Position numbers and translations under genes: made by a program. The notes beneath the pieces were generated by a model, which was given only the letters and a program-made list of their open reading frames with translations, searched no databases and had not been told where the DNA came from. Positions 1 to 64,000 of a DNA stretch of 64,000 nt are shown here, piece after piece. The stretch comes from Anthoceros angustus (Eukaryota; Plantae; Anthocerotophyta): contig VJWM01000068.1 in NCBI GenBank assembly GCA_010909165.1, forward strand, positions 1,488,001-1,552,000, in the 5' to 3' direction. How positions within the stretch are numbered: position 1 is the first letter of the stretch; the number at the start of each line of letters is the position of its first letter.

Positions 1-3000
1 GTCTCTGTATCCATTTGTGTGCGGAGGGGTTGCGTGCAGCAGCGGAGTAGCAGCTTCTTTTGCGGGACGCCTCTCAGGTCGTGCCTCCGAGTGCACTCGC
101 TGCCTCTGGCGCCTGCGCACAGGCCTGCCATCCGCTGCATTGCGAGCGAGTCTAAGCCCAAAGGTTAGTGCCGAGGCGCTTCTTATTGCTTTTGTGTGGT
201 ATGCATGTGGAGGCTGCAGCGTGTTTCGTGGCTGGATCGGGCGAGCACGGAGTGCGGATTCCGCTAGGCGAGGATTTGGTGCCGTTTTCGGGAAGCATGT
301 TGTTGTAAAGGTCTTGCTTGCCAGGCCCGGTTGGCGAGTGCGCAGGGGCGTTAGGTTGTATTTGTGGATGCTTCAAGCTGGGAGGGTGGAATTGTCCGTT
401 ACGGGGATTGGGGCCTGCGATTTTGGGGGAGCACCTGAGCTGAAGTAATGGCATTGTGTCCTACTTGTATCAGAATCGGTTTCAGACATCCCAAACATCC
501 CATCCTCTCCTGCTGCAGACGCTGCTGCTGCAGCTGCGAGCATCAAGTACCACCACACGTTCACTCCCTCCTTCTCTCCTGTGAAGTTCGAGTTGAAGCA
601 AGCTTATGTGGCGACAGCTCAAAGTGTGCGAGATACTCTTATTCAAAGATGGAACGAGACATACGAACACTTTCACAAGAACAACCCCAAGCAGACTTAT
701 TACCTGTCCATGGAGTTCCTTCAGGTACAGCTCTTGTCTTGTCTGATGACGGTGAAGACTCATATCTTTTAGCAAACAATTCACGTTGTCGTTGTGTGAG
801 CTCTGGATTATTTCACCGCCAGCTACTGGTAAGTCACTGTGGTTGTTTCGTATCCTCCAGGGCCGCGCTCTGCTGAACGCTATCGGGAACCTTCAGTTGA
901 CAGACATTTATGCTCAAGCACTCAAGAAGCTTGGCCACGAACTTGAGCGTGTGGCGGAGCAGGTGGGCCAGGAAGTTTTCTGTGCTCCCGATCTTACTCC
1001 CTTGACTTGCCTCGTGTGCCATCTCATCGTCATGTACTCTCAATGCAGGAACCCGATCCCGCTCTCGGGAATGGAGGTCTTGGCCGGTTGGCTTCGTGTT
1101 TTCTGGATTCTCTGGCCACCTTGAACTATCCTGCCTGGGGCTATGGGCTGCGATACAAGTATGGCTTGTTTCATCAGAAAGTGACTAAAGACGGGCAGCA
1201 AGAGTTCTCCGACAACTGGCTTGAGGTAATGAGGTCATGTGGTATCGGATGCACATTGAAGGTTCTTCTGCCTTAATGAGATTGACTTCATTTGCCGGGC
1301 TTTGACTTCATTTGACTTCATTTGCCGGGCTCTCACACCAATCTGCACACGGTAGTGCAGCTTGGACACCCTTGGGAGATTGTCAGGCATGACATCACCT
1401 ATCCCGTGAGGTTCTTCGGAAAGGTTGTAGAGTCTTACGATGGCAAAAAGCAGTGGGTAGGTGGGGAGGTTGTAAATGCTACTGCCTACGATGTGCCTAT
1501 CCCTGGATACAAGACCAAGAACACGATAAGCCTGAGGCTGTGGTCTACTTCGGTACCAGCTGAAAGCTTCAATCTCGAGGCTTTCAATGCTGGTGACCAT
1601 GACAAAGCGTCTCTGGCCCATGCCAGTGCTGAGAGGGTGAGTGATTTCAAACCAACGGGTATCAGCTATGCATTGGTGCTCCTTGCTGTAAGAAATGGTC
1701 AAAAATGCCTGCTTCTGCTAAGTGTTCTCCAAGTGGGGCTGTGTTAGTCAAAAGGATAGACTGCAGGAAGTGCATGATTCTCGACGTTTCTTGCAGCCCA
1801 TACCTTATTTCCCTGTTCGTGAGGCCTGTTGAGAGGTCTTTGACTTGCAGTGAGGTGTGTCTTTTGTATGGCTCACAGTCGTCTCCTCCTATATGTCCTG
1901 ATGACACTGGGATGCCCATTATGCCAGATCTGCCTGGTCCTGTACCCAGGAGATGGGACAATGGATGGGAAGATGCTCCGCTTGAAGCAACAATATACCC
2001 TGTGCTCTGCCTCCCTGCAAGACATCATAGCGCGTTTCAAGGAGAGGCACGGCGGGAAGGTTGATTGGGCTAACTTCCCATTGAAGGTGGCCATTCAAAT
2101 GAATGACACTCATCCCACGCTCTCGGTTCCTGAGCTCCTTCGTATCCTTCTTGATATTGAAGGTCTCCCTTGGGAGAAGGCATGGAAAGTGGTTCAAGGG
2201 TAAGTGGGCCTGGGAGCTTTGAGGCCGGGTCTTTATTTCCTTCAATTTTCTTTCCTACCAGTCACCATGTCCTTCATTGACTTCTCCACCTTCGTTGTTG
2301 CTGATCCGTCCTCTTGATGTCTTACTTTGAACACTTGACGTATTCTGGTTGTAGTTCTGCGATGATCTGGTCTTCGTTTGTCTTTATCATCGTCATGAAC
2401 TCAAATTTGTGAACCATTTTGTTGACACTGCAGAACTGTTGCCTACACCAATCACACTGTGCTCCCTGAGGCTTTGGAGAAGTGGCCATTAGAAATGATG
2501 CAGAAACTTCTTCCTCGCCACATCCAAATCATAGAAAAGATCGATGAAGAGGTATGCAAGTAATCTCCTTCTTCTTGTCTCATCCGCGCAGGAAACTTTC
2601 CGCATACTGATAGAGAATCGTATGCTATGTCCCAGTTCATTAAGTTGATTGCGGGTGCTAAGAGCCCAATCAAGAAAGCGGATCTGCACAAGAAAATTGC
2701 AAGTATGAGGATCCTGGAAAATGTTGAACTCCCCAAATCAGTGAAGTCACTTGTCCCAGCTGAGCCTGTGTCTAAGGCGTCAGCAAAGCACAAATCGAAT
2801 AAAGATGACGATGAGGAAGAACCTGCAAAGCCTGGTCTTGTCAGAATGGCAAACTTGTGTGTTATCTCTGGTCACAAGGTTAATGGAGTTGCTGCGATTC
2901 ACTCCGAAATTGTGAAAGCCGACGTCTTCAATGACTTCTATCAGGTCTGGAGCGTTCTGGTTTGCTAGTCAACTTGTCGGGACTGCTTTCCAGATAAACT

Positions 3001-4824
3001 GACTACAGTCTGTGTGTGCAGCTCTGGCCAGAGAAGTTTCAAAACAAGACGAATGGAGTAACACCCAGGAGGTGGCTCCGCATCTGTAATCCGGAGCTGA
3101 GTCAAGTCATCACCAAGTGGCTTGGATCTGAGGAATGGGTGCTGAAAACGGAGCTGCTGTCTGGACTTCGAAAGGTATCATGACCAATTCAATCTGTCGG
3201 ACTAGATATCATCATGTCACAAGACCTTGTGTGCTCTTGGGCCCCATCCTTATGCGTTCCAGGCGACCCCTTGTGGTATCCATTCCATCATGCAGTTTGC
3301 TGACAACAAGGAGCTTCAGGCCGAGTGGATAAAAGCGAAGAGGGTTAAGAAGGTCCAGCTTGCTCACTACGTCAAGGAGAAGACAGGCTTTGTGATCAGC
3401 CCTGATGCTCTGTATGATATTCAGGTGGGCCCTAACCTCTGCCCAGAATACGTTTGTCGGCATTATGAAGATTCTCAGGTGCACAATCAGACCTCCTGAG
3501 ATGTAAAAGATTCCCATCTCGCACATGCCAGGTGAAACGCATCCATGAGTACAAGCGACAACTTCTTAACATTCTAGGCGTGGTGTACCGCTACAAGAAA
3601 ATGAAGGAAATGAGCTGTAAGGAGAGAAAAGCGAAATATGTACCTCGGGTGTGCCTATTTGGAGGGAAGGCGTTTGCTACTTATCTGCAAGCAAAGCGCA
3701 TCGTCAGGCTCATCAGCGACGTTGGTGCTGTGATAAACAACGACCCTGAAATCGGGGATTTGTTGAAGGTACCTGTCAACGCTGTTGTTTTCTTAGCTTG
3801 TCCAACGGATTCTGCCAGGGAAAATCCAGTTGTGTAGTTCTCGTCTACTGCCGCTATCAACCACCTGCTGCTTTACCATTGTAGGTGATCTTTGTACCAG
3901 ATTACAATGTCAGTGTTGCGGAGGTTCTTATTCCAGCGAGTGAGCTTTCAGAGCACATCAGGTTGGGTGTCAAATTTGTCCAGGAGGTTTCCCGTTGTCG
4001 TCCTGTCTCTGGTCTGAATGGCTTGGCTGCTTTGCTTGCGTGGGATCCTGAGTCCCTGCCGTTGGCGATGTGTTTTAGCACTGCGGGCATGGAGGCCAGT
4101 GGGACTAGCAACATGAAATTTGCAATGAATGGTTGTGTTTTGATTGGCACGCTGGATGGTGCGAACGTTGAGATTCGGGAGGAAGTTGGTGAGGAAAACT
4201 TCTTCCTGTTCGGCGCATTTGCCGATCAGATCGCAGGTCTTCGCAAGGAGCGGGCTGAGGGCAAGGTAGGGAAACGTTTCAGTTGCGTCTGACATTTACA
4301 ACGGCTTGCCGGTTTCTTACATTTTGCGAGGCGATGCGCTGATGTACTCCTTGTTTGGTGTTCTCAGTTCGAGCCGGACCCAAGGTTTGAGGAGGCCAAA
4401 TCATTTATCAGATCTGGGGTCTTTGGTTCGTACGATTTTACACCCTTACTGGATTCCCTAGAGGGTGATGAAGGGTTTGGGCGAGCTGACTACTTCTTGG
4501 TCGGGAAGGACTTCCCCTCATACATCGAATGTCAGGACGAGGTCGACGAAGCCTACAGGGATCCAAAGGTAATGTAACCCTGATTGTTGTTTGTTCTAAT
4601 GTAGAGCGCGATGCAACATTGAGCGTCTGCTACGTTCTGATCTCTCTTGCTGGCTGTCGCTCTTCCTGTTGTTTGAAAGTTAAAACACGCCCTTGGTTGT
4701 TTTGCAGAGATGGGTGAAAATGTCCATTTTAAACACGGCTGGATCTCCCAAGTTCAGCAGTGATCGAACAATTCATGAATACGCAAAGGATATCTGGGGA
4801 ATCAAGCCTTTGCCAGTTCCTTGA
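1..4824 (+). CDS. PHS1: Plastidial alpha-glucan (starch) phosphorylase, L/Pho1 type; 15 exons, 5'-partial
   Basis: Spliced by hand with GT-AG introns. Exons: <1-163, 474-724, 861-962, 1049-1225, 1361-1636, 1928-2199, 2434-2551, 2636-2944, 3022-3174, 3296-3424, 3532-3768, 3885-3961, 4079-4265, 4368-4568, 4708-4824 (TGA); total 2769 nt, in frame. Motifs: [104 protein letters not shown]. Exon 1 read from base 1 is transit-peptide-like ([13 protein letters not shown]...[12 protein letters not shown]). The [10 protein letters not shown] plus acidic insert marks the plastidial type. Confidence 0.97.
1282..1331. repeat. Small tandem duplication in PHS1 intron 4
   Basis: TTGACTTCAT x3, two of them extended by TTGCCGGGCT. 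Confidence 0.85.
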
Positions 4825-5655
4825 GCTCAAGTTTTTTTCTGATTTCAGAAAGCAATTTTTTGGTGGCTCATGGAGCGAGCTGCTCAGCAATTTGGTAGTT
4901 ACTCGGCAGAGTTCTCATCTGCCTGATTGTCCCTGGACCTCCATGTCCAGTGGAAAGGCTGAGTGTTGACTCTTTCTCCTCCGATGAAAGCTTCGTTGTT
5001 CGATGTATAGATCAGCTGTCCTTCCAACAGCAGAGCAGCAGGTACAGATAGTTCATGATTGTTGCCTTGGTAATTCATCAAAGATGTCCGATTAACTAGC
5101 GGATCATCTGTTCTCAATACTGCATTTTCAAACTTATGAGCTCCCAACATACATTTAGTTGCAAGGCGTCCACATCGACACCGGAAGGTTGGCTCGTGCG
5201 AAGGGAAGGTTTCCTCATTATCCATAGGCAGAAGACGGACGGAAAGCTAGACATTGGACTCGCCTGTGAAATTAGGCGGGACTCTTTTTCTGCTCCTCCT
5301 ATCGCACGGTTTGCTGTCTCAAATGTTTTATCGTGCGGTACTTGATATTGTTTAGATCGAATGCAGAACCCCAAACATCCACTCAAGCAAGCGTTGGTCG
5401 CGTTACTGCGAGGTTCTTACTGTAGAATGATTACCAACCTATCCAGTAATAATAACATATTTAATTATTATATTATCATTAATTATTATATAATCAATAA
5501 ACATTTAATATAATCCATTTATATCTAAAAATAAAAATAAAGCTCAAATTATCTGTATCTTATCAAATGAAATAAAATTCCATGTCAATCACATATTACT
5601 CCGATGATATGTCCGGACAAGCATTCGAACCTCGCCCTTCCAGTGCGGGCCTTTA

Positions 5656-5673
5656 GAAGAAGAAGAAGAAGAA
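5656..5673. repeat. (GAA)6 microsatellite
   Basis: Read directly; follows an AT-rich tract at about 5440-5590. Confidence 0.85.
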
Positions 5674-6204
5674 TTTTATTTAAGTCCACTAAGGATGGAT
5701 TTCCATCATGGGACTGATCTGACAGATATAAGAGAGACTTTCATCTGCTATTCTGGGTCTGGCCTAGAGACTAATGCTGTGAAGCATAATCAAATATCCG
5801 GCAAGTTGAGAAGTTGAATTTGATTGGTCCTCATTTCCCACATTTGTTTCAAGCAAACTCCTGCAATAATAGGGTCAGAAAAATTGAAAAAACCCCTGAG
5901 TGAAGATCCAGGTGTTGTAAATAGATTCATAAATATTGTAGACAATTATTTTGATGCACATTCCGTATCTTGTGGCTTATTTTTTTGTACTCTTGTAATG
6001 GTGCTCCAGCTTAACCACATTCTTGAAACAAAGACCTTTTGTCTAACATCGTTTGCTTCCGAGGGAGCTCTTGTCAAAAATCACCTTGCGATCAGGATTC
6101 ACTCGTCAAAACTCAACCTAGATAAAGTGGCAGTTTAGCCTACTCTTGCTAACCATGACTGAGCTTGTCGCCCCGGGTGTTCACAGGTTCCGATCATGTT
6201 GCCG

Positions 6205-6282
6205 CTGAGAAGTATTGCACCTGCTAGACTTGGCTCCTCTCTTGATACTGAGAAGTATTGCACCTGCTAGACTTGGCTCCTC
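6205..6282. repeat. Exact ~35-bp direct repeat x2 (43-bp period)
   Basis: CTGAGAAGTATTGCACCTGCTAGACTTGGCTCCTC at 6205 and 6248. Confidence 0.9.
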
Positions 6283-6606
6283 CCTATCAAGAGAGATGCA
6301 TGTATGACCTCGAATGTGACAAGGGTTGCAAGTGGTTCTCTAGCAGGCAACAATGTGACAATGTGACTGTTGCCATCTCTAAGACTAGATTGAGCATGGG
6401 CTGCGATTTTCTACGGTCTGCTGAGCCTGGGACTTCTCGTTCTCAAACAAAGTATGTATAAAGCTTGATAAATTCCACCATAAGAAGTTGCTAGACAAGT
6501 GTTGGACATAGCAATTTTGGAGCTTTACAGGTCGACATGTCCTATACGTAACAAGTAGTCGGGACATTCCAGTTTCGGAACATGACATGCCGAGATGCCC
6601 TGTATC

Positions 6607-7030
6607 TACAGGCAGGTTGAGATGAAAAAACACACCTCGGCCTTGACAGGCAGGTTGAGATTAACCACATGACTCGAGCTTTACAGGCAGGTAGGTTGAG
6701 GTGTCCTACACGCCTCGAGCTAAACAGGCAGGTTGAGGTGCCCTACACGCCTCGAGCTTACCAGAAAGGTTGAGGTGTCCTACACGCCTCGAAGGCTTCT
6801 GGCAACCGCACGTACTTGCACCTCTGCCAGGGGCTTGCCTAACAAAGAAAGGGGGCCCTTACGAAGCTACGTACCCTGCTAGTTGTCCCTACTACAAGAT
6901 AGGGAGCCCTTACCAGAGCTATGCCCCTGTTGCTTGTCCCAACTACAAACTAGGGAACTCTTACCAGAGCCATGTCCCCTATTAGTTGTTCCAACTACAA
7001 AATAGATAAAGCTGCAACCATATCCTACTG
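6607..7030. repeat. Degenerate tandem repeats downstream of the RING gene (~37-40-bp then ~51-bp units)
   Basis: ACAGGCAGGTTGAG and GGTTGAGGTGTCCTACACGCCTCGA recur at 6607-6790; a TTGTCCC(T/A)ACTACAA...CTTACCAGAGC unit recurs about 3 times at 6870-7030. Confidence 0.8.
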
Positions 7031-7073
7031 TGTAGGCAGGAACCATATCCTACACAATCCATGATTTCCAAAA

Positions 7074-8174
7074 TCAAGTGAGGCCAAGGTTGCACTTCAA
7101 CATGCCGTGGATGGGGTCTCTGCAAGTCGGGCAAGTATTCTGCTGCAATCTGTGTGCCGTTAAGCACTGCAGGCAGTAGTCGAAATGCATACAAGGCAGC
7201 AGCACGGAATCCCTGAGCCTGTTAAGACAGATCTTACAAACATTCTTGTGCTGCTCCTCAGCGAGAAGAGCCTCGTGCTCTCCCTTCTGCTGCGCCAAAG
7301 CAGCCTCGTGCGCTTCCTTCAGAGCACAGATCTGGTCTTCGTGATCCCGCTTCACCTTCTCCAACTCAGCCTTCGCCGCAGCCGTCCCCTCCAGGGCAAC
7401 GTTCATCAACCGCTCGGCCTCGGCCTTCTCCGCTGCTGCAAATTTCATCTCCCGTTCCACCGCTCCCTCCTTAGCACGGTCCACAAGGTCCTCAATATTC
7501 CGCGCACAATCCTGCAGCGTTGTCAGCTCATGCGAGTCGATCTCCCTCAACACATGATTCGCACCCCGCTGCATCGCCATAGAAAGATACTGCCAACTGC
7601 TGTCGTACTCCGCCACCTCCCGCTCGGAAGGAAGCTCAACAGCCGCGGCATCCACCGCGGCCGCACCTCGATCCGCAATCTCCTGCTGCACCACGGGCTG
7701 GTCGTGCTCCCGGGCCGGGGCCGGGGCCTCCTCCTCCTTGAAGCCGCCCGCTCCTGCACCTTGAGCCCTTCCATCCGCGGCCTCCGGCCTCGTCAAGCCA
7801 TAGGCCCCGTGCCTTCCCGCAGCAGGAGCAGGCGCCGGCAAAGCCACAGCAGTGTGCTGCCGAACATTGAGCTCCAGCCGCGGCCTCTTCGGCACCTGCG
7901 GGCCTCCTTCCACCTCCGGCCCATGCGCTGCTCCTCCCTCCAACGGCCTCAGACCCCGCGGCTGGCGCGCGGGCTCCACCGGAAAGAAACGCTGCCAGTA
8001 CTCGTTAGCGTACTGGTGCGCGACATCGCCAACCGGCAGGAGCGCCCCCCTGTAGCCGAGGCCCCGGCCCGCCTGCTCCATCTCGTAGAAGTGCCGATCC
8101 TCATACGCTCTCCGCAGCATTTCCTCATATCTGAACATCGCGGGCCGAGCCGCCCTGTCACTGTGTGAGCTCAT
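7074..8174 (-). CDS. Intronless coiled-coil + C-terminal C3HC4 RING-finger protein (putative E3 ubiquitin ligase; SBP/BOI-like architecture)
   Basis: 366-aa ATG-to-stop ORF. C-terminus CKICLNRLRDSVLLPCMHFDYCLQCLTAHRLQQNTCPTCR fits C-x2-C...C-x-H-x2-C-x2-C...CPxCR. It is preceded by an E/A/K-rich heptad region. Strong GC3 bias. Confidence 0.85.
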   Translation of the reverse strand: MSSHSDRAARPAMFRYEEMLRRAYEDRHFYEMEQAGRGLGYRGALLPVGDVAHQYANEYWQRFFPVEPARQPRGLRPLEGGAAHGPEVEGGPQVPKRPRLELNVRQHTAVALPAPAPAAGRHGAYGLTRPEAADGRAQGAGAGGFKEEEAPAPAREHDQPVVQQEIADRGAAAVDAAAVELPSEREVAEYDSSWQYLSMAMQRGANHVLREIDSHELTTLQDCARNIEDLVDRAKEGAVEREMKFAAAEKAEAERLMNVALEGTAAAKAELEKVKRDHEDQICALKEAHEAALAQQKGEHEALLAEEQHKNVCKICLNRLRDSVLLPCMHFDYCLQCLTAHRLQQNTCPTCRDPIHGMLKCNLGLT

Positions 8175-8405
8175 GTTTCTTCCCCGGGAGCTCAGAAGCC
8201 GTCACTGCCAAGCTCAAAAGCTTCGGTTGAAGACCGCTTGCTCCTTTCAACTTCATCCCCGCTGTTATAGCTAGGGCAAAACACAGAGCTGTCCTTACTC
8301 GACGCTGCTCCACATCCCCCGTTCCCGTTGCGCTCCCTGTTCCCGTTGGAGGGAGCCTCTGAGTTGTCACTCTCCTTCGCTCAACCGCTCAACGGGGGTA
8401 GTAGG

Positions 8406-8825
8406 CCGGCTCGGCCGGCGGGGATTGAAGGCCACTCGCCCGATTGAGGGCTACGGAACCCGGCCAATATTTGGCCGAACCGGTAGTAGACCGGCTCGGC
8501 CGGGAGACGGTCTGAGCTCGGAGGAGGTATTGAGGGCTACGGAACCCAGCCAATATTTGGCCGAACCGGTAATGACCGGCTCGGCCGGGAGACGGTCTGA
8601 GCTCGGAGGAGGTATTGAGGCTATGCGGCCCGGCTAATAGCTAATAAGTCGCCGAAACCGGGCCGGTAATAGACCGGCTCAGCCAGGACACGGTCTGGGC
8701 TCCGACCACGGTATTGAGCGCTACGCGACCGGGGCAATAAGCCGCCGAACCGGTTGTGGACCGGCTCGGCCGGAACATGGACTGGGCTCCTACGACGGTA
8801 TTGAGGGTTACGCGACCCGGCCATT
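8406..8825. repeat. GC-rich ~85-bp tandem repeat, about 5 units, upstream of the RING gene
   Basis: Units start with CCGGCTC(G/A)GCC at about 8406, 8491, 8576, 8674 and 8761, and share GGTATTGAG(G/C)GCTACG and GCCGAACCGGT. Confidence 0.9.
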
Positions 8826-8839
8826 GGCTGGCTGCTGCC

Positions 8840-9390
8840 AGTAGTATCGTGTAGTGCATACTGTAGTGTCTAGTGCCTACTAGTGCCTACTGCGTAGTGT
8901 AGATATTACACGGACTCTATCAAATAGTGAGTAGTGTTGTGTGGCATCTCAATATATCAAATGCGTTGACTTATCCTGACAGGTGCTTCTCATAGGAATC
9001 AGGCGACTTGAAAGAGTATGTAGTGTAGTGTGGTGTGGCATCTATATCAAATACATATATTGATAGGTTGACTTTCAAGTTCTTTTTGAAAGACATCAAG
9101 CGACTTCATAGAGTCTGTACTTTCATGTGGTGCGGCGTTTCTCAAAGGCATCAAGCGACTTCAAATAGTCTCTCAAAGATATCAGGAGACTTCAAAGAGT
9201 CTATGGTTTGTGCGACATCTCTATCAAGTATGTACATACTTAGATATTTCATGTGCTTCTCAAAAGACATCAAGCGAGTTGAAACAGACTTCAAAGAGTC
9301 TGAAGTGTCGTGCGGCAGCTTTATCAAATACGTTGACTTGTTAAGTGCTTCTCAAAGGCATCAAGCGACTTCAAAGAGTATGTCTTGCAG
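8840..9390. repeat. Degenerate tandem repeat block (GTAGTG runs, then ~90-110-bp units)
   Basis: CATCAAGCGACTTCAAAGAGT-like and GTGCTTCTCA(A/T)AG motifs recur 5-6 times. Confidence 0.75.
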
Positions 9391-10832
9391 CACTCACTGG
9401 TTTGCAGTCCGCAATCAATCAGTGTTGTGGGGCACACACTGGCGATCTACATACTTCTTCTGCAGCATTTTCCAAGATGTTACCTCCTCTTTGAGAGCTT
9501 GAGAGAACATTAAATGCCATACTTCATCAAGTGTGGGAACATACATGGAGTTTGAGAGAATATCGAGTCTCATACTTCATCACATGCGGGAACATGTGTA
9601 GTCTGAACATATATCCATCATGCACAAAGTCAACGTACTGAGGAGTCATAGTTCCTTTTTAGTGGTTTCGGAGCTTTACCGGTATATCAAAGTGTACATC
9701 GAAGCCCCGTAGGCAGCTCTTACAACACAAGAGTTTCATTCAACTGGAGATGGATGGCACTCTGAGTTTTGATTCGTCCATAGGACGCTCGATTGTGGAT
9801 GTTCCAATGACGTCATGTCCATGTATAAGATGTCACTCCAAATTCTTCAAGGAGGACTTCAACATTCATAGTTAAATATCCAATATGTCGTTCTATGTTG
9901 TGTCATGTGCATTTGATTACTGGATTAGTGAAAGCCTCTCATACCACATCATAGCCGGCACATATTTAGACATGCTTAGAGAAAATAAACACACTCATGA
10001 ATGCAAATACATTGTCACCTATACGGGCTGCAGACCCACCCCCTTAATTAATGCTAATTACTGCTTACTTGCGATAACACACAACCATGCATGATAAATA
10101 TTTGTTGATATAATATCCGAATAGCAGTTAATATTGTTAATGTTCCCAAGGCTTGTTGTAGCTCCAATATTTGAGTCTCGAGTAAATGGTGTGAAATGGA
10201 GGATCATGTTCAAGATTCTCTGGACATATGGCATAGTATTCAAGTCTATAGCCTCACTTAAAGCAACTAAGCATGCTCAAGATCCTTTGGATTGTATGGC
10301 ATTGTATTCAAGTCTATATAGCCTCATGCAATTGAGCATTTTCTGCCTAAAGTGCATTGATCCAAGCTACTATCCTTCCAACAATGACATATAGTGTGTG
10401 GACTAACATGAAGCCTTCACGCTTTCTCCAACATAATTATGGCTTGAGAGACATCAATACTCGAATTTGCATTTTCCATTAACTTGCCAATCCTGAAAGC
10501 AATCATACGCTTCCAATAGTGAGGTTTGAAAGAAAAATACTACCTTGATCCAATGGTTCATAAAAATTTAAGTTTGTAGCATGAGGTGGAAGAAAGGCTA
10601 ATTTTGTGATGAGCAGCTGAAGTTCAATAATAATTATGGCGATATCTAGTACAATTATCTAGTATTAATAGTAACACTCTTGTTCGGCTACCTTGATCCA
10701 ATGGTTGATACAAGCTTGTAACATTGGGTAGAGGAAAGGCTAAATTTGTGACGCACAGCGAATAACAAGGTCTGCGTCCAACAAACGGATTCCGCAGAAA
10801 TGGGCTGCAATTAAGAAAAAAACCTAATTGGG

Positions 10833-10914
10833 TTGGGGCTGTCCGGAGTATGTCCTAGCTATCTCATCGAACATTGGGGCTGTCCCGAGTATGTCCCAAC
10901 TGTCTCATCTAACA
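10833..10914. repeat. 41-bp tandem repeat x2
   Basis: TTGGGGCTGTCC(G/C)GAGTATGTCC...TCTCATC(G/T)AACA at 10833 and 10874. Confidence 0.85.
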
Positions 10915-11025
10915 TGTAGCAAAAAATGAGTCCTCTGTTCCTCTCCACCCCGCGCCCCCTCCCCCCCAGCCGTTGAAGCCTCGATGGTTTATGCCCGTTG
11001 TATCTGGTTTTCTTGTACAACAGTG

Positions 11026-11140
11026 ATCCGGGACCTCAACTAGTGGTGGATTTAGGCAAAACACATGGTAACCACCATCACAGTGATCACAGGAAATATG
11101 CTCGTATTAGCAGGACTTCTACACTTGCAGTTAGGCCCTA
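11026..11140 (-). pseudogene. Degenerate PHD-finger coding remnant
   Basis: Minus frame from 11100 reads HISCDHCDGGYHVFCLNPPLVEVPD, matching the PHD core CDxCDxGYHxxCLxPPLxxVP. The upstream CxxC part contains stops or a frameshift. Confidence 0.7.
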
Positions 11141-11266
11141 TCCATGGCTTTCGCCTGGCACCTAGTTAAAAAGGGCCGCTTTCTCCCGTAACAAATCGTA
11201 GAAAATGAGCTGCAAATGACGTACTAGCACGCTCGGGACCTTGTGATTCAATCCGTGAACTGTCAT

Positions 11267-11657
11267 CTATTGACATTTTAGACTCCATGAGGCCATAGCA
11301 GTTTTCCATAATTGGTCCCCTGTAGTTAATGGAGGATTACAAACAAGGCAACAACATTCACAGTGGCCACGGGGGTGAACCTTGGAAGCCGTTCCCCGAA
11401 GGCCATTGAAAGCATCCTTTAGGAATGCCATCTCAACATGGTACCTACAACAACATAGATTGCATTCCTTTAGGCTCTTCACATAGAAGGGCTTCAATTT
11501 CTTGAATGTACGTTTGCCTACTTGAATATCAGGGTGTTCGTGACAGAAGCGAAGGTAGAATTCCGTCTGCACATGCTAGCATCATATGAATTAGTGCGGC
11601 TGAATGTATATGTGATGCCACTTTCACTAACGGCCAGCTGGGCGTGCACCAAGCCCG
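11267..11657 (-). pseudogene. Cys-rich protein relic, possibly transposase-derived, cut by an LTR insertion
   Basis: QTEFYLRFCHEHPDIQVGKRTFKKLKPFYVKSLKECNLCCCRYHVEM...HCECCCLVC. In-frame stops lie just upstream and the segment ends at the LTR boundary 11658. Family not confidently assigned. Confidence 0.5.
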
Positions 11658-12369
11658 TGTCGTTGCAATATGGGGTCCATTCCCAAGGGAATGTCTCGTT
11701 CCGTTTACACATGTCCGTGGCTCGACTCACCCTCCGTCATCGGGGGAGATGGCCTACCTAAGGCCGCTTACCGCAACGCGGGCGTTTTCTGTCTCCTAAT
11801 TACTCTACTCGTTCACCATATAGGCCCGGAGTGGCCAAACGTTTAAGGACTCGATTACGTCCGTAACCTACCGATCTGTCTTACTCCCTCCCCTACCTCG
11901 TTTCATCTAACGTTCTTACTTACACCCAATATCCCAGTTGATGATCACGGTCAGGCATGTGTGGGCTACGGACCTCCGCGTTCGTTCACCAGGTCTCTCT
12001 GTCCGGGCTCTGCGCCCTGCCGGAGTGCAACTAATCACGCCCGCTCCGGTCCGTCGGCTGTCGGACCTCTGCCCGAGAGGAGCAGGGGTCCAGGGTTCTG
12101 CGCACCTATACACACACACCACCACGCGTTAGGGTCCGTCACCAGGACCTGGATCAGTCTCTCCGGAGAAGTCTTGCCCGCTCAGTGACTCGGGCTCGCA
12201 TTAACAAGGGACACACAAGGGTCGACAAAGATAACGCGGTATCAACCCCAAAAGAAAGATCGCTTTACTGGAGTGGCAGCCGCCCTCTTATACTATGTCT
12301 TGAGGGAGCGCCTTTATTACACCCCTATTCTGAGCTGATGTCCAGCTCACTATGCCCTAGCACGTGACC
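11658..12369 (-). mobile_element. 3' LTR of a Ty3/gypsy-like element (~710 bp)
   Basis: On the minus strand a purine tract AGGGAAGAGAGAG (12370-12382) is followed by (G)GTCACGTG...TATAAGAGGG...GCAACGACA. The CA end is at 11658. Confidence 0.65.
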
Positions 12370-12745
12370 CTCTCTCTTCCCTATTTTTCCTACCTCGTCT
12401 CTGACGGTGAAATGGTTCACCGAGATTCCTTCACAGCGGCGGCCAATCCCGGCTACGGCATCTGCAGGCGCACCCAATCGGATGATCCGCGACCCCCGGA
12501 ACCCCGCGGAGGCTCTTCCTCTGCCTCGAACTCTGTCAGGTTGCGCCGCTAGAGGCGGACTGACAACCGCAGTGATCACCAAGTCTTCCTCCTTGCTGTC
12601 CATTGGCGCGCTGGTGGGTCCCTGCCCTGCGGGTCCGTCCGGAGCCCGTTCTTCCTGGGTGGGTTGAGACTAACTCTCATCCACCCCTTCCCCCACTGCC
12701 CGGTTTAGAGCTACGGGACTCCCTTCTCCCTCCTGAGTCCGGGCC

Positions 12746-13915
12746 TCAGGGTCCGTCCTCACTTCCGGAGTCCGTCCTTTCTGATCCCCAGACGCCCAAG
12801 TCCGGGGCTTTTCCCCAGGGTCCATCCTCACCCATCGGACCTCCTTCCCTCTGTACGGGGTCCCCCGCCCCTTGGACTTTGCCTCTCGTGGTCTGCTCCG
12901 GGGCTCTCTCTCCTTCTCCTGACATTGGGTGCGACGGACTTACCTCTGGCCTTGTTGTCTCCGCTGCATCCCTCTCCTCCGGTTGCTCTCCCTCCCCACT
13001 GCTGCTCTCGTTCTCGAACAGGGCTCCCAGGGCCCCTGTGGCCGTGCTATCTCCCAGGCCTTCGTCCCTCCAGACCCCCTCCGACTCCTCTGGCGGACCT
13101 TCGATTTGGGCCGCGTGGGGTGCTGCTTCCACTGCCTTCAGGAGCTCCGCGTGATAGTACGCGAAGTCGGAGTCAACCTGCTGGATCGCCTCCTCCACAT
13201 GGGCGCAAAGCACTCGATATTCTCGCCTCCATAGGTTTTCCGGCAGCTGGGCGTGCCTGGTTGCCTGTTGTGTTGTTCCCGTCGCGAGATCATCCAGTTG
13301 AGACCTGGCCGAGTCCCTTGAGACCACTAAGGCGGCCTCTGCCACTTCCTGGAGCCGTTGCGCTCCTTAACGCGCTCCCCCTCTCGCTGCTTTCGCAGCT
13401 CGGCTAACTTGCTGGCCATGGACCGGCGTTCCCCTTCCACTTTTCGCAAGCGGACCAGCAACTTCTGCTCTTCCTTTAGAGCTCTCTCTTGCCCTGCGCC
13501 TGGTGTCCTCCAACTCCCTCTCCAACTCGGCGACGTCCTGCTCCTTGCTGCGCCGGCGTCCCTCCTCCACCCTCAAGCAAACTGGAGACGTTCTATCTCG
13601 CGCTCATGATCTCCTATTCTCCCTTGAAGGAGTCCATTCCTTTCTTCCACTACTCGGAGTCGCAGCTCCAGAGTCTCCTTCTGGCCTTCTAACTCTTGGC
13701 GCCGTTCTTCCAAGTCTTGCAGCTGTACCCGGAGGTCCCCCAGCTCCCGGGTATTGGCTTCCATCTCCTCCTCGCGGATCACCCTAACTTGCTCTGCGGC
13801 TGCCTGCTCCACCTTCAGGCTTGCCATGGCCGCTCCTGCCGCTTCCCTCCACCGATTCCTATCCCGACGGTAGTGGTCCCTATCCGTCTTGGCAGAGGCC
13901 TCCGCCTCTCGTTAT
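12746..13915 (-). pseudogene. Frameshifted coiled-coil + acidic/Gly-Pro accessory ORF upstream of the PPT (env-like position)
   Basis: ORFs 13573-13827, 13367-13576 and 12746-13345 can be joined across about three single-base shifts into one E/R/L heptad-rich protein (LRVQLQDLEERRQELEGQKETLELRL...LKEEQKLLVRLRKVEGERRSMASKLAEL...AEAALVVSRDSARSQLDDL). Confidence 0.65.
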
Positions 13916-14347
13916 AGGTATTACAATAATGACATCAAAAAATATGTATATGAAAGCAAAGGCATATTATATACGTATAATCTGGTACACGTATTACAAT
14001 AATGGCACGGGAGAGATACCGGAGTAAAAGCAACAATGGTAAACCTACATGGGGAGGAGGATCGGTACCAAGCCTGCAAAACTGTAACAAGAGAGGATGT
14101 AACACTTTGGTTGTTGTAATTATGTTGAAATTTAGAGAGGGGACAGATACCACCTCTCACTACATTGCAACAAAATTGCAACAAAGGCATCTGTTCTGTA
14201 ACAAGATGGAGGGTTGGTTTCCAAACCTGAGTGTAACAAGGGGCCCCAAAAGTGTAACAAGACCCCAAGATCTTAACATATTTGCAACAAGGGGGGGGGT
14301 TCAAATCTTAAAAAAAAGTGTAACATGGCTGCCCTTTTCTAGTAGGG
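13916..14347. mobile_element. Right terminus of a CACTA (En/Spm) DNA transposon with subterminal repeats
   Basis: TTTTCTAGTAGGG at 14335-14347 has one mismatch to the reverse complement of CACTACTAGAAAA. About eight TG(T/C)AACA(A)-type motifs lie at 14083-14326. It abuts and truncates the copia RT at 14348. Confidence 0.7.
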
Positions 14348-15009
14348 TGAGACCTGATATTTCAAATACTGTAAATGCTATTGCTCAGTTCGCATAGAAT
14401 CCAAGAAAGGATCATTGGGTTACTCTCAAGCGTATCATGTGGTACCTCAAGGGTACTCCAAATTATGGCCTCTGCTTCAAGCCTAGCCGAAAGAAGCATT
14501 TGGTACTGACATGCTTTGTCGATGCAGATTGGGCTTCAGACGCTGACACCCGAAAGAGTATCTCAGCATATTGCTTTCTAGTTTTTTCCATTGTTGTTAA
14601 GTGGTCTTGTAGACAACAAGCCGTTATATCGCTTTCGTCAACAGAATCGAAGTATAAAGCACTTACTGAAGCCACGAAAGAGGCTGAATGGGAAAGAAAG
14701 CTAAGTGAAGATTTAGGTATGAAGCAGGCAGGGCCAATAGTGCTTAATTGTGACAATATGTCAGCCATTTCCCTTGTTGCTAATCCTGTCTTTCATGCGC
14801 GCACGAAGCATATTGAGATTCAACATCTTTATATTCGTGACGCTGCTGAGAGAGAAATTGTTAAGGTACAATATGTACCTACAGACGACAATACAGAAGA
14901 TATACTCACAAAATCCTTGCCAAAGTTCAAACACTGCTTCCATAGAGAAGGGCTTAGATTGGTTGACTGTAGCAGCTTTATGAAGCTGGACAAGTCACAT
15001 ATTTGGTGA
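14348..15009 (+). mobile_element. Ty1/copia RT C-terminus + RNase H fragment
   Basis: RPDISNTVNAIAQFA*NPRKDHWVTLKRIMWYLKGT...FVDADWASDADTRKSIS...SSTESKY...CDNMSAISLVANPVFHARTKHIEIQHLYIRD...DILTKSL. Confidence 0.92.
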
Positions 15010-15193
15010 GGCTTATCATTCAACCGGACTTTCAGTTTCTTGAAGTTGATAGTTGTTGCAGATCGCTTGATTCAACCTTACTTTCGACCGGTGACCATCA
15101 GTGAGTTGAGTTTAGTTGAAGACCGTCGCACTCATACAACGCTCTAGCAACAAGTGATTCTTAGTTCTTAGAATTAGATTACGCAACTAGTAT

Positions 15194-15509
15194 GAGAGGG
15201 AGAATATTAGGGAACAGACGCACGGAGGGGCGTCACGGCCTAGAACGGTCTCGGCGTTCTGGATGAGCGTGGCGCCCCTCCGTCCATCAGCGTGGGAGGC
15301 GGTCGAGTGCAGGGGCGAGATGCGGTGGCTGCTTGAGACCGAGGCGGGGGCGGGGTGCACTGGCTCGATCGGGGTTGTTGCTTTCGATGTACCCGACTTA
15401 TAGTTCTTTTTCTCTTGCTAGGATAAAAAAGACCGGTCTTTTTACTTCCGGGCTTTTACCTTCTTAGTAAAGAGTTCTATCTCGGAGATTACTGTATCGA
15501 GACACAACA
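15194..15509 (+). mobile_element. PPT and probable 3' LTR of the copia fragment
   Basis: GAGAGGGAGAA (15194-15204), then TATTAGGG...GACACAACA (15205-15509). Confidence 0.55.
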
Positions 15510-15624
15510 TCCAAAGCCACAGACTTCTTACGATATTCCTGGGATGGCAGGCGACACTTCGTGACGGGAATATGGTAATTTAAGAGATTTTCTAAATTTT
15601 GTTTGCACTCGATAGATGCAGGAT

Positions 15625-15869
15625 CACTACTAGAAAACACCACCCTTTTATAACGGTAGCGTTGTGACGCACCGATTGGTCATCATTATCACGTCAAAAT
15701 GTAATAACACTGGCCGGGGGAAATGACATTCACATGCTATTTGGCGATTATGTTAATCGGGTCGGAATGATGCACCCACCTGAACGTCATTCTCTCTATG
15801 CCTGAATCGTAGCTGACCGTGAGGCGCCGGTTTCCATCGGTTTAGGGTGGTGTTTAATGGTTTGCGCAC
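15625..15869. mobile_element. Left terminus of a second CACTA element
   Basis: Perfect CACTACTAGAAAA at 15625 followed by TGACG/CGTCA-type subterminal motifs. The preceding 3 bp GAT is the candidate TSD. No matching right end was found in the window. Confidence 0.85.
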
Positions 15870-16898
15870 TGTGGTAGGGAAAACCCCGGGGCTTCCAAGA
15901 TCCTCCCACTATAGCGGCCACACTTATCCCACTGTCGCTTCGTACGTTGGGTTTCGTCCCATGAGACTTGTGTGAAAGTTCGAGGCCTTGCGATGACGAT
16001 CGCTACTGCGGACACAACTTCTCGACCTTCTAAACAAGCAAGGCGCCCTCTACTCTCCCTCTTACAGTGCACCACTTGCCTTTGCTCGAAAAATCACCAA
16101 TCCTCGACCTACAGCGACACACAATTGCGAGGTCCACCTTAGCGAGGAGCCTATCACGGGCGCCGGGGACCCCAGTCAGCGATTTCGTCCCTACTTCTAA
16201 GACCACTCTTCTCCACTCAGGGAGCGCTCTTTTACTTGCAGATTTGGGATTCGTCCCTTAGGCTCTGCCTGTGGCCTTCCACTAACACCTACACTCTAAT
16301 CCTCTACTCATCTCCTCATCCTCTTCCTCCTATTCTAACCTCAGTTCGGGCTTACTGGCTTTGACTCGCCCTTACGGCACAACTGCCTGGGGTCGGCCTC
16401 CACCAGCAAGTTCTTCCTTGGGCCGGTTGCTATGAGTTTGACACCAGACAGCGAGAACCTCCGAGTCTTTCCTGTAGTCTACCCTCAAGCCGAGTTCCAC
16501 AGGCATTGCCACACACCCAAAGCAAAGCAATTTCACAGCAACCATTCACAAGGGAGCAACTCGTTTAGGCACTTGCAGCAAGTCCTCCACCAAGCACTCC
16601 GACCACCGCGACTTCCTCTCTACAGACTGCGTTGGCTCACAGCCGAAATTCCTCTGTAATGGCAAAGGACTCGATGAGGTGGGGCATGACGTGATACTTT
16701 ACTTTGTGAAATCCTCCTCCTCTTATAGGAGGCCTTCCACATACAACCTCCCTTAGGTGACCCTCTGCGGTCACCTTTTCCAATATTCTATTATTTCCTA
16801 CACTTGACATTTAAGGCGGCACCTAAATCTATTATCGATCCTTGGTAAATTCTATTCTAGTAACTTCACCTAAGATCATCCTTAAAGGATGTCTTACA
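15870..16898 (-). mobile_element. 3' LTR of a Ty3/gypsy-like element (~1.03 kb)
   Basis: On the minus strand the purine-rich AGAAGAATAGAAAGGATAGTGA precedes TGTAAGACATCC...CCTATAAGAGG...TTTTCCCTACCACA. A homologous copy lies at 63141-64000. Confidence 0.65.
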
Positions 16899-19800
16899 TC
16901 ACTATCCTTTCTATTCTTCTATCTAGCATTTATGGTCTTTGACCATTCTAGTCTTCTCTGGTGGGGCAGCGTCCTTGTGGATTGGCTCCCTCGCCCTCCT
17001 TTTGCTCTTGCCCTTCCCGGATCTTGTCATCTTCCTAATGTGTGGGGCAAGTACAATCTGCCCCTTCCTCCATCTCCGGGCGGCGCCCACATTCCTTTTC
17101 TTCCGGCAATCGCGCCCCTTGGCACCTGCGCCCTTTCTCCAGCCTCCTGGCGCGTCATCGGCACCCTACGCGGTAGTGGCGGACTACGGGTGGTGACTTC
17201 TACCATGGTAGTCGACCCTTTTCCTTCTTTCTCCGCCGGTGAGGACTTGGTCAAGATCTCCATTGCTCTTTGCCTTCTTTGATTTGTCCATACCTATCAT
17301 AGAGCATCTTCAAAGAGTCTTCATCCCCATTGTCACCATGATCTCTCTAATCCCGGGCCTTTTCGTTGGGCTCCTCTCGCCGGCCCTTCCCTTGCTCGTG
17401 GGGTGAGGAACTTCTCACCCTCCTTCTTCCTTCGGGTGGATCCGTCTCTCCTCCGGTGGGGTTGTCTCCCACCTCCTCTTATTCTGCGGGGGTGTACTAG
17501 GACCCCGGCTCCTTCCACAGTCGGCCTCGCGGCGACTCCCGGCTCAAGCGCGCTCGCGGTGCTTGCCCTACCGTCTGGCGGACTACCGGCGTGTGTTGTC
17601 TACCACGGTAGTGGCGGACTACCGTGGTGGTGACCACCGTGGTAGGGTGACCCCAGTGGGTCCCCCTCCTTGCTCTCGCCATCTTCCTCCTTGGCGCGGC
17701 TCTCCTCACCTCGACTCCTCAGTTCCTCGGAGTCCATTTTGATAGCCTCATCAAAATCGAGGCCTCTGGGTGCACTTCTTGCGGCTCCTTCTGTCATCAT
17801 CATGAGGACCCAATGTCCTCCTCTTGGCCAAGCGTAAGACATTGTTGGCCTTCAAAATCTATTGTGGAGGTGAGCCCCAAGCTATGATATTGCATTTGGA
17901 GATCATCAATCTCAGTGGGCCACTCTCCATCTTCACACCTACCTTGTAGGCGTCCCTTGAGGTGGTCAATTCTCCCACCTTGACATGGAGGTTACATTCT
18001 CCTCCTTGCTTCCTTTGGTTGGCCAATTTGCTGAAGGGCATAATCCAAAATCTCCTTCCTCACCACCGGCATCCTGTACCACCTTCTTGTGGTGCTCCTC
18101 CTCTGGAACCTCCTTTGTTCCTCGCCATTGCTTGGCAAGTCTCTCCTTCTCCTCACTTGCACCCTCTCGCGCTCCTCTTGCTGATCTTGAGCTTCCTTCG
18201 CTTCTCTTCCAAATTAGCGGGTCCTTCGCAATTCCTCTTCCATGTCCGGATCTTGATGGCTTGGGTAGCCATCACTGCTTTCTTGCGTCCACTTGTTGGA
18301 CGCCACCTTCTCCTTCCTAGAGCCTCCTTTTGCCCTTCGCTCTTGCTCTAATTGGGCAAAATGCTCCTCCATATACATCTCCATGAATCCCGTTGGGTTG
18401 TTGCCGAATGGCTCTCTCTTGATGTGACAACCTTCCCTTCCAGGACCTTCTCCGCTCTTGTTGGTCCACAAGATCCTGGAGCTTCTCTGACCTTCTCAAC
18501 TTGGCTGCCTTCTCGTCGGACTCCATGGCCTCCAGCTGCCATTTGGTCCCTGCTTTCCTCCCAGCCACGTCTTGGGCCTTGACTTCCTCCTGACTAGCCC
18601 ACAAGGAGGCTGCTAGCTCGCTAGCCCCCTTCAAATCCACACGGTTGAGTGCCTCACAAGCACTCAGCAATTCTCCTAGGGGTCCTAATTCCACCCCTGC
18701 TGCCCTCTTGCTGGAAATCTCCAGCTCTCCTGCCTTCCTCGGACCATCGTGTGGGTCCTCTCATAGACCACCATCGGCCTTCCTCCAGCGGTGGCGGCCT
18801 CGGCGCCGCGGCGCCTCATGTGCTCTCTCCTTCCCTTCCCTACCGTGGTGGTGCTCCCCTACCGTGGGGTGCACCAGCGTGGTGCTCCCCTGTGATGCCT
18901 ACCTACCATGGTGGGCTGCCTGCAGTGGTGCCCACCCTTGGGTGTGCCTCCTCTGGTGAGGGGTGGGGTGCCTCTCCTAGGCACAATGAGATGGTGGGGA
19001 CTCCCCACCCTTGGGTATCACCCCTCTGTGGTAGTCCTCCTCTCATAGACTACCATTCGGCCTTCCTCGGCGGTTCTTGTTCTCCTCTTGCTCTGTGGGG
19101 AAAAGATTCCCACTCGGCAACCTTGTTGCCTCCTCTCCTCTTGCCTAGCATGCTTGTGGAGTCGACCTCCCCTTGTCTTCCTCAATGCAAAGGCAAGGCC
19201 TTTCCAAGCTTGGAGATGAATTATCTCAAGGATGCCAAGCATCTTCCAACTCCTTGCTTGTGAGAAGTCCCTCGGTTTCCCACAAATGCACCAAATAGGT
19301 GCTAAGGTAGCAGCCTTGGCCCTTCCTCATCCACGAATTTGGCTTGAGGAGCTTCTCGGTGGTGGATGTAGGCCTCATACATGATTGCCCCAATCGGCTC
19401 CTCTGAAATCTTCCACAAAATTGGAGGAAGTTGGTCTTTGAAATAAGAGTCGTTGGTAATTACCAACAACACAATCTTTGCAAAGAGCCTCCACTTGACT
19501 CCTTGATGCTCTCTTCCAGCCATTCTTGGCATGGGCCTTCACTCCTCCATCCATCATGTCGAGGACTCTGCGGAATTTCGGAGGGCAATCCTCTTCCCTC
19601 CATTTGTCCTTTCGAGGAGAGCAATTCGAGCTCTCCTCCTCCGGTCTCCATACACTGTGAATGCTCCTTACGGTCCGGCGAGGATCCGTTCGAGCATTCC
19701 TTTCCTGGCGGCAAGGCGCCTCGATTGATGGAGTTGATGAACACTCCTCAATCAATTCCAAATTGGTGTAGGCCCATTGGCGGCCATACACCCATCCCAA

Positions 19801-22800
19801 TTGGATGTTCTCCTCCTCGCCCATTGCGAAAATCAACCAAATCTCGGGGTTAAGCTGCCCAAAGCAAGTGAATTGGGGCATTACAAGCTCGCCTCCACGG
19901 GCGCGACCTCTGCCTTTTCCTTTCCTCCTCGCGAGGAGCCCTTGCCGGTGGCTCCTTCCCTTGCCTTTCCACCTCGAGGCATGGTGCTTCCTCTCCAAGT
20001 GCTTCAAGGAGAATTACTCCCCAATTGGTTGTGCTCCAAGCTTCACTTCCAAACACTCCTTCTTGTCCTTTGGCGGCAACACCCAACTGAGGCACAAGCA
20101 CCGTTAGCCTGTCTTGAGCTTTCCTCGGCGCTTCTCTTCCAAATTGAGGGTCCTTCTCAATTCCTCTTCCATGTCCGGATCTTGATGGCTTGGGTAGCCA
20201 TCACTTTCCGTCCATTGTTGGACGCTTCTCCTTTAGAGCCTCTTTTGCCCTTCGCTCTTGCTCTAATTGGGCAAAATGCTCCTCCATATACTGCCTCCAT
20301 GAATCCCGTTGGGTGTTGCCGAATGGCTCTCTCTTGATGAGCGACAACCTCCCTTCGGACCTTCTCCGCTCCGTTGGTCCACAGATCCTGGAGCTTCTCT
20401 GACCTTTCCAACTTGGCTGCCTTCTCGTCGGACTCCATGGCCTCCAATTGCCACTTGGTCCTGCTTCCTCGGCCATGTCTTGGGCTTTGACTTCCTCTTG
20501 GCATGCCCACAAGGAGGCTGCTAGCTCTAGCCCCTTCAAATCCACACGGTGAGTGCTCACAAGCACTCGGCAATTCTCCTAGGGGTCCTAATTCCACCCC
20601 TCCTTCTTCTTTGGAAATCTCCAGCTCCTTCTCCTCCTCGGACCATCGTGGGGGTGGTCCTCATTCATCCGCCCTTCCTCCAGCGGGTGGCGGCCTCGGC
20701 GCGCCGCGGCGCCTCGCGCTTCTCCTTCCCTTCCCTACGCCGTGGCTGCCTGGCGTGGTGCTCTGCGTGGTGCTCCCCTACCGCGGTGATGCCTACCTAG
20801 TGGTTGGCCCCGGATCGCCACCCCCCTTGGGTGTGCCTCCCCTAGGGTAGGCTGTGAGTGCCTCTCCTAGGCACAAATGAGATGGTGGGGACTCCCCACC
20901 CTTGGGGCATCACCCCTCTGTGGTAGTCCTCCTCATAGACCACCATCGGCCTTCGGCGGTTCTTGTTCTTCTCCTCTCCGCTCTGTGGGGAAAAGATTCC
21001 CACTCCGGCAACCTTGTTGCCTCCATCTTCCTCTTGCCCGCATGCTTGTGGAGGTCGACCTCCGTCTTCCTCAATGCAAAGGCAAGGCCTTTCCAAGCTT
21101 GGAGATGGATTATCTCGAAGGATGCCAAGCATCTTCCAACTCCTTGCTTGTGAGAAGTCCCTCGGTTTCCCACAAATGCACCAAATAGGTGCTAAGGTAG
21201 CAGCCTTGGCCCTTCCTCATCCACGAATTTGGCTTGAGGAGCTTCTCGGTGGTGGATGTAGGCCTCATACATGATTGCCCCAATCGGCTCCTCTGAAATC
21301 TTCCACAAAATTGGAGGAAGTTGGTCTTTGAAATAAGAGTCGTTGGTAATTACCAACAACACAATCTTTGCAAAGAGCCTCCACTTGACTCCTTGATGCT
21401 CTCTTCCAGCCATTCTTGGCATGGGCCTTCACTCCTCCATCCATCATGTCGAGGACTCTGCGGAATTTCGGAGGGCAATCCTCTTCCCTCCATTTGTCCT
21501 TTCGAGGAGAGCAATTCGAGCTCTCCTCCTCCGGTCTCCATACACTGTGAATGCTCCTTACGGTCCGGCGAGGATCCGTTCGAGCATTCCTTTCCTGGCG
21601 GCAAGGCGCCTCGATTGATGGAGTTGATGAACACTCCTCAATCAATTCCAAATTGGTGTAGGCCCATTGGCGGCCATACACCCATCCCAATTGGATGTTC
21701 TCCTCCTCGCCCATTGCGAAAATCAACCAAATCTCGGGGTTAAGCTGCCCAAAGCAAGTGAATTGGGGCATTACAAGCTCGCCTCCACGGGCGCGACCTC
21801 TGCCTTTTCCTTTCCTCCTCGCGAGGAGCCCTTGCCGGTGGCTCCTTCCCTTGCCTTTCCACCTCGAGGCATGGTGCTTCCTCTCCAAGTGCTTCAAACG
21901 AAGAGAATTACTCCCCAATTGGTTGTGGGCTCCAAGCTTCACTTCCAAACACTCCTTCTTGTCCTTTGGCGGCAACACCCAACCTGAGGCACATGCACAC
22001 GTTAGCCCTGTCTTGAGCCTTGGCTGTGCCATTTCCCTCTTGATTTCTCCTTCGGGGCGGCGCCCCGGCTGGTCTCTTCTCCTTCACTCTCAATCTCTTC
22101 CTCCTCTTGCCTTCCTAACAACCTCGCGCCTCGCTGGCTCCTCCAATGTGTTCTCTCCGGTTGAAGACTCCCGGTGGTGGAGCTCTTCTCCGCCTCTTCT
22201 CCTTCCCTCTTGATTTCTCCTTCCTCGGCGGTTCTTCTCCTTCCTTGCGGCGTGGCGATGGCGATGGCGGTGATGGCGGCCTTCCTCTCTTTTCTTACGC
22301 TCCAGCTCGCTCGACTCTTGCGGAATTTCGGGAGGCAATCCTCTTCCCTCCATTTGTCCTTTCGAGGAGGCAATTCGAGCTCTCCTCCTCCGGTCTCCCA
22401 CTGTCGAATGCTCCTTACGGTCCGGCGAGGATCCGTTCGAGCATTCCTTTCCTGCGGCGAGGCGCTTCGATTGATGGAGTTGATGAACACTCCTCAATCA
22501 ATTCCAAATTGGTGTAGGCCCATTGGCGGCCATACACCCATCCCAATTGGATGTTCTCTTCCTCGCCCATTGCGAAAATCAACCAAATCTCGGGGTTAGC
22601 GCAAAAAAGCAAGTGAATTGAGGCATTACAAGCTCACTCTCGGTGGCGCAGCCTCTTCCTTTTCCTTTCCTCCTCGCGAGGAGAGCCCTTGGGTGGCTCC
22701 TTCCCTTGCCTTCCTGCTCGAGGCATGGTGCCTTCCTCTCCAAGTGCTTCAAGGAAGAATTACTCCCCAATTGGTTGTGGGCTCCAAGCTTCTTCCAAAC

Positions 22801-23700
22801 ACTCCTTCTTGTCCTTTGGCGGCCACTGAGACATACACCATTAGCCTCTTGAGCCTCAGCTGCAATTTTCCCTCTTGATTTCTCCTTCGGGGCAAGGCGC
22901 GCGGCGGTGGGTATGATTCTTCCTCCTTCACTCTCAATCTCTTCCTCCTTGCGCCGCTCCCAGCGATCCCAACCTCGCGCCTCCTGCCTTTGGCAGATCC
23001 TTTTAGCACATTTAATGTGTCCTTCTCTACAGTGTTCGAAGAGCTCCTCGGTGGTCTGGAGCACTCAGTGCCTGCCGCCTCTTCTCCTTTCCCTCGCCTA
23101 GGGTTTCCTTCTTCACTCCAGCTCGCGCACAGTCGTCCTTCTGCTTGCAGCCGTTGGCGATGGCGACAACGGCGGTGATGGCGGCTTCCTCTCTTTTCTT
23201 ACGCTCCGTCTGCTCGACTCTTGGCAGTAAGTGCCTCGATTCGAAGAGAGTTGGCAGCACTTTGCCTTCTTTGGATGTGCCACACAGGCTACAACCCTAG
23301 ATTGGTTCATCATTCAAAATCCTAATTCTATCTAAACCTATTTTCCTATTTCGCCCTAATTAATTCTTTAATTACTCTATATATTTCCCTATTGGTGAGC
23401 ATATATAGTGGATATCCCCTTTATTCTAATTTCCTTTTTGGAGATTTTGTCGACCTACGGGGTGATACGCTTACTTTCGCCTTCGGCGTGGTGTGGCGAC
23501 CCTCGGTGATGCCGACCTACCTCTTGATTACGCCGCCGGGGTCGTTTTGACCCGTTCTTTTCTGGGATATCCTCTTGCCTTCCTAACAATATCCTCAACT
23601 CCGATCTCGAGAAAATTTCTGGCATGCTCCTCTTCAATCGTTCTTAGCCAAAAAATCAAACTTGTTCGTCTCCTGGCTCTTTCGGACTAGTTGCCCAAAC
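16899..23700 (-). mobile_element. Internal region of a gypsy-like element with amplified, frameshifted gag-like modules; no RT or integrase seen
   Basis: Repeated minus-strand segments MPQFTCFGQLNPEIWLIFAMGEEE and KAHA(K/Q)EWLEESIKESS/EALCKD...YQRLLFQRPTSSNFVEDF (retrotransposon gag-like), and a possible protease remnant LHVKVGELTTSRDAYKV at 17860-18040. Confidence 0.55.
18050..22830. repeat. ~1.89-kb tandem duplication plus partial further copies
   Basis: 19231-20007 is identical to 21121-21897 (offset 1890; the ORF-track translations are identical). The flanks 18060-19230 and 20120-21120 are homologous with many indels. A partial third copy lies at about 22280-22830. Confidence 0.9.
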
Positions 23701-24171
23701 TTTTGCGTTCCACACGCACCAACCCAAAGGCTATTAGAAGCTCGTGTTGGGCACCATCCATGCCCGCCCCGGTGCTTGCGATATCGGGCCCGCCTCGGTG
23801 CTAGCGATTGGGGTCGGCTGGACTCGTCCGTGGAGGTTGTTCTTTCCACCTATCCAATTGGACTACCTGTTTGGAACGCCCATCCTCCACATTTCCCGCC
23901 ACCCCAACGGGTGTCTGCGTATGTGCCAAAACCACGACGGCGTTCTTACCATGGAGGACGATGCCACATTGCGCCGCAACATCGTCTACAAGGCAGACAT
24001 GGGAGATGGCGACCTCCCCCTAGCCACGTCACCCATGTCAACCACGTCCCAGCCCATGGCCCATGGCCATGGCCCTTTTCTGTGTGGATATCGGTATACG
24101 TAATGGATATCGATTTCGAGGGCCAAGGACAAATGCAGAACGGCCTTGCTATAAAACATTGGTTGCCTCCT

Positions 24172-25659
24172 TCAATTACACCTTGCCTGGCCGTAGTCAA
24201 TCCACACACACTGGAAGCGAGTTGGTTGCTGGGCAATTGGGCGACCGTGCAGTTGTTGTTGTTGTTGTTCACGCCAACTAGCGGACTGTGGGTCAAACCC
24301 TGTAGCTATGATTCTGGCGGCGGCAAGTGCCTCATTGACAAATTTCATGAGGGTCTGTTTCAGGCTTCCACACAACGCATTCTTGTCATCCCAGCCCCTA
24401 GGCAATTGCCATTTGCGGTAGCCATAACGGGAGCTACAGACTGTTCAAAAACGTTAACCATGCCATGGCAAACACTGACAAGCAGCCTACAAATGTAACT
24501 ACTCACCCCTCAATAGGTGGAGAAAATTCCTCTATGCCCAAGCCACATGAGGCCCGTGGACGTCTACAACAACCACTGACCCCAGTGACTGAAGTTCGAA
24601 GAGGAAGGCATACCCTGCTGTTCCCATAATGGCACTCCCAGTCCGGCCGCCTATGTAGTGACATGCCCGAACCACCTGCTAGCATGCGTCGAGGATCTGC
24701 AGTGCAGCCTCGTCGTTTACAATGAAGTCGGCGTAGCAAAAGAACTCCTCCGTCTCGTTGTATATGAAGGGGAGTCGACAAAAGTACTCGATGCACTTGG
24801 CCCTGTCCACTACTTTCATCGCTATTTTCAAGGTCCCAACCATCTTGCAGGGGTCACGAATGATATCAGCCATCGCTCGAGCAGGCCCAGTCCACACAAT
24901 CAGCCACTTCTTGTCCCAAGGTGGCCCTATTGTTCGGGTCATCACACTCGTCTCATGATGCGTATGGCGCAGATAGTCCACCTGGGTCTCCAGCTGTGGC
25001 AGGAGGCCGCTTTGTTCTGGCCGATGTGGCATCCCAAGCTGGTATGTTTCTGCTGTGAAAGTGGGGTCCAAATCGATGACCTGCACGTCAAACCTGTGAG
25101 CTAGCAAGAACGGGCAGAACATCAACTTGCTAACCGGTGTGGAGACTTCGACCACCAACGGACGTTCCAACATCGCAGACTCAAGTCGCAGATCCTCCAC
25201 GATGTCAGCGACAAAGGCCCAGCTCCTTGGCTCTCTCAAGCTTGTGCGGCCCGAGGCGGTGGTGGCACGCCACCCACCGGCCTTGGCTATGTATGCTGGA
25301 TGGGTAAATGGCATCTTTATACCAGGCGAAAGCAATTGTGAACCGTCTATCTGTGGTGTCCATCTCCATGGCCTCGCACACACCACAGCACCCAGCGCCC
25401 TCCTCCCACAGCGAAATCTGGCGTCCTCGCCTTGGTCTTGGGCGGGGAACATGATACATATGGAAGGACAGGCACAGTCCCAATGCAGTTGCGGGGATGC
25501 CATGAGGCAGGTTTGGGTTCGCGACCCGATGCCTTGTCCGGCCCGCCGCTTGCTTGGATGACTCGCTTCCTCCTTCCCGTCCTTCCCTCTGCTGTCCAAA
25601 GGGCGCAACTCCAGACGCCTCACCCTCCATTCGAACCCGCCCTGCAGTCGGTGCACCAC
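24172..25659 (-). pseudogene. Spliced gene of unknown function inside the CACTA element, with two premature TAG stops
   Basis: The 326-aa ORF 24679-25659 continues in frame past TAG 24679-24681 and TAG 24532-24534 to a GTGAGT donor at 24506. A 66-bp phase-1 intron (24441-24506, ending TTGAACAG) joins it in frame to ORF 24172-24405. The true start is not determined. Confidence 0.65.
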
Positions 25660-26026
25660 TGCTCGACATCTCGGACATTGTCCTCGCTAACGAGGCTCAC
25701 CCCCCTCCGATACACACTCCCTCCTCTTACTGCGACAACATCGGATACACAGGGATGGGGCGTGAGGATTGTCAGTTGGCGCTGCTTGGCTCGGGAAAAA
25801 CTAGCTTCCGAACACGTCAGTTCATACTAGGATACTCCTCATCTTGTAGCCTCAGTAGACACGAAACCCATCCCGTCCCTTATGCGATTTCCCACTGGGT
25901 TTTTAATAAGCGTGTTTCCCACTGCGGAGAAGGGGTTCGCATCGTCCAGTCGAACCATTCCCGCTTTCCTCCAAGCACCTCGCCACCCGCACTTCGGCGA
26001 CTCCCTCCCCCACTGCGCGGCTGTCC

Positions 26027-26975
26027 ATGGCGGCACCAGTGCTCGACCGGCAAATTCCTACTTTGATCTGCCCTTGTCCAGATTGCGCTCCACATCAAAT
26101 TCATTTGCGTGCCAACATATCCCTCAGGCATGTCCGGTATTGGGATCCGCCTGCGCGTGCGGAGGTCTATTTGACAACCCTTTCCATGTATCTACTATGT
26201 CATTGCTTCTAGTACTTTGCATGCCATTGAGTTGAATGTTGCTACCAACTTGCAGGGACGGCCTCCCCAGTACTATTTGCGGAGGGCCACCATGGCCCAC
26301 CTCGATTCAGATCCACACCTTGACGCTGGCATGCCCATTCATGCAGCGGAGGATGACGCTTGCGATGCTCTTGAACAGGAGGAAGACATGTCCTCACCGG
26401 ACCATTGTTCAGATGCTAGTCCGCCTCCGGATTGGCGACCGGATGCAGAATGTGTTGGAATGCACAACCAGCAAGGTATGGAGAGGTTCAAGGAGTCCCT
26501 TCCGGATGCTTGGCATGCCGCAATGGAGGCAGATGCAGCACAACCCCTTTTTCAGATTGACAGGCGGTATGTAAGCGATCAAACTCGGCTATCCGGGACT
26601 ATTGCTCTACTCAACGCACAAGAGCGGTTCAACATTTCTGACTCTGGGATGTCCGTTATCTTCCACATTATAAGTGTGTTGCTGCTGCCTAAGCCCAACA
26701 GGCTGCCCCGGTCGCGAGGAGAGGCGCGAGATATTATGCTGCAGATCGGGCAGAGGAAGGTGCGCATAGCCTCGTGTGTGAATGACTGCAAGATTTATTG
26801 GGGGGACACGACATCGGATCAAGAATGCTTGCAATGCGAGGAGCCCCGGAATCTGCCTAGGATTGGTCGGCATATTGTTCCCCAGAAGACATTCTGGTAT
26901 TTCCCTCTTGCAGAGCGACTGTTGCGTATGTTCCGGTGCCCCACCATCACAGCGGATATGTCTTGGTGGTGGATT
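26027..26975 (+). mobile_element. CACTA TnpD/Tnp2-type transposase, N-terminal part, 3'-truncated
   Basis: Exon 26027-26164 (MAAPVLDRQIPTLICPCPDC..., transposase-associated domain), intron 26165-26255, exon from 26256 with LLLPKPNRLPRSRGEARDIMLQIG...IASCVNDCKIY...CLQCEEPR...VPQKTFWYFPLAERLLRMFRCP...MSWW. Similarity stops at about 26975. Confidence 0.88.
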
Positions 26976-27723
26976 AGGGAAGAAAGTTGTAGACTTTTTG
27001 TTGATGAATTGAATTATTGCATACTCAATGCATCCTATTTGATAAAGATCAAATGTTCCAAGCAAATTTCCTCTAGCTAATCTGATGAACTATGCTTTGT
27101 ATTTGGATTCAGAGAGAAGACCAAATATAAGGTTACCAATATATACTTCAAGCATATCATGACCAATAGGAGAATTGCTATCAAACTCCTCTGATGATGC
27201 CTCTATGAAGTTTTGTTGTTGCCTTCTTCTTCTCCGAGTCTTCAATTTCCACTTTCTTCCATGTTCGCTAGGATTGCGAGAATCCATGGAGAGCGAACAG
27301 AAGATGGACGCACAAATTGTGCATCCTTTGAGCACTTGATGCTATGCTCGATTGCTGCCCACAATGAAGTCTTCGTGATGCATTGTTGACAACGGAAGAG
27401 ATCTAGAATAGTATTGAGCAGCAGGGAGCATAGAGCTTAAGCATAGAGAGCTACTTGCTCTGATACCATAATGAGAATCAATAGCTCTTAGGCAGAAGAG
27501 ATACAATACAATGAATTGATTAAAGAGTAAAGTACAAGCCTTTATATAGGCTAAGTGGTTAGGTGGTTATAACAATATGTTGTTATAACCGCAGGATGTA
27601 TAACTAATATAACAACTAACTACCTGAGCAACTAAATATGCCAAACACCTAATGCCCTAGGCATAAATTAATATTTAAATCTTAACCTAATGAATGGTGC
27701 CCTAAACTAGATATATTTCATCA
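26976..27723 (-). mobile_element. 5' end of a Ty1/copia element: LTR + tRNA-iMet PBS + decayed gag start
   Basis: GCTCTGATACCA at 27457-27468 is TGGTATCAGAGC on the minus strand. LTR 27469-27723 reads TGATGAAAT...GATTCTCATTA on minus, with TATA-like CCTATATAAAGG. Confidence 0.85.
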
Positions 27724-27949
27724 ATGCCAAAGCCAAAGCATTTCAAGCATATGGCTGCCCTTGGGCTCGGAGTGTTCACTCACCCTCTGTATCGAGTTGA
27801 TATCTACCTTGTTGTCGTGGCGGGCTGTTGATTCTTATTGCCTATAGGGCTCTGGAGCTGCTCGCCTTCTTCTTCCACTCAAAATGATGTATTCATCCGC
27901 CAGTACTCTCAAAGGATGAAGCTACACTATGAAATCTAGGCGTGAGAGG

Positions 27950-30527
27950 TATCGGACATATGGGTCATGTTTTAGGAGGTCATATCTTTTTTTTCTTTTG
28001 TGATTTCTTGGTTGGGTTGTATTGAAGGTTCTAGTCATTTTCGCTTTCTTTTGTGAGGATTTTTGGTTTGTTTTGTTTAGCTTCGTTCTTTTTGGTTTTT
28101 CCTCTTTGTTTTGTTTTCCTTTTTATTTTGGGTTGGGTTGTAGTTGAAGGTTCGGTCTCTTTTAGGATAATTTTGAGGGTTTTTGGTTGTTTTGTCTCTA
28201 GTTTCTTAATTTTTGGGAGGTTATCAATGCTATTTTCCAATTTTTGGGTTGCGTTGTAGGTTCAATCTCTTTTTCAGATTTTGTGAGGGCTTTTGGTTCT
28301 CTTGTTTCTAGCTTCTTTAGGTTCCAATCTCTTTTCGAGGCTTTTGGTTCTCTTGTTTCTAGATTCTTTAGGTTCAATCTCTTATCGGATTTTGTGAGGC
28401 TTTTGGTTCTCTTGTTTCTAACCGTTTTTGGGAGGTTATTTCCTCTTTTGTTTATCTTTTCCTTTGTTATTTTGGGTTGGGTTGTAGAAGGTTGAGTCTC
28501 TTTTGATTTTGTGAGGGCTTTTGGTTGTTTTGTCTTTAGCTTCTTATTTTGGGAGGTTATCATTGTTATTTTTATTTTGGGTTGGGTTGTAGCTAAAGGT
28601 TCCAATCTCTTTTCGGATGTTTGTGGGGCTTTTGGTTCTCTTGTTTCTAGCTTCTTTTTTTGTGAGGTTATTTTGTTATTGTTTTCCTTTTGGGTTGGAT
28701 TGTAGTTGAAGGTCCAATCTCTTTTGATTTTGTGAGGCTTTTGGTTCTCTTGTATCTAGCTTCTTTAGGTTCCAATCTCTTTTTGGATTTTGTGAGGGCT
28801 TTTTGGTTCTCTTGTTTCTAGCTGCTTTAAGTTCCAATCTCTTTTCGGATTTTTGTGAGGGCTTTTTGGTTCTCTTGTTTCTAGTTTCTTTAGGTTCCAA
28901 TCTCTTTTCGGATTTTTGTGAGGGCTTTTTGGTTCTCTTGTTTCTAGCTTCTTATTTTGGGAGGTTATCATTGTTATTTTTATTTTTGGTTGGGTTGTAG
29001 TGAAGGTTCCAATCGGTCTTTAGATTTTGTGAGGTTTTTGATTGTTTTGTTTCTAGCTTCTTTTTGGGAGGTTATTTTGTTATTGTTTTCCTTTTGGGTT
29101 GGATTGTGAAGGTTCAGTCACTTTTGGATTTTTGAGGGCCTTGACCGTTTTTGGTTCTAGTGTCTCTTTTTGGGAGGTTATTTATTTTGCTTTTCTTTTT
29201 TTGTGATTTCTTGGTTGGGTGAAGGTTCTAGTCATTTTCGCTTTCGTGAGGATTTTTGGTTGTTTTGTTTCTAGCTTCGTTCTTTGGGACGTTTTTCCTC
29301 TTTGTTTTGTTTTCCTTTGTTATTTTGGGTTGTAGTGAAGGTTCGGTCTCTTTTCGGATAATTTTGAGGGCTTTTGGTTGTTTTGTCTCTAGTTTCTTAT
29401 TTTGGGAGGTTATCAATGCTATTTTCCAATTTTTGGGTCACCAGCTTTAGGTTCCAATCTCTTTTCGATTTTGTGAGGGCTTTTGGTTCTCTTGTTTCTA
29501 GCTTCTTAGGTTCCAATCTCTTTTGATTTTGTGAGGGCTTTTGGTTCTCTTGTTTCTAGATTCTTTAGGTTCCAATCTCTTTTTGGATTTTCGTGAGGGC
29601 TTTTGGTTCTCTTGTTTCTAGCCTCGCTTTTTGGGAGGTTATTTCTGTTTATCTTTTCCTTTGTTATAGTGAAGGTTGAGTCTCAGATTTTGTGAGGGCT
29701 TTTGGTTGTTTTTGTGTTTAGCTTCGGGAGGTTATCATTGTTATTTTATTTTGGGTTGGGTTGTAGCTAAAGGTTCCAATCTCTCGGATGTTTGTGGGGC
29801 TTTTTGGTTCTCTTGTTTCTCGCTTTGTTTTTGTGAGGTTATTTTGTTATTGTTTTCCTTTTAGGTTGGATTGTAGTTGAAGGTTCCAATCTCTTTTGAT
29901 TTTGTGAGGGCTTTTGGTTCTCTTGTATCTAGCTTCTTTAGGTTCCAATCTCTTTTTGGATTTTGTGAGGGCTTTTGGTTCTCTTGTTTCTAGTCATTTT
30001 AAGTTCCAATCTCGGATTTTGTGAGGGCTTTTTGGTTCTCTTGTTTCTAGCTTCTTTAGGTTCCAATCGGATTTTGTGAGGGCTTTTGGTTCTCTTGTTT
30101 CTAGCTTCTTATTTTGGGAGGTTATCATTGTTATTTTTATTTTTGGTTGGGTTGTAGGTGAAGGTTCCAATCGGTCTTTAGATTTTGTGAGGTTTTTGAT
30201 TGTTTTGTTTCTAGCTTCTTTTTGGGAGGTTATTTTGTTATTGTTTTCCTTTTGGGTTGGATTGTAGTGAAGGTTCCACCACTTTTGGATTTTTGAGGGC
30301 CTTGACCGTTTTTGGTTCTAGTGTCTCTTTTTGGGAGGTTATTTATTTTGCTTTCTTTTGTGATCTTTTGGTTGTTAGTGGATATCTTCCATTGCTTATG
30401 ATCATGAGATATCTCGTGTGGTCCTCGTCTAATCAAAGCAATGGGAGTAGGCAAGAGACTTGGCCTCGAGAGCTTTGCAACTCTCGAGTTTCAGGCCTCG
30501 GAGGCGTCTCTCAACAAGTGCAAGAGC
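27950..30527 (+). repeat. LTR-like segment of array unit 1 (PPT - T/G-rich block - CTCAACA - PBS remnant)
   Basis: Preceded by GTGAGAGG; starts T(G/A)TCGGACATATGGG; ends TCTCTCAACA (30516) followed by AGTGCAAGAGC, compared with canonical AGTGGTATCAGAGC. Other copies: 32567-33950, 35996-37422, 39734-41995, 44600-45989, 47900-50028, 61562-62924. Confidence 0.6.
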
Positions 30528-30541
30528 ACTTGTTTTTTGGT

Positions 30542-31116
30542 CCCATGTTGGATTACATTCCCACACATCTTTTCGAGCAAGCTTTCCCCATAAAAAACAA
30601 GGAGATCCCCTACATGTATATGGCGCCCAAGTCATATCAGGGTCCCCCAAAACGCCGACCTCCCCACCACATGAGGCTCAACGTGCACCACCTCACTTTT
30701 TGCCTGTCAGCAATAACCACAGAGCTTCCCTCCATAAAGATAGGGCTCAACTAAAGTTGGGGCCCCCAAAATCTTTCATGACCACCCACCACCCTCGGCG
30801 CAAACTTTTTGCTCCGCTTTCTTTAGGTTTGTAGAAACCCTTCTAAATAAGCCTTAAGTGGGGCCCCTCGGACCGCCAACCTTGACCCGTGCCCCACCAC
30901 CCCAGAGCAAACTACTTCTCACTTCCATATCGGTAACCATAAATCCCCACCTCCACATGTATAGCGCCCACCTTAAGTCAAGGCCCCTCGTGCCAACCTC
31001 ATATTCCTGGTGCCCCAACACCCCAGTCGCTCTTCTTCTTTCCTTTTGGTTTATCACTTCCCTCAAGAAGTGTCGCTTCCCTCAAAGCGATGTGTCGGAA
31101 TGTAATCCAACATGGG
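30542..31116. repeat. ~575-bp module bounded by inverted repeats (present in every array unit)
   Basis: CCCATGTTGGATTACATTCC at 30542-30561 and its exact reverse complement at 31097-31116, extending imperfectly to about 40 bp. Other copies at about 33975-34547, 37445-38001, 42014-42584, 46011-46554, 50051-50610, and truncated at 62950. Confidence 0.85.
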
Positions 31117-31359
31117 TATGCTCACACACGGAATGGCAATTCAAACTTTAGGAGGCGGGGTAATCTATGCTCTTGAAGAAGAGACGAGGAAGAGCCAAGC
31201 GACTTCCACCCCAACTCGTAGAGATACTAAGGAAGAAGTTGGGACGAAGGTCCTTGTTCTTTGATGACACCAACTCAAGATCTTACACCTTGTGAGAAAT
31301 GATCACCACTAACAACACACAATAGTCGATTGTTTTAAACTAAGCGAGACACTTGAATC

Positions 31360-31840
31360 TTGTGAGTCTAGACTCAAGCATCTCCTTTGAATAAGTCATG
31401 TTTTACCTTAGGGAGGGCTTTAGTAAGCGGTCAGTGCATTAGATCCGTGAGGATGTATTCAAACGGTCGACTTAAAGCGCATCTCGGATGAAATGGTAAT
31501 GAATCTCGATGTCCTTAGTGTGCGGGACTCATGGCGCGCGATTGTTGCGTCCGAGATTGTCGGTATGCGTGTCGGGTCCTCTCCCAAGACTCACGATGCC
31601 GCGGTGGAGCGATAACAGAAGGTTCCACATAACGTATAAAAATATGGTATATGGATTATATAAAATCGGTGGTTACATAGGACTTTGAGCCTCCTTTTGG
31701 CTTTTGGCTTCTATGGATTGAGTATTTGAACTAAGTTTTCTAGCTAGTGACCATGAAGCGACTTCATGTCATCGTAATGACCGTCAAATCGTACCATATG
31801 GTGATGGTATGTGAGTCATTCTTGCACCTTCACGGCTCAT
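31360..31840 (-). pseudogene. Degenerate copia RNase H (minus strand) within the array unit
   Basis: Composite over copies, clearest at 60330-60800 and 34870-35290: SWSLARKLSSNTQSIEAK...DNLG...ARTKDIEIHYHFIRDAL...LEYIPTGSNAADLLTKALPKVKHDLFK. Confidence 0.8.
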
Positions 31841-31879
31841 ACCTCGCCGAGATGACACCGCCACAGCCTTTGTGTCGCA

Positions 31880-32400
31880 CCTTCCACGTCGGTGTAGAGA
31901 TGTCAATGCTCACACTTGGGCACCACCACCTGCTGCTAGCACACTCCCGCCGGCCCACCCTCAGTGAAAACCACGAGGCACGCATGGCTAACCCCTCACC
32001 ATCCCTCCTTCACAATTGTCCCGGGCAAACGGATCCTCTATGAGAGGCGCCTCACGAACCGAGCAAGCGAGTCGCGCTTTCATCCACTAAAGTTGAGTAT
32101 AAGGCCACAGCGGGCGCATGGAAGGAGTTAGAGTGGGAAGGCAACTTTTGGAATGAATCCACTTACCTCAAAGTGCTCCCACTGCTTACAAGCATGTAGG
32201 CTATTGCCCTTTTTCCAATCCTTGGTTTCATGCAAGAACCAAGCACATTGAGCTAAACCACCATTATATCCATGGCGTGTTGAAAGGGGCATTGTGAAAG
32301 TGGAATACATTACAGTCGATGAGAATCTGACTAATATTTGTACAAAGGCTTGCCAAAGCCAAAGCATTTCAAGCATATGCTGCCCTTGGGCTCGGAGTGT
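31880..32400 (+). pseudogene. Degenerate copia RT-end/RNase H (plus strand) within the array unit
   Basis: ALSSTKVEYKA...WKELEWERQLLE...FSNPWFHARTKHIELNHHYIHG...VKVEYI..DEN..NI.TKGLPKPKHFKHMAALGL. Repeated in every unit, e.g. 35400-35820 and 60830-61390. Confidence 0.85.
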
Positions 32401-35400
32401 TCACTCGCCTCGTGTCGAGTTGATATCTACCTTGTTGTCGTGTGGACGTGATTCTTATTGCCTCTAGGGCTCTGGAGCTGCTCGCCTTCTTCCACTCAAA
32501 ATGATGTATTCATCAGCATCGGTACTCTCAAAGGATGAAGCTACTATGAAATCTAGGCGTGAGAGATGTCGGACATATGGGTCATGTTTTAGGAGGTCAT
32601 ATCTTTTCTTTTCTTTGTGATTTCTTGGTTGGGTTGTGGTGAAGGTTCTAGTCATTTTAAGCTTCTTTGTGAGGATTTTGGTTTGTTTTGTTTCTAACCG
32701 TTCTTTGGGACGTTTTTCCTCTTTTGTTTTGTTTTCCTTTGTTATTTTGGGTTGGGTTGTAGTTGAAGGTTCCGGTCTCTTTTCGGATAATTTTGAGGGT
32801 TTTTGGTTGTTTTGTCTCTAGTTTCTTATTTTGGGAGGTTATCAATGCTATTTTCCAATTTTTGGGTTGCGTTGTAGCTTTAGGTTCAATCTCTTTTGAT
32901 TTTGTGAGGGCTTTTGGTTCTCTTGTTTCTAGCTTCTTTAGGTTCAATCTCTTTTGGATTTTCGTGAGGGCTTTTGGTTCTCTTGTTTCTAGATTCTTTA
33001 GGTTCCAATCTCTTTCATTTTGTGAGGCTTTTGGTTCTCTTGTTTCTAACTTCTTTTGGGAGTTATTTCCTCTTTTGTTTTCTTTTCCTTTATTTTTTTG
33101 GGTTGTAGCTGAAGGTTCGAGTCTCTTTTGATTTTGTGAGGGCTTTTGGTTGTTTTTGTGTTTAGCTTCTTATTTTGGGAGGTTATCATTGTTATTTTTT
33201 TGGGTTGGGTTGTAGCTAAAGGTTCCAATCTCTTTTGGATGTTTGTGGGGGCTTTTGGTTCTCTTGTTTTTTTTTTTTTTGTGAGGTTATTTTGTTATTG
33301 TTTTCCTTTTGGGTTGGATTGTAGGAAGGTCCAATCTCTTTTGATTTTGTGAGGGCTTTTGGTTCTCTTGTATCTAGCTTCTTTAGGTTCCAATCTCTTT
33401 TGGATTTTTGTGAGGGCTTTTGGTTCTCTTGTTTCTAGGCTTTAAGTTCCAATCTCTTTTCGGATTTTTGTGAGGGCTTTTGGTTCTCTTGTTTCTAGCT
33501 TCTTTAGGTTCCAATCTCTTTTGATTTTGTGAGGCTTTTGGTTCTCTTGTTTCTAACTTCTTATTTTGGGAGGTTATCATTGTTATTTTTTATTTTTGGT
33601 TGGATTGTATAGGTTCCAATCGGTCTTTAGATTTTGTGGTTTTTGATTGTTTTGTTTCTAGCTTCTTTTGGGAGGTTATTTTGTTATTTTTTTTTCCTTT
33701 TAGGTTGGATTGTAATGAAGGTTCGAGTCTCTTTTGGATTTTTGAGGGCTTTTGGTTCTAGTGTCTCTTTTGGGAGGTTATTTATTTTGCTTTTTCTTTG
33801 TGATCTTTTGGTTGTTAGTGGATATCTTCCATTGCTTATGATCATGAGATATCTCGTGTGGTCCTCGTCTCATCAAAGCAATGGAGTAGGCAGACTTGGC
33901 CTCGAGAGCTTTGCAACTCTCGAGTTTCGGGACATCGGCGTCTCTCAACAAGTGCAAGAGCACTTGTTTTTGATCCCATGTTGGATTACATTCCACACAT
34001 CTTTTGAGCAAGCTTTCCCGTAAAAACAAGGAGATCCCTACATGTATATAGCGCCCAAGTCATATGGGGTCCCCAAAGCGCCGACCTCCCACCACATGAG
34101 GCTCAGCACACCTCACTTTTGCACATCGGCAATAACCACAGGCTTCCCTCCATAAAGATAGGGCTCAACTAAAGTTGGGGCCCCACATACCAAGCTCATG
34201 ACCACGTGCCCCACCACCCTCGGCGCAAACTTTTGCTCCGCTTTCTTTTGGGTTGTAGAAACCCTTCTAAATAACGCCTTAAGTGGGGCCCCTCGGACCG
34301 CCAACCTTGACCCACAGTGCCCCACCACCCGAGCAAACTACTTCTCACCACTTATATGTTGGTAACCATAAATCCCCACCTCCACATGTATAGCGCCCAC
34401 CTTAAGTCAAGGCCCCTCGAGCGCCAACCTCATATTCTGGTGCCCCAACACCCCAGTCGCTCTTCTCCTTTGCTTTCCTTTTGGTTTATCACTTCCCTCA
34501 AGAAGTGTCGCTTCCCTCAAAGCGATGTGAATGTAATCCAACATGGGTATGCTCACACAGAATGGCAATTTCAAACTATAGGAGAGCGGTAATCTATGCT
34601 CACGAGAAAGACATTGAGGAAGAGCCAAAGCACGACTTCCACCCCAACTCTTAGAGATACTAAGGAGAAGAAGTTGGGAGAAGGTCCTTGTTCTTTGATG
34701 ACACCAACTCAAGATCGACACCTTGTAGCAGAAATGATCACCACTAACAACACACAATTGTCGATTACATTAAAACTGCAGACACTTGAATGTTGTGTCT
34801 AAGACTCAAGCATCTCCTTTGAATAAGTCATGTTTTTACCTTAGGAGGGCTTTAGTAAGCGGTTTTGCATTAGATCCGTAGGGATGTATTCAAAACGGAT
34901 AAAGACGCATCTCGGATGAAATGGTAATGAATCTCGATGTCCTTAATGCGTGCACCGGGACTCATGGCGCGCATTGTTGCGTCGAGATTGTATGTGCGTG
35001 TCGGGGTCCTCTCCAAGACTCGATGCCGCGTGGAGCGATAACAGAAGGTTCCACATAGCATTATAAAAATATGGTATATGGATTATATAAAATCGTCGGT
35101 TAGGACTTTGAGCCTCCTTTGGCTTTTGGCTTCTATGGATTGAGTATTTGAACTAAGTTTTCTAGCTAGTGACCATGAAGCGGCTGTCATCGTAATGACT
35201 TCCATTCCATATGGTGATGGTATGTGAGTCATTCTTGCACCTTCACCAGGCTCATACCTCGCGGGGGCATGACACCAGCAGCTGTATCGCACCTTCCACG
35301 TCGATTATCACGAAGCCGGTCGTCAATGCTCTGCCCGGGCACCACCGGCCTGCACAGCGCTCAGGCACTTGTTGACGACAACCTCGCGATGAAAACACGA

Positions 35401-38400
35401 GGCGCATGGAAGCTAACCTCACCATCCCTCCCTTCACAATTGTCGAGCACGGATCCTCTATGTGAGAGGCGCCTCACGAACCGAGAAGCGGTCGCTTGCG
35501 CTTTCATCCACTAAAGTTGAGTATAAGGCCACAGCGGGGCGCATGGAAGGAGTTAGAGTGGGAAGGCAACTTTTGGAATGAATCCACTTACCTCAAAGTG
35601 CTCCCACTAAGCTTCTATGTGAAAGCATGTAGGCTATTGCCTTTTTCCAATCCTTGGTTTCATGCAAGAACCAAGCACATTGAGCTAAACCACCATTATA
35701 TCCATGGCGTCCTGAAAGGGGCATTGTGAAAGTGGAATACATGATCTTGATGAGAATTTAATATTTGTACAAAGGGCGCAAGCCAAAACATTTCAAGCAT
35801 ATGGCTGCCCTTGGGCTCGGGTGTTCTCTGCCCTCAGTCGAGTTGATATCTACCTTGTTGTCGGCGGCGGGCACATGATTCTTATTGCCTATAGGGCTCG
35901 GAGCTGCTCGCCTTCTTCTTGCTCAAAATGATGTATTCATGACATCGGTACTCTCAAGGATGAAGCTACACTATGAAATCTAGGCGTGAGAGGTATGTCG
36001 GACATATGGGTCATGTTTTAGGAGGTCATATCTTTTTCTTTTCTTTTGTGATTTCTTGGTTGGGTTGTAGCTGAAGGTTCTAGTCATTTTCGCTTTCTTT
36101 TGTGAGGATTTTGGTTTGTTTTGTTTCTAGCTTCGTTCTTTGGGACGTTTTTCCTCTTTGTTTTGTTTTCCTTTGTTATTTTGGGTTGGGTTGTAGTTGA
36201 AGGTTCGGTCTCTTTTCGGATAATTTTGAGGTTTTTGGTTGTTTTGTCTCTAGTTTCTTATTTTGGGAGGTTATCAATGCTATTTTCCAATTTTTGGGTT
36301 CGTTGTAGCTTTAGGTTCAATCTCTTTTGATTTTGTGAGCTTTTGGTTCTGTTGTTTCTAGCTTCTTTAGGTTCCAATCTCTTTTCGGATTTTCGTGAGG
36401 GCTTTTTGGTTCTCTTGTTTCTAGATTCTTTAGGTTCCAATCTCTTATCGGATTTTTGTGAGGGCTTTTTGGTTCTCTTGTTTCTAGCTTCGTTTTTTGG
36501 GAGGTTATTTCCTCTTTTGTTTATCTTTTCCTTTGTTATTTTTGGGTTGGGTTGTAGCTGAAGGTTCGAGTCTCTTTTCAGATTTTTGTGAGGGCTTTTT
36601 GGTTGTTTTGTCTTTAGCTTCTTATTTTGGGAGGTTATCATTGTTATTTTTTATTTTTGGGTTGGGTTGTAGCTAAAGGTTCCAATCTCTTTTGGATGTT
36701 TGTAGGGCTTTTTGGTTCTCTTGTTTCTAGCTTTTTTTTTGTGAGGTTATTTTGTTATTGTTTTCCTTTTGGGTTGGATTGTTGAAGGTCCAATCTCTTT
36801 TGATTTTTGAGGGCTTTTGGTTCTCTTGTATCTAGCTTCTTTAGGTTCCAATCTCTTTTGGATTTTTGTGAGGGCTTTTGGTTCTCTTGTTTCTAGTTGC
36901 TTTAAGTTCCAATCTCTTTTCGGATTTTGTGAGGGCTTTTGGTTCTCTTGTAGCTTCTTTAGGTTCCAATCTCTTTTGGATTTTTGTGAGGGCTTTTGGT
37001 TCTCTTGTTTTAGCTTCTTATTTTGGGAGGTTATCATTGTTATTTTTTATTTTTGGTTGGGTTGTAGCTGAAGGTTCCAATCGGTCTTTAGATTTTTGGT
37101 TTTTGATTGTTTTGTTTTAGCTTCTTTTTGGGAGGTTATTTTGTTGTTTTCCTTTTGGGTTGGATTGTAGGCAGAGGTTCAGTCACTTTTGGATTTTGTG
37201 AGGGCTTTTGGTTTGTTTGTTTCTAGTCTCTTTTGGGAGGTTATTTATTTTGCTTTTTCTTTTGTGATCTTTTTGGTTGTTAGTGGATATCTTCCATTGC
37301 TTATGATCATGAGATATCTCGTGTGGTCCTCGTCTAATCAAAGCAATGGGAGTAGGCAGAGACTTGGCCTCGAGAGCTTTGCAACTCTCGGTTTCGGGAC
37401 CGCCTCGGGGCGTCTCTCAACAAGTGCAAGAGCACTTGTTTTGTCCCATGTTGGATTACATTCCCACATCTTGAGCAAGCTTTCCCATAAAAACAAGGAG
37501 ATCCCTACATGTATATAGCGCCAAGTCATATCGGGTCCCCAAAGCCGACCTCCCACCACATGAGGCTCAACGTGCACCCTCACTTTTGCACATCGCAGCC
37601 AACCCGAGCTTCCCTCCATAAAGATGGGGCTCAACTAAAGTTGGGGCCCCACAATGTAAGCTTCGCACAGTGCCCCACCACCCCTCGGCCTTTTGCTCCG
37701 CTTTCTTTTGGGTTGTAGAAACCCTTCTAAATAACCTTAAGTGGGGCCCCCTGCCAACCTTGACCCTGGTGCCCCACCACCCCAGAGCAAACTACTTCTC
37801 ACTTCCATATCGGTAACCATAAATCCCCACCTCCACATGTATAGCGCCCACCTTAAGTCAAGGCCCTCGAGCGCCAACCTCATATTCACTGGTGCCCCAA
37901 CACCCCAGTCGCTCTTCTCCTTTGCTTTCCTTTTGGTTTATCACTTCCCTCAAGAAGTCGCTTCCCTCAAAGCGATGTGTCGGAATGTAATCCAACATGG
38001 GTATGCTCACACAGATGGCAATTTCAAACTATAGGAGGAGGGGCTCATGCTTTAAGAGACAGAGGAAGAGCCAAGCACGACTTCCACCCCAACTACGTAG
38101 AGATACCAAGGAGAAGAGTTAAGGGGTCCTTGTTCTTTGATGACACCAACTCAAGATCGACACCTTGTTGCGTGAAATGATCCTGCTAACAACACACAAT
38201 TGTCGATTCTGTTTTAAACTAAGCGAGACACTTGAATGTTGTAGGAGTCAAGACTCAAGCATCTCCTTTGAATAAGTCATGTTTTACCTTAGGGAGGGCT
38301 TTAGTAAGGAGGTCATTTGCGATCCCGTGAGGATGTATTCAAAACATCGACTTGGCATCTCGGATGAAATGGTAATGAATCTCGATGTCCTTAACTGCAC

Positions 38401-41400
38401 CGGGACTCATGGCGCCGCGATTGTTCGTCCCAGATTGTTATCGTGTCGGGGATCCTCTCCCAAGACTCCGATGCCCAGTGGAGCGATAACAGAAGGTTCC
38501 ACATAGCGTATAAAAATATGGTATATGGATTATATAAAATCGATTGGTTACAGGACTTTGAGCCTCCTTTGGCTTTGGCTTCTATGGATTGAGTATTTGA
38601 ACTAAGTTTTCTAGCTAGTGACCATGAGCGGCTTCATGTCATGTAGACTTCTGAGTAAGACCATATGGTGATGGTATGTGAGTCATTCTTGCACCTTCAC
38701 CAGCTCATACAGGAGGACACCTCAGCCGTATTACCGCACCACTGATATCTGGTTGAGAATGCTCACTGCTTGGGCACCACCACTGCAACAACTCACCTCC
38801 ACTTGTTGATGTCCTCACCGAGAACGAGGCACGCCATAATCACCATCCCTCCCTTTTGTCCGACCACGGATCCTCTATATGAAGGCCGCGTCCAAAAGAG
38901 CCAAGCGAGAACTTGGCTTTCATCCACTAAAGTTGAGTATAAGGAAGCAGCATGGAAGGAGTTAGAGTGGGAAAGGCAACTTTTGGAATGAATCCACCAC
39001 CTCAAAGTGCTCCCATTCTATGTGGCATGTAGGCTATTGCCCTTTTTCCAATCCTTGGTTTCATGCAGAACCAAGCACATTGAAATAAACCACCATTATA
39101 TCCATGGCGTGGCTGAAGGGCATTGTGAAAGTGGACATGATCGGTGAGAATCGTATTTGTACAAAGGGCGCAAAGCCAAAGCATTTCAAACATATGGCGT
39201 TGGGCTCGGAGTGTTCACTCGCCTCGTGTGTCAGTTGATATCTACCTTGTTGTCAGCCCAGCGGGCCTGATTCCTGCCTCGCTCTGGAGCTGCTCCGCCT
39301 TCTTTGCTCAAAATGATGTATTCATCAGCATGGTACTCTCAAAGGATGAAGCTACCTCAAAGTGCTCGAGGTTTCTGTGAAAGCATGTAGGCTATTGCCC
39401 TTTTTCCAATCCTTGGTTTCATGCAAGAACCAAGCATTGAGCTAAACCACCATTATATCCATGGCGTGGCTGAAGGTTCGGTCTCTTTTTTTTGTGAGGC
39501 ATCTTGATGAGAATCGACTAATATTTGTACAAAGGGCTTGCCAAAGCCAAAGCATTTCAAACTATAGTTGGGCTCAGTGTTCACTCGCCTCATATCGAGT
39601 TGATATCTACCTTATGGTTGTGGGCAGTGATTATTGCCATAGGGCTCGGAGCTGCTCGCCTTCTTCTTTCAAATGATGTATTCATACTCGTACTCTCAAG
39701 GATGAAACTCGCATGAAATCTAGGCGTGAGAGATATCGGATATATGGGTCATGTTTTAGGTCATATCTTTTCTTTTCTTTTGTGATTTCTTGGTTGGGTT
39801 GTAGCTGAAGGTTCTAGTCATTTTGACTTTCTTTGTGAGGATTTTGGTTTGTTTTGTTTCTAAACCACCATTCTTTGGGACGTTTTTCCTCTTTTGTTTT
39901 GTTTTCCTTTGTTATTTTGGGTTGGGTTGTAGTTGAAGGTTCGGTCTCTTTTGGATAATTTTGAGGGTTTTGGTTGTTTTGTCTCTAGTTTCTTATTTTG
40001 GGAGGTTATCAATGCTATTTTCCAATTTTGGGTTGCGTTGTAGCTTTAGGTTCCAATCTTTTTTTTGATTTTTTGGCTTTTGGTTCTCTTGTTTCTAGCT
40101 TCTTTAGGTTCAATCTCTTTTCGGATTTTTTTGAGGGCTTTTGGTTCTCTTGTTTCTAGATTCTTTAGGTTCCAATCTCTTATCGGATTTTGTGAGGCTT
40201 TTGGTTCTTGTTTCTAGCTTCTTTGGGAGGTTTTCCTCTTTTGTTTTCTTTTCCTTTATTATTTTGGGTTGGGTTGTAGTTGAAGGTTCGGTCTCTTTTG
40301 ATTTTGTGAGGCTTTTGGTTGTTTTTTTTGTTTTCCTTTATTATTTTGGGTTGGGTTGTAGTTGAAGGTTCAGTCTCTTTTCGAGATAATTTTGAGGGTT
40401 TTTGTTGTTTTGTCTCTAGTTTCTTATTTTGGGAGGTTATCAATGCTATTTTCCAATTTTGGGTTGCGTTGTAGCTTTAGGTTCCAATCTTTTTTTTGAT
40501 TTTTTGAGGCTTTTGGTTCTCTTGTTTCTAGCTTCTTTAGGTTCAATCTCTTTTCGGATTTTTTTTGAGGGCTTTTGGTTCTCTTGTTTCTAGATTCTTT
40601 AGGTTCCAATCTCTTATCGGATTTTGTGAGGCTTTTGGTTCTTGTTTCTAGCTTCTTTGGGAGGTTTTCCTCTTTTGTTTCTTTTCCTTTATTATTTTGG
40701 GTTGGGTTGTAGTTGAAGGTTCGGTCTCTTTTGATTTTGTGAGGCTTTTGGTTGTTTTTTTGTTTTCCTTTATTATTTTGGGTTGGGTTGTAGTTGAAGG
40801 TTCAGTCTCTTTTCGAGATAATTTTGAGGTTTTTGTTGTTTTGTCTCTAGTTTCTTATTTTGGGAGGTTATCAATGCTATTTTCCAATTTTGGGTTGCGT
40901 TGTAGCTTGGGTTCAATCTCTTTTTTGATTTTGTGAGGGCTTTTGGTTCTCTTGTTTCTAGCTTCTTTAGGTTCCAATCTCTTTTCGGATTTCGTGAGGG
41001 CTTTTGGTTCTCTTGTTCTAATTCTTTAGGTTCCAATCTCTTTTCGGTTGTGAGGGCTTTTGGTTCTCTTGTTTCTAATTTTTTGGGAGTTATTTCCTCT
41101 TTTGTTATCTTTTCCTTTGTTATTTTTGGTTGTTGTGGCTGAAGGTTCGAGTCTCTTTTGATTTTTGAGGGCTTTTGGTTGTTTTTGTGTTTAGCTTCTT
41201 ATTTTGGGAGGTTATCATTGTTATTTTTTATTTTGGGTTGGGTTGTAGAAGGTTCAATCTCTTTTCGGATGTTTGTGGGGGCTTTTGGTTCTCTTGTTTC
41301 GCTTTTTTTTGTGAGGTTATTTTGTTATTGTTTTCCTTTTGGGTTGGATTGTAGTTGAAGGTCCAATCTCTTTTGATTTTGTGAGGGCTTTTGGTTCTCT

Positions 41401-43339
41401 TGTATCTAGCTTCTTTAGGTTCCAATCTCTTTTGGATTTTTTGTGAGGGCTTTTGGTTCTCTTGTTTCTAGTTCTTTAAGTTCCAATCTCTTTTATTTTT
41501 TGAGGGCTTTTGGTTCTCTTGTTTTCCCTTAGGTTCCAATCTCTTTTCGGATTTTGTGAGGGCTTTTGGTTCTCTTGTTTCTAGCTTCTTATTTTGGGAG
41601 GTTATCATTGTTATTTTTTATTTTTTGGTTGGGTTGTAGAAGGTTCCAATCTCTTTAGATTTTGTGAGGTTTTTGATTGTTTTGTTTCTAGCTTCTTTTG
41701 GGAGGTTATTTTGTTATTGTTTTCCTTTTGGGTTGGATTGTGGTGAAGGTTCATCCACTTTTGGATTTTTGAGGGCCTTGACTTTTTGGTTCTAGTGTCT
41801 CTTTTGGGAGGTTATTTATTTTTTGCTTTCTTTTGTGATCTTTTGGTTGTTAGTGGATATCTTCCATTGCTTATGATCATGAGATATCTACGTGTGGTCC
41901 TACGTCTAATCAAAGCAATGGGAGTAGGCAAGACTTGGCCTCGAGAGCTTTGCAACTCTCGAGTTTCGGGACCGCCTTGGGGAGGCGTCTCTCAAAGTTA
42001 CTTGTTTTTTGGTCCCATGTTGGATTACATTCCACACATCTTTTCGAGCAAGCTTTCCCATAAAAACAAGGAGATCCCTACATGTATATAGCGCCAAGTC
42101 ATATCGGGGTCCCCAAAGCGACCTCCCACCACATGAGGCTCAACGTGCACCTCACTTTTTGCACAGCCGGCAATAACCACAGCTTCCCTCCATAAAGATA
42201 GGGCTCAACTAAAGTTGGGGCCCCACAATGCCAAGCTGCCCTGGTGCCCCACCACCTCGGCGCAAACTTTTGCTCCGCTTTCTTTTGGGTTTGTAGAAAC
42301 CCTTCTAAATAACAGCGCCTTAAGTCAAGGCCCCTCGCCAACCTTGACCCACGGTGCCCCACCCCAGAGCAAACTACTTCTCCACTTCCATATGGTGTAA
42401 CCATAAATCCCACCTCCACATGTATAGCGCCCACCTTAAGTCAAGGCCCCTCGCCAACCTCATATTCACGGTGCCCCAACACCCCAGTCGCTCTTCTCCT
42501 TTGCTTTCCTTTTGGTTTATCACTTCCCTCAAGAAGAGTGTCGCTTCCCTCAAAGCGATGTGTCGGAATGTAATCCAACATGGGTATGCTCACACACGGA
42601 ATGGCAATTCAAATAAAGGAGGGGAATCATTTACTTGAAGAACAGGAAGAGCCAAAGCACGACTTCCACCCCAACTACGTAGAGATACTAAGGAGAAGAA
42701 GTTGGGACAAGGTCCTTGTTCTTTGATGACACCAACTCAAGATCTTACACCTTGTAGAAATGATCACCGCTAACAACACAATTGTCGATTACATTTTAAA
42801 CTAAGCGACACTTGAATGTTGTGAGTCTAAGACTCAAGCATCTCCTTTGAATAAGTCATGTTTTTACCTTAGGGAGGGCTTTAGTAAGCGGTCAGTGCAT
42901 TAGATCCGTGGGGATGTATTCAAAAGATCGACTTAAAGCGCATCTCGGATGAAATGGTAATGAATCTCATGTGCATAAAATGCAGGGACTCATGGCGCCG
43001 ATTGTTGCGTCCGAGATTAGGGCGATACGTGTCAGTGTCCTCTCCCAAGACTCGATGCCAGAGTGGGCGATAACAGAAGGTTCCACATAGCGTATAAAAA
43101 TATGGTATATGGATTATATAAAATCGGTTACATAGGACTTTGAGCCTCCTTTTGGCTTTGGCTTCTATGGATTGAGTATTTGAACTAAGTTTTCTAGCTA
43201 GTGACCATGAAGCGACTTCATGTCATCGTAATGACTTCGTCCGTCGTACCATATGGTGATGGTATGTGAGTCATTCTTGCACCTTCACGAGCTCCTACCT
43301 GGGAGAGCAGCCAGAGCCTTGTGTGACCTTGGTCGAACT

Positions 43340-44500
43340 TTGAAGGATCGTCCAATGCTGACTTGGGACCAGGCGACAACAACTCGCTCATTGGTTGACA
43401 ACCTCACCGATGAAAACACGAGGCACGCATGGAAGCTAACCCCTCACCATCCCTCCCTTCACAATTGTCGCAAACCGGATCCTCTATATGAGCTGGCCCT
43501 CGAGAGAAAGCTCCGCTTTCATCCACTAAAGTTGAGTATAAGGCCACAAGCGGGCGATGGAAGGAGTTAGAGTGGGAAGGCAACTTTTGGAATGAATCCA
43601 CTTACCTCAAAGTGCTCCCACGAGGGTTCTGCATGTAGGCTGTGCCCTTTTTCCAATCCTTGGTTTCATGCAAGAACCAAGCACATTGAGCTAAACCACC
43701 ATTATATCCATGGCGTTGAAGGGGCATTGTGAAAGTGGAATACATCATGACTGAAATTAAATTTGGAAAGGGCTTGCCAAAGCCAAAGCATTTCAAGCAT
43801 ATGGCTGCCCTTGGGCTCGGGTGTTCACTCGCCCTCATGTCGAGTTGATATCTACCTTGTTGTCGTGGCGGGCTGTTGATTCTTATTGCCTCTAGGGCTC
43901 TGGAGCTGCTCGCACCTTCCACGTCGGTATCTTTGAATCGTCAATGCTCCGCACTTGGGCACCACACGCCTGCAACACTCACTCAGGCACTTGACCCGAC
44001 AACCTCAGATGAAAACACGAGGCAGGAGCTAACCCCTCACCATCCCTCCCTTCACAATTGTCCCAGCAAACGGATCCTCTATGAGGCGCCTCTGCCACCG
44101 GAAGCGAGTCGCGCTTTCATCCACTAAAGTTGAGTATAAGGCTGCGGGGCGCATGGAAGGAGTTAGAGTGGGAAAGGCAACTTTTGGAATGAATCCACTT
44201 ACCTCAAAGTGCTCCCTTCTATGTGAAAGCATGTAGGCTGTGCCCTTTTTCCAATCCTTGGTTTCATGCAAGAAGCATTGAGCTAAACCACCATTATATC
44301 CATGGCGTTGAAGGGGCATTGTGAAAGTGGAATACATCGATCTTGATGAGAATCTGTTAATATTTGTACAAAGGGCTTGCCAAAGCCAAAGCATTTCAAG
44401 CATATGGCTGCCCTTGGGCTCGGGTGTTCACTCGCCCTCATGTCGAGTTGATATCTACCTTGTTGTCGTGGCGGGCACATGATTCTTATTGCCTCTAGGG
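43340..44500. repeat. ~600-bp internal tandem duplication of the plus-strand RNase H segment
   Basis: 43600-43910 matches 44200-44500. The junction at about 43910 joins CTGCTCGC to ACCTTCCACGTCG via TCGC-type microhomology. A smaller duplication lies at 39361-39540. Confidence 0.8.
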
Positions 44501-47500
44501 CTCTGGAGCTGCTCCGCCTTCTTTGCTCAAAATGATGTATTCATCGCATGAGGTACTCTCAAAGGATGAAGCTACACTATGAAATCTAGGCGTGAGAGAT
44601 ATCGGACATATGGGTCATGTTTTAGGAGGTCATATCTTTTCTTTTCTTTTGTGATTTCTTGGTTGGGTTGTGTGTTCTAGTCATTTTAGCTTCTTTTGTG
44701 AGGATTTTTGGTTTGTTTTGTTTCTAAGCCGTTCTTTGGGACGTTTTTCCTCTTTTGTTTTGCCCTTTGTTATTTTTGGGTTGGGTTGTAGTTGAAGGTT
44801 CGGTCTCTTTTCGAGATAATTTTGAGGCTTTTTGGTTGTTTTGTCTCTAGTTTCTTATTTTGGGAGGTTATCAATGCTATTTTCCAATTTTGGGTTGCTT
44901 GTAGCTTTAGGTTCCAATCTTTTGATTTTGTGAGGGCTTTTGGTTCTCTTGTTTCTAGCTTCTTTAGGTTCCAATCTCTTTTGATTTTCGTGAGGCTTTT
45001 TGGTTCTCTTGTTTCTAGATTCTTTAGGTTCCAATCTCTTTCAGTTGTGAGGCTTTTTGGTTCTCTTGTTTCTAGCTTCGTTTTTGGGAGGTTATTTCCT
45101 CTTTTGTTTTCTTTTTTTTTTATTTTTGGTTGTTGTAGCTGAAGGTTCGGTCTCTTTTCAGATTTTGTGAGGGCTTTTGGTTGTTTTGTTTAGCTTCTTA
45201 TTTTGGGAGGTTATCATTGTTATTTTTATTTTTGGGTTGGGTTGTAGCTAGGTTCCAATCTCTTTTCGGATGTTTTTGAGGGCTTTTTTCTCTTGTTTCT
45301 AGCTTTTTTTTTGGGAGGTTATTTTTGTTATTGTTTTTATTTTGGGTTGGATTGTAGGCGAAGGTTCCAATCTCTTTTGATTTTGTGAGGGCTTTTGGTT
45401 CTCTTGTATCTAGCTTCTTTAGGTTCCAATCTCTTTTTGGATTTTTTTGTGAGGCTTTTTGGTTCTCTTGTTTCTAAATTGCTAAGTTCCAATCTCTTTT
45501 TGGATTTTGTGAGGCTTTTGGTTCTCTTGTTTCTAGCTTCTTTAGGTTCCAATCTCTTTTTGGATTTTGTGAGGGCTTTTGGTTCTCTTGTTTCTAGCTT
45601 ATTTTGGGAGGTTATCATTTATTATTTTTATTTTTGGTTGGGTTGTAGGTGAAGGTTCCAATCTCTTTTAGATTTTGTGAGGCTTTTGATTGTTTTGTTT
45701 CTAGCTTCTTTTTGGGAGGTTATTTTTGTTATTGTTTTCCTTTTGGGTTGGATTGTGGGAGTTCATCACTTTTGGATTTTTGAGGGCCTTGACCGTTTTG
45801 GTTCTAGTGTCTCTTTTTGGGAGGTTATTTATTTTTGCTTTCTTTTGTGATCTTTTGGTTGTTGTGGATATCTTCCATTGCTTATGATCATGAGATATCT
45901 CGTGTGGTCCGTCTCATCAAAGCAATGGGAGTAGGCAAGACTTGGCCTCGAGCTTTGCTCGATTTGGGGCGCCTCGAGGCGTCTCTCAAGCAAGAGCACT
46001 TGTTTTTGGTCCCATGTTGGATTACATTCCCACATCTTTTCGAGCAAGCTTTCCCATAAAAACAAGGAGATCCCTACATGTATATAGCGCCCAAGTCATA
46101 TCGGGGTCCCCAAAGCGACCTCCCACCACATGAGGCTCAGCGTGCACCTCACTTTTGCACTGTCGGCAATAACCAGAGCTTCCCTCCATAAAGATAGGGC
46201 TCAACTAAAGTTGGGGCCCCACAAAATAGCTCGCAGCCACTGGTGCCCCACCACCCTCGGCGCAAACTTTTGCTCCGCTTTCTTTTGGTTTGTAGAAACC
46301 CTTCTAAATATACCTTTAAGGTAGACCGCCAACCTTGACCCTGGTGCCCCACCACCCCAGAGCAAACTACTTCCACTTCCGAAATCCCCACCTCCACATG
46401 TATAGCGCCCACCTTAAGTCAAGGCCTCGAGCGCCAACCTCTATTCTGGTGCCCCAACAGTCGCTCTTCTCCTTTGCTTTCCTTTTGGTTTATAACTTCC
46501 CTCAAGAAGTGTCGCTTCCCTCAAAGCGATGTGTCGAATGTAATCCAACATGGGTATGCTCACAGAATGGCAATTTCAAATTTAGGAGGTGGAATTCATT
46601 TACTCTTTTGAAGAGAAGACAACGAGGAAGACCAAGCACGACTTCCACAACTAAGTGAATGGGGAGAAGAAGTTGGGACGGAAGGTCTTGTTCTTTGATG
46701 ACACCAACTCAAGATCTTACTCTTGTTGCGTGATGATCACCACCTAACAACCACACAATACGGTTGTTTTAAACTAAGCGGACACTTGGTTTGTAGGAGT
46801 CTAAGACTCAAGCATCTCCTTTGAATAATCATGTTTTACCTTAGGGGCTTTAGTAAGCGGTCAGCTCACATCCGAGGGATGTATTCAAAGATAGATCGAC
46901 TTAAAGCGCATCTCGGATGAAATGGTAATGAATCTCGATGTCCAAATGCCCGGGACTCATGGCGCCGATTGTTGCGTCACAGATTAGGTATGCGATGTCG
47001 GGTCCTCTAAGATCCGATGCCCAGTGGAGCGATAACAGAATTCCATACGTATAAAAATATGGTATATGGATTATATAAAATGATTGAATAGGACTTGGCC
47101 CTCCTTTGGCTTTGGCTTCTATGGATTGAGTATTTGAACTAAGTTTTTGGTAGTGACCATGAAGGCGGCTTCATGTCATGTAACCGTCCGGAAAACCTAT
47201 GGTGATGGTATGTAGTCATTCCCATCCAGGCTCATACCTGAGGGCATGACACCGCCCACAACTTTGTGTGTCGCACCTTGTCGATCTTTTGAAACCGATC
47301 ATCAATGCTCTGGGAGGTGCACCTCACACTAGGTCCAGAGACAACCGGAGAAACACGAGGCGCATGAGCTAACCCCTCACCATCTCTTAGAATTGTCGAC
47401 CAGGTCTCTATGAGGCGGCGCCTGAAAGAGCAAGAGCGGTCGCTTAGCTTCATCCACTAAAGTTGTATAAAATCTGCAGACGCATGGAAGTTGGATTGGG

Positions 47501-50130
47501 AAGGCAACTTTTGGAATGAATCCACTTACCTCAAAGTGCTCACTAGGTTCTGTGAGCTTGATAGGCTAAATTTTTTCAATCCTTGGTTTCATGCAAGAAC
47601 CAAGCACATTGAGCTAAACCACCATTATATCCGCGTAAGCACAAGGGCATTGTGAAAGTGGAATACATTAGTCGTGAGAAATAATATTTTTTACAAAGGG
47701 CTGCAAAGCCAAAGCATTTCAAGCATATGGCTGCCCGGGCTCGAATTCACTCTTGCCTCGCCCAGTTGATATCTACCTTGTTGTCGTGGCGCCTATTCTT
47801 GTGCCTCTAGGGCTCCGGAGCTGCTCGCCTTCTGCTCAAAATGATGTATTCCCACATCGGTACTCTCAAGGATGAAGCTGGAAATCTAGGCGTGAAAACT
47901 CGGACATATGGGTCATGTTTTAGGAGGTCATATCTTTTCTTTTCTTTTGTGATTTCTTGGTTGGGTTGTAGGCCAAGGTTCTAGTTTTCGCTTTCTTTTG
48001 TGAGGATTTTTGGTTTGTTTTGTTTCTAGTTTCTTTTTGGGACGTTTTTCCTCTTTTATTTTTGTTTTCCTTTGTTATTTTTGGGTTGGGTTGTAGTTGA
48101 AGGTTCGGTCTCTTTTGAGATAATTTTGAGGTTTTTGGTTGTTTTGTCTCTAGTTTCTTATTTTGGGAGGTTATCATTGTTATTTTTTATTTTGGGTTGC
48201 GTTGTAGCTTTAGGTTCAATCTCTTTTGATTTTGTGAGGGCTTTTGGTTCTCTTGTTTCTAATGGCAATCTCTTTTCTTTTCTTTTGGTTCTCTTGTTTC
48301 TAGATTCTTTAGGTTCAATCTCTTTTCAGTTTTGTGAGGCTTTTGGTTCTCTTGTTTCTAACCGTTTTGGGAGGTTATTCCTCTTTTGTTTATCTTTTCC
48401 TTTGTTATTTTTGGGTTGGGTTGTAGTGAAGGTTCGGTCTCTTTTGATTTTTGTGAGGCTTTTGGTTGTTTTGTCTTTAGCTTCTTATTTTGGGAGGTTA
48501 TCATTGTTATTTTTTATTTTGGGTTGGGTTGTAGCTAAAGGTTCCAATCTCTTTTTGATGTTTGTGAGGGCTTTTGGTTCTCTTGTTTCGCTTTTTTTTG
48601 TGAGGTTATTTTTGTTATTGTTTTCCTTTTGGGTTGGATTGTAGTGAAGGTTCCAATCTCTTTTGATTTTTGAGGGCTTTTGGTTCTCTTGTTTCTAGCT
48701 TCTTTAGGTTCCAATCTCTTTTTGGATTTTTGTGAGGGCTTTTGGTTCTCTTGTTTCATTGCTTTAAGTTCCAATCTCTTTTATTTTTGTGAGGGCTTTT
48801 GGTTCTCTTGTTTCTAGCTTCTTTAGGTTCCAATCTCTTTTATTTTTGTGAGGCTTTTGGTTCTCTTGTTTCTAGCTTCTTATTTTGGGAGGTTATCATT
48901 GTTATTTTTTATTTTTGGTTGGGTTGCGTTGTAGCTTTAGGTTCAATCTCTTTTGATTTTTGTGAGGGCTTTTGGTTCTCTTGTTTCTAGCTTCTTTAGG
49001 TTCCAATCTCTTTCTTTTGTGAGGCTTTTGGTTCTCTTGTTTCTAGATTCTTTAGGTTCCAATCTCTTTTATTTTTGTGAGGGCTTTTGGTTCTCTTGTT
49101 TCTAACCGTTTTGGGAGGTTATTTATCTTTTGTTTATCTTTTCCTTTGTTATTTTTGGGTTGGGTTGTAGCGGTTGAGTCTCTTTTGATTTTGTGAGGGC
49201 TTTTGGTTTGTTTTGTGTTTTAGCTTCTTATTTTGGGAGGTTATCATTGTTATTTTTTATTTTGGGTTGGGTTGTAGCTAAAGGTTCCAATCTCTTTTCG
49301 GATGTTTGAGGGCTTTTGGTTCTCTTGTTTTTTTTTTTTTGTGAGGTTATTTTTGTTTTGTTTTTCCTTTTGGGTTGGATTGTAGTTGAAGGTTCCAATC
49401 TCTTTTGATTTTTGAGGGCTTTTGGTTCTCTTGTATCTAGCTTCTTTAGGTTCCAATCTCTTTTTGGATTTTTGTGAGGGGGTTCTCTTGTTTCTAGCTT
49501 TAAGTTCCAATCTCTTTTGATTTTGTGAGGGCTTTTGGTTCTCTTGTTTCTAGCTTCTTTAGGTTCAATCTCTTTTCGGATTTTTGAGGGCTTTTGGTTC
49601 TCTTGTTTCTAGCTTCTTATTTTGGGAGGTTATCATTGTTATTTTTTATTTTTGGTTGGGTTGTATTTGAAGGTTCCAATCGGTCTTTAGATTTTGTGAG
49701 GTTTTTGATTGTTTTGTTTCTAGCTTCTTTTTGGGAGGTTATTTTTGTTATTGTTTTCCTTTTGGGTTGGGTTGTATGAAGGTTCGGTCTCTTTTTGGAT
49801 TTTTGAGGGCCTTGACCGTTTTTGGTTCTAGTGTCTCTTTTTGGGAGGTTATTTATTTTGCTTTTCTTTTGTGATCTTTTGGTTGTTAGTGGATATCTTC
49901 CATTGCTTATGATCATGAGATATCTACGTGTGGTCCTCGTCTAATCAAAGCAATGGGAGTAGGCAAGACTTGGCCTCGAGGCTTTGCAACTCTCGAGGTT
50001 CGACCGCCTCGGGAGGCGTCTCTCAACAAGTGCAGAGCACTTGTTTTTTAGTCCATGTTGGATTACATTCACACATCTTTTCGAGCAAGCTTTCCCATAA
50101 AAACAAGGAGATCCCTACATGTATATAGCG

Positions 50131-52358
50131 CCAAGTCATATGGGGTCCCCAAAGCGCCGACCTCCCACCACATGAGGCTCAACGTGCACCACCTCACTTT
50201 TTTCGGCAATAACCGCGAGCTTCCCTCCATAAAGATGGGGCTCAACTAAAGTTGGGGCCCCACGAAATAAAGCTCATGACCACAGTGCCCCACCACCCCT
50301 CGCAAACTTTTGCTCCGCTTTCTTTTGGTTTGTAGAAACCCTTCTAAATATGTAGTGGGCCCCTCGGACCGCCAACCTTGACCCACAGTGCCACCACCCC
50401 GAGCCAAACCACTTCCATATCGGTAACCATAAATCCCCACCTCACATGTATAGCGCCACCTTAAGTCAAGGCCCCTAATTACGCCAACCTCATATTCCTG
50501 GTGCCCCAACATGTCGCTCTTCTCCTTTGCTTTCCTTTTGGTTTATCACTTCCCTCAAGAAGAAGTGTCGCTTCCCTCAAAGCGATGTGTCGAATGTAAT
50601 CCAACATGGGTATGCTCATATTGAAGATAGAGTGTTGAGTTATTACTTACTCTCGGGTCCACTACTCTCCGGGTCCACTAGGCTTGCTCTTGTTAAGGAA
50701 AGGGAAGCGGTGGCAACTCACGAGCCCGCCCATGCATGCAGGATTTCCGCGCAACCACCTTCACTCTGCGATGCGATTCCGTCTCGGCCTACTCAGCTGT
50801 GGCTTCTTGGCTCCTCACTTGTGAGTGCGGCTCTGCTCTTAGCGTCTGGTGTCCACCTTGCTTGTCCCAAGTCATTTGGGGTCCCCAAAACGCCGACCTC
50901 CCACCACATGAGGCTCAACGTGCACCACCTCACTTTTGCTGTCGGCAATAACCCGAGCTTCCCTCCATAAAGGGGCTCAACTAAAGTTGGGGCCCCCGAA
51001 ATGCCAAGCTGCCACGTGCCCCACCACCCCTCGGCGCAAACTTTTGCTCCGCTTTCTTTTGGTTTGTAGAAACCCTTCTAAATAGCACAGCTTAAGTGGG
51101 CCCCTTAGACCGCCAACCTTCGACCCCGGTGCCCCACCACCAGAGCAAACTACTTCTCCACTTCCGTGCGGTAACCATAAATCCCCACCTCCACATGTAT
51201 AGCGCCACCTTAAGTCAAGGCCACGCCAACCTCATATTCACGGTGCCCCAACACCCCAGTCGCTCTTCTCCTTTGCTTTCCTTTTGGTTTATCACTTCCC
51301 TCAAGAAGAAGTGTCGCTTCCCTCAAAGCGATGTGTGGAATGTAATCCAACATGGGTATGCTCATATTGAAGATAGAGTGTTGAGTTATTACTTACTCTC
51401 GGGTCCACTACTCTCCGGGTCCACTAGGCTTGCTCTTGTTAAGGAAAGGGAAGCGGTGGCAACTCACGAGCCCGCCCATGCATGCAGGATTTCCGCGCAA
51501 CCACCTTCACTCTGCGATGCGATTCCGTCTCGGCCTACTCAGCTGTGGCTTCTTGGCTCCTCACTTGTGAGTGCGGCTCTGCTCTTAGCGTCTGGTGTCC
51601 ACCTTGCTTGTCCCAAGTCATATGGGGTCCCCAAAGCATGACCTCCGGCTCAGCTACCCTCACTTTTTGCCAGCCCAATAACCTGAGCTTCCCTCCATAA
51701 AGATGGGGCTCAACTAAAGTTGGGGCCCCACAAATATACAGCCACGGTGCCCCACCTCAGGCGCAAACTTTTGCTCCGCTTTCTTTTGGGTTTGTAGAAA
51801 CCCTTCTAAATAACCATGCCTTAAGTGGGCCCCCTCAGGACCGCCAACCTTGACCACGTGCCCCACCACCCCGAGCAAACTACTTCCACTTCCATATCGG
51901 TGGTAACCATAAATCCCCACCTCCACATGTATAGCGCCACCTTAAGTCAAGGCCCCTCGCAACCTCCATATTCTGGTGCCCCCAGTGGTCGCTCTTCTCC
52001 TTGCTTTCCTTTTGGTTTATCACTTCCCTCAAGAAGAAGTGTCGCTTCCCTCAAAGCGATGTCAGAATGTAATCCAACATGGGTATGCTCATATTGAAGA
52101 TAGAGTGTTGAGTTATTACTTACTCTCGGGTCCACTACTCTCCGGGTCCACTAGGCGCGGCTTGCTCGCAGTGCAGGAAGGAGCAGGGTGTAGCCTCTTG
52201 GCCCTTGTGCATACAGGAGTTCATCAGCACCAACCACCTTCACTCTGCGATGCGATTCCGTCTCGGCCTACTCCGACTGGCGGCCCCCTCCTCACTTGAG
52301 TGCGGCTCTGCTCTTGGCGTCTACGGGTGTCCACCTTGCTCGTTGTCCCCGAAGTCAT
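50131..52358. repeat. ~740-bp triplication spanning the array / copia 5'-LTR junction
   Basis: The junction GTATGCTCA|TATTGAAGATAGAG...CTCTCGGGTCCACTA occurs three times (LTR starts 50619, 51365, 52092). Breakpoints fall at shared CCAAGTCAT / CCGAAGTCAT. Confidence 0.88.
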
Positions 52359-55300
52359 CGCGTTACTCATGGCGCCATCCGTGGCGTCATGTTTGCTTCA
52401 TTCGGTGGCTGCCTGGCTGGAGGGAGGCGGGAGTATACTCTTCTTGGTCGTTCAATCGGGCGGACTTATACCTTGTCGTGGCGACCAGGTTGTGGTGGCG
52501 GATGTAGTAGTTCCGACCACTGCGTGGCGCCACCTCCGCTCAGTCACTGCTCCCATCCAATGAGGCTGCTTTGCCGTCTGGCGGCTCTCAAGGTCCAAGT
52601 ATAGCGGGATGCAGCGGGCCACCTCTTTATCCGCTTGCTCTAAAGCGTATGGGGCAATGGTGTGGACTTTGACAAATTCATCAAGTCTTGTGCCAAAGCT
52701 TACCATGCGCTGCAGCAGTGTATCGTCCTCTGATTACAAAGATACTCCGGCTGGTTTCTATTGCTCTTCAAATGGCGCCTCAACGCGATTCTCCATAAGG
52801 CGGCGGCGGTGGGTGATGCCTTTCCTCTTCCTCTCGTGGTTTTGCCGCTTATTCTACTCGTGATATGACATTGTGGGTGCGCTTGGTCACTTTAGGTAGG
52901 AGCTCATTGTTCCTCTTCACTCGAATCGGTCCCCATTTGTTGTCCCTTCCTAGATGGTCTCTTTCCATCGTTCTTTCACCTCAATAAATCATCTCTTTCG
53001 TTATTACTTATAGTTATTATATCTAGCTATCTAGTGTATGTGTGTATATAGCTTTAATTTATTTAGCTTACCCTTTCATTAGGGTTACGTCCCTAGGCCA
53101 AAGGTCATGTCTCTTGGCTACTAGAATAAGTCTAGTTGCTACAATCAATTTACCAATGCTTTCTTGTTTTTCTACAATAATGTAATTGATAAATACTCAA
53201 TTGGTTTGCACCATTTCCATATTTCGTAATGGTATAAGAGCAATGCTAGGTGCAGATTGCATTCACAAGAATGCACATTAAATTGTGCACATGTTGATGT
53301 GCATAAAATGTTCTTTGTGTTTGTTTCTTGATTAGAAATTAGTTTCTAATAAGAAATCAAGAAAATGTTTGAGAAACCTTTTGTAGCTATTTTTGCTTGA
53401 TTTGTTAATAGAAATTTTGCATTTCTAGAGTTCTAGCGATCATCGCCGATTGTTGCAAAGCAATCATCATCGACACGCTAGAACGATCGCCAAGTGGCAA
53501 ATATCTTTATAAAATCATATAAAATTACAATATGTTTCTTGGAATTTTCCAAAACACAAGAATTTCGCCAAATGAATGGCCGATCCTCGGGAGGCGGATG
53601 CGGCTGGATGGCGAATCGCCAAATACAACATGGTGCAAGAAGAGCGCAGTGAGAAGAACTCCCGATCTTCACCATCGTGCGCCCACCGAGGACTCCACAA
53701 TCTCCCAAATGTGCAACCCGCCATTGTTGGTAACGGCAATCCTCGGGGTTTCCTAACCACAAACGTAGCACCACATACCAAAGATCACACATTTAAGTTC
53801 TAGACTAGAATCACAACGACATGTAGATGACGCTTTGAAAACATAAGTCGAAAGCTGCTTCGAGGACTTACAATCGTTGTCGGATCGATTGGTCACTTGG
53901 ATTTCAAATTGCTTGCTTTGTTGAGGCCTCGCTCTTCTTGCTAACCTCGCAATCGAGGGATGCTTGTAAGCATGCTACAAAACTAACAAGCATCACAAAT
54001 TTGAGAATCCAAACTCGTGTCCATCTGCATGACCTATTCCTTTAATCGGGAGATTAGGAAACACAACATAAGGAAAAGGTAGATAGGAGTTGGTCAATTT
54101 GCATGACCAACGATCAACCCATCTTACCTCAGAACGGCTGCATTTGCAGCCACCCCGATGCACGTAGCATCATAACTCTTCTCTCGAATCCTCACACTGT
54201 AGCACAGGTCACACGTGCATTAGAAATTCATCCATAAAATCCTCACCGTGAGGGGACTAACAGTCCTAAACATGGGTGACTCTAATTTAGCCGGGAGGAT
54301 TCAAAGAGAAGGATAGATTCAGGTGATTATGACATCCGGGTACTTAGAATGCGTGGTGCCCTTCAAAACAAGCAGGGTTCATGGGACGCCAAAGTCTCAG
54401 AATCGTGGCACCCCTCACCGATCAAGGCACTTGATGCTTGGACCACAGGAAGGCACAGTTCCTCCTACGGAGTGGTCGTCGACCGACATGTTGAGACAGA
54501 CCTGTTGCAAAACCTCACCGATATTTGGACGCTGCTCCAAAGTCTATTTGGGAACCGATGACACAAGTCAAATGACAAAGACTTGCAACATACAAAACTT
54601 GAAGATGAAAGAAGGAGAATCCATTGAAAACACGACTACCTTCGATCCCTAGTCTCCAAGTTTGAAAGTGCCGCATGTGATAGTGTGAAGGACCGGCTCT
54701 CATTCTTCATTTCATGATGTCACTCCGAATCTTGGGCACATTTCGTGACCTCATTCAACACCTCGCAACTACAAGGGCGGAAGATTGCCCAGCCGCAGTG
54801 TTGATCTCCCAAAACAACATTTGCAGAATTAGTGGGAGCTCTTCGTGAAGAAGTCACAAGAGGACAATTCAAACGTCCGTAAATGCAAGCTTTGTACACT
54901 AACAACAAAGGAAAGGGCAAGAAGCCCAACTTCGGTAGACAAAATACCTCGGTGCTAGTAGCTCGCGAGTCTCTACACCAAGAAGCCAAGAAGGCTGGAA
55001 AGTGCCACTGGTGCCAAATTCCGTGCCATTGGGAGTCCGAGTGTCGAAGAAGCGAGTACCTCGCAAGGAGGGCAACTCCACTTCTACACATGTTGTGGTG
55101 ACTAACAAGGCTACCCCTCACCGTAGGGACCAGGAGTTTTCCTACCCTCTTGCTAACCCCACATGCTTGTCTGCAAATACTCAAGGCAAACCCATACAGG
55201 AGTGGTTCCTTGATGTGCAAACAAGACATCTGCTTATTGTGGTTCATATGTGTTAGTTCACAACAGATTTGTTTACCTAGGTGACGATAGTAGGCTTCGT

Positions 55301-58300
55301 GCTGGTGTTGGCACCGCTGTTACTGTCCTTCGTGCATCACACTCTTGCTTACAGATGTGTATCATGTGCCCGAAATGACAAGAAACTTGATTGTTAGAAG
55401 GTTGAACATGGATAATCAAAGTCACATCCTCTTCACTCCGGCTGTAATGTAGGATTATAGATGCTTTTGATCATCGCAAAATCCTAGCCTATGGATCATC
55501 CGACCATGATCTCTTTAGATCGACACTCACACCACCATGCCAAGGCTAGCCTAGCTTCAAGGTCGCTCGAGAGCAAAGCAAGAAGAACAAGCTAGGTTAT
55601 GGCATGCACGCTTAGGTCACCCTCACAACAAGAAAGTTGCAAAAACTAGTGCTAGTGACTGCACAAAGGATGGTAAAATTGGCGGTTGCCATCCTTACCT
55701 CTGTGAAGCTGTGTCCAAACGTCATCAAGCACCTTCAAGAACAAGACTCCTCACGAGCTTCAAGTGCTTGAACTTGTGCACATCGACATATGTGGGCCAC
55801 TCGCGACCCTCAATCGGTGGTGGCGATACTTCCTCATATCTGCTGCACAAGACGAGATTTGTCATGGCTTACATCTTGAAAGCTAAAAGTGAATGCTTCT
55901 CTCTCAAAGACTACATGAAACTTGCGAGAGATGGACGGAAAATCGAAAGTCCTACGCTCGACAATGGTGGAGAATTCACATCTAATTCCGCACTCAGTAA
56001 GGACGAAGGATAGGCGGACAACTTACAGCTTGTGTATACGCAATGTAATGGCGCTGCCGAGCGCTTGAACTTGACACTGCAGGAGATGGTCTCTATGCTT
56101 CACCAAGCCTCTTTGCCACTATCCCATCGGGCCAAGCTTATGACATGTGTATTTACGTAATGCATCGCAACCGCCGTGTGGATTGGACGACTTTGAAGCT
56201 TTCTATGGGCGCAAGCCGCTATCCAACATCTTCGCACTTTCGGATGCATCGCTTTTGCTTTCATCCCTAAGGCCAAGCGAACCAAGTTAGTGCTAAGGCC
56301 AAGAAGTACCTCATGATAGGATACATCAAGGTATAAAAGCTTATGTCGGTATGACGACTCGTAACAAGGTGGTCTATGCACGAGCGTGACCTTTGATGAA
56401 GGTCGAACTTGGCGCAAGTGGGAGCTACTCCCAGTGGAGGACTTTGATCTTTCGCCTCGACGCCATTGTTTTCGATGATTACGCTCTTGCGGAGATTGCT
56501 CTGCGGGGAAGAACAAGAAATGATGCTCGGAGCAAGGAGATGAACCGAAAATTTTGTTGAACATTTGCGAAGAACCTCCTCCAGCTGCGTAACGAACCAT
56601 GACCTTTTACGATCCACGGACCCGATCCACGGACCCGATCCACATTGACGAGGATGAGGTCAAGATGCTCATCTTCGACAAGGATGCCGAGGTTGAACTC
56701 GAGATTCAACCCTTGCAAGCTCCACCACAACCCGAGCGCCGTTATCCTGCAAGAGATAGACGGGCACCAGATCATTATCACACAGGACTTTAGAAAACCA
56801 ACAGCTAATGCAGCCACTTCCCTGGATCCTATCGAACCTCAATCCTACGAAGAAGCTCTTAGCCGTCCTGATGCTGCAGAGTGGAAAAAGGCAATTCAAT
56901 TAGAATATGATTCGCTGATCAAAAATGGAACATGGGAACTAGCTAAGTTACCTCCTGGACGTAAGGTGGTGTCTTGCAAGTGGGTCTTCAAACTGAAGGT
57001 AAAGGCTGATGGAAGTTTTGATAGGTACAAAGCACGACTTGTAGCTCGTGGCTTTTCGCAAGTGCCTGGTCTCGATTACTTCGAAACATATGCTCGTGAT
57101 GAAGGCCACCTTTTACAACTGTGCCCGGCAAGACATCAAGACTACGAGTTAGACATGTTTGATGTAAAGACCGCATTTTACATGGCAAGTTGGACACCGA
57201 AATCTACATGCACAGCCTCGTGATACAAGTAAAAGGCAAGGAAGATCATGTCTTGCGCCTAATAAAACCCTCTATTCAAGCAATCAGATTAGAGTGGAAT
57301 GCCTGGATGAAGAACTGCACTTGGATTCGTGAAATGTGTTTGAGCGTATGTTTACAGATCCGTGACGTTGTGTGCTATCTCGCAGTGTATGTTGATGATT
57401 TGATTCTATCCGCAATAGCTCCACATTCATCACCAAAGTTAACAAGCCGCTATCTACCAAGTTTGAAATGACTAACCTTGGAGCACTTGAGTGCACAGGA
57501 ATCCTTATTCGAGAGGATAGAAAAGATCTATATCTCTCACATGACCTCGATACATTAGAATGTGCAATAAATTGGCTTGAAGGATGCAACCAGCGCGACT
57601 CCACCGCCATCCGGATGAAATTTAGCAAGTCCATGTGTCCCGAAACCAAAAGGACATAGAAGACATGAGGTCGGTCCCCTCATGTAAAGGGAGTTGGCAA
57701 ACTTATCTATGCCGCCAACACTACACGACGATGTAGCCTACACCACAAGTGTGCTCGCAATACTCGAGAACCCCGGTCAAACGCACCGGATCGGGTGTTA
57801 AGAGGGTGGTTAGGTATCCAAGGAACATCCAACATTGGGATTCGATTCAGACACATACCTGGCACACCACTTGAGCTGGACGTATATACTGACTCCGATT
57901 ATGCTGGTGACATAGATACACGGAGGTCAGTGTTTGGGTACTTTGTCATGGTGGCAGGAGGGCCCATATGCTGGTCAAGCAAGAAGCAACCAACAGTTGC
58001 AACTTCCAGCACTGAAGCTGAATGTCGGGTCCTCACATCTGCTGCTAAAGAAATAGCTTGGTGCAAGCTAATGTTTAAGGAGCTGGGATTGCCACTCCCT
58101 ACTTGCACCACTATTAGAACCGACAACCAAGGATCCATGAACTGGCCAAGAACCCCTGCTTTTCACTCCCGCAAGCACGTGGAAGTGGAATACCACTTCA
58201 TTAGGGATCTTATCAAATCAGTCGATTACACCGAGTATGTACCAACAGACAATCCAGCAGATTTGTTCACAAAAGCCCCGAGTAGGGACGCACACAACAG

Positions 58301-59717
58301 CACATGAAAAGTTTGGGCATGGGCAGCCACGAGGGCTACCAGAGGCCAAGCAAAACCAATCCTAACCTAGCCTATGAGCTAGGAAAGCCCCAATCATTAC
58401 TCCCATCGGATCATCATAGCAGAGAGATAGAAGGGACCTCCTACTCATGAGTAGAGGAGTCTCAAATCTTCTCCCAAGATGCATAGTGTCCGATGAAGTA
58501 GAGAATGTCTCACCACCAACGAGGGAGTTTCTTCTCTTTCTCTCCTCGTAGGAGATCCTCTCCTTGGTGCCTGCCTCCTCGCCTAAGCTGCCTCGATCCC
58601 GTGAGGGGCGAGTGGGAGCTGTAGGAAAAGGTAGTGAATTCATGCCGATGACTGCAGGGGTTTAGGAAAAATTGGCAACTAAATGTGGCGTAAAGGATTC
58701 TCGCCCAAACAGAAGAGTAATACTTACTATAGAAGCTTATGATGTGGTCATCAAAGCCCCGAGCCTGGACACGGACTCTCACCATCTTCAGCCCGTGACC
58801 AAGCACTGCACTCAAATAGGCTGCCTGGGAACCGAGCACAACCGAGGGTAACAATTTTCGCCTCCGACGACTGCTCTAGGCTCGGGAACTTGGGTGGTGC
58901 AGGAGGATGTGGCTCGCCAGATGCATACTTGAACTCACCCTTCTCGCACCGCATCAAACGAAGCTCGAGAAAATAATCGGCTTACAGGCTGGGTGCAGGC
59001 GACGAGGTGGAGCTCCCATCTCGGTCTTCTGCAGGGCTCTTGCTCCACTTGCGCACTGCCCGGGCGCCGCCCTCAAGCAGGCGTCTGTTTTTCGCTCGCC
59101 TGGGCGCGGCCCGCCAAGACTCCACTGTGCCGCTGAGTGGTTACTCCCTTTGCCTCACTCGGGAGATGGAGGTCGCAGCGCAAACCTACCTAGAGCATCC
59201 CTCCGTAGACACGGCTGGTGTGAGGACAGTCCACAGACTCAAGATGAAGACATCTTGCCTAGGAGCTTCACGCCTAGAAGTCGTGGAAAGAATGAAGACC
59301 GAACGTAAAGGCAAGCTATTATGCTTATGGCACACCTGCAGGCCGCTTCACGAGCGCTCCATTACGCTTGGGGCTGGGTCACAACTGTACACACACACGC
59401 CTCAAGCTCAACTCACATGCACAAGGTGCTCATGAGAAGAAGACACTATGCAATAATCAACAAGTGGGAGTATTGAAGATAGAGTGTTGAGTTATTACTT
59501 ATTATTATATCTAGCTATCTAGTGTATGTGTGTATATAGCTTTAATTTATTTAGCTTACCCTTTCATTAGGGTTACGTCCCTAGGCCAAAGGTCATGTCT
59601 CTTGGCTACTAGAATAAGTCTAGTTGCTACAATCAATTTACTAATGCTTTCTTGTTTTTCTACAATAATGTAATTGACAAATACTCAATTGGTTTGCACC
59701 ATTTCCATATTTCGTAA
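52092..59717 (+). mobile_element. Near-full-length Ty1/copia retrotransposon (LTR-gag-PR-INT-RT-RH-LTR), frameshifted
   Basis: TSD GCTCA at 52087-52091 and 59718-59722. 5' LTR 52092-53229 (interrupted), PBS TGGTATAAGAGC 53230-53241. Coding motifs: zinc knuckle CHWCQIPCHWESEC, EWFLD, HIDICGP, DNGGEFTS, EPQSYEEA...VSCKWVFKLK...YKARLVARGFSQ, VYVDDL, TDSDYAGDIDTRRS...WSSKKQ. PPT AAGTGGGAG, then 3' LTR 59471-59717. Confidence 0.95.
52123..52999. mobile_element. 877-bp unclassified insertion in the copia 5' LTR
   Basis: Absent from the 3' LTR. Flanked by the direct repeat GTTATTACTTA (52112-52122 and 53000-53010). No TIR or poly(A). One end has a tandem CTCTC(C)GGGTCCACTA. Confidence 0.8.
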
Positions 59718-59742
59718 GCTCACACACGGAATGGCAATTCAA

Positions 59743-60360
59743 ACTATAGGAGGAAGCAGGGGTAATCTATGCTACTGAAGAGAAAGACACTGAGGAAGAG
59801 TCAAAGCACGACTTCCACCCCAACTACGTAGAGATACTAAGGAGAAGAAGTTGGACAGGGTCCTTGTTCTTTGATGACACCAACTCAAGATCGACACCTT
59901 GCCAGTAGAAATGATCACCGCTAACAACACACAATAGTCGGTGCTTTTAAACCAGACACTTGAATGTTGTAGAGTCTAAGACTCCAAGCATCTTTCTATG
60001 ATAAGCTACCGACCTAAAAACTCCTACTCTTGTTGTGGTTAGGTAGCTCAAGAGCTCCCACTAATTGTCTCATGCGTGTTGTGACCAATGTCAAGGGACA
60101 AACTATAGGAGGAAGTAGGTAATCTATGCCATCAAGAGAAGACATTGAGGAAGAGCCAAAGACTTCCACCCCAACTACGTAGAGATACTAAGGAGAAGAA
60201 GTTGGGACAGAAGGTCCTTGTTCTTTGATGACACCAACTCAAGATCTGACACCTTGTAGCACTGTAGAAATGATCACCCTGCTAACAACACACAATTGTC
60301 AGTTCTTTTTTAAACTAAGCAGACACTTGAATGTTGTAGGAGTCTAAGACTCCAAGCATC
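59743..60360. repeat. ~250-bp duplication with a ~110-bp unrelated spacer
   Basis: AAACTATAGGAGGAAG...AAGACTCCAAGCATC at 59743-59992 and 60101-60360. Confidence 0.8.
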
Positions 60361-63140
60361 TCCTTTGAATAAGTCATGTTTTTACCTTAGGGAGGGCTTT
60401 AGTAAGCAGGTCAGCTGCATTAGATCCCGTAGGGATGTATTCAAGATGATCGACTTAAAGCGCATCTCGGATGAAATGGTAATGAATCTCGATGTCCTTG
60501 GTACGTGCACCGGACTCATGGCGCGCGATTGTTGCGTCCGAGATTGTCGGTATGCGTCGGGAGTGTCCTCTCCCAAGACTCGATGCCCGCGAGTGAGCGA
60601 TAACTTAAGAAGGTTCCACATAACGTATAAAAAATATGGTATATGGATTATATAAAATGGGTCATTACATAGGACTTTGAGCCTCCTTTGGCTTTGGCTT
60701 CTATGGATTGAGTATTTGAACTAAGTTTTCTAGCTAGTGACCATGAAGCGACTTCATGTCATCGTAATGACTTCGGTGCACGTACCATATGGTGATGGTA
60801 TGTGAGTCATTCTTGCACCTTCAGAGCTCATACCTCGCCGGGCATGACACCGCCGCACTGTGTCGCACCTTCCACGTCGATGTCAAGCCCGTCCAATGCT
60901 CCGCACTTGGGCACCACCACAACCGCACACTCCGACACTTGCCCAGCGACAACCTCACCGATGAAAACACGAGGCACGCATGGAAAGCTAACCCCTCACC
61001 ATCCCTCCCTTCACAATTGTCCGCAAACGGATCCTCTATATGAGAGCCTCACGAACCGAGCCAAGCGAATTGCGCTTTCATCCACTAAAGTTGAGTATAA
61101 GGCCACATAATGGAAGGAGTTAGAGTGGGAAAGGCAACTTTGGAATGAATCCACTTACCTCAAAGTGCTCCCACTAAGCTTCTATGTGAAAGCATGTAGG
61201 CTATTGCCCTTTTTCCAATCCTTGGTTTCATGCAAGAACCAAGCACATTGAGCTAAACCACCATTATATCCATGACGCCGAAAGGGGCATTGTGAAAGTG
61301 GAATACATTAGTCTTGATGAGAATACTAATAATTTTACAAAGGGCGCCAAAGCCAAAGCATTTCAAGCATATGGCTGCCCTTGGGCTCGAGTTCACTCGC
61401 CTCAGACGAGTTGATATCTACCTTGTTGTCGTGGCCGAGCTGTTGATTCTTATTGCCTCTAGGGCTCTGGAGCTGCTCGCCTTCTTCCCGCTCAAAATGG
61501 CGTATTCATCGATCCGGTACTCTCAAAGGATGAAGCTACACTATGAAATCTAGGCGTGAGAGGACATATGGGTCATGTTTTAGGAGGTCATATCTTTTTC
61601 TTTTCTTTGTGATTTCTTGGTTGGGTTGTAGAAGGTTCTAGTTTTTCGCTTTCTTTGTGAGGATTTTGGTTTGTTTTGTTTCTAGCTTCTTTGGGACGTT
61701 TTTCCTCTTTGTTTTGTTTTCCTTTGTTTTTGGGTTGGGTTGTAGTTGAAGGTTCTCTTTTATAATTTTGAGGGTTTTTGGTTGTTTTGTCTCTAGTTTC
61801 TTATTTTGGGAGGTTATCAATGCTATTTTCCAATTTTTGGGTTGCGTTGTAGCTTTAGGTTCCAATCTTTTGATTTTGTGAGGGCTTTTGGTTCTCTTGT
61901 TTCTAGCTTCTTTAGGTTCCAATCTCATTTTCGTGAGGGCTTTTTGGTTCTCTTGTTTCTAGATTCTTTAGGTTCCAATCTCTATCGGATTTTCGTGAGC
62001 TTTTGGTTCTCTTGTTTCTAACCGTTTTGGGAGGTTATTTCCTCTTTGTTTATCTTTTCCTTTGTTATTTTGGGTTGGGTTGTAGAAGGTTCGAGTCTCT
62101 TTTGATTTTGTGAGGGCTTTTGGTTGTTTTGTCTTTAGCTTCTTATTTTGGGAGGTTATCATTGTTATTTTTATTTTGGGTTGGGTTGTAGCTAAAGGTT
62201 CCAATCTCTTTTCGGATGTTTTAGGGGGCTTTTGGTTCTCTTGTTTCGCTTTTTTTGTGAGGTTATTTTTGTTATTGTTTTCCTTTTGGGTTGGATTGTA
62301 GTTGAAGGGTCCAATCTCTTGTCGATTTTGTGAGGGCTTTTGGTTCTCTTGTATCTAGCTTCTTTAGGTTCCAATCTCTTTTCGGATTTTGTGAGGGCTT
62401 TTGGTTCTCTTGTTCTTTAAGTTCCAATCTCTTTTCGGATTTTGTGAGGGCTTTTGGTTCTCTTGTTTCTAGCTTCTTTAGGTTCCAATCTCTTTTCGGA
62501 TTTTGTGAGGGCTTTTGGTTCTCTTGTTTCTAGCTTCTTATTTTGGGAGGTTATCATTTATTTTTTTTATTTTTTTGGTTGGGTTGGTTCCAATCGGTCT
62601 TTAGATTTTGTGAGGTTTTTGATTGTTTTGTTTCTAGCTTCTTTTTGGGAGGTTATTTTTGTTATTGTTTTTCCTTTTGGGTTGGATTGTGGTGAAGGTT
62701 CCACTTTTGGATTTTTGAGGGCCTTGACCGTTTTGGGAGGTTATTTATTTTTGCTTTCTTTTGTGATCTTTTTGGTTGTTAGTGGATATCTTCCATTGCT
62801 TATGATCATGAGGTATCTACGTGTGGTCCTCGTCTAATCAAAGCAATGGGAGTAGGCAGAGACTTGGCCTCGAGAGCTTTGCAACTCTCGAGTTTCGGAC
62901 CGCCTCGGGAGGCGTCTCTCAACAAGTGCAAGAGCACTTGTTTTTTGGTCCCATGTTGGATTACATTCCCACACATCTTTTCGAGCAAGCTTTCCCATAA
63001 AAACAAGGAGATCCCTACATGTATATAGCACTCAAGGGGGGTCCCCAAAGCCCGACCTCCCCACCACATGAGGCTCAACGTGCACCACCTCACTTTTTGC
63101 TGTCGGCAATAACCAGAGCTTCCTCCATAAAGATAGGGCT

Positions 63141-64000
63141 CGGGAGGCAGATCCCGGGGCTTCCGAGATTCACCCTCCAGTGGCCACACTTATCCCAATC
63201 GCTGCTTCAGACGCTGGGTTTCTGGCCCCATGAGACTTGTGGAGCCGGATCTTGAGAACATCCAAGCGGCTACACACACCTGCCTTCTAAACAAGCAACA
63301 AGGCGCAACTTCTCACGCCCCCACAACAGCCTACACGTCACCATGCCGCCTAAATTCACCATGCCTCTACCTACAACGACACCCTACGACTATAGGTCCA
63401 CACCCCACTAAAAGAGGTCGCCAGGCCACACGAGGGACCCCTACGCCGCGACTTCACCACCCGTGATCTTCCACTATTCCTTTCCCATCGCCTTCCCACA
63501 ATTGGCACACCTCAACCACCAACTCGACAAGCAGCCCACGACTCCCGTGACCGCCTGTCCTCCGCCTCGACCTACAACGACATCCCATGCCAGAGGTCCC
63601 CCCTCATGGCGTAGGTCCACCGCTCACGCACATAGGGACTCACAGCAGCACTTCTCCACCCGTGATTTTTGAGACCTTAGCCCAGCCCGCTTGGTGCATT
63701 TGGGACCCTCCCTTAGGCTCGACTTGGCCTCTTCTTACTCCTAATCTCTACCTACTCCTCTACTCAACATTCAGCTCCACATTCTCCTCAACACTCACCT
63801 CAACTCAACTCCTCATCCTCCTAATCTAACCTTACTTCAAGCTCACTGCCCTAGCTCGCCTCACGCACAACCGCCTGGGTCCGCTACAAGCCAACAAGTT
63901 CTTCCTGGCTATGAGTTTGCACTGTGACAAGAACCTCCGTGAGTCTTTCCCCGTAGTCTACCCTCAAGCCGAGAGTTCCTTGGGCATCGCCACACACCCA
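63141..64000 (-). mobile_element. Diverged copy of the 15870-16898 gypsy LTR, truncating the last array unit and running off the window
   Basis: Shared blocks CCGGGGCTTCC...GGCCACACTTATCCCA...CCATGAGACTTGTG...CCTTCTAAACAAGCAA and CAAGTTCTTCCT...GCTATGAGTTTG...GTAGTCTACCCTCAAGCCGAG...GCCACACACCCA. Confidence 0.85.

Follow-up and report, generated by a model that had tools for sequence, protein, structure and literature searches.

Potato centromeric repeats and Sobo are partly derived from LTR retrotransposons. The maize repeats CRM1TR and CRM4TR are likewise retrotransposon-derived tandem repeats (Sharma et al., 2013; PMC3648361), tandem subrepeats within the 3' UTR of Ogre/Tat LTR retrotransposons have given rise to satellites (Vondrak et al., 2020; PMC7004042), and plant satellite monomers above 5 kb are mentioned in a passage of the latter paper (PMC7004042, citing Gong et al., 2012). 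The locus considered here, lying in a 64,000-nucleotide stretch of an Anthoceros angustus contig (hereafter the window), resembles CRM1TR and CRM4TR (PMC3648361) in three respects: LTR retrotransposons contributed their LTR/UTR-side end to the monomer, amplification apparently took place as DNA (illegitimate recombination, gene conversion), and heterologous retrotransposons, here a young copia, inserted later. While each of the maize repeats stems from one Ty3/gypsy centromeric family, here two unrelated Ty1/copia ends lie on opposite strands together with a minisatellite and an inverted-repeat (IR) module, in a host outside the seed plants. A hypervariable 60/110 bp repeat directly downstream of the pol stop, differing in length between copies, recalls the Ogre/Tat satellites, although the element is a copia and amplification took in the entire 3.4-kb block instead of the subrepeat. 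As in the kilobase-monomer satellites of plants, the monomer is several kb long and partly retrotransposon-derived, and the array extends over tens of kb or more.

Self-BLAST and boundary sequences placed the array at 27725-63141, where the original prediction had located it: a 3.4-kb block is repeated head to tail in at least 6.5 copies within the window, as six full units and a 1.8-kb partial one (Table 1). The predicted 35-kb macrosatellite is thus an array, spanning 35.4 kb, but not a pure one, being broken by a nested copia and by local duplications whose subtraction leaves about 25 kb. Similarly, the unit size of about 3.4 kb holds for the basic period (3326-3429 bp; self-BLAST offsets of 3.3-4.8 kb and multiples), but not for three units lengthened to 3.8-4.8 kb by local duplications, nor for unit 6. 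The simplest unit, unit 2, reads from left to right as copia A pol tail, short UTR, minisatellite, a 175-bp pre-IR segment, the IR module, a 320-bp post-IR segment, copia B RNase H on the minus strand, a spacer and copia A RNase H on the plus strand.

Table 1. Positions (window coordinates), strands and particulars of the array, its components and its neighbours.
Feature	Position	Strand	Particulars	Basis
Left flank	27457..27724	-	~256-bp LTR-like end and exact tRNA-iMet-type PBS of a minus-strand LTR element, adjoining the array's first base	
Unit 1	27725..32350	+	4626 bp; minisatellite block doubled (27986-29217 matches 29190-30374)	self-BLAST, landmarks
Unit 2	32351..35779	+	3429 bp; simplest full unit	landmark mapping, tblastn
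Unit 3	35780..39538	+	3759 bp; ~360-bp internal tandem duplication at 39025-39706 over copia A RNase H and pol tail	
Unit 4	39539..44377	+	4839 bp; minisatellite expansion 431-bp x 3.7 at 39893-41517; ~600-bp duplication of spacer/copia A part	
Unit 5	44378..47703	+	3326 bp	self-BLAST, landmarks
Unit 6	47704..61345	+	13.6 kb owing to nested copia and two local duplications	self-BLAST
Unit 7	61346..63141	+	partial: pol tail, minisatellite, pre-IR segment, first 192 bp of IR module	
Right flank	63142..64000	+	repeat R, 69-77% like 15878-16519	
Copia B RNase H C-terminal fragment	34871..35310	-	5'-truncated	tblastn
Copia B RNase H equivalents	31398-31891, 38276-38710, 42862-43300, 46810-47253, 60380-60881	-		tblastn
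Copia A RNase H C-terminal fragment and pol tail	35481..35897	+	5'-truncated, spanning unit boundary	tblastn, translation
Copia A equivalents	32071-32470, 38896-39254, 43514-43898, 44091-44501, 47435-47813, 61069-61465; tail only 27725-27850	+		tblastn
Minisatellite, unit 2	32601..33799	+		TRF, landmarks
Minisatellite equivalents	27984-30359, 36030-37263, 39761-41834, 44634-45846, 47932-49870, 61592-62762	+		TRF, landmarks
IR module, unit 2	33975..34547	.	573 bp; internal ~110-123-bp degenerate subrepeats	
IR module equivalents	30542-31116, 37445-38001, 42014-42584, 46011-46554, 50052-50610, 62950-63141 (cut)			
736-bp composite, three tandem copies	50131..52358	+		self-BLAST
Young Ty1/copia nested in unit 6	52092..59717	+	LTRs 247 bp; PBS 53230-53241	
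Duplication of post-IR segment, right of nested copia	59714..60361	+	~385 bp	

Every full unit carries RNase H C-terminal fragments of copia on both strands, as revealed by tblastn queries taken from the RNase H part of the window's own copia and from the ORF at 14437 (best E in the last unit 2.7e-08 and 8.9e-13 for the minus- and plus-strand fragments, respectively). The two lineages differ, the plus fragment being nearer to the 14437 RNase H ORF and the minus fragment to the young copia at 52-59 kb, and no inverted DNA similarity was detected between them, in agreement with the prediction that the 3' ends of two distinct copias lie in opposite orientation. A palindromic duplication of one copia, which would require such similarity, was ruled out. 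The demonstrable pol 3' ends account for about 800 of the 3430 bp of the unit (tblastn), and the rest (minisatellite, IR module and about 850 bp) consists of neighbouring sequence that looks UTR-like. The pol tail was assigned by tblastn alignment, translation and frame continuity, residues 155-179 of the RNase H ORF aligning across the unit start at 44378 (44359-44430; tblastn) and the frame running on for 34 codons (translation), while a BLASTP of the 24-aa tail against the 14437 ORF was too short to inform.

No gag, PR, INT or RT was found in the units by Pfam and tblastn, nor did ten unit ORFs match Pfam, which holds no model of the copia RNase H; the "RT-end" originally ascribed to copia A is not borne out, tblastn giving no RT match in the units with E below about 1. 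In the ESM Atlas the 14437 ORF grouped with streptophyte clusters automatically named "RxLR effector 161-like", a name under which RNase H fragments of copia elements are commonly misannotated, and searching PDB sequences for the RNase H ORF returned chance matches only. Neither of two window ORFs was present in a protein collection looked up exactly, no hit came from the Rfam gathering scan or the tRNA scan, both run on the whole window, and two exact patterns, a 37-mer that six units share unchanged and a 30-mer of the minisatellite core, had no match in the metagenome contigs scanned.

Directly 3' of the plus-strand pol stop lies a T-rich minisatellite with periods of ~60 and ~110 bp, occupying 1.2-2.4 kb per unit (TRF) with an AT skew of -0.44 to -0.64. 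The IR module had been correctly predicted: its arms comprise 19 perfect nucleotides, exact in 14 of 15 occurrences (0.03 expected by chance), within ~35 nt that are 86% identical in unit 2 and 91-94% in the other units, and 535 nt lie between them. The presence of terminal inverted repeats suggests that the module may be a MITE; no obvious target-site duplication flanks the arms, and the window holds no copy of the module outside the array. Alternatively, each arm being located 220-310 bp past the pol stop of its copia, the arms could represent a motif that both opposed copias have in their 3' regions.

The young copia in unit 6 is flanked by a 5-bp target duplication (GCTCA, 52087-52091 and 59718-59722), its RVT_2 domain is recognized at E 2.9e-14 and its gag_pre-integrs match falls just under the curated cut-off (27.6 vs. 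28.4 bits), while its 5' LTR is interrupted by an insert of ~880 bp (52123-52999). At its left edge, a 736-bp composite occurs three times in tandem; it joins ~490 bp from the right part of the IR module, with the adjoining 8 bp, to the opening 31 bp of the copia 5' LTR and to ~216 bp of the LTR insert. Array sequence, copia LTR and nested insert all meet within this triplication, for which tandem duplication of the DNA is the only possible origin; the process is therefore at work in the locus, and the triplication is younger than the insertion within the copia 5' LTR. Further local duplications occur at five scales, each confined to a single unit. Elsewhere in the window self-BLAST detected another kb-scale tandem repeat (18181-23223), which may point to a general propensity rather than to a TE-specific mechanism.

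We favor, with a probability of roughly 0.65, the explanation that a methylated macrosatellite with 3.4-kb units arose by DNA-level, head-to-tail amplification of a stretch of transposon debris. Judging from the anatomy of the locus, the debris would have consisted of the 3' end of copia A (RNase H end, pol tail and UTR with the T-rich minisatellite), the 573-bp IR module and the oppositely oriented 3' end of a second, unrelated copia, and it would likely have been amplified by unequal crossing-over or replication slippage, possibly with subsequent homogenisation. Later events affected single units: the insertion of the young copia with its target duplication, the minisatellite expansions and the local duplications of 0.36-1.2 kb.

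The edges of the array need to be considered in this respect. Its start at 27725 falls inside the copia A pol tail, about 40 codons before the stop, and its end at 63141 inside the IR module (boundary alignment, landmarks); both edges adjoin other repeats, and the two flanks share no common 5-mer as a target-site duplication around the array. A non-integer count of 6.5 units is not the outcome of a simple duplication of one segment, and we infer that it is explained by TE insertions at both visible edges, with the partner halves outside the window; no partner LTR for the element on the left flank occurs within the window. On the right, the order copia RNase H, 0.7-0.9 kb, repeat R is kept at both 14.4-16.5 kb and 61.1-64.0 kb, the isolated copia RNase H ORF (14437-15009) being followed after 870 bp by the R-like segment 15878-16519. 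This conserved order hints that copia A may originally have continued into repeat R, in which case the right edge would be a true end of the array and the IR module would lack an evident origin. An origin off the chromosome, by rolling-circle replication of a one-unit extrachromosomal circle and subsequent integration of the concatemer, would be compatible with start and end phases that are arbitrary and unequal, and with the lack of tree-like signal among units that simultaneous birth predicts. It nonetheless appears unlikely, as the other TE-like sequence at both edges explains the phases without circles, and noise explains the missing tree signal equally well.

The extent of such noise bears on the array as a whole. 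Array copies are 82-91% identical, gap columns (6.5-10.7%) outnumber mismatches (1.8-7.2%), singleton variants exceed shared ones, and the shared variants yielded no consistent partition or tree among units. Counted against the column majority over a 750-bp non-coding stretch, deviations per cell amounted to 0.18-0.20 at CG/CHG vs. 0.064-0.070 elsewhere, and to 0.041 at positions at least 10 nt away; 16-mer sharing fell with CG/CHG load from 2.34 to 0.27 of 5 units, and invariant runs of up to 37 columns alternated with garbled CG clusters. Transitions were about as frequent as transversions, and deletions were the commonest class of copy difference; real deamination decay as the source of the CG/CHG-linked differences was ruled out, deletions and transversions together exceeding transitions. 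Given the excess of indels, the CG/CHG clustering and the absence of a tree signal, the copy differences look like read noise for the most part, true identity would be higher, and the array DNA is probably methylated. The ~4% deviation per cell at least 10 nt from CG/CHG indicates that some real divergence or other noise is left.

That the array or its local duplications are largely an artefact of noisy long-read assembly, with a lower or different true copy number, is slightly less likely again than the rolling-circle origin. The array sequence is visibly error-laden, and copies 1 and 2 of the 736-bp composite are 100% identical over 252 bp, CG-rich clusters included, while other parts differ by 10-34%, which is unexpected from independent noise. 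Nevertheless, random error cannot yield so long a periodic structure, and large private features (the 7.6-kb copia in one unit, the minisatellite lengths, the duplications) argue for distinct physical copies.

Least probable of these rivals is the non-autonomous LTR retroelement of the original prediction, tandemly propagating with neighbours that share one LTR through LTR-LTR unequal recombination or aberrant reverse transcription, since no PBS, LTR termini, RT, integrase or gag were found in the units and the array edges are not at LTR ends. Head-to-tail repetition with the same segment at both visible ends does recall shared-LTR and TRIM arrays, giving the (PQ)nP form typical of LTR-internal-LTR arrays (P being 27725-30748 and 61346-63141), and a weak PPT-like motif before the IR module resembles the sequence preceding the 3' LTR of the young copia. 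However, P starts in the pol coding tail and stops in the IR module, rather than at TG...CA termini, the form can be accidental as both edges adjoin other repeats, and the "internal" part is made of two opposite-strand fragments of different copias, not the collinear interior of a single element; a target duplication flanking the array, as in those systems, was not found either. No LTR termini were found in the units, nor any LTR pair to define them, and the PPT-like purine runs are short (10-12 nt), ambiguous and at positions that fit no consistent model. The PBS remnant claimed for the units was not recovered in any of them when the tRNA-iMet-type PBS was matched with up to two mismatches, whereas the two bona fide LTR elements of the window match with 0-1 mismatch; with three mismatches the sole recurring match falls inside the minus RNase H fragment, the total being 29 vs. 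a shuffle mean of 46.8.

With a partly TE-derived monomer repeated head to tail over tens of kb, the array is a TE-derived macrosatellite, real but fairly ordinary. The predicted satellite born from a TE nest, putatively heterochromatic or centromeric, fits both the tandem repetition and the TE-derived monomer. In the Anthoceros genome paper tandem-repeat periods were limited to 2 kb and no centromeric satellites were found (PMC8075897). It is a long shot that the array, itself seeded by a copia graveyard, belongs to a genome-wide class of methylated multi-kb macrosatellites in a bryophyte-like plant, possibly constituting the missing heterochromatin- or centromere-forming repeats of such genomes; if true, scans limited to 2-kb periods would miss them. 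The apparent 10-15% divergence between copies in the assembly would be largely technical and concentrated at CG/CHG, for which repeat dating and classification must allow. Overall, the locus displays DNA-level tandem duplication at six scales, from 60 bp to 3.4 kb, and represents one more transposon graveyard turned satellite, as earlier described for maize, legumes and potato.

Comparison of the window with itself delimited a head-to-tail array at 27725-63141, whose units are listed in the table below together with the other features of the region. The simplest units, 2 and 5, measure 3429 and 3326 bp, respectively, and with the unit starts they show that the coordinates of the original prediction and its unit of about 3.4 kb were correct. 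Units 1, 3 and 4 are longer (4626, 3759 and 4839 bp, respectively) because of private internal duplications, while unit 6, invaded by a retrotransposon and enlarged by two local duplications, reaches 13.6 kb. The predicted extent of 35 kb stands, but some 10 kb of it is non-array sequence. Exact-pattern scans of metagenome contigs and exact protein look-up of two window ORFs found no further copies of unit parts beyond the window.

Features of the array, its units and its surroundings in the window
Feature	Position	Strand	Remarks
Alpha-glucan phosphorylase exon, plant-type	3885-4292	+	
RING (C3HC4_3) ORF	7074-8174	-	intact, 366 aa
Second kb-scale tandem repeat	18181-23223		1.9-kb unit, about 2.6 copies, 92% identity
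LTR-like end (~256 bp) with exact 12-nt tRNA-iMet PBS	27457-27724	-	abuts first array base
Unit starts (units 1 to 7)	27725, 32351, 35780, 39539, 44378, 47704, 61346		final unit cut at 63141
Unit 2: final part of copia pol reading frame	32351-32470	+	
Unit 2: short UTR-like stretch	32471-32600		
Unit 2: T-rich minisatellite	32601-33799		periods ~60 bp and ~110 bp; AT skew as low as -0.64
Unit 2: 175-bp segment	33800-33974		
Unit 2: inverted-repeat (IR) module, 573 bp	33975-34547		19-nt perfect inverted ends; internal degenerate subrepeats of ~110-123 bp
Unit 2: 320-bp segment	34548-34870		
Unit 2: copia RNase H C-terminal fragment (copia B)	34871-35310	-	
Unit 2: spacer	35311-35480		
Unit 2: copia RNase H C-terminal fragment (copia A)	35481-35779	+	runs on into pol tail of next unit
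Unit 1 private duplication			minisatellite block doubled, 1.2 kb
Unit 3 private duplication	39025-39706		~360-bp repeat
Unit 4 private duplications			431-bp x 3.7 expansion and ~600-bp duplication
736-bp composite	50131-52358		three tandem copies, upstream of nested copia
Ty1/copia nested in unit 6	52092-59717		
Repeat R	63146-64000		begins immediately right of 63141; 69-77% identical to 15878-16519

Two sequences within the window served as RNase H references: the RNase H piece of the young copia nested in unit 6, an element with an RVT_2 match (E 2.9e-14) and a gag_pre-integrs match slightly below the curated cut-off, and the ORF at 14437-15009, outside the array. The latter is an intact RNase H ORF of 190 aa that stands alone, with no RT or integrase upstream, and it groups with streptophyte clusters of the ESM Atlas auto-named 'RxLR effector 161-like', a label often misapplied to copia RNase H fragments. 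Against these references the minus-strand fragment of the last unit gave E values of 2.7e-08 and 5.5e-07, and the plus-strand fragment 8.9e-13. The plus fragment (copia A) is 62% identical to the 14437 ORF and only 35% to the young copia, whereas for the minus fragment (copia B) the corresponding values are 51% and 58%, and no inverted DNA similarity links the two fragments. The unit thus contains two different copias on opposite strands, fused at their 5'-truncated sides, and in this respect the original prediction is borne out. An RT end had also been assigned to copia A, but it is not supported, since none of the units showed similarity to RT, integrase or gag; about 800 of the 3430 bp per unit are demonstrably copia-derived.

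The 19-nt arm of the IR module is exact in 14 of its 15 occurrences. The arms (30542-30576 and 31082-31116, and their equivalents) each lie 220-310 bp past the copia pol stop on their own side and have the same sense relative to the copia fragment on that side; the apparent TIRs of the module could therefore be a motif common to the 3' regions of two opposed copias, and not MITE ends.

Each unit had been proposed to hold a PBS remnant, and the array to be a tandemly propagating retroelement with shared LTRs. The plant copia PBS motif (tRNA-iMet type) does occur in the window, with one mismatch at 53230, immediately past the nested copia's 5' LTR, and exactly at 27457-27468 on the minus strand of the left flank. 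In the array, it had no match with two or fewer mismatches in any unit; at three mismatches the sole recurring match falls within the RNase H fragment of the minus strand, and the 29 matches in all are fewer than the 46.8 obtained on average from shuffled sequence. The PBS remnant is thus not confirmed. Purine runs in the units are short, and they point to no consistent position for a PPT. The array begins two bases ahead of the frame PKPKHFKHMAALGLGV, which is open for 34 codons and directly continues the RNase H homology in other units. Because of this continuity, and because the alignment with residues 155-179 of the 14437 ORF runs through the unit start at 44378, the array start is inside the pol coding tail and not at an LTR end, while the array end falls 192 bp into the IR module. 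The segment common to both array ends (27725-30748 and 61346-63141) therefore lacks the behaviour of an LTR. With no PBS, no edges at LTR ends and no RT, integrase or gag, a retroelement array with shared LTRs is not supported, and the defining features tested for such an array or for a TRIM array are lacking.

Evidence for how the locus has grown comes from unit 6. The nested copia, inserted eight bases right of the IR module in this unit only, has a 5-bp target duplication (GCTCA), a PBS, RVT_2 and integrase-region matches and LTRs of 247 bp that are 97.8% identical across 230 aligned bp; an insert of about 880 bp (52123-52999) interrupts its 5' LTR after 31 bp. The triplicated 736-bp composite consists of the right ~490 bp of the IR module with its 8-bp flank, 31 bp from the start of the copia LTR and about 216 bp of the insert. 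The triplication can only be a DNA-level tandem duplication later than both insertions, and is direct evidence of such duplication acting at the locus. The array as a whole would have been amplified by the same process, with the triplication and the private duplications of units 1, 3, 4 and 6 as the main support. The differences among copies of the second tandem repeat are indel-dominated, its plus strand is C-rich and its ORFs have no Pfam matches; the presence of this second repeat speaks for a general tendency to tandem amplification more than for a cause specific to the unit.

Pairwise identity between units is 82-91%, and gap columns (6.5-10.7%) exceed mismatches (1.8-7.2%). Across 792 aligned columns of six copies, singletons are more numerous than variants shared between copies, among both substitution columns (77 vs. 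24) and indel columns (115 vs. 54), and the shared variants join all pair combinations, with no consistent partition. Per-cell deviation is 0.19-0.20 at CG and CHG vs. 0.064-0.070 elsewhere, and it declines with distance, from 0.177 at CG/CHG sites down to 0.041 at positions 10 nt or more from them. Between the CG-rich clusters, which are garbled differently in each copy, stand invariant runs as long as 37 columns, and exact 16-mer sharing drops from 2.34 to 0.27 of five units with rising CG/CHG load. Deamination decay was rejected as the source of these differences, deletions being the commonest class and transitions about as frequent as transversions. The copies of the 736-bp triplication are only 87% identical, although the triplication has to postdate the nested copia, whose two LTRs agree at 97.8%. 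Given the indel excess, the CG/CHG clustering, the lack of partition and this low identity in a young triplication, we conclude that the differences between copies are mostly technical, and that identity as measured sets only a minimum. Such a profile is consistent with a long-read assembly in which bases were miscalled at methylated cytosines, and we infer that the array DNA is methylated. A stretch of 252 bp is 100% identical between copies 1 and 2 of the triplication (50619-50870 and 51365-51616), CG-rich clusters included, while the remainder of these two copies agrees at only 66-90%; at the CG clusters, copy 3 differs from them. The perfect identity may be an artefact of assembly or polishing, or the stretch may be unmethylated.

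The array is bordered on the left by an LTR element that abuts it and that, having no partner LTR in the window, is truncated or rearranged. On the right, repeat R follows the last unit about 735 bp downstream of the copia A pol stop, minisatellite excluded, and its other copy follows the isolated 14437 RNase H ORF at a distance of 870 bp. The order copia RNase H end, 0.7-0.9 kb, repeat R is seen twice in the window (14437-15009/15878-16519 and 61069-61465/63146-64000). Repeat R may be the native continuation of the copia A lineage, i.e., its far 3' part and possibly its LTR, or else a separate repeat. Genes are near the array, with the phosphorylase exon and the RING ORF about 20 kb away. The sequence belongs to a plant: the exon best matches plant plastidial and cytosolic alpha-glucan phosphorylases (E about 1e-39), with matches to other kingdoms at 1e-23 or weaker.

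What had been observed in the original prediction was largely right; its retroelement interpretation is not supported, unlike the satellite born from a TE nest, which it had also considered and which is. In maize, the tandem repeats CRM1TR and CRM4TR arose from the LTR/UTR end of retrotransposons, were amplified by recombination and were later invaded by other retrotransposons (PMC3648361), while in Lathyrus the 3' UTR of LTR retrotransposons of the Ogre type contains tandem subrepeats that gave rise to satellites, and satellite monomers larger than 5 kb are possible (PMC7004042). The present array works alike, but differs from these systems in its host and in its unit, which brings together an IR module and the ends of two unrelated copias lying on opposite strands. 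It qualifies as a TE-derived macrosatellite, a kind already known, to which it adds another example.
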